NCBI GenBank assembly: GCA_008632985.1
Contig: QPGO01000359.1
Location: 1 to 41,332 of the forward strand
DNA from: Psammoneis japonica
Taxonomy: Eukaryota
Length of the DNA stretch: 41,332 bases
Direction: 5' to 3'
In this document: piece after piece, positions 1 through 41,332 of the stretch
How positions within the stretch are numbered: position 1 is the stretch's first letter
How the letters are laid out: each line of letters begins with the position of its first letter
Notes under the pieces: generated by a model
Databases searched by the model: none
What the model was told of the DNA's origin: nothing
Seen by the model: the letters and a program-made list of their open reading frames with translations, nothing else
Program-made: the position numbers and the translations under genes

Positions 1-696
1 ACCTACAATAAGCGTTCGTGTCAGAGGAGGATAAACGAGAGAAAAATGATGGGAGTGTTGGTTGCGGCATTGAGAGACAATGTACAATCGGGGAATGGCT
101 AGGCTGACTATACCGGGCTTACCACATCGCTGCTACCAAAGTCACGGTTGCGACCAATATCGCTGCTGAAGCCACCAGCGTCGCTGCTAGCGCTGCTGAT
201 ACTGCTAGCGCTGCTGATACTGCTAGCGCTGCTGATGCTGCTAGCGCTGCTAGCGCTGCTGCTGTCACTGCTGAGCTTGCGCTGTAATAATATAGTACAC
301 CAGCAAGCAGCACAACAGTCGTGAGTATGGGAGGAGACACAAACGAATGACAAATGGAGGCTTAACGCAACACCAGTTCTTGTTCAAAAGGAACTTACAC
401 GCAAATACATCGCAGACGAGGAATCGACCTCCCTTGGTACCAATGACGTTTCGTCTGTTACACGAGGGAGGCAAGAAAACGAGAAATGTCACAAAGGCAT
501 TCAAGACACAAATAAAGGAAACAAGGCATCACATGAAAAACACTCGAGAACCGCACCGCATCTTTGTCGTCGTGCCGACGGCCACGGCATCATAGATCAA
601 ACGACGGTTTCGCTTACCTCCTGTCGCTTCATGTGCTCCGCAAAGAGCGCAAGCAAGAAGGAAGACTCCGACGTAGCAAATGAACTTCATCATCAT
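1..696 (-). CDS. Secreted Ser-rich protein with RXL-type processing site (silaffin/silacidin-like architecture); spliced, continues beyond window start
   Basis: Exons 696-618, 454-399, 281-123 and <=2. Donors are GTAAGC, GTAAGT and GTAAGC, acceptors are YAG, and all phases are consistent. Spliced product: MMMKFICYVGVFLLACALCGAHEATGDETSLVPREVDSSSAMYLRRKLSSDSSSASSASSISSASSISSASSISSASSDAGG..., i.e. a hydrophobic signal peptide, then RKL, then Ser repeats. Confidence 0.7.
183..263. repeat. 18-bp/9-bp tandem repeat (ctgctagcgctgctgata) encoding SSASSI repeats
   Basis: Directly visible tandem units inside exon 3 of the secreted protein. Confidence 0.9.
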
Positions 697-1209
697 AAGA
701 AATCTGGCTGAACTGGTTGTATCTGCAAGAGACGTCCAAGACGAAAAGGCAAATGGATTTTTTATGTCCTCCTTTGTTTGGCTTCCGCCAACGTCGTCAA
801 AGATTCTGACTTCAATTGGCATCTGCGCAGAACACGACACTGCAATTGCTGTTTAGGAAGAATTTTTGTCCGTTGAATGCAGATATAACATTGTGAATAA
901 ATCTTATCCGATGCTCTTGTAACGGCTCGTCCGCCTGGTTGCCTTCTGCCTGGGTGCATAGGCCCTACAGTACAGTACCATGCAGTAGGCATCGCCGGAC
1001 CCACGTCAGCATTCTTGTCTGTCGACCCGCCCGAATCAATGCTCGCTCACAGACACGGGTAAGAACGTGATTTGAATTCAAAAGGGTTACTGCCCTGTCG
1101 GTTAGTTGCGGTTAGCATTGCATGCCAATCTCATCTGCTGCAAATAATCTTGTTGTTTCGCTGTCATTCATCTGCCTCCTGTTGCTTCCTTCAGTTGGTT
1201 CAATCTAAC

Positions 1210-3330
1210 AACCATGTCCGGTGCCCAACCTGCTGTGGACGTTGCAGAGGACAGCTCACATGATGACAATGATGCAAATCATGCGAACCAAGGATCAGCT
1301 TTGGATGTGTGACAGAGAATCTGACAATGACGTCAGCATGCAAAAACCAGAGCAGAAGCTTGTTGGTGTGCACCATGCATTGGACATCATCCATGCGTCT
1401 TTTGTGGTCTTGACAAAGATTGGTCTGCTCCCATGATGTTTTCCGTCAGTGTCGTCCCTTCCAAAAATGTCCCACCATCCCATTTCATGGACACCAAAAT
1501 CAGCGATTGCCTTCTTGGCAAAGACGGGCCTGTCAGTGTTCTTCACAGACATGCACATGTCTGCTTGGACACAATGAAGCACCCCCCGCTGCCCACCACT
1601 GTAAAGCCTTTCTTGAAGCACAGCACAAGCTGCGCAGCTTTGTTTTGCAGGACTTCCGACAATGTTCGACATGTGGTGGCTTCAAGGCAATTTCCAATGG
1701 TGGTGGCCGCATTGTCTGTTCCAGCCCCAGCTTTCTCATGCACTGTTGTAAACCCAAAAGATGCAGTGCAACAGTTCCCTCAACATCAAGTTGGAAAACA
1801 TCCCTTCGTGATGTGATCGCCGGCGGAACAACCGCAAACAAGGCCACAAGAACATCATCCTTGACGCCGACAGCAGCAGGCAACCAAGGCACTGAATGTT
1901 GAGGATGCGTGTGGTTGGAACATTTGCATCCAAGCAAATGCTTTTGGGCATTTCTTCAAGTGTGGCACTGGCCATGGTTTCCATTGCAACTGCCACAAAC
2001 GACTTTTAGAAGAACTCACACAGAAAATTCGTCACCTCAATTCATCCACCCTGGTGTCTGTGAAACACATGAGAAAGGGTCACTTGGGGGCAGGCCATGT
2101 GCGCCACTGCATTCTTGCCAATGAGGAATGCTTCCTGTTGAGGTTGCAGGTTTGTTGCATCATGCAACAGTGAGATGAGGAACAGTTCACCCCATCCTTG
2201 CCACTGTCAGAAAATGCAGATCTCGACAATGGTGGCATCCTGGAGCTGCAGAGGTTTTTTCAGAGTCATCAAGACACAGAACACTCTTCAATTGCAAGTG
2301 GAGCTAATGCCAAGCAGACACCCACCCAAGAAAGAAACCTGCATGTTCAGTCATCATTGCTTTTCAACAAAGGTCACGTTGACCAAGAATGGGAGATCTC
2401 CAGAACCTCGAAGAACTTTGTTCCGAGGCACTTGACCAGTGCAGGCAAGAGAGGGAAGCTACGCAGCTTGGTCTCAATGACAACTTGTTCATTGGTGCTG
2501 CATGGACACTCAAGGGCAAGGGTCAGGACTCTGCTCAATGATGTGACAGAGACTTGTGAATCATTCACTCACACACACAAGCCCCTGACAAAAACTCCAT
2601 CATCCGATGCCAGTGCGGACAACTTTTGAATGCCAGATCAGTTGAAACATGAATGTTTGAATCTTTTTTAGTGACATGAGCCCCCTTTTTGCACCTGCCT
2701 CAGCTTGCCTGCTCAACCCAAATGCCATGTCAGTTCAAAACAAGCCAGAACATTGAGTTGAACAACTCAAAATTAATCTCTTGTCCTGGCTGAATTTTGA
2801 TCTTCTTCCAAGGGGAGGCAGAATGATGTTCTGATGATCAACAACAAGCAACTGGTGCAGCACAGAGGCCAGCCAACCGTGCTCTTGCCCACCTTCCAAA
2901 AATCCACTGAACCAAACAATGTGACAAAGCTGGCTGCATTATTTCCCCAGGTCACACATCAGACAGCTCTGATGAACAAACCCGACAAAAACATGCATTC
3001 AAGAAGTTTTCCAAATTTTTGATTGTGTGATGACTGCCCTCTGTTGCTGAAGAACTTCTCCTCTCTGAAATCTTTTGGAGTGACATGAGCCCCTTTTTGC
3101 ACCTGCCTCAGCTCAGCTCAGCTCAACCCAAATGCAGTGTCAGTTCAAACACAAGCCAGAACATTGAGTTGAACAACTCAAAATAAATCTTCTAAGGGGA
3201 GGCAGGATGACGTTCTGATGATCAACAACAAGCAACTGGCGCTGCACAGAGGCTGCCACCCACACAAGCATGGGATGGCAACATGAAAGGCATGTCCTTT
3301 GCGGAGGGAAAATCACAGTGCCTCAATGAA
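1210..3330. other. TpA- and CpG-depleted decayed domain A (unclassified repeat/pseudogene DNA)
   Basis: About 9 TA dinucleotides seen by eye in ~2.1 kb. The ORF fragments are Cys/His-rich and lack Tyr. The flanks have normal TA content. Confidence 0.8.
2670..3253 (+). repeat. Direct repeat, ~175-200 bp (2670-2870 vs 3079-3253)
   Basis: Shared gtgacatgagccc...gcacctgcctcagct...aagccagaacattgagttgaacaactcaaaa...ggggaggca...tgatgatcaacaacaagcaactgg. Confidence 0.85.
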
Positions 3331-3485
3331 AATGGTTTACACGGGGATTGTGATGGATATGATGCTGATAGAAATATTCTCATGCAGCTACATCATTCCT
3401 TTAGCTCTACTCATCTCGCAACAATTGAATTCAATGTAGTTCTATGCAAATTCTAAACCACTGCTTCCATTCACGGCGCCTCCTT

Positions 3486-4901
3486 CTATTCTACACCTTC
3501 CTGCTCTTGTTGCTCCCACGGAAAGTTATCCTTCAACCCTTGCCAGCAAGACATATAATTGACATCACGATACTCACAGTCCAACACTCGAGGATTAAGC
3601 TTGAGCAAATGAGACGTTTCAAACATAAAAGCCAATCCACCTGCAAATTTCGTTGGCTTGGAACAATCCTCGGCAATGGCCTTTTCATACGTGGTGGAGT
3701 CGGGTCCGTGCGGAGTCATGGTCAAGTGAAGCGACGCCCCGCCAGCTACAAATCCCTCCTTGGCATCGTATTTGCCGTGAATCAAACCCATAAATTCACT
3801 CATGGTGTTGCGATGAAACCACGGTGGACGAAAGGTATCATCGTCGGTCGCCATGATGCGGTGCGGAAAAATGACAAAGTCCGCCAGAGCCGTGCCCGTT
3901 TCATTGCCGACGCACGTCAGGACGGTGTAAATGCTGGGATCTAAATGATCGTACGTGACGGAGTTGACGGCACAAAACTTTTCCAAGTCATACTTAAAGG
4001 GCAAATAATTGCCATGCCACGCCACCACATTGTAGGGAGAATGGTTTGCATGACGGACAAACAACTGCCCTCCGTACTTGTTGAGAACGGTGCACGGTTG
4101 GTGATAGTCTTGCTTGTTTTGAACAAACGAGGCCTGAGGATATAGAAAATCACGAGCATTGGCCAATCCATTGGAACCAATCGGACCCAGCTCGGGCAAT
4201 TGAAAGTGGCCCTTGTATACTTCCAACACATATCCGCGAGCAAACAATGTTTCGTCATCTTGTTGCTTTGCAACGTTGAACACAATACCCCGTGGAATGA
4301 CACATACTTCTTTTGGGCTCACTTTTAAAATTCCCATTTCGGTTGTAATCTTGAGAGAACCCTGCTGGGGTACAATGAGAAAGTCACCGTCGGAATTGTA
4401 AAAGTGCGTATCGACCATGTCGTTGTTAAAACAATACATGGAAATGGCCAATCCGTCCTTGGTCATGGCGTCCCCACTTGACGCCATGGTTACCATACCC
4501 GACACAAAGTCCTTGTTGGGTTCTGCCGGCATGGGACTCCAACGAAGGGGTGATGGATTGAGTACAAACTCGTCCGGGCTGACACCACCAAAGAACTTTG
4601 GATAATCCGAGGATACGACGGCATCAGCCTCTTTGAAATCATCCACACACACCACACTGGGTTGAATACGATAGAGCCATGTTCGGCGATTGACAGCACG
4701 GGGACATGTAAAGGCTGTGCCACTCAACTGTTCCGTGTAGAGATTGTACGGGACGTGACGAGGATTGTTGCGGCCTTGCGGCAAGGCACCGTCAATAGCT
4801 TCCGATTCGAAGGAATTGCCAAAGCCAGCGTGATACTCGACAATAGTCTTTGTACGAGTTTCCTGTTGCGTCGTATCGGGTGTTGACGAGATGGGTGTCA
4901 T
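3486..4901 (-). CDS. HGD: Homogentisate 1,2-dioxygenase
   Basis: Motifs GFGNSFESEA..GALPQGRNNP, LYTEQLSGTAFT, WLYRIQPSV, LPELGPIGSNGLAN, VAWHGNY, DHLDPSIYTVLT, FRPPWFHRN, MTPHGPD, LAFMFET. First ATG at 4901; no introns. Confidence 0.96.
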   Translation of the reverse strand: MTPISSTPDTTQQETRTKTIVEYHAGFGNSFESEAIDGALPQGRNNPRHVPYNLYTEQLSGTAFTCPRAVNRRTWLYRIQPSVVCVDDFKEADAVVSSDYPKFFGGVSPDEFVLNPSPLRWSPMPAEPNKDFVSGMVTMASSGDAMTKDGLAISMYCFNNDMVDTHFYNSDGDFLIVPQQGSLKITTEMGILKVSPKEVCVIPRGIVFNVAKQQDDETLFARGYVLEVYKGHFQLPELGPIGSNGLANARDFLYPQASFVQNKQDYHQPCTVLNKYGGQLFVRHANHSPYNVVAWHGNYLPFKYDLEKFCAVNSVTYDHLDPSIYTVLTCVGNETGTALADFVIFPHRIMATDDDTFRPPWFHRNTMSEFMGLIHGKYDAKEGFVAGGASLHLTMTPHGPDSTTYEKAIAEDCSKPTKFAGGLAFMFETSHLLKLNPRVLDCEYRDVNYMSCWQGLKDNFPWEQQEQEGVE

Positions 4902-5192
4902 GGTTGGCAAGAAGCAATCGTATGATGGGATGACAGTATGATGGGATGACAGTGAGAATGTTCTGTTTCCACCGTCTTGACGGGATTCACCTGACAGCTC
5001 TCTCGGAGGGAGATTCCGAATTTCAAAAATTGCGCAAAATCGCGCGAAAATGGCGGGAAAAGTCGACACGTCATCAAACCGCGACCACGCACCGGACCGA
5101 CGCCACTTTTTTTTCAAGGCGACACTTTCGTTTTTTTGTTGCAGAAAAGAGGTAACAGCTTTCGCAGTTGTGTGAAACGAAAAGTCGACAAC

Positions 5193-6161
5193 ATGGCTGC
5201 ATCAACGGCAAAGCAAGATGGCTCTTTGATGCACAGTATTCGTTGCTTTATCGGCATGTGCATAGCCACGACATTTTGTGTTGTGTATTATTTTGCACCC
5301 GCCTACATAGTCACGGCATTGGTGTCGTTGTTGTGGTATCGATCCTATCTCTACGCCATGCCCCTGATTATCTCCATTATTTTGCCCCCAATTGCATGTC
5401 CCAATTTATTAAAATACCTGTCTCCCATGGCGGATTATTTTGATTTCCAAGAAGAATTCCACGACTTTACCGACGATCAATTCCGAAAGAATCTCGCTCA
5501 GGGCAAAAAGTACATTTTTGCCTTTCAACCACACGGTGTCCTTTCGCTCTGCGGTATGACGGCCATTACGCAGTGCCCTCCGGATGTTTGTAGAGTGAAA
5601 ACGGCAGTAGCACGTGTCTTGCTTCAAGTACCCATTCTCAAGCACGTCATGGGAATTTACGGTCTGATTGATGCGTCTAAACCCAGCTTGATTCGGCACT
5701 TTACTAAGAATACAGGAGTTGATGCTTGTTTGGTCTTGTACGTGGGTGGAATTGCCGAATTGTTTAAATCGAGTCGAAAGGAAGAACGGCTCTTTCTCAA
5801 GAGCCGCAAAGGCTTCATCAAGCTGGCATTGTCCCTACAAGATGTCGACATTGTGCCGTGCTACTTGTTTGGCAACACGTCCGCTCTGACCGTCATGAAG
5901 CACGGGCTGCTCGCGTCGGCGAGTCGAAAGTTGCAAATGTCCTTGACGTACTTCTGGGGACGGTACTATCTTCCCATTCCACGAAACGACAAGATGCTCT
6001 ATGCTCGGGGAAAGCCGCTGGGACTGCCGTACATTGAGAACCCAACCGACAAGGACATTAATGAATGGCACGACAAGTATTGCAAAGAAGTATCACGCAT
6101 TTTTGACCAGCACAAGGAGAAACTACCCATGTACAAGCACAAGCAATTGTATATTGATTAA
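5193..6161 (+). CDS. DGAT2: Diacylglycerol acyltransferase type 2 (DGAT2/MOGAT family)
   Basis: N-terminal TM segments, DYF, FQPHGV (HPHG variant), YVGGIAE, RKGFIKLAL, VPCYLFG, GKPL. ATG at 5193. Confidence 0.9.
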   Translation: MAASTAKQDGSLMHSIRCFIGMCIATTFCVVYYFAPAYIVTALVSLLWYRSYLYAMPLIISIILPPIACPNLLKYLSPMADYFDFQEEFHDFTDDQFRKNLAQGKKYIFAFQPHGVLSLCGMTAITQCPPDVCRVKTAVARVLLQVPILKHVMGIYGLIDASKPSLIRHFTKNTGVDACLVLYVGGIAELFKSSRKEERLFLKSRKGFIKLALSLQDVDIVPCYLFGNTSALTVMKHGLLASASRKLQMSLTYFWGRYYLPIPRNDKMLYARGKPLGLPYIENPTDKDINEWHDKYCKEVSRIFDQHKEKLPMYKHKQLYID

Positions 6162-6189
6162 AAAGCATTGCAGTTTACTAACATACTGT

Positions 6190-6555
6190 TTAGTAATCAC
6201 CGCCATCATCTCCACCAAACATATCCATTCCACCTCCAATATCGGCTTCCTCCTCTTCTTCCACTTTTTCTTCTTCCGCTGCAGCTTCTGCGGCACCTCC
6301 TCCGCCACCGCCACCGCCGCCGCCGCCTCCGCCGCCACCACCGGGCGCGGCACAGTACTTGTCAATACCACCACCGGCCGCGACAACGCCGGCAAAGAGG
6401 GATGCCCACGCGTCACTCACGGTATTGCCCGAAGCGGTAGCCACGGCTTGGATCTTGTCGCTCGAAACATCATCGCCGCAAAGCAAACAAGCCAGTGATG
6501 CCACCAATTCTTGCTTTTGACTGTCGCTCAGGTCCGTCAAACTTGTAACTGGCAT
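6190..6555 (-). CDS. RPLP1: 60S acidic ribosomal stalk protein P1
   Basis: ELVASLACLL, WASLFA, Gly/Ala hinge, acidic EEEEE tail and MDMFG C-terminus. Confidence 0.88.
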   Translation of the reverse strand: MPVTSLTDLSDSQKQELVASLACLLCGDDVSSDKIQAVATASGNTVSDAWASLFAGVVAAGGGIDKYCAAPGGGGGGGGGGGGGGGGAAEAAAEEEKVEEEEEADIGGGMDMFGGDDGGDY

Positions 6556-7194
6556 TGCTATTGATATTTACTGAAAACAGCGGGAAAACACAAAATGTGA
6601 GTATCCGAATTCCATTGATGCATAGAAAATTGGTAGCAGAAAAGGAATCTTGGAATTGAATATCAACAAAGTACCGCATCACCATGGCCTTGAAGCACAA
6701 CTGCAGATTTTCTTTGTTCATCAACACCATTTTGCTTGCATTGTCAAATTAATTTTTCTCTTTCATACGACCCAACCAAACTCCATGCTCACTCACATTT
6801 TTCGATTGTTCCCCTCACAAAATCACAAGAGCGCTCGTCGTGCTTTTGTCTTTGTGCGGATGTATGCGGCCCAAAAAGTACGGCGGTAACCAGTAAAACG
6901 ACACATGATGGACAGACGGTGTGATGGGAGAAAAAATAAATTGGATCAACAGTTAGTTTCATCCTTGAGACGACTCTAGAGTATCCATAGCTAGCTCCCT
7001 GTTTTCCTAGCTACCGTAGGGGAATAGAGAAAGCTATTATCTATTCTGGATTTCTAATAGAACACAATATAAACGCCAGCTTCTAGCTAGGTATACGGCC
7101 TTTCTGAGCTACAGAGTATGATACACATACAGACTATCAACCCACATCATACGATCGTCAGAGTAAAAGGAAAAACACTAAGCAACACTCAAGC

Positions 7195-7843
7195 CTACGC
7201 AAACTTCTTGACGGTCGGTAGAATGGCAGTTTCCAAATCGAGTTCAGAATGATCCGTGGCATTGATATGAATACCGACTCCCATCAAGGCCGATTTCAAA
7301 GCCTCTTTGGAACCACTGTAAAGCATTTTGGGACGAACCGGCGCCGTGTCTGGATTCCACGTGATGAAAACTAGTTTCGACGTTGGCCTTCCGTCATCGG
7401 TCTCAAATTCCAAATCAATAATGCCATATCGACAATCATTTTCCGGGAGTTCGGCACAAAAATCGTCATAGGTCTTGGAACGGTCGCCCTGCTTTTCAAT
7501 CACAATCGTCTTCTTGTCCTTGATGTGATAAATAAAGTAGCGGAGCTTGTATTCACCACGCTGGAGTTTGAATTCATTAAAAGCATGAACGAGTTGATCG
7601 TCCACCGTGACTCCTGTCGACTGTAATCATGGGGAAGCGAGAAAGGTGAGTTTTTGTGCGTATCATGCCGTACAGCGTGGCTTCGGTATCAACAGCGCGT
7701 AGAAACTACGTGACATCCAACAGCAGACAGACACGCTTGCTCTCGACAACATAACAGACCATGGTGAAGTGACTGACAATTTCAATCTCGACAACAATCA
7801 CTCAACAGTCCATAACATCACTCGACACTGTCGTTCGTACCAT
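7195..7843 (-). CDS. Actin-depolymerising factor / cofilin
   Basis: Exon 1 is the ATG only (7843-7841, then GTACGA), intron 7840-7621, exon 2 7620-7195: STGVTVDD...CRYGIID...KLVFITWNPDTAPVRPKMLYSGSK...INATD. An intron right after the ATG is typical of ADF genes. An alternative ATG|GT exists at ~7762. Confidence 0.93.
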
Positions 7844-8279
7844 GGTTATTTACTTGATTGGTTATGCAGCGACAACAACAACAACGTGTGACTGAACCGG
7901 CGGCGTTGTGAAACGAGCTTGCAAGCGCGCGGGTTCCGATGAGAAATGATTCGTGCGTGTAAAGCCACGTTGATTTTGTACTGGATCTTGGATTCATGAA
8001 CGTTATTGGACCGTTAATTCATGGCATTGCTTCGCGCACTTCAATCGCGCATTGGCATGCGCGTTCGCGCATGCAAAGATCTGACGTTTTTTGCCGCCGA
8101 CATCCGACATGCACATCACCATGACGAAGCCCATGATATGAAGAAGCTCTTGCAACAGAAAACAACAATGGCAGAGCAGCGCTTGTTGATCAATGAATAA
8201 AAAGAGAGCAGCCATGGAGCAAGCGCACATCATGTCTTGATCGACGGGCCCCAGTGCGAATTCAACCAAAAACTGCAGC

Positions 8280-9326
8280 ATGGGGGAACACAACGAAACC
8301 ACCTTGTTGCGTGCACTTCAATCTCACCAGTCACTCCAGGAGATCCAGACCTTGATTCAGAACCACACGGATCCTTCCAAAGTTGTGAAAAACAAAACGA
8401 ACGAAGGGCCTTTTCCATGTGCATGCTTTGAGGCTCCATGGATGTGGGGAGCTGTCTGCCACTTCATGCTGCATTGATCTACAATCCATCACTGCCCATG
8501 TTTCAGCATTTGCTGAGCATTTGTCCATGAGACATTTGAGCCAAGGACCAGATTGGGTGGAGTCTGTTGCGCACAGCTTGCAGCAGCACCTGCGAGCCGA
8601 TGGAATCCGCGCTCACAGAGAGCACTCTTGAAGTTCACCCTGAAAGTGCAAGAGAGTCAGACAAATGCAGAACCCTTCTGCTTCACATGTGTGCCCCGTG
8701 GTTGGATGAACATGTTGCAAAGCTTTTGATGGATTCATTTCCTGCAGGCACCAGTCATCAAGAGATGCGCTGGGAGACTTGCCTTTGCATTGGGCCATGA
8801 GGAGCCGCCGTGGCTGTTTGTTCATGCCTGTGGCATCAGTCAAGTTGCTTGCAGAAAAGCATCCCCAAGCAGTCTCTGTGAAAAACACACAAAACAAGAC
8901 CCCTCTCAACCTTGCTCAAGATGGAAATGAGATGTTGTGAGCGACACTCTCGCAAGCTGTCTTCAAGATCTTTAGAGACAACAATGTGCTGCAAATGTGA
9001 AATGGACCTGCTTTGCGTCAGAAATGCCAATCATCCCATTTGTTGGGTTCATGGCCACTGCACTGTTCTGGCTTGTGCTGAAGAAATGGAGCTCTGAAAG
9101 AGTGCCGTCCAATGAGATGGATCATCAGCAAGGTGTCACACTGAGTGCCAATGCCAACAAGCGTTGTCCCTGTCATCAACACAGTCTTGGCCACACGGAC
9201 CACCGCCAGACACGACTCTTCAGCTTTTACCAATGGCAGCTTCTGGTTCTTCTCACTTGCCAAGATCTTGTTGGAGCTCTGCATTCCTGCCAAGATGTCT
9301 TCCTCTTTTGCACACTTTTCAGGTGA
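8280..9326 (+). pseudogene. Ankyrin-repeat protein pseudogene
   Basis: Frames give GSCLPLHAALIYNPS..LLSICP*DI*AKDQIGWSLL, ESDKCRTLLLH, DALGDLPLHWAM and KLLAEKHPQAVSVKNTQNKTPLNLA (ankyrin TPLH-type motifs). Contains TGA stops (probably from CGA) and frameshifts. Confidence 0.75.
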
Positions 9327-10063
9327 TTTAACGTGTGGCCAATGTGTGCAAGAGACAAGAAAAAGATGACAAAGCGCGATTGCAAGCGGCTTGAGAGAAT
9401 GGATTGAAAAAGGAGCAATGGTGGTGGGTGGCTTGTGTTGTTTAACAAGAGATTGTGCTTTGTGTTGAAACACCTGCATCCCTTGTTAAAGGCATGGGCC
9501 GTGCACTCATTTTGTGTGTGAGAGACGATGTGGGAAAAACAGGAGGCACCAGCCAAATCCAATGGAAAGTTGTTGACCATCATGCTTCTGTGATTGTGTT
9601 GTTTGGGCTGGCTTTGGTGTGCAGCCGTGCTTTCACCACAGCAGAATGTGCGCTGGCAGTGTCCATTGAAATTTTGCAGTCTCCTGCTCTGGAAAAAAGG
9701 GTTGCACCTTTTGCGCCTTGGGGTGGGCAACAGCATTTCCACTGCTGTTGCAGAAAAGGCCTTGTCACACTTGTGCTGCAAAGAAAATGAGTTGAGTGTG
9801 AGGAGAGAACGGCTCGTGCAGAAGAACAGAGCATCTGCTGCCAGAGGCTGTCAACAGGTGCATGCAAAGAATGGGCTTTGGTGGAAAGGAAAAGACACAC
9901 GGTGTGTTTTGTTGGCTTGTTGTGGGCAATTTGCAAATCACAAGCACCAAGTGGCATCAATGGATGCCACATCGCATGCAACGTGCTCTGTTGCGTGTGC
10001 ATCCCAAACTCCTTGAATTCAGCAACAAGTGGTTTGTGCTGCCACATTGTTTCGGAACAACGT

Positions 10064-11000
10064 TCATTTCTTGAAAACATCTGGTTTGGCCTTGACCACA
10101 TGAAAAAGAAGGTTGGCATTGTGGCCAACCTGTGCCAGCACCTTGATCCAAATGCCATTGGGAACCAAATCACAGTGCAACAACCGCAGTGTGTCTCGCA
10201 ACATCTTCTGGTCCCTTTCAATCTCATGGAACAGCTCCTCACCAATGCCATGAAACAAATGGTGAGAAACAACCTTTGCACTTTATTTCGCGTCATCTGC
10301 TGTGGGGCTGCCTCCCCCTTGTCTCCGCAAGAGGTGCGCGACACACTGACAAATCTGATTTTGTCATTTTGTGCAATCATTTGTCCAAGGGCTCTTGCAC
10401 CGCCATCTCCAATGTTGTTGCCATTGAGAAAAAGGCCATCAATGCATGAGTTTTCATGCAAGCTCCTGGCCAGCACTTTGGCTTGTCCCTTTTGCCCAGT
10501 GCAACAATTTGACAACCGCAAAGTTTGCGATTTTTCAGCAACATTTTTCCAGTGCATTCTGCACCTTGACAGCCAAATGCATTTCCAACAAGGAAGACAC
10601 TCTTGATTGCAGCTCAAACAATTTGCACAAAGACTTGACACCCTCTGGGCCAATGCAGCGCCATTGAGCATGAGTGTCTCCAGCCAAAAAAGAAAAGGGA
10701 TGACTTTTGACAAATGCTTGACACCATCATCCCCCATCCCATTGCAACTCAAATCAAGGACATGCAGCTTTGAGAGCAACAAAAGGGCTCGAGACAAATC
10801 GATCATGCCCTCTGAACCAAAGTTGCAATCAATCAACAAAAGATGTGTCAATTTGCAAAAGGATGGAAAAACTTGGCACAACAGCTGGACACCTTTGGCG
10901 CTGATTTCTTTGTTCCAGATGTGGACGCAGCTGACCCCTGCCGGGTTTGTTTTGGCCAACACTGCTTGCAAGCTCTCCAGCTTCCTTGCTGCAATTGTGG
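10064..11000 (-). pseudogene. RNI-like (NLRC3-type) leucine-rich-repeat protein pseudogene
   Basis: LTHLLLIDCNFGSEG, LHVLDLSCNGMGDDGVKHLS, LFLNGNNIGDGGARALGQM. A frameshifted C-terminus VPNGIWIKVLAQV..NLLFHVVKAKP resembles diatom LRR family ends. Confidence 0.8.
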
Positions 11001-11109
11001 GCAATGTGGCAAATGCAACAAGCGCACAGATCTCAAATCTGCTGTTCTGAGTGCCACACTGAGTGTTGCCATTTTTTGGATTTGCACAACAAAAATCCCA
11101 GTGGCGGTC

Positions 11110-13000
11110 TGTCTGCACGGGCTCAGCAAAGTTCTGTGGTGCTGGTGGGTGAGGCTCACTCTGCCAACTGGAGATGAAGAGGGCATGGAGGATGCTGAGC
11201 ACCTTGTTGCTGATCTCCACTCAGGCTTGATGGCTGATGAGCTTGGAGCAAGCACTGCCTTGGGGCCTTGGGGTCACAGACATTGTTGTCCTTGCCGTCC
11301 AGCATGTCAACAAACTCGTCACCTTCCCAGCAGCTTTGGCACCATGCACATTGGGGTGACCAGCAATTCCATGCTGGCAAAGAGTTGGGTGCTGACACAA
11401 CCAGCATCAATGGTCAATGGTGGGAGCATCCAAACAGGAGATGGTGTCAGAAGCCATGGGCTTGTTGCACTGGCGGAGGATTTTGAGAGCCGGCAGGCTC
11501 TTGGGCAGCTGGTGGTGTCATCCACATGCAACATGGTCCAGCCGTTGCCACCCTCCATCAGTGTGCTCACATGGGGAAAAGTTGCAAGACCACTCACTCT
11601 TGCCATCAGCTTGAGTGGTGCAACAAACACAATGTCAGTGATTGGTCTGTCATGGCACTCAATGGCTTTCAGCACATGGCGACCATTGATGGCCTTCTGC
11701 ACACACCAGCATCTGCACTTGATCACAAGCCAGCAGGAGACAATGAGAAGTGGTGCAGCAATGCTGTGTCTGACCTCCAGGATGACCCTGCCACCAACCT
11801 CTTTGATGAGTTCAGAAATTGTTGACACCAACATGATTTCATGAACAACGCCATGGTTGTGGAGCCCCTCCTTGAGGCTTGAGGATCACCTCCTGACATC
11901 TGCGCTGACTTCTTGTCTGTGAGTGTCATGAGGGCAACATCACACTCAAGGACCCTGGCTGTGATTCCCTCTGTCCTTGCTTTTGTTTCATTCTGATGAA
12001 CACTGTTTGCCATGCTTTTGACTGCACACAACACAGTGTGCCCACATGCCTGCCAGTGTCAATGTGACATGAACATCATTGCCAATGATGCCTCCATTGG
12101 TGCCATGATCAACCAGAGCACACCAGCGTGGGGGTCAAGCTGTGAGACATGAGGCAGAGCAAGAGCAAATGATGTTGTGGCCATTGACACAGTGACAAGG
12201 GTGGCCATCAATCTCCACATCATCAGATGCAGGGGGCAAAGTGGGAGAGTCCTTGAACTTGTTGCCAAAATGAACCTTGGAAAACTGGCTGGCTCAGAGA
12301 GGAAGATGATTCTGGACATCGCCGGGGAGCAGCAGCTTGCACTGCATGAGACATGATGCTGGGATGGGGTTGTCATCCATCATTTCAGCTGTGCTGCAAG
12401 GAACATCATCTGCAGAAGGTTTGGGAGCTGAAGCAGTGTCATGAGGCATGGCAGACAAGTTGACATTGCCATCACTCTCCAGGCAAAGGTGGTGAAGGTT
12501 GAGGGCCACTGAGCAGTGGCAGTTGCCAGCGCATGGGGGGGGGGGGGGCTGAGACTCAAGGATGATGGCCTTGGCAGATGGGGGAAGAGCACCCCAGATG
12601 TGCTGGTCACCCGGGGGGGATGTGACACCACCGGTCTGCCAAGAAGACTGGAGCCACAGGGGCATTGCACATCCATGGTGCAGGAGGCACAAGCTTGAGC
12701 AACATTGACATTGCTGTCAGCATCATCGTCACTGGCATCATTGGGAGCCAAGTTGTGGGTGCAGAGAGCATGACATGGGGCTTGGTGGGAGGCCACTTTG
12801 GGAGTGAAAGTGCTGTCATGCTGAGTTGCTGCAGAAAGCAGGAGGCCACAATGGAGCTCACAGGTGAGGCTGCAACCCCCCCCCCCTCACTTCCTGCATG
12901 TGATGCTGATCAGCTTGGTTCTTGACAGAGGAGCACAAAGCTCTTGCACAGCACGGGTTGTGTTCTCTGCAATGACACGTTTCTGTGGCCAGTGGAGTGT
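11110..13000 (-). mobile_element. Ty1/copia (CoDi-like) LTR retrotransposon gag-protease-integrase remnant
   Basis: Gag-like LLSAAAQHD. Protease ALVDHGTNGGIIGNDVHV (~12080-12120; cf. LxDRGANGG). Integrase PALKILRQCNKPMASDTI..DAPTID and KLISHQA*VEISNKVLSILHALFISSWQSEPH..QNFAE. Many frameshifts; no RT or LTR found. Confidence 0.8.
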
Positions 13001-13149
13001 GAAAAGACAAAGCAAGACAAAACCCAAAATTGGGTCACAACCAAGGCCTTTGTGATCAAAAAATGAGCAGCAGTGCACATGCTTGCACACCATCATTTTG
13101 CACTTTGGTGAGAACATTGCCAGCGCCAAAGAGCAAAGAAGCAGAGTGG

Positions 13150-14455
13150 TGCCCAGCTCTTCACACTGCTGTGATCTTTGACACATGGCTTGTGTGCAGA
13201 AGTCTCTGAACTGCAAGACATGGATTTAAAGTTGTTGGTGGGGCTGCACCACACTGCCTGTAAAGCAGTGTCAGCCACAGCTCTGTGTCCTGTGCTCTCT
13301 GCACACATGCTGTCTGCAGCAGCACACAAAACACAAAAAATGGCAAGACAAGAAGATTGTTCAAACTCTGGTGCCTCAGCCAAGTCTTCATCATTGCATG
13401 ATTGGTTGATTGCATGGCAGCAGTGAGCACAAATGTGCCATTGTGCAATCTTCAAAATGTGCATGTCTGCCATCTCTAAAAGGGTGAGAAGAGAGAGAGA
13501 GAGAGAGAGAGCAGAGCTGTGTTTTGTCTTTAGAGACAGCTGGCTGTGTCAGAGGGCAGAAATGCCAAGCATTGTTTTGCACTTGTTGTGCACGCAATGG
13601 CGCTGCTTTCTTCATTGTTGAAAAGTGAGCAGCAGACCAAAATTTTCTCTCTGAGCAACAGCACAGGACCCAATGGAGGTGCACACACAAAGCAGCTCTC
13701 TTCTCTGATAAAAAAACAGGACAGCTTCTTGACTTGAAGGTCTGTGGTGGCAGCAGGCAGCAAGGAGCCACCACTGCAGCCAAAGACAGTCAAAAGAAAA
13801 AAGGTTGTGAGCAGAGAAGCCCAACTTGTGCTGCCAGTGATGGAGCCAAGTCAGGAGCTGAGCCCAAATGCAACAGCTGCAAGCTGTCTCACACCATCTT
13901 CTGGTCCATGTCTCTCCCCAGCTGCTGGCTTGTTGCGCAAGAAAAGATTGACCTGGGATCTTGACAGCCTGATCTGGGTTGCAGCAGCATGTTTTTCACA
14001 ACTGATGCTGTTGCCACACCTTGTCATCATGTCAATGCACTGAAACTTTCTGCACCAAAAGTGAGTTCTTGCACACAATGGAGAGAGCCAAGTGTGAAAA
14101 AAGGAAGTGCACACCTCCTGAAATTGTCAGTGTGGCTGCTGCTGCTGCTGCTGTCTTGTCCAGCTCAACATCTGAGCCTGTGCTGATGAGACACGCACAT
14201 GGTTGATTTTGTCACAGGCAATTTTGAAAAAGTGAGCAAACAGCCTTTGGCATGCAGACATTCCACTCACTGCTTTTGGCTTGCTGCTTTGTTGCCCCCC
14301 CCCCCCCATTTGATGGACACGCAGCAAACATCATCATCATGTTGTCAGATTTGCACCCACATGGATGATCAAGATGATGGCTGGTCTCAGGATTTCTGTT
14401 TGTTTCTTTGAGGCAATGATGGACATTTTGAAATGTTCCGCCAAGTTTGTCTCTG
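13150..14455 (-). pseudogene. Copy 1 of a diverged ~1.3-kb duplicated pseudogene (unknown family)
   Basis: Colinear similarity with 15790-17130 (gctgtgatctttg; ttcaaaatgtgca+(GA)n; atcttgacagcct; catggttgattttgt; acattttgaaa..ttccgccaa). Shared peptide blocks KDHS, SER.FWSA.H, AHF.K.A and QAQM. Confidence 0.65.
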
Positions 14456-15789
14456 ATGTCAAGAGATGCAAGCTGTGATGTCAACTCATGCAGCCCAAAC
14501 AGCGTGCAAAACCAAAGTCCAGCAGACCATGCAAAGCAAGCCCAGAAAGCATGCTGGGCTGAGGGCTGAGTGACACAGTGGTTTTTCACACAAATCTTGC
14601 AAGGAGTGTGGTGGAAGAACATGATCCACAGGGAAAAAACATTGCTTCAATTGTCACCACACCAATGCAGACAGATCCTTGTGTTGCAAAAATGGTTGTT
14701 GACTCTCAACAACTTTGCGTTGGGCAGCTCACATTTCTCAATGTGTGCTGGCCCAAATGGAGGCTGGATGGCGGTGTGATCAAAGACACCCTCATTTTGA
14801 AAATGAAAGATCCCACAGCGGCATGTCAACTTTGTGCTGGTCAGCAAAAGATTGCAGAGATTGTGAAGGAGACCCTGTGTGTGAAATTGCTGGGGCGCTC
14901 ACCAAGACAAAGATGCTGAGCATGATGGCCAAACTCCAGGCCACCCAAGATTCAGCAGGGTTGATCATTCAACAACAACGGCCCTTGTGCGTCTCTCCCT
15001 TTGGAAGCAGTGCTTGTCCACCAGGAGTTGTTGGGTTGGATGCGGCCAAAAGCTGCAGCAGATTTGCTTGCAAAGCATTGCTCTCACAAAAGACTGGGAA
15101 AGAGCTGGGCAAAGCTCTTGCAGAACAAGACACTGGCACAGATGGGGGAGCAGAAGCTGTCATTTCTAGTGATGTGGCACCATGCCTGGCAAAGGGGTTG
15201 TTGAGTGAAAAAATTGAGTGCTGACAATGACAACAGCTGCACACGCAGGGTTCTGGAAGTGCTTGAGTCTTGCCTTCCCAACTTTGACATGCAAAGGGTC
15301 AGGATGCAGCAGCAGCTGTGCTTTTGTTGTTGGGGGGGGGGGGGGGGCAAGCCTTCCCAGATGTGCGTGTGCCATGTGGCTGCAGTGTGGCAAGCTGTGT
15401 CTGTTTTGCTGCATTGATGAAAAGGAGGAGCTGCCAGGTGGAAAGGAGTGCAAGCTGTGCACCCTGGAGAGCTTCAGAGGTGTCATGATGTTTGACACTG
15501 GTGAAGCCAGTTGAGCTGCCAGCAACCTTGATGAACAGAAAACACACAAAACACCCTGCAACAAAAGGCCAAAGTTGATGCCCATGGATGTGTTGCACCT
15601 TGAAGCATGTCACTCTGTGAAGATGCCAAGGCGGCAGCTTGTTTCTTGATTTTGAGTGAGATGACAAAGTCAAAGGGGTGGCGCATGTCCTCTGTTGTGC
15701 CATCATCCACCCTTCATGCATCTCAGCCCCCCAGCTTGCTCAGCTGAAAGCCATCAATGTGGACAAGCTGCATCTCTGACTGACTGAGT

Positions 15790-16108
15790 GCACGGCTGCA
15801 CATTGCTGTGATCTTTGGCATGCAGCAGCTTGTGCACAAAAGTCTTTGAAGAACAGGGCAGGAATTTCAAGTCATTTGTTGGAAGGATTGCACCATGCTG
15901 CCCTGGCAAAAAAAACATTGTCAGCTCACCTGTGTCCTGCTCTGGCAGCTGCACACACACACCACTGTCTGAAGCAGCACAAAAAGAAAGTGGTGAGACA
16001 AGACTGAAACTCTTTGCACTGGCAGGATGCACAACATCTCAGAGTGCACAAATTTGCTGCTGCGCAATTTTCAAAATGTGCAAATGTTCTCTCTTGAGTG
16101 GCAAGAGA

Positions 16109-16150
<42 letters not shown>

Positions 16151-17130
16151 CATTGTGTTTTGTGATCTTTGTGCCTGCTGGCGCTCCTCTGAGTCTGTTT
16201 CAGAGGAGGAAAGACCAAGCTTTTTCACATTTGTTGTGCATGCAGCCACACATGCAACTTGCTTCATTTTGTGAGCAAATGAGTGGCAGACCAGAATCCT
16301 CTCTCAGAACAATGGCGTTGTTGGGTCCAATGGCCACTGCACACAAAACAGAAAAAGTGGCTCTCTCTCTCTGAAAAGAGACAAAGCTTCTTGACTTTGT
16401 GAGCGTCAACAGCTGCACACACAGCAAGCAAAAGATGCTGCAGCAACAAAAGACAGTCAAGGATGAAAACAGTGCCATCAGAGAGCCCAGCTTGTGCAGC
16501 AGGTGACAAAGCAAAGGCAGCAGGAGCTGATGCCAGCTGCTCTGCCACATCTTTTCTTCTCCAGCCCTTTTCAACCTCAAAAGATGGTGGAGATTGTGCG
16601 CACCCTGCATGGCACAAGCTCAACAACAGGGGCAAAGGATCAGCGCCCAGAATCTTGACAGCCTTGTCTGCATTGCAGTGTGTTTCAACCACTGTCATTG
16701 TGCTGCAATGCTCTGCTGCATGAAACGGCAAAACATTTTCCACTCTCGTGCAAAAAAGAGGAGAGATGAGCTTGGGTTGGGGCAGGCCAGACTTGCACGA
16801 GGAAGCGCCAGCACGTTTTTAAAAAGTTCGTGAGCTGCTGTCTTGCCTGGTTGAACATCTGAGCTTGCACCAATGAGGTGTGCACATCATCATGAGGTGT
16901 GCACATCATCATGGTTGATTTTGTTGCAGGGGCAACTTTGAGAAAGTGTGCAAGAAAGTTGCCCTCCTTTGCACACCATGACAGAGAGGTCTCTCTTCTT
17001 TCTTCACTTCTTGCTGCTCTGCCGCTTGTTGTTGGTGGACGTGGATGATCGAGAGGATGATTGCTGTCATTGGGCTTTAGTTTGCTTTGAGGCGACAAAC
17101 ATTTTGAAAAGTTCCGCCAATTTCGTCTCT
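15790..17130 (-). pseudogene. Copy 2 of the diverged ~1.3-kb duplicated pseudogene
   Basis: As for copy 1; offset ~2.65 kb, with a (GA)n tract at the equivalent position (~16103-16150). Confidence 0.65.
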
Positions 17131-17358
17131 TATCTTTAGAATGAAAAATGCCAATCACCGCAATCGATGCGATCGATCGCGACAGCGATCACTTCTGCGG
17201 ACCAAATAGCACGCGAAACCAAATCTGATTTCTAATCGCGTGGACTTGCGACTTCGCGCAACTATCACAAAGATCCGCGAGCCGCACGACTTTCGCCGCC
17301 ATTACATTCCACCAACAGCACTGCTTGATTTGAAAACAACAAGGAAATCGTCGCAACC

Positions 17359-19409
17359 ATGGAGCAAGCTTATATGGAACAAGGCACCAGTGTCGACAAG
17401 GTATGTGGAAATCAAGATTGTTGGATATTGTCGTTGTGGCTGAAGCGATTTCGTCACGCGTTTTATGATGCGCGTGGTGAGAAAGCACGTGTTTTCTCCT
17501 CTGATTCGCTGTACTAGCGCAAGTTCATCTCAACGTACTCTTCTTTTTATTATTCAAATAGGGCGAAAACGCTCGTTTATCTAGTTTTGTCGGTGCCATT
17601 GCGATTGCCGACTTGGTCAAAACGACGCTGGGTCCCAAGGGCATGGATAAGATTTTGCAGTCTGTCAGTCCTCAATCCCAACAGGAAATCTCGGTCACCA
17701 ATGACGGCGCTACCATTTTGAAATCCGTCGTGATTGATAACGCGGCCGCCAAGATTTTGGTGGATATTGCCAAGGTACAAGACGATGAAGTTGGAGACGG
17801 AACCACCAGTGTCGCGGTACTTTGTGGGGAGTTGCTGTGAGTAGTAGATATATATACTGATTGTGTTTTGTGTTTTCTTCTGCAATGATTGATTGATTCT
17901 CTCACAATACTATATCTCCTACTGTACCTATTTGTAGTCGCGAAGCAGAGCAGTTGGTCGCACAGCGCATTCATCCGCAGACGATTGCGGCCGGTTGGCG
18001 TTTGGCTCGTGCTCATGCCCGCACGGCCCTGGAAGCCGCCGCGACGGACCATTCCAAGGACCCCTCCCAATTCCGTCAAGACTTGTTGCGCATTAGTGAA
18101 ACGACTCTTTCTTCCAAACTCTTGACGCACGACAAGAAACACTTTTCGGAATTGGCCGTCAATGCCGTGTTGCGTTTGCAGGGATCCAACAATTTGGATC
18201 ACGTGCAAGTCTTGAAAATTCCTGGAGGATCCCTGCGGGATTCCTATCTCGAGGATGGATTCTTGCTGAACAAGTCGATTGGTGTTGGACAGCCGCACAA
18301 GATGGAGAATGCCAAGATTCTCATTGCCAACACGAGTATGGATACGGATAAAATCAAAATTTATGGCAGTCGCGTCAAGGTGGATAGCATGAACAAGGTG
18401 GCTGAGATTGAACAGGCCGAAAAGGTGAGCAGAAGTTGTCCCTTGAGATAAGCGTATTGTGCCGCATAGTTCTAACAGTACTGACTCACACTCTCTCTAC
18501 GCAATATTCTCACTGTATATCTTTTTCCCAGGACAAGATGAAACAAAAGTGTGAGAAAATCATCAATCACGGATGCAACGTTTTCATCAATCGGCAGTTG
18601 ATTTACAATTTGCCCGAATCCATTTTTGCCGAACGGGGCGTCATGGCGATTGAACACGCCGACTTTGATGGGGTGGAGCGTATTGCGGCTGTAACGGGGG
18701 GAGAAGTTGCCAGTACCTTTGATCATCCCGAACTTGTCACGTTGGGTGAATGCAAAGTGATTGAAGAAGTAAGCGAACGGTCGTCGTTGTTGTCGTTTTT
18801 GTTTTGTGTGAGTTCTATAGAGTAGTTGTAACTCACTCCTAATTTTTTCATGTCAAAACTCAGGTCATGATTGGCGAAGACAAGGTCATTCGTTTCGGTG
18901 GTTGCAAATCAGGAGAAGCCTGTTCGATTGTGTTGCGCGGTTCCTCCTCTCACTTGTTGGACGAAGCCGAGCGCTCCCTCCACGACGCTCTGTGCATTTT
19001 GACCTCGACCGTCAAGGATCCACGCACTATCTACGGTGGTGGTTGTACGGAAATCATCATGGCTCAAGCCATTGATCGTGCCGTCGAGTCGATGCCCGGC
19101 AAAAAGGCCCTTGCCATGACGGCCTTTGCCAAGGCACTCCGCCAAATGGTGGCCATTGTGGCCGACAATGGCGGATACGATTCGGCGGAGCTTGTGACCC
19201 AACTCCGTGCGGCTCATGCGTCCGGAAAGAGCTCGTACGGACTCGACATGTACAATGGAACGATTGGAGACATGAAGGAGTTGGGAGTCATGGAGAGTTT
19301 CAAGTCGAAACTGCAAGTGCTGCTCAGTGCGTCCGAGGCGGCAGAGATGATTCTGAGGGTGGATGATATTATCAAGTGCGCTCCGAGGCAGAGAGAAGAA
19401 ATGTACTAA
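17359..19409 (+). CDS. CCT2: T-complex protein 1 subunit beta (chaperonin CCT-beta)
   Basis: Exons 17359-17400, 17562-17836, 17938-18424, 18532-18768, 18864-19409 with GT-AG introns. Motifs [85 protein letters not shown]. Confidence 0.97.
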
Positions 19410-19565
19410 GGTTGAAGGTGAAGTTTGGGAGTTCAAATATAGACGGTTGCTTCAAAAGCAATTATTGCGCTATAGTGTTGTGGGTTTAGTAGTAGTTGTC
19501 GACTGTTGCGATACTGTATAATATGCTTACAGCATACGCTGGTTTGTACTCGTATACTGTTTCTT

Positions 19566-20708
19566 TTAGCGATATTGTCGGTACAAATCTTGAAGTGAAT
19601 CTTTCTTTGTTGTGCCTTCATACAAATCCTGCAAGGCTTGGGCCTTGCTCGCTTCCTTAACACCGCCCACTTCGGCCGCTTCCTTTTCGGCTTGCTTAAC
19701 CTGCAGTGCCATTTGTTGTGCGTACTCTTGAAAGCTAACATAACCGTCTTGAACAGAGAGAATAGAAATGAATTAGTTGAATTGGAATCAAGACATGCGG
19801 TACGGTGCAATCGTTCTTACCTCCATCATGATCAAAGTCTTCAAACTTGGGATAGTCCTTCTCTTGCAGGCCGGGATAATTGCTCAGGTAGTTTTTGACA
19901 TACATGTTAAACTCTGCACGGCTGATCCTGTCGTCCCCGTCCAGATCTGGTTGTTTAAATTCTTCATAATCCCGTTGCAGGGCTTCCAACTCTGCCTTTT
20001 GTTCCGTCTGTTTGAGTGTTTCTTGAAGCTGTTCCACCGTATAAGTCAATTCCTGGTTTTGCTCCGTGAGCTTGTAAACATCATTGTAATACTGGGAATA
20101 CAGGGCCTTTTGCTCCTTTTGGAACTTGGCCTTTAGCTTTTTCAGGGCCCGTCCCGACTGAATCTTGCCACCCGCAAAATAGGCAGCTCCCGAACAAAGC
20201 AGTAATTTCCCCATGCCAACGCCGCTGAAATTGATGATATATGTTGGAGAAACAAAGAGAGAAAAAGCGAGTGTCAGCGACGTGATCTTCCCACGACGAA
20301 AGTGGCTACTTTCTTGTGCGTTCAAGAAGTTTAAGACTAGTTGCAGAAGTTCATTGACATCCTTAGTCACTGTTTCTTGGTCAAGTTGATGGTCGTGCCG
20401 ATGTTGTCATGACGCGTGGAAAGATCGCGTGCCGATAATCAATACGAAAAATGCTGGCTGCATTTACTATAAAAATCCAAAGATACATACGAAAATCAAA
20501 TTTCCTTGAATAAGAAAACATCATTTACGTACCCTCCGCCTTTCTTTTCTTGATGCTTTTCTGCATAATCGGCATAGAGATTATCCTGGGCGTATCCATC
20601 GGCATAATCTTGGTAATCTGGATAATCTGGAGCATTGTAGTCTTGTGCAGCAACCATTGCCGCCATGACTACAAGAGCCGTCACTCGCCGCCGATGAACA
20701 AGCATCAT
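19566..20708 (-). CDS. Secreted/membrane protein with coiled coil and two EF-hands
   Basis: Exons 20708-20533, 20224-19821, 19747-19566. Signal peptide, DY-rich segment, hydrophobic stretch, coiled coil, and EF-hands DLDGDDRISRAEF and DHDGDGYVSFQEY (the second spans an intron). Confidence 0.85.
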
Positions 20709-21228
20709 GGTGAATCGCACAAAGTGTGATGGATGAGCCGTGTTTTTGTTGTGTGTGATGGCAGAGCGAGTCGTCGTCCACGTGTAACTCCCGCTGGTAT
20801 ACATCTACGTAATTTCTACTTACGTGATTTTTGCGTAGGATCTTTCGCGCTATTCGCGCGACTTGAGGACACTTATCCCGCGGGAGTCAGTCGTCGTGAC
20901 CGCGCTCGAAATCCATCACAATCTTTGCGACGCCGCGTTGACAAAGACCTCTCTTGCCGTCCCGCAACCACAAAGCACCTGTTGGATACATTCCCAACGA
21001 CGCATCGACCTCTCTTTTATCGATACAATAGGTAAGCTATCGAGATTTTAGAAGTGGGCGTTGCCAAATCGAGTTTGCTTCGACCCGAACCGATTTTCCC
21101 GCCACGGCGCGTTTTGATGGCGTTGCGAATTGACTCTGTGGTTTGGAACTGACGCCTCTAAAACGCTCGAGAATACGCTCACTTTAATGATTTCTATTTG
21201 CTTTATTGTTTATAGTCATTCCGTCACC

Positions 21229-22138
21229 ATGGCCGCCCCCGCAAAGACGTCTCGTACCAAAAGGAGCTCTACTAGGAGCAACGCGCGTAACGCGAGTACT
21301 ACTGCCACTGCCGGCAAAACGAAACGCGCTCTCAAGGATGTAACCAACAAGAAGAGCAGCAAGGCTTCTACGTCGAACATTCCAAAACGTCGCAACAATA
21401 GGGCTTTACCGCTTCAGCGTGGCAAGAAGCAAGACGACGTTGGGTTTGATGTCTACGTAAGTCGTGGTACTGTCGCTATTACGTTGATTCATGGAACATG
21501 CCTCTCACTACTCTTTTCTTTTTTGTTTATAGATTCAAGAGAAAAAGGACAAGACCAAGACCTTGCATCCCGCCACTCTCAATGACAAAACGTCCAAGTA
21601 CTACTATACGCCAAAGGGTGAGACGAAACCCATTGTCTTTGATGGACGCAAGCATGTGCTTGTCAAGAAGGAGGCGAAACCTCTCGGTTCTTCCATCAAG
21701 GAGAAACTCGAGGCCTCCTTTGAGGAAAAGAGTCCCAACAAGTCCGACTTGACCGACTCGGAGGACGACGACTTGTCGGTCGAGGAAGAAGAACCCAAAG
21801 TCGCGAGCAAGAGCAAGACGACCGTGTACGAGGATACCGAAAGCGAATCCAGTTCAGACGAAGAGGACGACGAGGATTCTTCGGTTGATTTTAGCCCGGT
21901 CAAGCAGAGGACTGGTCGCAAGAAGAATACTACTCGCCGTGGTACGGCACGCAACGATACCAAGAAGAGTCCGCCCAAGCGCAAGCGTCCTGCTGCCGAG
22001 GTCCAAACCCAACCCAGTCCTGATTCTGCTTCGGACAGCGAAAGCAGCCTCGACGAGCCTCCCACGAAAAAGTTCAAGCGTTTCGATTTGGAAGAATCGA
22101 ACGGCGACTGGCGTGCCATGAGCGTCATTGACTATTGA
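21229..22138 (+). CDS. Hypothetical low-complexity nuclear protein (basic N-terminus, acidic/Ser-rich C-terminus, NLS-like motifs)
   Basis: Exons 21229-21456 and 21533-22138 (GTAAGT...TAG, in phase). Probable 5'UTR intron 21032-21215. PPKRKR and PPTKKFKR motifs. Confidence 0.75.
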
Positions 22139-22740
22139 AGTGCTTCCAGTTACTTCGAACGCTTCCAAGTGTCGAGCTTTTCAAATGGCTCTGTATAGAC
22201 ACACACGAACTGCTTTTGAGTTGTTTCTTGGAGAAACAATTCGATAAAGCCTTCATCTGGCGCATAGTTCACGTCGAATCGTTGGTGTGTCGAGCTCTTT
22301 CGTGGCTCTGTAGACACACAAAATGCTTTCTCTTCATTTTGTTTCTTGGAGAGACGATTCGAGAAAAGCCATTGTTTGACAAGTAGTCCATATCAAATCA
22401 TACTAGTAGCAAAACCTGTGAGTACGAATAGTAGCTTCTTTGACTAAACATGAAAAGGTTCAAGTTCTGCTCACAATTTCGATCCATGTGGTTTTGAAGC
22501 TTCAATTTTCGCCCAGAAAATGCGGTAACGATTGCTGAGATTCTAAATAGAAACGGACTAACTTCTCTCTAACATATCTTGTACTTTTTAGAGTTTCGAA
22601 GTCTGAAAGACATGCCACAGCTTGCGACCAAAGCGTCTTGGACACCTCAAACCACAAAGCTGCCGTCATCAATCTTAATCCACTTTCTCATACATGCACA
22701 CATAACCACACGGCTCAAAATCAAAAGCCTCACTTCTTGA

Positions 22741-22944
22741 TTACTTGTTGCAGTTAAAGATGCTGTCAAAAAAGTCGCCAATGTAGTCAAATGGCGTCTT
22801 GACGATGTTGGTCGTTGCGTCAACGGTATCCGAAGTAAAATCTGCCCCCGTCGAAAGTCCGTGCTTTCCCCAGTCAACCACCTGTTCCGTAACCTTTACC
22901 GGAAGATTCACCGTCTTGGCGGTTACGTCTTTGGCAGTGTCCAT
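22741..22944 (-). CDS. Small 67-aa hypothetical protein
   Basis: MDTAKDVTAKTVNLPVKV...FDYIGDFFDSIFNCNK; the ATG is in a caacATGG context after an A/C-rich leader. No family recognised. Confidence 0.45.
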   Translation of the reverse strand: MDTAKDVTAKTVNLPVKVTEQVVDWGKHGLSTGADFTSDTVDATTNIVKTPFDYIGDFFDSIFNCNK

Positions 22945-23299
22945 GTTGGTTGAGTTGGCTGTGGTTTGCTGTTTGCTATGGGTTGTTTTGCAGCGGTTTC
23001 GGGTTTCGACTCCCGCTCGCCGAAAAGGTGGCGCATGCTGCATGCAGCAAATTGAAAATGGTGGAGAGTTCGGCCAGGTATATTTTCTACCAGAAATTGG
23101 GGCAATTTTTTCATATCCGTGGCCGGTTAAAAGGAAAACGGAAAAAAGGAGGGGATTCAGGCGTTGAACGCACACAAAAAACAAATAGCGAGCGCGTTGA
23201 GCGCGAGAGGTGGGTTCCCTCTATCTAAATTGGCTCAATTTACTGTTTTTCACGCAACAAAAAGCGCATGCGAGCAGCACAATGATGAGTGCTGCCGGT

Positions 23300-23720
23300 G
23301 TTACCGTAGGCATGTTGATATCTCAATGAGTCTTTCACCAATTTTCACGTTTCTTGTTTCATTCTAAACGATAATTTTACAATCTTTCCGAAAGGCTTGG
23401 AACCATTGCGTGTCAATCAGAATTATGGATTTGTGGTTTGTCGAAAGTGTGCCAAAAAAATCGATTGCGCTATTCGAGACAGGTTAGTGCTATTACGATA
23501 TCTCAATGAATTTTTCACCGATTTACCCGTTTCTTGTTTCATTCATAACGATAATTGCACAATCTGTCTGAAGGGTTTGGTCCCATTGTGTGTCAATGAG
23601 ATTTATGGATTTCTCATTTCGTTGAAACCTCACAGAAATTTCAAAATCGAAAAAGCGCGCGCGAAGGAGACAGGTTAGTGCTATTTCGATTCTCAATCGC
23701 GTTTTCACCAATTTTCTCAC
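23300..23720. repeat. Diverged ~185-bp tandem repeat (~2.3 copies), possibly subterminal to the transposon block
   Basis: gatatctcaatga..ttcacc.attt..cgtttcttgtttcattc..aacgataatt at ~23318 and ~23498; gagacaggttagtgctatt at ~23476 and ~23667. Confidence 0.8.
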
Positions 23721-24270
23721 TACTTTTTAGTTTGCGTTAATCTTTGTCCATTACAGAAAATTCAAGGGCCTGGAGTATTTTTTGTGGCAATCTATCATAC
23801 AATGTACCACTTTTGGGAAGAGTAGCATTACTGGTAGCTTGACGGCACCTGGAATAAGTGAGACCACGTCATCAATCTCCCCGTTGTGGAAGAGTGACAT
23901 TACTGGTAAGCTACCGATTGTGAGTAGGTGGAATATTAGCATGCGGCATTTGAGCAGGTGTAAGCCTTGTCCATTCCGCATGCTTGGCATCATTTATTCC
24001 TCTTTCCAGCACTAATCTTTGTACTTGCTATATTCTTTCCAGGGTTTGCACCACTTCCTACAGGTTGACATCTTTTCTTGGGGTTGCACCATATCCTATA
24101 GGTTGATGTGGAGCATACTTACTCTAGAGTTGATGGATGGGGAAAGCGAACTCTACTTTATTATCATTTAGCCATGCACCCCCCCCACTGGCAAATGGGG
24201 GTTAGCATTGGAGAAGGAGGCTCACGAGTCGTCGGCATTGTGGAGTAGCCAGTCGATGTGGGAAAAGGTG

Positions 24271-24540
24271 GCACTGCAGTATCTGGGCGGCATTGGAGTA
24301 GGCGGTGTAGGACACGACAAGCTACGAGTAGGAGTAGGTGGCATTGCAGTATCTGGGCGGCATTGGAGTAGGTGGTGTAGGACACGACAAGCTACGAGTA
24401 GGAGCAGTTGGCATTGCAGTATCTGGGCGGCATTGGAGTAGGCGGTGTAGGCCACGACAAGCTACGAGTAGGAGTAGGTGGCATTGCAGTATCTGGGCGG
24501 CATTGGAGTAGGCGGTGTAGAACACGACAAGCTACGAGTG
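24271..24540. repeat. 70-bp tandem repeat, ~3.9 near-identical copies
   Basis: gcattgcagtatctgggcggcattggagtaggcggtgtaggacacgacaagctacgagtaggagtaggtg at 24271, 24341, 24411 and 24481. Confidence 0.95.
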
Positions 24541-24598
24541 GGGTCTAAGATGACGCCGAACATGCTACATGCAATGTGACAGTAAGTTATTTAATTTA

Positions 24599-27500
24599 TC
24601 ATCGAGCCATGCGCACCCCACTGGCAATGGGAAAGCCATCCAAGCGTTCATCTGCTGGGGTCGTGCAGACGTCATTCGCCTGAATGAACTTCCGTAGCTC
24701 CTTGTTGAATCCGGTCCCTTGGTGATATTCAGCATACATATCAAAAGATTTGTCCATACCACATTTTCGACATCTCCTTCTCACCTTTTGCTTGTTATTC
24801 TTTCTGCTTGCTCCAGGAGGTGTTGTATTTTGCACTGGTTGACGTGTAACGTAGTCTGAAGGACGCTTGCCGCTGGGAAGTTTGCCCACGAAAGGAAGCA
24901 CGGCAACAGGCTCTTGCAACGGTGACTCTGTATCTTTTGTATATTCCACACTGTGATCATCTTCAGCTGTTGGAAGCAAGTCATCAGTGTCATCCGTGAT
25001 GTGGAAATCATCGCCGGTCGGAAACGTTTGGTCGTCTTCAAAAATAGAGTACGGCTTTGGATCATCCTCCGCCGTCTCTGACGCCGGCTTGCCTCGAGGG
25101 GCCGGTTCCACTATTTTTCTGCTGCCAAGGAAAGCAACCTCTGTTGTTCGAGACGGTCCTCTCAACTCCTGTCTCAAGTTCTTGTTCGCCTCCTTCACTG
25201 GTAGAACAGTCGCCGCGACATTCCCTTTCCTTTTGAACTCTTGCCAATACGCCATGAGATGAAATGCGTTTTTGTAAGTCATATCAGTCACCGGTCTCTT
25301 TCCATCATCTTCATCCTTGACTACTTGATTCCAAAAATTTGTCATCTCACCCCATNTGCACGAATAATTATCAGCTTCGGTTTGTCGGCCGTCAAGGCTT
25401 TGATAACTTGTGTAGTTACGACGGAAAAAATCGACTTCTGTGGGCGACTCAACTGGTTTGACGCCTCTTTTCCGACCGAGCTTCTTTGCAATCCAGGAGG
25501 CTGATGCAGGCAATTCTTGATACTTAGAAAGAGATTGATCGCCATCAGCATTATCATCATCCAAGCTGCCATCTTCAAACGCATCAACAAGCTTCGTGAC
25601 TTCGTCTTCAAGATTGCTCTCTCGGAGCGCACCCTCAATGCCGAACTCCTCCCCAGCATTTTTAAAGTCCTCAGTCATCTCCCACTTTGAGTGTGGCGGC
25701 TCGAGCAGCTCTTCCCATGATGCCGTTACCTTGATTTCTTGCTCCACCTCCCAGCCATCGTAGTGGTTGGCACATTTGCTGGGTAGACCGAGAACGCGCA
25801 CACTGACATCGTGGTTCCAACGGTGAACAAATTCATGCAGCAACGCAATGACAAGCCTGGGAGAGTGGTTGAATGCTCGCAGCAGTTGTCGGACTTTTTG
25901 ATGACATCCTTCAAGTGCACTCGTTCCTCGAAGACATTTAAAAAGCGGGATGCCACATGAGTCCGTGCCGATCTGAACGTAGTGCGACATTAAAGGGATG
26001 TCACTGAGGCAACCCTTCCGCATGTGACGAAGCGTAGACTTGTGGAGATTCCATGCTTTCTTTTGAAAGAGTGGCTTCTTGGTCTTTGCGTCCGGCACAT
26101 TTGCAAGAAGATTCACAAGCTTCGTGAATTCTCTCTCCAACTCTTTCGGGCCCGGCACTGCACGACGGACCCGTTTTCGAAAAAACTTCCAGGGCAAGGC
26201 GTTGACATCGTCTTCGCTGAGTCCACTCTTTTGCAATGCTTCCTTGACAAACTCAATGTCAGTCTGGCAAGAAACAAAGAAGACATCCGACAGTCGAGCC
26301 ATGAACACCCCAAAGGCACCGTGGCTTTTCGAGATGACCCTCCCGAACCGAATGAAAATGTGTTCGATGTCTTGCTTCGTATGAAACTGATGCTCGATTC
26401 CCGCTTGTTGTTGGTCTTCATGTTCATCATCACACTCTCCCTCATCATCAATTTCTTCATCGTCTTCATTCTCCATTCCAGGTGGCGGCACAGCAGCAGG
26501 CGGGACAGAAGAATCGTCGGCGCTTTCATCGCTCTCCGACATTCGCTCTTGCATTTTTCTCGTGTGCATTTCAAACGCGACCGCATTGCATTGACTCGTG
26601 GGGACAACCCACAAGTTCCTCAATTCCCACACAATTTCATTTGTGCCATCTGCAGCAATCTCCTCAATGCATTTCTTGTCCATTTTCGGAACAGTTGCAG
26701 AAGGCCGCTTGACGGTGTCGAGTCGAACTGCAACAGCAGCTGGATCGACTTTGACGCAAAAGGGAGTTGCTGATTTTGATGGGCCCACATGGCTTGCTTC
26801 TGCAACTGCCACAGATTTGTTGGTTGTGTGCAGCAATGTCTTGTCATTTTCCTTGAGATCCCTTGCGTCTGGGGGCGGAATCTCTCTGGGATCAACACAC
26901 GGCATGGCCACCATTTTCAAGTGCGCCATCATTTGCACACAAGAATCGACAGCAGCATGACGACAATGCTTGTCATCAATGTGGGATCCTTTCCAATCAA
27001 ACAAATGCAGTCTGTTGTCTTTGTTGACTCCACAGCCAAAAAGAGCCTTCGCAATGTCATCAAGACCAACCGTCGCCCTTTCCACGATGCCTCGTTCTTT
27101 TGCCACGTTCTGCAGGTTCATTGCATTGGTCAATGATGCCCCAATCTGTGCAAGCTTCCTTTTGTCTGCATCAATCTTGGAGGCAACTCTCTTTGTGGCT
27201 TTCGACTCCAAGAGAAGCTTGAGCCCGTCAGGACAGGGTGATGCAAAAACGCAGTTCTCCAAATCAGGCGCAGCAACTTGAACAGTGTGCGGGCCATCCT
27301 CGGTCCCGACCGTCCACTCTGTGTCAATGGACAATGCGCTCCAATTGTTTTCAGCACATTTGGCAAGAATGTCCTTGGCTGTGGCATCGGCAACTTGTTT
27401 TGTAGAGAACGTGATTGGTGGCTTGGCAACGTCGAGATGCTCAACAAATTTGAATCCCTTTCGAGGCTGGTCTGCACCACTTTCACCTTGTGGCTCCACA

Positions 27501-29068
27501 GCGGATGTGGCACAATCCATTTCTTCTTCTGTCTCTGGAACAAAGGAATGGAACATGGGTTCCTTGCCATTGTTTCTGTCTCCTTCATAGAACGAGCGCT
27601 CATCGCAGCATCGATCCGTCGTGAAAACAACAGGGCCTTTAAAACCGTGCATTCTATGCCGTCTGTTGAGACCGCGCAGGCTGTCCTCAACCTCCAATGA
27701 GGTTGCACCGGTGACAAGTCGGAACAACAACACATGGCCAAACTCATTCACAACCGTGTGCAATCCAATGAAACCTCTTTTGTTCTCGATCAAAACGACC
27801 TTTCCAATTTTGACAAAATGGTCCCCAGAAAGGAAAAGGCCGCCATTCATTGTCATTTTGTGACGACAGCAAGGAACACAAGACTCGATTTCTGACATTG
27901 TTGCTTCCAACAGGTGCGCCAGGGAGGGCACTTGCATTTCCGACCTCTCGTCGTCAAAGTCGAAATGCAAACTTCGCTTTTCAATTCGACTGTCCCTTTT
28001 AACTGAGTTGTGAGCAAAAGCAACGTATCCTCGCCACATTTTTGCCTTCACAGCATGAGTCTGCTTGCATCGCTCCGTCAGCGACTTCACAAAGCCAAGC
28101 CCACTCATTCCGTGTGAAAGAGACGATCTCATTTGGTCAATGAGTTTCCATTTGATCGCGCCTTTGGAAGTGATTTTGTGACCATTTTGCCGCCACCAAC
28201 CTTGAACATGCTCGGGTGATTGTGACAGTGCTGCAGAGTCACAGCCATAGAATGTGTGGCTCTCCCTGTCACGGGTGCCGTGGCTCTCCTTCTGCATTCG
28301 CGTGCACATGTGCCGATGCCCGACAAAAGCTTCATTTTGATGCTCCCCGCATGCACGCCTGGCACAATCTGAGTGTCCAAGATGGCTGACACATTCAGTT
28401 TCTCCGGGATGAAAGGGGCAGCAGGGCCTGCATTCTGGCCAATGAAACGACCGCCAACGATCCTCCGGCCCGAAAAACATGACAGGCGGCATGGCAAAAT
28501 CCTCTCGGCAGAGCGGTGCGGCGTTTTCTTGTTCCGCACTTTCTTGTCCTGGTGCAAATGGAAAGTCACTCACTGGATCAGAAGACAAATCAATCATTGA
28601 AGAGCCAAACATTTGAGGCCAGCTTCCGCATGGCTCATGTTTGCCGTTTGCCTTGAACCCAACACACTTCTTGAGATGCTCAGACAACTTGTCGTACACT
28701 TTTAAGGTGCATGAAGTGAAAGAGCCCTTCAAAGCACCATCTTCCACAATGGCATTCCCATCTTGTCGTGAAGCCTTTGCTGCTCTGTTGGAAGCACGAG
28801 TTTCTGCCGCCCTCTTTCCACGACAACTCCTGGCAGCAGCTGCAGTGCTAGCGACGCGATTCTTCTCCTGCTCGGCTGTTTTCTTTGCCGCATTCATCAT
28901 TCTCGCCACTGTGTTTTCCGCCAACCTCTTGTTCCTTCTTGTGGCTTCATTTCTTGCAGAACATGGATTAACCACTGTGGGATTAGAGCCTTGATTCATG
29001 ATGCACAGGTCTGCATTACAAGCATGCGTTTGATGTTGTCGGGTGTCAAAAAAAAGCCGACACATCAA
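24599..29068 (-). mobile_element. Dada-superfamily DDE transposase ORF with inserted DEDDy 3'-5' exonuclease (open but hypermutated)
   Basis: N-terminal Cys/His cluster (CCPFH), D1 SGDHFVK, VVNEFGHV, D2 TTDRCC. Exonuclease ExoI IDTEW, ExoII KIDADKRKL, ExoIII DW...RHAAVD. Then DxxH (KQDIEH), CLRGTSALEGCH (catalytic E) and a C-terminal CRKCG..H..C finger. This order matches my recollection of the Dada architecture. The true start is probably downstream of 29068. Confidence 0.72.
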
Positions 29069-29371
29069 AGTTCAGAATGTGGATGGAATGCAAATTCATT
29101 TGTGCATTCATTGCCAGGATTCGTCCAATGATGTTAAAGCGTGCACCCATGGTAATTCTTATTCACTGTTGGCATTTCTGCATTGCTCTGAATTTGAAAT
29201 CTGACCGCTGTTCATTTAGCTTTCTTTGTGTCGAAGTGGAAATGACACTTGACGATTTGCACTGTTCATTTAGCTTACTTTGGCTCGAAGTCGAACAACG
29301 TTTTTGGGTTATGGGCTTGTCGTCATTCAGCCACGATCATGAAGTCTTTACCGAAATTGGTTCCTCCTCTT

Positions 29372-30276
29372 TTAGGTGGAACTCTCTAGATCGAAGTCTG
29401 AAACCGAAAGATTTTGGATTGCCGCCCTCGCTGCTGTCAGAAAATAGAGCCATGACGATTGCCTGCACCAATCATTTTGCTGCATTTTGTGCCGGGCGTT
29501 CGAATTAATTGCAACACATGACGGTTGTTTCGGTGCGCACTTCTGCGCGACCCACGCGACATGACTAATGTGCGTCAGTGCGTGGTGCTGGTTGTTTTGC
29601 TTCTGACCATTCTGTCTTCTGTGAGGTTTCATGAGGCTGTCTGTGCACATTGATGTTGTCTGGTTGTGCATGTTGATGTTGTCTAAGGCAAGCTGCGTTG
29701 GATCAAGTGAGTGTGGAAATGTTCGAAATTCACGCATTGTTGCAGCTTCTTTGCCAAACAGTTGGTCCTTGTTCATGGCCATGCTCAATCCGCGGCGGCT
29801 TAAGTGAAAGTCCATGTGCACGTATTTTGCGCATTGATGCGGTTGTCTTTGCCAAATGGTTGTTTGCAACTTGCTCAATTCCATTGTTTCTGGCCATGCT
29901 TCTTCTGAAGGGCCTTTGCTTGCTCCTTCTCCTGCTCCGCCATCTCCTCCTCGGTGAAAAATCTCCCCGACCGCTGTGGAATCCCCGCTGCACATGCTGC
30001 CTTTAGCTCCTCCATGGTTGAATCATCCTTGGGTGCGACCGTTGTTTCCACATGATGACTGTCCGCTGTCGTGTTGTCTTGCACAAGTGCAGAAGTGACA
30101 TCAAAATTTCCCGAGGTGAGGTCAAACGCCGCTCTTGCTTCTTCCAAGGTAATCTCCTCTTCGTCTTCCTTGTTCATCAATGACCCAAGAAGTTCCGCAC
30201 GTGTCTGCACCTTTTTCTTGTCCTCACCAGTTTTCTTTGGCTCGTCTGCCTTCTTTGTTTGTTGTTGCAAATCCAT
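29372..30276 (-). pseudogene. Frameshifted accessory ORF between Helitron helicase and Dada transposase (unknown function)
   Basis: MDLQQQTKKADE...ITLEEARAAFDL...AEQEKEQAKAL, continuing in another frame (KYVHMDFHLS...). Confidence 0.4.
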
Positions 30277-30390
30277 GTTTTCTCCATTGCTGCGTTTTCT
30301 GTGACGGTTGCGTTCACGTTTCTTGGTTTGTTGGTTAAAATCCATTCGATGTTGTGTGATGCATGTGTGGATTTCTGTGCAATGTGCTGA

Positions 30391-30530
30391 TCTAATCGAA
30401 ATGTTTTGTTTTACGAAATTTCCGCATTTTTGCGGTTGGGGTCGCCAAACAGTTGTGCAGTCTAATCGAAACATTTTGTTTTGCGAAATTTCTGCATTTT
30501 TACGGTTGGGGTCGCCAAACAGTTGTGCAG
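30391..30530. repeat. 70-bp tandem duplication
   Basis: tctaatcgaa...ggttggggtcgccaaacagttgtgcag at 30391 and 30461, with 5 transition differences. Confidence 0.95.
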
Positions 30531-30561
30531 TGGTTGAGCATCCTAATCTGATGTTTGCGCA

Positions 30562-33500
30562 CTACATTGACATTTCTGCGTGCTGTTGCTGAGAAAAATG
30601 CGTGGCGCTTCTCTCCTTCATGAGTCTTGCCAAGGCTTCGCAGCCTTCTGGGACCTTGCATTTTCGCAGGTCCTTGCTCAGTGGCTTTCGCATGAGCAGC
30701 CCTTCTCTGGTCTTTACTCTGGAGAGCACAACATGCACCCAATTCTGAGTGTAGCTCCAAGAGAGTGCAAACAACTGCGGGACTCCACTCCCTTGCAGTT
30801 TGTGCCCTGCAGTGGCGTTGTTGATGACAAACGGCAGCTGGGTTGCCTTCAGTTGGAAAGTGTGCCTTTGTTTGTCGCCTTCTTCTAAAGTTGGGCTGGG
30901 CTTGGTGATGCAAGCCCTGAAAGCATTTGTTTTTGGCTCAACTAAAAACTTCGCGGGGTCGATGCTTTTGTTGCAGTGTTCCAACACAACGTGGTCCACC
31001 TGACTGGCAAGTGCAGCAGGAGTGCCAATGTTGTTGTCTAAAGTCACTGGTCTTGGTTCCTGTCCTGGTTTGAGAACGACCTTGTCAACAGTGGCTTGCG
31101 TTCCATTTGCTTGACCGTTTGCCACATTTTTGTTGAAAGGTGTCATGACCCCGCATCTTCTGTAAATTCGTAAGACTGGATCCATTCTTCCTGATTGCAT
31201 GATGACGTCTCCTTCACCACAGTTGTTCCAGAAGCTGTTGCAAACCGGAAACGGTTGGCAGAGTCTCGTGCCATTCTGCACCTGCAAGTCGTCACTGAAA
31301 ATCAACATTGAGTCAAGGACATCTCCATCTCTTCTGTGCAGTGTTTCTGCTCTTTTTTTGAATGGGCCAGTGTCAATTGCATCTCTGTCCTCATTTGCGT
31401 GTGCAGCATGGCGGAGGTCACTGGGCAGATCATCTTCGTTCTGAACTGCTCGTTCGTTGATGTGCTCTGTGTCGTCAACTGCAATCTTGCCAGTGCGGAA
31501 TCTCTCAAGCAGTTTTCCCCATGATGGATCGTCTTTAAACCTGTGTGCACCACGAAGTTCTATGTGGCAGTTGATCCACTCGTGAAACTCGGGACATGCA
31601 TCTTTGTGTGGTGGTTTCACTCCTTTTCCGACTGGTTCTAGTTGCCTGAGGTCACCTGCGAAAACAATGTTGATGCCACCGCACGGCTTGCTCAATTCGC
31701 TCTTCAATGCTGTCAAATTCTCATGGAGTTTTTCTAGCTCTCTCTTGCTTGCAAAAGAAATCTCGTCTACCACCGAAAGTTTCGTGTCTGACCATGCTTC
31801 AATTTGCTCTTCGGTTGTTTGCTTTCTTCTCATGAGGCATGCAACTCGGTGGATTGTGTCCCCTTTGAGAACAGTCACAGCCACTCCGGTCAGTGCAGTC
31901 ATTCTGATTGTGCTTGTTGTGAAATGGCTGCTCAACAAGCAAGCAATGCTCTCTTCCGCATTCCACGACGAGGTCTGTTGTGGTTGATTTGCCACTTCCA
32001 CCTGCACCATGTAAAAAACACACAAGTTGCAACGTTCTGCGTCTTTGCACTTCCACGAGTTTCTTCAATTGGCGAAGGTTTGTTACAAATTCGTGTCTGC
32101 TGTTTCTCCTGTTGAGTCCATTGCGTGACGTCTCGTCTTGAAGAGCATCTTGGCAGCAAGTGAGCACAAAGGTTCCTGCCAGAATTTCAAAGGCACGCTG
32201 CTGTTGCCTGTCCAGTCTTGCTTTCCTAGCCCAGTCTACGACACTTGCTGCAGATCCGTTTGCTTGACGTACATCGACGTGTTCTTCCAAACCTGTTGTG
32301 TCCTCAAACGACCTTCTTGTTCTTTGCGTTCTAGTCAGCATCACTCGAACAATGTCGTCTCTTGACAGAGGTCTGCTGTGGATGTGTTGTTGCACTCCTT
32401 CATTCTGGTCTTCCTCGTCGGTGTCATCGCCGCCCTCTAGATTCTCAAAAAGTTGTCGTTCATTGACCTGGCTTTCCTCGTTTGGTGGGTCAGTGTGCAT
32501 GTCTGCCAAGCATTTGCAACCACCCATGTGTGAACCTTTCTGTCTTGCACGTTCACCGCTCAAATGCGCAGGAACAACTGCTTGGTCGCTCAACCCAATG
32601 TCATCATCTTCTGGCTGCTCTGCCATTTCTTCCAAGAGTGCATCCAGCAGTTGACCCTGAATGGCGCCTGAAAGACCTTCTTCCTCGTCACTTTCGCAAC
32701 AGTCAAACGCAACGTCAGCAGGTCTAAATTGCTCCGTCTTTCTTTGCAGATCGTCAGATGTGCTTTTGAGATGAAGGCAGTTGGACTTGGCATCCTGCAG
32801 GTTCTGCAAGAAGTTCAAGTTTTCCTCTGCAACAACACCGGCCACTGCGGAGAGTTGGAATTCACGCAGGCATGTGTGGGTTGTTGGTTTGAGCTCCGTC
32901 ATTGTTCTGTGAGGCGCAAACAAGGCCAATGCCAACTTGCAGCACAATTCTTTGTCCAGTGTTGTTGGTTGCTGTGGATCCATGAGGCAACTGCCAAACT
33001 TGGCTGCATCAGGAAAATCACACTGAAGTGCTTTTGACAATCGCGGTTGCTGTCGCTGTCTGACACCTTGAAGAAACTTGTTCTTCGTTGAATCACAAGA
33101 TGGGTGCCTGTGCGCTCTGTCATCGAACATCATCATGCCATGTTCGTTTTTCCTTGTGTTGCAAAGAACTTCGCATTCACTAAAAAACGCAAACGGACCA
33201 AGATTCTCACAGTGCTGTTGGACGACATGGGTGGTGCAAGGCCTGGCATTGGAAGAACGGTGCATCGCCAAAATGGGCTACAGTCACAGACACTTCGTCT
33301 CTTTCTAGTGTGCTGACAATGTCTTTCAAGGGGCACCATGCGGTCAAATGAGATTCGATGAAACGGCCTCCGTTCCTTGTCATGTAAGACGCGAGTGGTG
33401 GTCCAATGACGTTCGTCTTGTCATGCGAGCAAGCACCCCACATGAGACGTCTGATTGCTTCTGATGCATCAGATGCGTGTTTCCGCAATTCCGTCACCAT

Positions 33501-36215
33501 CCTGTTTGTAGTTTGAAGCACTTCGTCGTACGATGCAGTGTCATCTTTCTGGGTGTCTTTTAGGATGTGCTCAATCGTGTGTTGAGTGGACGGTCCAGGC
33601 ATCAACAAAGCAATGTTTGTGTTGCATGTCAGTTTTGATCTGCTTGTTGCGGGGCACGACACGTTTTGAAAAGCATCGCACTTTCTCCTCTTCAGAACAA
33701 CTTCCTTCACATGCCGATGCGCAAAAGTTCCATCCCAGCTGAACCACTTTGTCTGAGTGTCATCTGCATTCCTTGTCAAATTATTTGGACACGAAGCAGC
33801 TGGTTGCCTGTGATGGCAGTCACCTGGTTTGAGCTCCTCTCGTTTCCTTTTCCTTGACTGCGTGTCCAGTTCCTCGTGTGGGGTTTTTTTGTGCATTTTA
33901 CGCAACTCTGCGCATTTGGGAAAACACGACTTCGCAACGTGCATGTGATGGTTGTAAGCTGTGTCCGGCACATGTGCCTCTGTTGTCCCTTGCGGACCAC
34001 TTCACTGGCATTGCACACACACTGCTTTTGGTTGCTTTGCATGGTCATCTGGATGGCGAGTCAGGCCAGGTGCATGGTGCCGTGACTGCAAAAAGCTTTC
34101 TACAAACTCGACGTTTGTCCAGCACTTGGTGCAGTGACGACAACAAGCAAACATTCTGTTCTTCGACTGCTGGCCGTCTTCATGCCTCAGGTTTCTTAGC
34201 TGTTGGTCATCTGCTGCTTTTGGAGAGGCACGACACATTTTTGGCACTGTGCAGTCATGATCGAATGCTTCACACAACGCGTCAGTGCTGAAGTCCTCGC
34301 CACAGATTAATTCCGTGCTGCAGATCTTCTGAACCATGTTGGCAAGGCACTCAGCACCTTCGCGTCGGATCTGTCTCATTGGCGAATGCAGTTTCTCTCT
34401 TGCATTGTTGGTCGATGCGAACCAGATCTGCATGTGCCCGTGTGCTGTCAGACGTCCCTGCTCCTCAACTGCGGCTAAAAATGCGGCTGGCCTGCCAATG
34501 CAGAAGTTAAAGTTTTCTCTTGGTTGGTCAGCACTCAGATCCCAACCCACTGCCTCTTCTGTTGCAATGTCAAACAAGCACTCGAATGCAAAGGCTGTTA
34601 GACCGGGAAACTTTGGACGCAGTTCATTGCGTTGCTCAGCCCTGCTGGCAAGAATTTCATCCGTCAGTTGTGTCACGTCTTCGTTTGGGTCCAGGATGAC
34701 ACCCGAGCACAGTTGTGCAAGAAACGAATTTGCATCGTCCGGACTGACTGTTAAGAAAATGCCACCCCAACCAAAATGATGCTGATGAGTTTCGGCGTTT
34801 CTCCTCATTTTCTTTGCTGCTTCGTCACTGTGTGGCAGAGACGCAGATGCAACGTTGAGTGCGCACAAAAAGTGGTGCCCGAGTCCACAATCTCTTCTCT
34901 CGCCCAAGTTGCGATCACAAACAGCTCTGTCCACATCGTCCGCTGTTGGTTCGTTTGCAAACTGTGCAGCCTGATTCTTGTCCCTGACTTTCCACCCTGC
35001 GCTCTGTGGCATCCTTTGCTTCATTGTCAAGTTGCAGCATGTTAACACGAAGAGCTGCTGGTGGAAGTGAGGCTGGGAAATCCGTGCTGAGTGGTCGGCA
35101 TGGTGTGCAAGGTTGGTGCCATCTGCAAGACTTCCGTCTTTCTTCATTCTCGTCTCATTGATTCCTCCTCTGCCAAAAGGAAACTGCAGCAGACACACGT
35201 CAATGAAGTTGTTGCCTTTGAAATCACTCGCAGATTCTTTAGACAACTGTGCTTGTGCCTCTAAATCAAATCCGTTGGCAGCAGCTTCGTGTGCAAGATC
35301 TTTGAAGCAGTCCAGGTTGCACTGACCACCGGTCGCAGGAGACATGGTTCCATCAGGAAAGCAAGTGTGAAATGACTCTGAGGTCTCAACATTCGCATTT
35401 TCTCCTTCTTCTTTGCTGGTGCTGTCGACAAGTGCGGGATTTCGCAGATTGCGCCCAACTTCGTCTAGATTTGTCTGTTGGTGCACCCACTCTTGGTCAT
35501 GGCACAACAGCCACTCCATTGCCCTTGGCATGCAGTGCGCTCCAATTCTGTTCTTTGAATGTGCAAGTTGTCTTTGCTCCGGAGTCATCTTTCCAGTCAT
35601 CAGTGCAATCACATTCTGATGTAAACTCAGTGCGTCGAAGTGCACAACAGTTCTTACGATGCTTTGCATCTTGACTTTGTAGCACGCCAGACTTCCCTGA
35701 AGCTTCTTCTGTTTGCCGCCAAGGCAACTGAAGCAGTGTCCACATGTTTTCACTGGTGTGAGCATTGCCAACTCCACTTCGGTTAGAGACAACAGTTCGT
35801 GTGGCGGGGTGCCAAAACAGCAGTTGTTCGCTGTCACGTACATTGGCACAACGGCTCTTCCCAGGCTTCTTCGGCATTCGCTGCAGCAAGTGAATCCGTC
35901 GATGCATCGTCTGTCTTCCTGCACTGCGTGTTGGGCGCAGGGAGAAAGCAGCAGGTCTTTGATCCAATCAGCATCTTCATGCCCCACAGTGCAGCAGGAC
36001 TTGAGACGATCAGATGCGCTGTTCCAGTCTGAAGGGGTGAGCAAGTTTCTTGCTGATTCCAATGTTTCAAGCGGCAAGCAGCAAACTTCTCCAGGTTTCA
36101 GCAGAACGTCACAGACCAAACATGCGTGTGGTCTAAATTCTCCGTCTCCATGCAGACAAAGCATCTCAAACTTTCCATTGATTGTGCTGCAAACACGGGA
36201 GTTGGCCTCGTCCAT
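30562..36215 (-). mobile_element. Helitron Rep (HUH)-PIF1 helicase gene, pseudogenised
   Basis: Rep: LLQFPFGRGG, IFLTVSPDD, VEEQGRLTAHGHMQIW (HUH), HTIEHILK (degraded YxxKY), VIGPPLASYM. Helicase: GAGGSGKST, TALTGVA..TIH, VDEIS, GGINIVFAGDLRQLEPV, HRFKDD, ANGT, HKLQG, VHVVLSRVKT. In-frame TGA at 34002 and frameshifts near 33210 and 31920. Confidence 0.9.
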
Positions 36216-36329
36216 TTTAACTCAAGCTGACACTTCAACTCAACAAATTTCAAGAAGTCACTCAGTGAAAACAGTTGTTTTTTCAGTGCGCAGTTGTTTT
36301 TTCGGTGCGATCACCGTGAAGCTGCGATC

Positions 36330-36965
36330 GGTGCCATCCAATCACCACAGCGATGTGTGTTTTCTCACCACCTGCAGCACTGCGACTGGTGTCGTCCAGT
36401 CACCACAGTGGTTCTGTCCAGTTGATCAACGAACCGCGTCGGTGCCATCTGTTCACCGCAGCACTGTGTCGTCTTCTCACAACCTGTGCAATCAGGTTGC
36501 TGTGAGTGCTGTGACTGGTGCTGTCCAGTCACCGCAGCCGAGTCAATCAGTTGCTTGACGAACTGCGTCGGTGCCACCCGATCACTGCAGCATTGTGTCG
36601 TGTTCTCACAACCTGTGCGATCAGGTCTCTGTGAGAGCTGCGACTGGTGTCGTCCAGTCACCGCAGCTGAGCTTGTGCGTCATCTCACAACCTGCGTTAC
36701 GAGGTGCAGTGCTGTGTTGTTTGCTCACAACCTGTGCAATCAGGTCGCTGTGAGAGCTGCGACTGGTGTCGTCCAGTCACCGCAGCCAAGTGAATTAGTT
36801 GCTTGACGAACTGCGTCGGTGCCATCTGATCACCGCAGCATTGTGTCGTGTTCTCACAACCTGTGCAATCAGGTCTCTGTGAGAGCTGCGACTGGTGTCG
36901 TCCAGTCACCGCAGCTGAGCTTGTGCGTTGTCTCACAACCTGCGTCACCAGGTCACTGTGAGAAC
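36330..36965. repeat. ~129-bp tandem repeat, ~5 copies, upstream of/at the 5' end of Helitron Rep
   Basis: g(c/t)gactggtg..gtccagtcacc(g/a)cag at ~36382, 36511, 36640, 36759 and 36888. Confidence 0.9.
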
Positions 36966-37157
36966 TGAGAACTGCGATCGGTGTGGCCCAATCACCGTAG
37001 TTGGATGCTTTTCGTTTCCCTTTGCGCAAAGGTTCTGTCACAAAAAAGTGAGACGAAAGTGTGCCTCTTTCACCTCGATGGAAGAGTGACGTGTGCGTTC
37101 CTCCCACGTCCTTCTTCGCACCAGACGTGCGACATCCCACTTAGTTTCATCGACGTT

Positions 37158-37258
37158 GAACATCCCATGGGACAAGATTTGGATCTTGTTCAAGTTGTTT
37201 TGACCATCTGCTCTGAACATTCCATGGGGCAAGATTTGGATCTTGTTCAAGTTGTTTC
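37158..37258. repeat. 57-bp tandem duplication
   Basis: gaacat(c/t)ccatggg(a/g)caagatttggatcttgttcaagttgttt occurs twice. Confidence 0.85.
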
Positions 37259-37802
37259 GGCAATCTTGGTGGTGGGCGCAGCTTTGCATGAATTCCGCAG
37301 AATTACGCTTTAACGAGTGGCGGGGCAGTTGAGCCAGTCGTGTGGCAACAACAACACGATTGACGTCATTCGTGTTTCCAAAGTGCGTGCGAATCCTCCA
37401 AATGGGTGATGGGCCCACCTTAGCCAACTGCCGGTGCAGTGGTGACAGCGATGGCGTCGACCGTTTGGCAACTAGATTTCGTGCGCGATGGCTGCGCGGC
37501 AGTGACGGCTGAAATGCACATGAAGCACGGACGGAATTGCACGTGATTTTACGCATTTTCAGCAAACTTGCTGCGACTTTGCGTGCTCCGATCCTTGCAC
37601 CTGTTTTGTTCAAATTGAGTCCACACACCACTTGCAAGTGCTGACACCTGGAAGGTCACCTTGTTGCAGTTCGACGTGTTTGGATCTAGTTGCTGACATT
37701 GCCAGTTCTCCTTGGCATGATGCACGCAGCTCTGCTGGGTCTTTCTTGGCACTTCTGAACGATCGCACTTTTTGTTCCCACAATTTCTCTCCGACTGATT
37801 CG

Positions 37803-38675
37803 ATGGCACGCAAAAGAAACACAATGACCTCCCCGGCTGCGAAAGCCAAAGTCGCCAAAACCAAACAGAAGAAGGCAAAGACGAAGTTTTCTGATGCTCT
37901 GTTGAAGAAACTGAGTCCGCCCCGCAAGACCAACGGCTTGACCGACGACGACCTTAAACCGGAAGACCACCTTGCCAAGCACGGGTTCAAGCTTTCCAAA
38001 TCCGCCAGTTCTGACGATGGCAGCCATTCCGACAAGGACGCCCTCCTGCGCTGCGCCACCGTCACTGTCGGCCGCAAGAAAGGCATCGTTTTTCGTCTCC
38101 AAGCCAAGAATCCCCTTTCAACCAATGTTTGGTCGGAGAAGGTTCTGTTTGACAACCTTCGCAGCAGGACTCCGTGGGTGGTTCAAGTCGGATTCCACCC
38201 TTGCGCTGGCAGGTGGGTTCACGAAGGCGAGTTGCAGACGAACGCCAAGAACTGCGCCGTGCGTCTCTTCTTCATCTTCCTCGAAGAAGTCCCAACCGAT
38301 GCCAAAGTGCGCGGCCTCGGGAAGTGCATTGCGAAGCAGCTCAACGATGACCCTGAGAACAACGCCAAGGTCTTCGTTGAAGACGACTTCTTCTGGATGA
38401 AGGATGCTGTTTGGTCCGAAGTGATCGGCAACGAGGCGGCGCTTGCCGAGCTTCAGAAGGAAGGTGGTCAGTTTCACATCGGTTGGTGCGCCCAAAACAA
38501 GAACTTGCTTCACAGTTGCTTCTACGAGGGGTCGTTGCCTGTGGAACTCTGTCATCTCATTGGAGCTCCGGCAGAAGAAGCTGGAGAAGAGGCCGACGAT
38601 GATGTCGAGCTCAACTGCGAAGTTGACCTGAACGTCGATGACGACTTGGTGCTTCAGGACAGGGACGAAGACTGA
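37803..38675 (+). CDS. Hypothetical element-borne protein (Lys-rich N-terminus, acidic C-terminus), TA-mutated
   Basis: Long ORF with gene-like codon usage, divergent from Helitron Rep. Only one Tyr, with Cys at Tyr-like positions (LLRCA, HPCAG, GKCIA). Followed by a T-tract. Confidence 0.55.
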   Translation: MARKRNTMTSPAAKAKVAKTKQKKAKTKFSDALLKKLSPPRKTNGLTDDDLKPEDHLAKHGFKLSKSASSDDGSHSDKDALLRCATVTVGRKKGIVFRLQAKNPLSTNVWSEKVLFDNLRSRTPWVVQVGFHPCAGRWVHEGELQTNAKNCAVRLFFIFLEEVPTDAKVRGLGKCIAKQLNDDPENNAKVFVEDDFFWMKDAVWSEVIGNEAALAELQKEGGQFHIGWCAQNKNLLHSCFYEGSLPVELCHLIGAPAEEAGEEADDDVELNCEVDLNVDDDLVLQDRDED

Positions 38676-38763
38676 GTTGTTTTTTTTTTTTGCCGGTGCA
38701 GTGTAAATTTGTAAATGTTTGGCAAACTGAGTGTCGATTGCAACTCAGCTTTCCTCTGTCTCT

Positions 38764-39807
38764 TCAAGCATGTGCCATCTCCGACGACAACTTGTCGTTG
38801 CCGCGAAGCAATGGCGAATTGAGTGGAGCAACCAGCGTGTGACGTCTAGCACAGTGACAGCAAAAAAACAGTTCAGTTGAGTTCTTAAGCAAAATTGGCT
38901 GTTTCGCGACGGGTGAACACTTCCGTTCCAAGTGTGTCAGAGTGGGACGTCGCATGTGCTGGCTGGTTGACTGAGAAGTCTCCTCTTTCTTGGTGCACTT
39001 GTGGAAGACGAGATGTTTCACGTCTCTGCTGTGCCACAAAAAGTCGCCATCATGGCAATCCGCCGTGAAGGACTCGCACATCCACTCTCCCGCGTGCGAC
39101 GCGAACAGCGGATCTAGCGCCACCACCACGGTCCCAGCAGGACACAACTTCGAAAGCATCGCCTCTGCCTTCTGCTGTGTGTTCTTGTCGTTGACCACAC
39201 GGGAGTTGCAGTTGTTGAAGAACACCTTGAGTCCTTTCTTTTTCCACAAAGGAGCCAGCCTCTCGTCCAAAAATGACTTGTTGATCAACTCCAACCCGCA
39301 GTTTGAGCGAAGGCCAGCATGATGAGCCCAACGTACAGCCTCTTGGTGACGATTGTGGTTGGCCTCGATGCTCACCATGGTGCAACGGCGACGAAGTAAC
39401 TTGAGCCCGATGCTGGGTCCGGCAACTCCCCCGCCCATGTCGACAGATGTGTCGCAGGTGTGATTCACGCCAAGAAGGCGTTCGTTCAAAAACACTTTGC
39501 TGCTCAAAGCGAAGCCAACTTCGCCGCTGTGCGAAGATCCGCTTCCGTCTCCGGAGACACGCCTGCTCTGGAACGCGGAGTCCGGAGCCATTTGAAGACA
39601 AAACTCCCTGACACTTCTGCAATGATGGTTCATCGCATCCAACCTTGTGGCAACGTCAACCTTGCTTGCAGCGGGTTCGACCAGACGTCGCGTTTCCAAA
39701 CCAAACTGTGATGTGCGCAGAATGCGTAAATTTACCGTCGCGCCCTCTGTGCACGTGAAATTTTCAAACGCAGCGTGCTGCCTCTGCCTGCATGTGGAGC
39801 GATGCAT
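38764..39807 (-). CDS. DOT1-like class I SAM-dependent methyltransferase (hypermutated, probably inactive)
   Basis: HSGEV (cf. YGE), VDMGGGVAG (SAM motif I), VSIEAN (cf. GIE), NKSFL, VFFNNCN (cf. VxFxNNF), GTVVVALDPL (cf. GxRIVSxxP). ORF ends may be extended by loss of TAA/TAG. Confidence 0.6.
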   Translation of the reverse strand: MHRSTCRQRQHAAFENFTCTEGATVNLRILRTSQFGLETRRLVEPAASKVDVATRLDAMNHHCRSVREFCLQMAPDSAFQSRRVSGDGSGSSHSGEVGFALSSKVFLNERLLGVNHTCDTSVDMGGGVAGPSIGLKLLRRRCTMVSIEANHNRHQEAVRWAHHAGLRSNCGLELINKSFLDERLAPLWKKKGLKVFFNNCNSRVVNDKNTQQKAEAMLSKLCPAGTVVVALDPLFASHAGEWMCESFTADCHDGDFLWHSRDVKHLVFHKCTKKEETSQSTSQHMRRPTLTHLERKCSPVAKQPILLKNSTELFFCCHCARRHTLVAPLNSPLLRGNDKLSSEMAHA

Positions 39808-40208
39808 GAAGTCATTTTAAACAGACATGTGGACGCGTTGAAACAATGAGACACCTCCAGGCGATAAAATTTGTTTTGAATCTTGGCCTGCTTCTCATCA
39901 TTGCTGCACTTGTGTGTCCGTGCAATTCAAACGCATGAGCTGGCACGGCACGCAACGCACTTCTACGCGAGAACTCGCACTGAGGTTGCCGTGGGATGAT
40001 CCTCCCTCCGCGGAGACAAAAACAACGCGACAACACTTCCGTCATCACATTTTGAAACACATTTCAAATTGAGACACACCATGTCGCAACTGCCTCGTGC
40101 CTCGCTGCGTCGTCCCACCAACCACAAGCACTTGTCGCGATCGAGTTACAGCCGGTCTCGACAGTGTGGGGGTTTGGGACGTGCAGCTCGCAGCCTGACA
40201 ACAAGCAA

Positions 40209-40405
40209 ACACTTCTCGCGATTAGGTTTCGACCCCACTCCCCTGGAGTCCGCCGGTCCCTGTCAACAGAGTTTTGCTTTGGGTGCTCTTGAGGCAACGG
40301 AAAGCAGACACATCTCTCGATTGGGTTTTGACCCCACTCCCCTGGAGTCTGCCAGTCCCTGTCGACAGAGTTCTGCTTTGGGCACTGTTGAGACGACAGT
40401 GACAG
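40209..40405. repeat. 99-bp tandem duplication
   Basis: gaccccactcccctggagtc..gtccctgtc.acagagtt.tgctttggg at ~40232 and ~40331; minus strand gives CPKQNSVDRD..TPGEWG and HPKQNSVDRD..TPGEWG. Confidence 0.9.
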
Positions 40406-41332
40406 TGTCAAGCAGCGGAACATTTGCCGGTGAGTTCGCACACACGTTCTCTGCGAACACCGCATCGTCAATGCGCACCAGGACGTGCGAGAACGTGTTG
40501 AGGGCTCAACCGCCACTTCGCAAGGCCCACCGCAGCCGCAGGCGAATCCGCAGCCGCGCCAGTGGGAAAACATCCAAGATTGCTCGCCTCATTCCACTCG
40601 CACCGTGCGCCACTGAGAGTCTCTCCATGCACTGTGTAGCTGGCCGCACTCCAGTTTGTGACAGCGACCACACTCAGCCTGCACCACCTTGTCTTGCTGA
40701 CATTGACTTTGCCGAATTGGCTCCTCTGGTCGTCTGTGACCCTGTGCTCAATCTGAAGCCTTTCTTTGGCTTGGACGGTTGCTGCTGCGACAACACCTGC
40801 ACCCTGCTGCCGCGTTCTGCTGTGGTGTTCAGCTCCCCCAACCCAGCAGAACCAGTTGCTCAGTGCCGAGTGCTCGAAGCACTAGAATGCTGCACCACCC
40901 AGTCCACCGTGCATGGCAAACAACGCGTTGCCTTCATGGAGATGGACAGGAGCAAGTGTTCCACGATTGGCCTGGCTGCCACGAGAGATGCTCGAATTTC
41001 TTGCAAGCAGCCTGGCACAGCCGACCAACACACTCACCACCTCACCAGACTTCTTTCACGCATGGAGCACCTTGTCAATGAGTGCGTGGACTGTGCCATC
41101 CTTGAGGGCATCGCTCGTGTCAAAAAGTTTCACAACTGGAAATCCCTGGTGCAGTCAGATGGCATTTTCTCCTCTCTGGCGGCTGGGCGCAATGTCTTCC
41201 TCAACGCCCATCGGGACCAGGACTTCTTCCTGTCAGCAGTCACCGTGGTGGGAGTCCCTCCGTCCGGCAGCCACACCATGAATGACGGGATTGTGGCGCA
41301 CTTCTGCTTCCCTGCCGAAGGCATCTCCGTTG

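Follow-up and report, generated by a model that had tools for sequence, protein, structure and literature searches.

TpA depletion in a diatom contig points to locally targeted TpA to TpG/CpA hypermutation of mobile and duplicated DNA

Three domains of a 41,332-nucleotide stretch of the Psammoneis japonica genome (contig QPGO01000359.1, hereafter the window) are strongly depleted of TpA, which has been converted to TpG or CpA through A:T to G:C changes of its A:T pairs (Table 1). Within the window, the process affected mobile and duplicated chromosomal DNA and spared the adjoining single-copy host genes. The affected DNA comprises a high-copy Helitron, a multi-copy exonuclease-family gene, a leucine-rich-repeat (LRR) gene beside tandem units of ~2.65 kb, and unrecognised sequence. 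Ordinary CpG decay has proceeded alongside at a slower pace. We consider it about 80% probable that in these domains we see, close to completion, the outcome of a process that acts at the DNA level and is locally targeted, a reading that joins these observations to a probable kinship with the hypermutation described in a 2026 preprint on Bigelowiella natans, a putative chemistry and a possible role in genome defence.

Table 1. Features of the window, with strand where one applies.
Feature	Position	Strand	Evidence and remarks
TA-depleted domain 1	1207..3337		TA 10 seen, 87 expected; CpG O/E 0.16-0.46; content unrecognised
Homogentisate 1,2-dioxygenase (HGD)	3486..5201	-	Pfam HgmA_N 2e-109, HgmA_C 1e-61; Y 3.8%, 54 TA
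Diacylglycerol acyltransferase (DGAT)	4995..6161	+	Pfam DAGAT 1.3e-33; Y 5.1%, 46 TA
Cofilin/ADF	7195..7626	-	Pfam Cofilin_ADF 1.2e-37; ~0.6 kb from left edge of domain 2
TA-depleted domain 2	8199..17077		TA 14 seen, 363 expected; between cofilin and CCT genes
LRR (RNI/LRR_6 type) protein ORF, 546 aa	9580..11220	-	Pfam LRR_6 1.3e-6; inside domain 2
TA-free stretch, 2,941 bp	10286..13226		TA at 10284, next at 13227; 0 seen, 120 expected
Two diverged tandem units, ~2.65 kb	13100-14470 and 15740-17140 (13100..17140)		Self-BLAST; domain 2
CCT/TCP-1 chaperonin subunit, three exon-like ORFs	17897..19409	+	Pfam Cpn60_TCP1 1.5e-30, 1.7e-17, 1.3e-58; ~0.8 kb from right edge of domain 2
3'-5' exonuclease-domain gene, multi-copy family, 1490-aa open frame	24599..29071	-	PF01612 in homologues
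Transition zone, left edge of domain 3	25700..26040		Inside exonuclease-family gene
TA-depleted domain 3	26036..41332		TA 115 seen, 625 expected; continues past window end
Raised-depth segment, high-copy Helitron family indicated	29147..36300		Summed contig depth ~10x
Helitron Rep/helicase coding region	31177..36182	-	Pfam Helitron_like_N, DUF6570, PIF1; three frames, two frameshifts
Open frame, 444 aa, no stop up to window end	40000..41331	+	Family unrecognised

Results

TA is lost from three domains

Measured against the host rate of 546 TA in 13,367 bp, the TA deficit is extreme in all three domains (Poisson log10 P of -25, -133 and -138 for domains 1, 2 and 3). The loss of TA with a gain of TG/CA, noticed in a first-pass annotation made from the letters alone, is thereby confirmed for the window, and a gap that it had placed at about 10290 to about 13220 proved exact. 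In 500-bp windows, the observed/expected ratio (O/E) of TA is 0.07-0.18 at 1001-3000, 0.00-0.18 at 8001-17000 and 0.00-0.31 at 26001-41000, against 0.34-1.19 in the intervening host-gene DNA. Conversion is most complete in domain 2, which has lost 96% of its TA and where windows of this size have a CpG O/E of 0.04-0.36 and a TG/CA O/E of 1.6-2.25. The genes between the domains (HGD, DGAT, a ribosomal P protein, cofilin and CCT) are normal in both TA and Tyr, as had been claimed for them.

Symmetrised O/E values for TA, CG and TG/CA are 0.60, 1.07 and 1.18 in host DNA, 0.04, 0.23 and 1.81 in domains 1 and 2 taken together, and 0.12, 0.79 and 1.50 in domain 3, so that CpG depletion is strong in the first two domains and mild in the third. 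Among dinucleotides made of A and T only, TA alone is strongly lost: AA/TT is the same in host and domains (1.19, 1.21 and 1.26) and AT drops slightly (from 0.96 to 0.84 and 0.76). The combined frequency of the trinucleotides TAA and TAG drops from 16.5 per 1000 positions to 1.7 and 5.4. As TAA and TAG are abolished and in-frame stops are never created, long open frames persist even though the proteins they encode are ruined, with Tyr changed to Cys or His, Ile to Thr or Met, and Val to Ala.

Domain 1 contains an internal repeat (2660-2869 resembles 3069-3253), and its three searched ORFs have no Pfam match. The LRR ORF of domain 2 (Y 0.0%, C 6.8%, H 4.2%) is matched by 3,753 library proteins at E<=1e-3, the majority in many stretches. 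The tandem units of this domain are 65-74% identical by self-BLAST, recur at spacings of 2619-2694 and differ at 20 discordant CA/TG dinucleotides. CA/TG is the most frequent double mismatch between in-domain duplicates (27/129), the runner-up class having 6.

Target context and strand

The process prefers 5'-TAY-3' as its target, which is 5'-RTA-3' when read as T to C, and YTAR survives longest. Residual TA in the domains is mostly YTAR and RTAY is nearly gone (RTAY 8 in the domains vs 179 in host DNA; YTAR 74 vs 74; Fisher p = 2e-23), from which the preference follows. The same skew separates the window Helitron (RTAY/YTAR 4/39) from its relatives (531/342; p = 8e-12). Some of the YTAR sites may have been re-created rather than spared. 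Each TA site is struck on either strand irrespective of its neighbours: runs tests of TG against CA gave z between -1.83 and +0.83 in five sub-domains, with overdispersion of 0.5-1.1. In a direct test of the TAY model, former Tyr codons tend to become His after a purine (10 His, 6 Cys) and Cys after a pyrimidine (9 Cys, 3 His), a trend only (p = 0.067). The split of outcomes by flank varies with the baseline used.

Tyrosine replacement in the Helitron

The Helitron coding region is matched in tblastn with the ORF of a related locus (L005) at 36182-33204, 33208-31931 and 31959-31177. Both Tyr of the Helitron Y..KY motif read His (QYAFKY in L005, QHTIEH at the aligned place in the window), and in the Pif1 alignment YVALSR of the structure corresponds to HVVLSR. 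Compared with 10 metagenome proteins, none of 9 conserved Tyr columns is kept (5 Cys, 2 His), Ala stands in 9/21 conserved Val columns and Thr in 3/9 conserved Ile columns. Pairwise, the 56 Tyr of L005 face 22 Cys, 14 His, 7 Phe, 4 Tyr and 9 other residues.

The replaced codons, compared with 10 of the 12 related metagenome loci, bear out the predicted A to G and T to C changes at TpA. Val to Ala reads GCA in 6/7 cases and Ile to Thr reads ACA in 4/4, indicating that NTA became NCA, and Tyr became Cys 6 times and His 3 times, indicating that TAY became TGY or CAY. This model does not account for two changes of Tyr to Phe and a single Val to Ala that reads GCC. All 12 related loci were measured for TA (O/E 0.24-0.69). 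The Tyr to Cys/His signature recurs in two metagenome Helitron proteins of other public data sets: one (P0002) has 8 Cys, 4 His and no Tyr at 14 conserved Tyr columns, and at 13 such columns another (P0005) reads His 6 times, Cys twice and Tyr 3 times.

The edge of domain 3 lies within a gene

The exonuclease-family gene has eight homologues carrying PF01612, six of which span 92-98% of the query. Its N-terminal two thirds are hypermutated and its C-terminal third is spared. At 19 conserved Tyr columns of the TA-poor part we find 9 His, 8 Cys, 1 Trp and a single retained Tyr; in the TA-normal part Tyr is kept at 3/5. A start of domain 3 near 25700 had been proposed; the domain stands, and its left edge is a gradient from about 25.7 to 26.04 kb rather than a sharp step. 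TA counts fall from 16 (25000-25550) to 8 (25551-26035) and 1 (26036-27400), and conserved Tyr positions around the edge read His at 26044 and 25984, Cys at 25774, and Tyr at 25981, 25762 and 25249.

The Helitron and this gene, the two proteins with usable relatives, thus bear out in numbers the earlier claim that expected Tyr reads His or Cys. Relatives and family consensus have Tyr and ordinary TA, and are not already His/Cys or TA-poor. Together with the codons and the copies described below, they support a mutator that turns TpA into TpG or CpA on both strands and is confined to transposon-type or duplicated DNA, as the first-pass annotation had proposed.

Other copies in the sequencing sample

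The sequence was found in one sequencing run only (87% of sampled words), which is probably the source sample of the window and not an independent platform check. Summed contig depth is 1,567-7,802 across the raised-depth segment, whose right limit is the end of the region examined and no measured boundary, vs 303-533 at 25000-29146. A diverged contig (depth 289) overlaps the exonuclease gene at 25184-28628. The copies vary at 1,245 places (900 transition, 331 transversion), hence their differences are not confined to TpA. Among 40 listed of these 1,245 places, 17 lie in the domain: at 6 the copies have TA where the window has CA or TG, with no case of the reverse, 7 are CpG-related and 4 fall in neither class. 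Copies with TA at such places point to change in place, as do the CA/TG mismatches between in-domain duplicates and the domain edge inside a gene.

Discussion

The domains could be explained if adenine in DNA were enzymatically deaminated to hypoxanthine and this base were then taken for G. A candidate for this step is a polynucleotide deaminase of the TadA/ADAT type with recruitment to foreign or silenced chromatin, and hypermutation would then serve as genome defence. In native substrates of eukaryotic ADAT2/3, the base 3' of A34 is mostly a purine, so the TAY preference is no simple pointer to ADAT2/3.

A true analogue of RIP, in which homology sensing of duplications is the trigger and the repeat delimits each tract, is unlikely. 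The recognisable contents are all multi-copy or of large families, as the depth of the Helitron segment, the diverged exonuclease-gene contig, the tandem units of domain 2 and the very large public protein family of the LRR ORF attest. The left edge of domain 3, however, falls inside a repeated gene, and 25184-26040 has kept its TA although a paralogous contig covers it; in the preprint, moreover, the main B. natans target is reported as single-copy. Of the RIP-like process suggested in the first-pass annotation, the targeting of mobile and duplicated DNA stands and induction by repeats is unlikely.

It is rather improbable that the modified base is instead a thymine at RTA, for example through TET/JBP-type oxidation to 5-hydroxymethyl- or 5-formyl-uracil, with miscoding or misrepair turning T to C. 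A to G on one strand and T to C on the other are not separable from sequence, and the RTA/TAY preference is compatible with either chemistry. The 444-aa frame, whose nearest Atlas neighbours are Tet_JBP clusters (score 0.91), is a weak lead, but the Atlas recognition for it is too low to be useful, neither Pfam nor PDB gives a match even at E<=10, and the structure model (pLDDT 33.6) is unusable. The frame also sits in mutated DNA and has 0.2% Tyr, so it is unlikely to encode the active enzyme.

We give very little credence to a sequencing or assembly artefact in which a modified base in silenced DNA makes TA misread as TG or CA. The stretch does occur in a single run, probably its source sample, but in the contigs of that run other copies of these families have TA, the Tyr to Cys/His pattern extends to the two Helitron proteins of other data sets, and the accompanying frameshifts and transversions are the ordinary decay of real DNA. 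The B. natans changes, according to the preprint, are heritable mutations in Illumina-sequenced lines.

Similarly slight is the chance of a generic process. Gene conversion among repeats with a GC bias, WA to WG repair errors of Pol-eta and ADAR-type RNA editing via reverse transcription would each give A:T to G:C changes, but the AA/TT and AT values exclude both a WA motif and an overall drive from AT to GC, which disfavours the Pol-eta-like candidate raised earlier. Against RNA editing, both strands are evenly hit and Helitrons have no reverse-transcribed intermediate; ADAR favours a 3' G, and the 3' neighbour here is a pyrimidine. ADAR's preference for a 5' U, given in the Discussion of the B. 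natans preprint, would fit.

Least probable of all is that the elements were already poor in TA on arrival, because of selection against TA or a composition of foreign or viral kind, and never mutated here. Skewed dinucleotides do occur in some viruses and elements, and TA O/E is lowish (0.24-0.25) in L010 and L011, both of them short related loci, but L011 lacks the Tyr to Cys/His pattern (1 Cys and 0 His at 10 conserved Tyr columns), conserved and motif Tyr are replaced in the window while relatives are TA-normal, other copies in the sample retain TA, the exonuclease gene is half converted, and its family was not found in the viral contigs searched.

A locally targeted process acting on DNA therefore remains our preferred reading, and it has a precedent. 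The first-pass annotation knew of no description in diatoms, and our literature search found no report of TpA to TpG/CpA hypermutation in diatoms; the process itself has already been reported in B. natans. According to the 2026 preprint, integrated viruses underwent de novo TpA to TpG/CpA hypermutation in mutation-accumulation lines, where two integrated viral regions took 231 of 302 new mutations. Of these, 230 were A to G or T to C, all on TpA, and the genome has 124 TpA-poor, CpA- and TpG-rich clusters enriched in TE domains. The process in the window is probably of the same kind. Both systems turn TpA into TpG or CpA; in B. natans the change was seen de novo in integrated viruses, whereas here it is read from the sequence of transposons and gene arrays. 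New here are the TAY/RTA preference, the strand independence and a domain edge within a gene. With the window, the range of the B. natans process would grow to include a stramenopile of diatom type and, as targets, transposons and gene arrays, and the same targeted mutation in an unrelated alga suggests a possibly widespread genome defence.

TpA is nearly absent from three blocks of the window

A sliding count of TA, with the intervening gene DNA as yardstick (546 TA in 13,367 bp), revealed three blocks in which TA is near-absent and TG/CA in large excess, as the first-pass annotation had described. From the TA at 10284 to the one that follows at 13227, 2,941 bp contain no TA (120 expected), which gives the exact length of a TA-free stretch previously put at ~2.9 kb. 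The genes between the blocks, encoding homogentisate dioxygenase (HGD), DGAT, a ribosomal P protein, cofilin and a CCT subunit, had been called normal in TA and Tyr and are ordinary in both. Within the 41 kb of the window, which is the scope of this statement, the depletion is confined to the three blocks among TA-normal genes. TA conversion in the blocks is near-complete (82-100%), and their GC content is 0.48-0.54.

Symmetrised observed/expected (O/E) ratios revealed strong depletion confined to TA and, separately, CpG; AT is slightly down, and A/T-containing steps in general are kept. In block 3, TA has fallen to 0.12 while CpG is still at 0.79, so the TA and CpG processes can be told apart, TA loss being the quicker of the two. 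The Pol-eta motif WA to WG takes both TA and AA, and since AA/TT is undiminished in the blocks (1.21 and 1.26, vs 1.19 in host DNA), the Pol-eta-like candidate of the first-pass annotation is disfavoured. Biased gene conversion would deplete every A/T step, and the blocks show no such general loss.

Symmetrised dinucleotide O/E ratios in the host DNA between the blocks and in the blocks themselves
Dinucleotide	Host DNA	Blocks 1+2	Block 3
TA	0.60	0.04	0.12
TG/CA	1.18	1.81	1.50
CG	1.07	0.23	0.79
AA/TT	1.19	1.21	1.26
AT	0.96	0.84	0.76
GC	1.08	1.30	1.15

The blocks carry a Helitron and multi-copy genes

The element within 29.1-36.3 kb joins a Rep (HUH/Y2) domain and a Pif1-type helicase in one protein, the defining combination of a Helitron. 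It is collinear with the 1,696-aa RepHel ORF of a related metagenome locus (L005). A search of its N-terminal ORF against solved structures gave no match. At 31924/31925, the other copies in run X1, the one public sequencing run found to contain this DNA (no RNA run containing it was listed), are one base shorter, so the window copy has a private 1-bp insertion.

Upstream of the Helitron lies an exonuclease-family gene with eight homologues in metagenomes, six of them 1406-1532 aa long and covering 92-98% of the 1490-aa frame. In this family the 3'-5' exonuclease domain is central, the C-terminal half is highly conserved and the tail is rich in Cys and His; the family is multi-copy in the run-X1 sample. 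A viral origin is rejected, as none of 57 pattern matches in viral contigs was confirmed; the protein probably belongs to a mobile element that has yet to be described. We placed 2,274 run-X1 contigs on 25000-36300 at a likeness of at least 80%. Their summed depth is 1,567-7,802 over 29147-36300 vs 303-533 over 25000-29146, with a diverged contig (depth 289) covering 25184-28628. Although contig depth does not equal copy number, these values show that both the Helitron and the exonuclease gene are multi-copy.

Block 3 also has several long open frames without recognisable family. Between 36.3 and 41.3 kb, three ORFs had no Pfam match at E ≤ 10 and three further ORFs none at E ≤ 0.05. A 444-aa frame at the end of the window had no Pfam or PDB match, and its single-sequence structure model is unusable (pLDDT 33.6); its nearest Atlas clusters offer a tentative lead towards a putative transposon-borne TET/JBP-type oxygenase. 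A Pfam search of blocks 1 and 2 gave LRR_6 as the sole match, and the content of block 1 is unrecognised.

Blocks and features of the window
Feature	Position	Strand	Remarks
Block 1	1207-3337		TA 10 observed vs 87 expected; Poisson log10 P = −25
Block 2	8199-17077		TA 14 observed vs 363 expected; Poisson log10 P = −133
Leucine-rich-repeat (LRR) ORF	block 2		546 aa
Two diverged tandem units	block 2, beside LRR gene		~2.65 kb
(GA)n microsatellites	13490-13511, 16110-16130		Matching positions of the two 2.65-kb units
Homopolymers of 11-16 G or C	12526-12558, 12865-12889, 14295-14316, 15331-15354		Block 2; some are inverted pairs
Block 3	26036-41332		TA 115 observed vs 625 expected; Poisson log10 P = −138
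Tandem repeats	24258-24542		~70-bp units, 92-94% identity; just outside exonuclease ORF
Exonuclease-family gene	29071-24599	−	1490-aa frame; 3'-5' exonuclease domain; eight homologues
Single N of the window	25356		Inside exonuclease ORF; three extra letters there in one diverged run-X1 contig
Helitron Rep/helicase frame	36182-31177	−	Pfam Helitron_like_N, DUF6570, PIF1; three frames, two frameshifts
RepHel frameshifts	31924-31926, 33204-33208
Tandem repeats	36322-36953		~120-240-bp units, 71-85% identity; adjoining Helitron
444-aa frame	40000-41331	+	No stop before window end; nearest Atlas clusters Tet_JBP, score 0.91, low recognition

Relatives give the direction of the change

The first-pass annotation had read His or Cys in place of expected Tyr in the block proteins, and comparison with relatives agrees. 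Ten metagenome Helitron proteins, 41-47% identical to the window ORF, agree on nine Tyr columns, at which the window has 0 Tyr, 5 Cys, 2 His, 1 Thr and 1 Phe; it also has Ala at 9 of 21 conserved Val columns and Thr at 3 of 9 conserved Ile columns. Codon threading on 10 of the 12 related metagenome loci, leaving out the two shortest (L010 and L012), gave Tyr to Cys six times and Tyr to His three times. Six of the seven Val to Ala cases read GCA and all four Ile to Thr cases read ACA, and the single cases Leu to Pro, Leu to Ser, Val to Pro, Ile to Pro and Leu to Ala all end in CA; the misfits are two Tyr to Phe and one Val to Ala as GCC. In the TA-poor part of the exonuclease gene, 17 of 19 conserved Tyr columns read His (n = 9) or Cys (n = 8), with one Trp and one Tyr kept. 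These replacements fit TAY to TGY/CAY and NTA to NCA (R, purine; Y, pyrimidine); judged from such end states, A to G and T to C changes would have fallen on TpA, yielding TpG and CpA.

Opposite the window, the 56 Tyr of the L005 ORF become 22 Cys, 14 His, 7 Phe, 4 Tyr and 9 other residues. The L005 motif QYAFKY, which we take to be the two-tyrosine catalytic motif of the Helitron Rep, is QHTIEH in the window, and in an alignment to a Pif1 structure the YVALSR of the structure stands opposite HVVLSR. With both motif Tyr read as His and two frameshifts, this Helitron copy is dead.

Had relatives already carried His/Cys and been TA-poor, a possibility the first-pass annotation itself raised, the same pattern could be a family trait. 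They are not: TA O/E is 0.24-0.69 in the 12 related Helitron loci and Tyr content 2.3-4.8% in homologues (proteins P0002 and P0005 excepted), so the family was originally TA-normal and the window copy is derived. One Helitron relative, L011, was considered as partly converted and rejected, its conserved Tyr columns giving 0 His and 1 Cys.

Sister copies and a block edge inside a gene

The run-X1 contig comparison gave 1,245 variant places, of which 40 were listed, 17 of these inside block 3. Six of the 17 have TA in all other contigs and CA or TG in the window; six have CG in other contigs and TG or CA in the window; at one the window itself has CG, and four fit neither class. No window TA opposite TG/CA in other contigs was found among the 17. 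The full set holds 900 transitions vs 331 transversions, which shows that the copies also differ by ordinary divergence. Between in-block duplicates, CA vs TG accounts for 27 of 129 double mismatches (next class, 6), the excess expected if an ancestral YpR step was resolved independently in each copy; since an ancestral CG would give the same mismatch, the duplicate comparison does not separate TA from CpG decay.

A sequencing artefact behind the TA loss would gain from the origin of the data, since run X1 contains 87% of the sampled words of 7600-17500 and is probably the source sample, and so is no independent platform. It is nevertheless a weak explanation: TA is read in sister copies by that same run, and the Tyr-loss protein signature recurs in other data sets. 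P0002 and P0005, two of the ten metagenome Helitron proteins (41-45% identical to the window copy), have 8 Cys, 4 His and 0 Tyr at 14 conserved Tyr columns and 6 His, 2 Cys and 3 Tyr at 13, respectively, so the same TA-erasing process has probably acted on Helitrons in other environmental organisms. In the alga Bigelowiella natans, moreover, the corresponding changes are heritable mutations (10.64898/2026.01.13.699255).

The left edge of block 3, a gradient over 25.7-26.04 kb, falls inside the exonuclease gene. Across it, TA density goes from 16 in 550 bp (25000-25550) to 8 in 485 bp and then 1 in 1,365 bp, and the conserved Tyr positions read Tyr at 25249 and 25762, Cys at 25774, Tyr at 25981, and His at 25984 and 26044. 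A half-converted gene favours a regional process on the chromosome and speaks against both an element that arrived already changed and a tract strictly bounded by repeat homology. This argues that the change happened in place, after insertion or duplication.

Strands, flanks and stop codons

In five sub-blocks, runs tests of how TG and CA follow one another gave z from −1.83 to +0.83, and 300-bp bins were without overdispersion (0.5-1.1). The two strands behave independently, in line with the earlier claim that both are hit; strand-coordinated TG or CA tracts of the APOBEC kind were not found in the five sub-blocks.

The surviving TAs in the flank analysis (n = 141) are not a random sample of flanks. 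RTAY sites (ATAT, ATAC/GTAT and GTAC) number 8 in the blocks vs 179 in host DNA, and YTAR sites (CTAG, TTAA and CTAA/TTAG) 74 vs 74 (odds ratio 0.045, p = 2e-23). With the TA-normal Helitron relatives as baseline, the window has 4 RTAY and 39 YTAR vs 531 and 342 (p = 8e-12). By the host baseline RTA was lost mostly to RCA and CTA mostly to CTG, an effect whose size depends on the baseline. Tyr codons show the predicted direction (p = 0.067), with His 10 and Cys 6 after a purine and Cys 9 and His 3 after a pyrimidine. These patterns point to a preferred target 5'-T-A-Y-3' for adenine, equivalently 5'-R-T-A-3' for thymine. Blocks 1+2, called older, retain 0 RTAY, 11 mixed and 15 YTAR sites, so YTAR is slower to change and not immune. 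Most of the 115 TAs left in block 3 are YTAR.

Under this process TAA is turned into TGA or CAA and TAG into TGG or CAG. It cannot create an in-frame stop. Per 1000 positions, TAA+TAG falls from 16.5 in host DNA to 1.7 and 5.4 in the blocks, and total stops from 35.8 to about 26. Since no in-frame stop can arise, the blocks hold many long overlapping open frames, and the 1490-codon exonuclease frame is intact though its gene is heavily damaged.

A candidate mechanism and its significance

The core of the first-pass annotation, a TpA to TpG/CpA mutator acting on transposon-type and duplicated DNA, is supported by the codon directions, the sister copies with TA and the TA-normal relatives. Enzyme, trigger (repeat, foreignness or chromatin) and defence role we infer. 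A TadA-derived deaminase that retained its anticodon-loop taste for T-A-Y and was directed to silenced chromosomal mobile DNA would erase TA steps on both strands until the transposases were dead, without ever creating a stop codon. That diatoms and chlorarachniophytes share an old DNA A-to-I defence of this kind, maybe also diversifying LRR genes, is a tentative proposal to which we give about one chance in four. Its reach over the LRR gene, which has diverged tandem units beside it, suggests that the process might have a second role in diversifying genes for repeat proteins.

TpA-targeted hypermutation has been reported once so far, in a 2026 preprint on integrated viruses of a chlorarachniophyte, and the window presents its end state in a diatom-type genome. 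The process is therefore not one alga's curiosity and may be a general genome-defence route in much of the marine phytoplankton, its course being the reverse of both fungal RIP and the common GC to AT bias. Four details that can be tested come from the window: the TAY (= RTA) flank rule, strand independence, an edge inside a gene and a pace faster than CpG decay. With TAA and TAG removed, dead elements keep long frames, which gene-calling programs will list as proteins without Tyr. In any assembly, TA-free blocks offer a way to locate targets and, eventually, the enzyme.

Comparison with known systems

As with TadA, ADAT2/3, ADAR hyperediting and fungal TAD-dependent mRNA editing, A is read as G and a 5' U/T is required. 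U33-A34 is the native TadA/ADAT site, U33 preceding A34 in all tRNAs, and bacterial TadA acts natively on U-A-C-G of the anticodon loop, a site in agreement with the TAY preference of the window. ADAR and fungal mRNA editing prefer a purine on the 3' side of the A (for ADAR a G), whereas the window favours a pyrimidine. From these site preferences a TadA-type enzyme would fit TAY better than ADAT2/3 or ADAR, which we offer as a lead. All these enzymes act on RNA, whereas the window's Helitron and gene array require change at the DNA level. ADAR-type hyperediting fixed by way of RNA calls for a dsRNA substrate and a reverse-transcribed element. A Helitron has no such RNA intermediate, and this route is rejected on the targets in the window (the Helitron and the LRR gene) and on the 3' pyrimidine.

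Like fungal RIP, the process confines hypermutation to repeated or mobile DNA and leaves behind dead transposases as well as blocks of skewed dinucleotides with sharp bounds. RIP in ascomycetes changes C to T mainly at CpA, which makes TpA and stop codons and lowers GC, whereas in the window TpA is destroyed, GC is up, TAA and TAG are nearly erased and no stop can arise. TA O/E (0.04-0.12), GC (0.48-0.54) and the loss of TAA+TAG (16.5 to 1.7 and 5.4 per 1000) reject RIP chemistry; the first and last bear out the earlier statement that the change runs the opposite way. As for duplication dependence, the targets are multi-copy, yet one block edge lies inside a repeated gene.

AID/APOBEC offers another deaminase-type hypermutation against mobile DNA, but it acts as C to U on single-stranded DNA in strand-coordinated clusters; the window has A:T to G:C change and no strand clustering. 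Decay of 5-methylcytosine also feeds TG/CA, and CpG decay is present in the window (O/E 0.23 in blocks 1+2), but it cannot remove TA.

The closest system is that of B. natans, the preprint on which was the sole relevant match in a full-text literature search for TpA-targeted hypermutation. Mettrop et al. (bioRxiv 10.64898/2026.01.13.699255) describe how the DNA of an integrated NCLDV and an integrated virophage undergoes hypermutation of TpA to TpG/CpA. Of 302 new single-nucleotide mutations in mutation-accumulation lines, 231 hit this viral DNA (NCLDV, 186 kb; virophage, 25 kb), and 230 of the 231 were A>G or T>C, every one on TpA. The rate is ~6e-7 per site per generation in some lines only; the elevated de novo rate is given as about 1e-7 to 1e-6, episodic among lines. 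The genome has 124 TpA-poor, CpA+TpG-rich clusters, TpA-poor coding sequences are enriched for transposase and reverse-transcriptase domains, and an ADAT2-like protein is the proposed candidate enzyme (10.64898/2026.01.13.699255). The process is thus known in kind since 2026; the first-pass statement that no description was known in diatoms stands to the extent that the accessible preprint text makes no mention of diatoms, stramenopiles or Helitrons.

The two cases agree in dinucleotide rule and direction on both strands, in restriction to non-host DNA with normal flanks, in a GC-ward course against the usual mutational bias, and in a TpA-poor, CpA+TpG-rich long-term footprint, the B. natans clusters being enriched for transposon domains. 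By the TpA and CpA+TpG composition defined for B. natans, blocks 1+2 belong to this class (0.04; 1.81); block 3 overall (0.12; 1.50) is borderline on the second value, which many 500-bp windows exceed.

The hosts and targets differ. B. natans is a chlorarachniophyte, whereas the window, by its HGD, is probably of a diatom-type stramenopile: this intronless ORF has a best match in the protein collection of 68% identity, the best named matches being diatom HGDs at 52-60%, and in a tree with one outgroup and midpoint rooting it groups with pennate-diatom rows at weak support (81/60), apart from a well-supported Thalassiosirales group. The targets described for B. natans are integrated viruses; those in the window are a Helitron, a multi-copy exonuclease-family gene and an LRR gene beside ~2.65-kb diverged tandem units. 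De novo events were observed in B. natans, where the NCLDV region has a Rho of 0.45, whereas the window holds the footprint only, at 82-100% conversion. Two features of the window, its TAY/RTA flank preference and the block edge that falls within a gene, do not occur in the accessible preprint text. New here are the diatom-type genome, the targets, the near-complete conversion and the newly defined flank rule.

Follow-up and report, generated by a model that had tools for sequence, protein, structure and literature searches.

The closest described counterpart of the locus reported here comes from the chlorarachniophyte Bigelowiella natans, in which integrated DNA of giant viruses and virophages undergoes TpA-only hypermutation (Mettrop et al., bioRxiv 10.64898/2026.01.13.699255). 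As set out in the main text of that preprint, A>G and T>C changes fall almost exclusively at TpA, affected DNA forms clustered 1-kb windows that are TpA-poor and CpA+TpG-rich, foreign or mobile sequences are struck while ordinary genes are spared, and TpA>TpG/CpA hypermutation arises de novo in mutation-accumulation lines. The preprint was the sole match of our literature search, which found no report of TpA loss in diatom transposons; the words "Helitron" and "tyrosine" have 0 occurrences each in its main text, and its supplements may list Helitron-like genes among TpA-poor coding sequences. RIP in ascomycete fungi likewise riddles repeated and mobile DNA with transitions at one dinucleotide, so that genes are destroyed and mutated blocks alternate with normal ones, but it is described as converting C to T, mostly at CpA, with TpA, AT-rich DNA, and many stops as the outcome. 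APOBEC/ADAR editing in animals is a context-dependent deamination that acts as a defense and leaves hypermutated fossil copies; it works on RNA or reverse-transcription intermediates, whereas the changes described below lie in place in a DNA transposon and its flanks. For the enzyme that was struck, the closest described system is Helraiser RepHel (PDB 7LCC), in which transposition is lost when Y727, Y731, or both are mutated, according to PMC4778049.

We analyzed a 41,332-nucleotide stretch of DNA from a diatom-like host (contig QPGO01000359.1, deposited as Psammoneis japonica; hereafter the window), which is a mosaic of TA-poor and TA-normal blocks with borders at about 1.0, 3.4, 7.9, 17.4, and 25.6 kb. 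The block that holds the Helitron (25601 to 41332, without strand) is depleted in TpA and enriched in CpA and TpG (TA odds 0.12 to 0.14, CG 0.79), measures at least 15.7 kb, and continues past the window. TA odds are 0.25 or lower in every 1-kb interval from 26001 to the window end, CA and TG odds are mostly 1.4 to 1.85, and one run of 2,943 bp contains no TA. Intervals of 1 kb with TA odds of 0.00 to 0.16 adjoin host genes at 0.5 to 0.7, and the host blocks (homogentisate dioxygenase, an acyltransferase-like ORF, and chaperonin exons) have TA odds of 0.54 to 0.58 and CG odds of about 1.0. The TA-poor block spans several unrelated elements and their spacers over more than 15 kb; among further ORFs of the TA-poor blocks, nine had no Pfam match at an E value of 0.1 or lower and one matched LRR_6 only. 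CpG odds are 0.6 to 0.8 here and 0.07 to 0.36 in the block at 7901 to 17400. An earlier sequence-only reading of this DNA had spoken of stramenopile relatives, and the adjacent homogentisate dioxygenase gene agrees with that affiliation, all 9 of its 9 organism-named relatives being diatoms; cluster membership of the dioxygenase was too broad to inform its taxonomy.

Fungal RIP was considered as a candidate and rejected: TpA has disappeared instead of accumulating, GC is slightly up (0.49 to 0.51 in depleted blocks versus 0.47 in normal blocks), and TAA and TAG stops vanish from the TpA-depleted blocks. We file the case with B. natans, as TpA hypermutation of the newly described kind. The host is diatom-like rather than a chlorarachniophyte, what was struck is a Helitron of which many related copies exist, and a metagenomic relative shows the erasure too. 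The two cases also differ in that erasure is near saturation here (TA odds 0.00 to 0.16, versus 0.45 in the viral region of B. natans as given in the preprint), that CpG is depleted as well, and that the process is read here from its end state, whereas there it is reported as observed live.

The Helitron Rep/helicase gene covers about 5.65 kb of the minus strand in three frames (30562 to 36215, from start ATG to stop), as shown by tblastn of P0003, P0005, and P0002 and by Pfam matches to Helitron_like_N, DUF6570, PIF1, and AAA_30, and it is colinear with relatives of about 1,900 residues (1,911-aa relatives). Helitron_like_N matches residues 385 to 597 (34431 to 35069, minus strand; E = 1.4e-08, 35.6 bits against a cutoff of 28.9). 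The HUH motif H594-G-H596 within "AHGHMQIW" (34434 to 34442, minus strand) is intact, with both histidines invariant in an alignment of 23 full-length relatives (A1) and no TA in their codons. The fused Pif1-like helicase retains a Walker A motif, GAGGSGKS, read from the sequence at 31985 to 32008, and a PIF1 match at 31552 to 31908 (both minus strand; E = 8.8e-13, 48.8 bits against 25.9); the profile built from A1 matches PIF1 structures and the helicase part of Helraiser. Between the HUH and tyrosine motifs lies a clade-conserved Cys/His-rich insertion of about 150 residues, in which H655, C657, C694, C697, H759, H761, C766, and C802 are invariant in A1. The reading frame is broken three times. 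An in-frame TGA at residue 740 (34002 to 34004, minus strand), the single stop between two same-frame stop-to-stop ORFs (34002 to 36221 and 33207 to 34001), aligns with Arg in the relative P0062 and is consistent with CGA>TGA. A one-base shift from frame -3 to -1 at 33209 (minus strand) involves a base that is missing from all contigs covering the site in one public sequencing run, X1 (depth 247.8 of 247.8, two contigs), and represents either a change unique to this copy or a mistake in the assembly. A second one-base shift, from -1 to -2 in a T run at 31924 to 31925 (minus strand), is absent from most of the X1 contig depth (1350 + 1075 of 2527).

The Helitron protein has Helitron_like_N, HUH, Walker A, and a fused Pif1-like helicase but lacks the two active-site tyrosines, whose places are taken by H881 and H885. 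The element is a Helitron by descent, decayed and presumably not working, because relatives keep Tyr at these two positions (115 and 114 of 119). The minus strand around the site reads CAA CAC ACG ATT GAG CAC ATC CTA AAA (QHTIEHILK), in the frame that carries the Rep domain. HTIEH itself (33567 to 33581, residues 881 to 885 of the read-through protein P0001) is the decayed two-tyrosine motif, ancestrally Y-T-I-K-Y, of the Rep HUH nuclease, and Lys888 (AAA, 33558 to 33560, minus strand), the last residue of Y-x-x-K-Y-x-x-K, is kept; this lysine is invariant in A1 and present in 119 of 119 profile-aligned relatives that cover the site. The codon GAG follows ATT, which gives the T|GAG context that the sequence-only reading had described. 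That reading had proposed that reverting only the TA-context transitions yields QYTIKYILK, and P0062, the closest relative over the motif stretch (54% identity), carries the same residues letter for letter (QYTIKYILKDTQK). When homologs are aligned, their two-tyrosine motif coincides with HTIEH: in A1, Tyr occupies both positions in 23 of 23 relatives and Lys the middle position in 20 of 23, and 92 of the 119 profile-aligned relatives read Y..KY..K. Intact relatives with HxxEH, which would have told against decay, were sought, and the pattern occurs in 0 of the 119. At the level of sequence, the identity of the motif can be regarded as settled by homology rather than by how often such a pattern occurs.

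A single TpA>CpA or TpA>TpG step separates each of the three deviating residues from the family consensus. These are three separate TpA sites and need not be three separate events. Where relatives lack a motif tyrosine, they have Cys, His, or, once (P0145), Ser instead; the first or both are gone, with Cys or His in their place, in P0017, P0043, P0100, and P0121, of which P0017, P0100, and P0121 are among the most tyrosine-poor proteins overall and P0043 falls outside the 25 poorest listed. HTIEH is very probably the wreck of a Y-x-x-K-Y active site and one local result of mutation that acts regionally, in one direction, and specifically at TpA. By analogy with Helraiser, whose tyrosine mutants lose transposition, we infer that this copy is catalytically dead.

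The predicted fold agrees with this placement. An AlphaFold model of residues 380 to 965 (pLDDT 87.9, pTM 0.86) sets HUH on a strand (model residues 213 to 222) and HTIEH on a helix (498 to 507), and the structure that matches it best is Helraiser, residues 422 to 789 of 7lcc_A (Z 14.4, root mean square deviation 3.8 Å over 291 aligned residues), followed by viral HUH Reps at Z 4.2 to 5.5; Foldseek also ranks 7lcc_A first (E = 0.039, probability 0.99). The window gene and RepHel share the N-terminal Helitron_like_N domain, HUH on a strand, and the Pif1-like SF1B helicase with Walker A, and the Y-x-x-x-Y pair that RepHel bears on a helix is held by relatives of the window gene. They differ in that the window copy has His and His for the two tyrosines and Glu for the lysine between them, in the Cys/His-rich insertion carried by the window clade, and in Rep sequences whose similarity falls below the reach of HMMER. 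The link to the Helraiser tyrosines is one of range and fold rather than residue by residue, the sequence profiles matching Helraiser only in the helicase part.

Loss of tyrosine extends over the whole gene. At 33 conserved Tyr columns, 4 residues are kept, 13 are now Cys, 12 His, and 4 Phe (25 of 33 His or Cys), while conserved His is kept at 19 of 20 columns and conserved Cys at 18 of 19 (37 of 39 together), with none changed to Tyr. Deviations affect 144 of 611 conserved columns: 53 are single TA>TG/CA steps, 5 other A>G or T>C, 14 CpG-type, 10 other C>T or G>A, 36 transversions, and 26 more than one step. Judged against the conserved residues of distant relatives, 53 of 58 A>G or T>C changes thus stand in TpA. 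The four Tyr>Phe changes and the 36 transversions are ordinary divergence. When Tyr codons are excluded from the Rep part, T still precedes first-position A>G in 7 of 9 cases (binomial P = 0.0013 against 0.25) and A follows second-position T>C in 10 of 11 (P = 8e-06 against 0.25). The closest proteins are 54 to 71% identical, and ancestral states are thus deduced from distant relatives; word-indexed protein searches at near and shorter lengths gave best identities of 42% and 54% and none closer.

These counts bear out gene-wide the TA-to-CA/TG polarity that the sequence-only reading had assigned from three codons. The CA/TG excess alone cannot be polarized, because CpG loss, with 14 CpG-type steps here, also yields CpA and TpG; invariant catalytic residues offer a clean discriminator between TpA loss and CpG loss. 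A TA-normal relative, L002, keeps 29 of 33 tyrosines and shows 1 TA-type step among 66 deviations. An independent metagenomic relative, L001, has TA odds of 0.03 and 2 tyrosines in 1,874 residues and reads QCNFKHVLK at the motif, the same erasure as in the window. Tyrosine makes up less than 1.2% of about 8 of 180 relatives, and the Tyr-free relatives P0014 and P0017 come from unrelated metagenome assemblies; for ten relatives looked up by cluster, the sources were all metagenomes. A metagenome scan confirmed at least two loci among the 599 pattern matches listed, and a scan of viral contigs found no relative. Loss depends on flanking bases: R-TA-Y is nearly gone, and Y-TA-R survives best. A need for a preceding purine in Tyr>His has weak and mixed support (6 of 12 in the window and 6 of 8 in L001, compared with 10 of 15 and 5 of 20, respectively, for Tyr>Cys).

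We propose that three TpA dinucleotides of an ancestral TAC-ACN-ATT-AAG-TAC underwent transitions, which on the coding strand read T>C, A>G, and T>C, and that both tyrosines predicted to form the covalent 5'-phosphotyrosine link were thereby removed. The responsible process would have been regional, converting about 85 to 90% of the TpA in the block to CpA or TpG while host genes nearby stayed at normal TA. The decayed gene would keep long open frames because TAA and TAG are themselves TpA targets. By analogy with B. natans, the process would be the work of a host system directed against DNA that is mobile or foreign. Its chemistry may be adenine deamination at TpA on either strand, an assignment that we make tentatively and with rather more doubt than conviction. 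On a broader proposal our confidence is evenly poised: that diatom-like stramenopiles, besides the rhizarian B. natans, run a RIP-like defense of opposite polarity, in which a DNA-level editor of adenine in 5'-TA(Y)-3' would act on both strands of silenced mobile DNA. Tyr codons would be its preferred targets, enzymes that depend on tyrosine (HUH Reps and, on the same logic, tyrosine recombinases) would lose their nucleophiles, and removal of TAA and TAG would leave long, stop-poor "zombie" frames that gene callers would list as proteins. On this proposal, the Helitron proteins without Tyr from several unrelated metagenome assemblies would point to a wide distribution of the system among marine protists.

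The same T>C and A>G changes could instead arise from a modified thymine or adenine (e.g., hydroxymethyl-uracil or N6-methyl-adenine) at TpA in silenced chromatin that mispairs at replication. Deamination and mispairing fit the present data alike, the flank-dependent loss of R-TA-Y over Y-TA-R could reflect a writer enzyme as well as a deaminase, and the accompanying loss of CpG in these blocks suggests DNA that is modified and silenced. Against this, to our knowledge no such modification is known at TpA in diatoms, and we consider the explanation unlikely, if worth keeping in mind. The authors of the B. natans preprint favor an ADAT2-like deaminase, which they offer as a hypothesis only (bioRxiv 10.64898/2026.01.13.699255).

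ADAR-like A>G editing of RNA that was then copied back into DNA is very improbable. ADAR does favor U before the edited A (cited in bioRxiv 10.64898/2026.01.13.699255), and the near-equal numbers on the two strands, 13 Tyr>Cys against 12 Tyr>His, are as expected of double-stranded RNA. Helitrons, however, are described as moving as DNA (PMC4778049), the TA-poor block crosses unrelated elements and spacers, and the B. natans changes are reported from a single-copy, transcriptionally silent insert (bioRxiv 10.64898/2026.01.13.699255). Slighter still is the chance of an artifact in which modified TpA sites are systematically miscalled or misassembled, so that TA appears as CA or TG. Both one-base frame shifts are missing from X1 contigs, so small assembly errors are possible, and X1 may be the source sample and hence not independent; but X1 contigs match stretches of the window with 0 to 3 differences per 204 to 241 bases, every lost TA is now either CA or TG, the Tyr-free P0014 and P0017 and the TA-erased L001 stem from unrelated metagenome assemblies, and Illumina reads gave the same changes in B. 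natans, according to the preprint (bioRxiv 10.64898/2026.01.13.699255).

Ordinary neutral decay, in which CpG deamination and random transitions produced His/Glu/His by chance, has hardly any probability left and is already contradicted. CpG is indeed reduced and 14 deviations are CpG-type, but the TpA bias of the A>G and T>C changes (53 of 58), the lack of any conserved His or Cys turned to Tyr, the 2,943 bp without TA, the juxtaposition of TA odds of 0.00 to 0.16 with 0.5 to 0.7 in host genes, and the single TA-type step in TA-normal L002 all speak against it. That HTIEH lacks homology to the catalytic motif and the true tyrosines lie elsewhere is scarcely credible: 285 residues do separate HUH from the motif that follows it, compared with about 132 in Helraiser (PMC4778049), and phmmer searches of solved structures with the two Rep ORFs returned chance-level rows only and no match for either, but the alignment is colinear over residues 10 to 1003 (E down to 1.8e-260), the columns are near-invariant Tyr in relatives, the extra length is the conserved Cys/His-rich insertion, and the match to the Helraiser nuclease fold spans chain residues 422 to 789.

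If TpA-specific hypermutation is the correct reading, a process so far described in a single report on one chlorarachniophyte would also act in a second lineage of eukaryotes and on a DNA transposon, and tyrosine content would serve as a protein-level marker of hypermutated elements in any protein database. The dependence on flanks, with R-TA-Y lost first, provides a testable specification for the responsible enzyme. Annotation calls for caution, as dead elements can retain open frames as long as about 1,900 codons, such as the 1,874-aa frame of L001.

Many related copies of the stretch from 29081 to 36900 (minus strand) occur in run X1; its right limit is the end of the examined span, beyond which the 5' end of the element lies, and loose contig ends gather at 29081. 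Helitrons end in 5'-TC and CTRR-3' with a 3' hairpin. A 7-bp inverted repeat at 29086 to 29109, near those loose ends, is a candidate for that hairpin, and its folding was no better than that of shuffled sequence (z = -0.62). On 9.9 kb, 2,360 X1 contigs align at 85 to 100% likeness, and runs X2 and X3 hold next to none of the sampled words. Summed contig word depth in X1, which is not a copy number and is not independent if X1 is the source sample, is 2,400 to 8,000 across 28986 to 36900 versus 71 to 232 across 27000 to 28985. The low-depth flank at 27000 to 28985 is also TA-poor, and copy number may therefore not be what triggers the process.

On the minus strand, 33581..33567 reads CAC ACG ATT GAG CAC (His-Thr-Ile-Glu-His, HTIEH), flanked by CAA on its 5' side and ATC CTA AAA on its 3' side. 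The sequence-only reading had placed a Helitron YxxKY motif, turned into HxxEH by TA-context transitions, at 33567..33581; these coordinates and the T|GAG context proved exact on re-reading the minus strand. HTIEH lies in the frame of the stop-to-stop ORF 33207..34001, which shares its frame with ORF 34002..36221, one TGA standing between them. When the read-through Rep protein of the window (P0001, with X marking the stop) was put to a full HMMER search of 1.84 billion representatives, 1,250 matches reached E ≤ 0.001 and 260 reached E ≤ 1e-30; the top matches are colinear across residues 10 to 1003. Aligned with 23 full-length relatives, the protein shows an invariant K888 and near-invariant columns Y881 and Y885, with the window as sole exception: all 23 relatives have tyrosine at both motif positions, and 20 have the middle lysine. 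Among 119 relatives aligned by a profile of the motif stretch, 115 carry the first tyrosine, 114 the second, and all 119 the last lysine; 92 have Y..KY..K, and none has HxxEH. The closest relative over the motif part (P0062, 172/317 identical) has QYTIKYILKDTQK aligned to window QHTIEHILKDTQK. Homologous alignment thus puts the two-tyrosine motif on HTIEH itself.

For the Rep part, sequence methods reach no solved structure, and a profile search matches the reference Helitron transposase Helraiser in the helicase part only. In an AlphaFold2 model of residues 380 to 965, built on an alignment of 63 relatives (mean pLDDT 87.9, pTM 0.86), strand 213-222 carries the metal-binding HUH nuclease motif and helix 498-507 carries HTIEH. 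The top Foldseek match of the model is the Helraiser transposase (PDB chain 7lcc_A; E = 0.039, probability 0.99), and VIA-align lays model residues 1-586 on chain residues 422-789 (Z 14.4, rmsd 3.8 Å, 291 residues aligned); the next rows, far below, are viral HUH Rep nucleases (Z 4.2 to 5.5). The aligned range of 7lcc_A spans H593/H595 and Y727/Y731 in the numbering of PMC4778049, a match by range. That paper reports that Helraiser no longer transposes in HeLa cells when Y727, Y731, or both are mutated, and that Y731F or the double mutant abolishes in vitro cleavage.

The loss of tyrosine extends far beyond the motif. The window protein has 5 tyrosines in 1,004 residues (0.5%, versus 2.9 to 4.8% in relatives), with 5.3% histidine and 5.6% cysteine (versus 2.3 to 4.4% each). 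Over the whole gene it departs from 144 of 611 columns conserved in at least 60% of the 23 relatives. Judged from the window codon and its neighbors, 53 of these deviations are a single TA>TG or TA>CA step; 5 are other A>G or T>C changes, 14 CpG-type steps, 10 other C>T or G>A changes, 36 transversions, and 26 more than one step. At 33 conserved tyrosine columns the window has 4 Tyr, 13 Cys, 12 His, and 4 Phe; histidine persists in 19 of the 20 columns where it is conserved and cysteine in 18 of 19, and no conserved histidine or cysteine has become tyrosine. Among changes in the Rep part that are independent of tyrosine codons, T precedes first-position A>G in 7 of 9 (P = 0.0013 against 0.25) and A follows second-position T>C in 10 of 11 (P = 8e-06 against 0.25). 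The gene-wide TA-type steps, the lack of change toward tyrosine, and these context tests together uphold the earlier claim that invariant residues polarize the change as TA>CA/TG and carry it beyond the motif, with ancestral states resting on relatives at 26 to 71% identity rather than on sister copies. We consider it highly likely that the motif is a decayed active site, produced by a one-way TpA-specific process acting on the block, and we predict that this copy is incapable of tyrosine-dependent nicking.

The element is a Helitron by gene content. Pfam assigns Helitron_like_N (35.6 bits, cutoff 28.9) and DUF6570 to ORF 34002..36221, and PIF1 (48.8 bits, cutoff 25.9) and AAA_30 to ORF 30562..32064. 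By tblastn with relatives of 1,610 to 1,911 aa, these form a single colinear gene from 36215 to 30571 across three frames, starting with ATG at 36215 and stopping at 30562-30564, with an intact HUH motif (H594-G-H596, 34442..34434) and the Walker A motif GAGGSGKS (32008..31985). Its lesions are one in-frame TGA (34002-34004, aligned to Arg in the closest relative) and two single-base frameshifts placed by tblastn at ~33209 and ~31924-31959, the latter with an extra base at 31924/31925. In X1, the one public sequencing run containing this stretch, the extra base at 33209 is missing in all covering contig depth and that at 31924/31925 in 2,425 of 2,527; the frameshifts are therefore private to the window copy or assembly errors. 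Both may be assembly errors, in which case the sole frame break of this copy would be one TGA. The distance from HUH to the tyrosine motif is 285 residues here versus ~132 in Helraiser, and the extra length carries invariant H655, C657, C694, C697, H759, H761, C766, and C802. This conserved Cys/His-rich insertion of the Helitron clade (~150 aa, residues 655-802 of P0001, 33900-34300 on the minus strand) looks like a zinc-binding module absent from Helraiser. Tandem repeats with 129/248-nt units lie directly upstream of the Rep start (36329-36953), and others with 70-, 57-, and 99-nt units lie at 24188-24537, 37148-37261, and 40203-40397, all within or adjoining a TA-poor block; these repeats may represent a Helitron 5' region or a satellite.

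Dinucleotide odds over the whole window (TA 0.28, CA 1.475, TG 1.465) conceal a mosaic: blocks 1001-3400, 7901-17400, and 25601-41332 have TA odds of 0.05 to 0.14 and are sharply bounded, while blocks 1-1400, 3001-8300, and 17001-26000 have 0.54 to 0.58 and carry host genes (ORFs for homogentisate 1,2-dioxygenase and an acyltransferase-like protein, plus chaperonin exons). The most extreme block, 7901-17400, includes 2,943 bp without any TA (10284-13227), and LRR_6 is the only Pfam match among its ORFs. CG odds are uneven (0.29 in that block, 0.79 around the Helitron), and CpG loss looks like a separate process overlaid on the same DNA. Across both strands, 26001-41332 contains 623 TGA, 93 TAA, and 74 TAG triplets; for host DNA at 17001-25000 the corresponding counts are 292, 139, and 145. 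Many frames are long because TA loss removes two of the three stops: 108 ORFs of at least 60 aa overlap 28000-41332, and the long ORFs filling all six frames of 26001-41332 are spurious. One open frame of 1,490 codons (24599-29071, minus strand) has no Pfam match at E ≤ 0.1. By Atlas features it resembles proteins that combine DUF6729 with a 3'-5' exonuclease, a lead and no more (score 0.95). A single assembly N at 25356 and the TA-poor/TA-normal border at ~25.6 kb fall within this frame.

The homogentisate dioxygenase (4901..3489) bears on the host. Among 120 relatives listed, nine carry organism names, all diatoms (Amphora, two Skeletonema, Fragilaria, a Bacillariaceae species, Nitzschia, Cylindrotheca, Thalassiosira, and Cyclotella) at 52 to 60% identity, with the best matches listed at 63 to 68%. 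The host is thus diatom-like and unlikely to be Bigelowiella natans, and the earlier choice of stramenopile relatives as a yardstick fits.

Run X1, possibly the source sample and not independent, contains 0.42 of sampled words from 27000-36900, and 2,360 of its contigs match the stretch at ≥85% likeness (556 at ≥99%, 726 at 95 to 99%, 854 at 90 to 95%, and 224 below 90%). Loose contig ends occur at 29081, and summed word depth is 2,400 to 8,000 from 28986 on versus 71 to 232 before, contig depth not being copy number. Despite this low depth, 27000-28985, within the 1,490-codon frame, is TA-poor, and high copy number may therefore be dispensable for targeting. Transitions account for 289 of the 321 differing places (A>G 66, T>C 69, C>T 80, G>A 74). 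Seven of the 40 places listed, which lie outside 33567-33581, are adjacent CA/TG swaps, as would be expected where one ancestral dinucleotide took a different course in each of two copies.

A metagenome scan confirmed at least two loci of independent relatives, L001 and L002, each with an uninterrupted Rep/Hel frame of ~1,880 aa. L002 has TA odds of 0.53, CG odds of 0.82, 68 tyrosines, and the motif YYQFKYNMK; 1 of its 66 deviations is TA-type, and it keeps 29 of 33 conserved tyrosines. L001 has TA odds of 0.03, CG odds of 0.30, and the motif QCNFKHVLK; 30 of its 90 deviations are TA-type, and it keeps 1 of 33. Its unbroken 1,874-codon frame (L001:2071-7692), with 2 tyrosines, is very probably dead. 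Of 180 relatives fetched (median 3.3% tyrosine), ~8 have less than 1.2%. Cysteine or histidine replaces the first motif tyrosine or both in four relatives: P0017, P0100, and P0121, which are among those ~8, and P0043, which is outside the 25 tyrosine-poorest listed. Tyrosine-free Helitron proteins occur in public protein sets (P0014, P0017 and its cluster of 6, P0121, and P0100).

A precedent comes from Bigelowiella natans, as described in a 2026 preprint (bioRxiv 10.64898/2026.01.13.699255): the A>G and T>C changes that arise in mutation-accumulation lines all fall at TpA, in integrated giant-virus and virophage regions at ~1000x the background rate; the genome has 124 clusters of TpA-poor, CpA- and TpG-rich windows, in which transposase and reverse-transcriptase domains are overrepresented; and an ADAT2-like DNA adenine deaminase is proposed. 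"Helitron," "tyrosine," and "diatom" occur nowhere in the main text of the preprint, and a literature search returned no other report. Given the mosaic, the spared host genes, and this precedent, TpA loss would be driven by a host defense aimed at mobile or foreign DNA, a mechanism read from the end state of the sequence rather than from an observed activity, enzyme, or targeting signal. Its chemistry could be adenine deamination on either strand, which we propose tentatively; the main alternative, a base modification that mispairs, seems unlikely. Of 148 TA surviving in the depleted blocks, 76 are Y-TA-R (TTAA, CTAG, TTAG, CTAA) and 9 are R-TA-Y. Per-base survival relative to host-block density is 0.4 to 0.6 for Y-TA-R and 0 to 0.05 for R-TA-Y, an effect of uncertain size given that the denominator is drawn from host coding sequence, which has few TAA and TAG. 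In L001, 5 of 13 surviving TA are Y-TA-R and none is R-TA-Y. These contexts suggest an editor that prefers A before a pyrimidine, 5'-TAY-3', a preference that, if true, coincides with the tyrosine codon and offers a clue to the enzyme.
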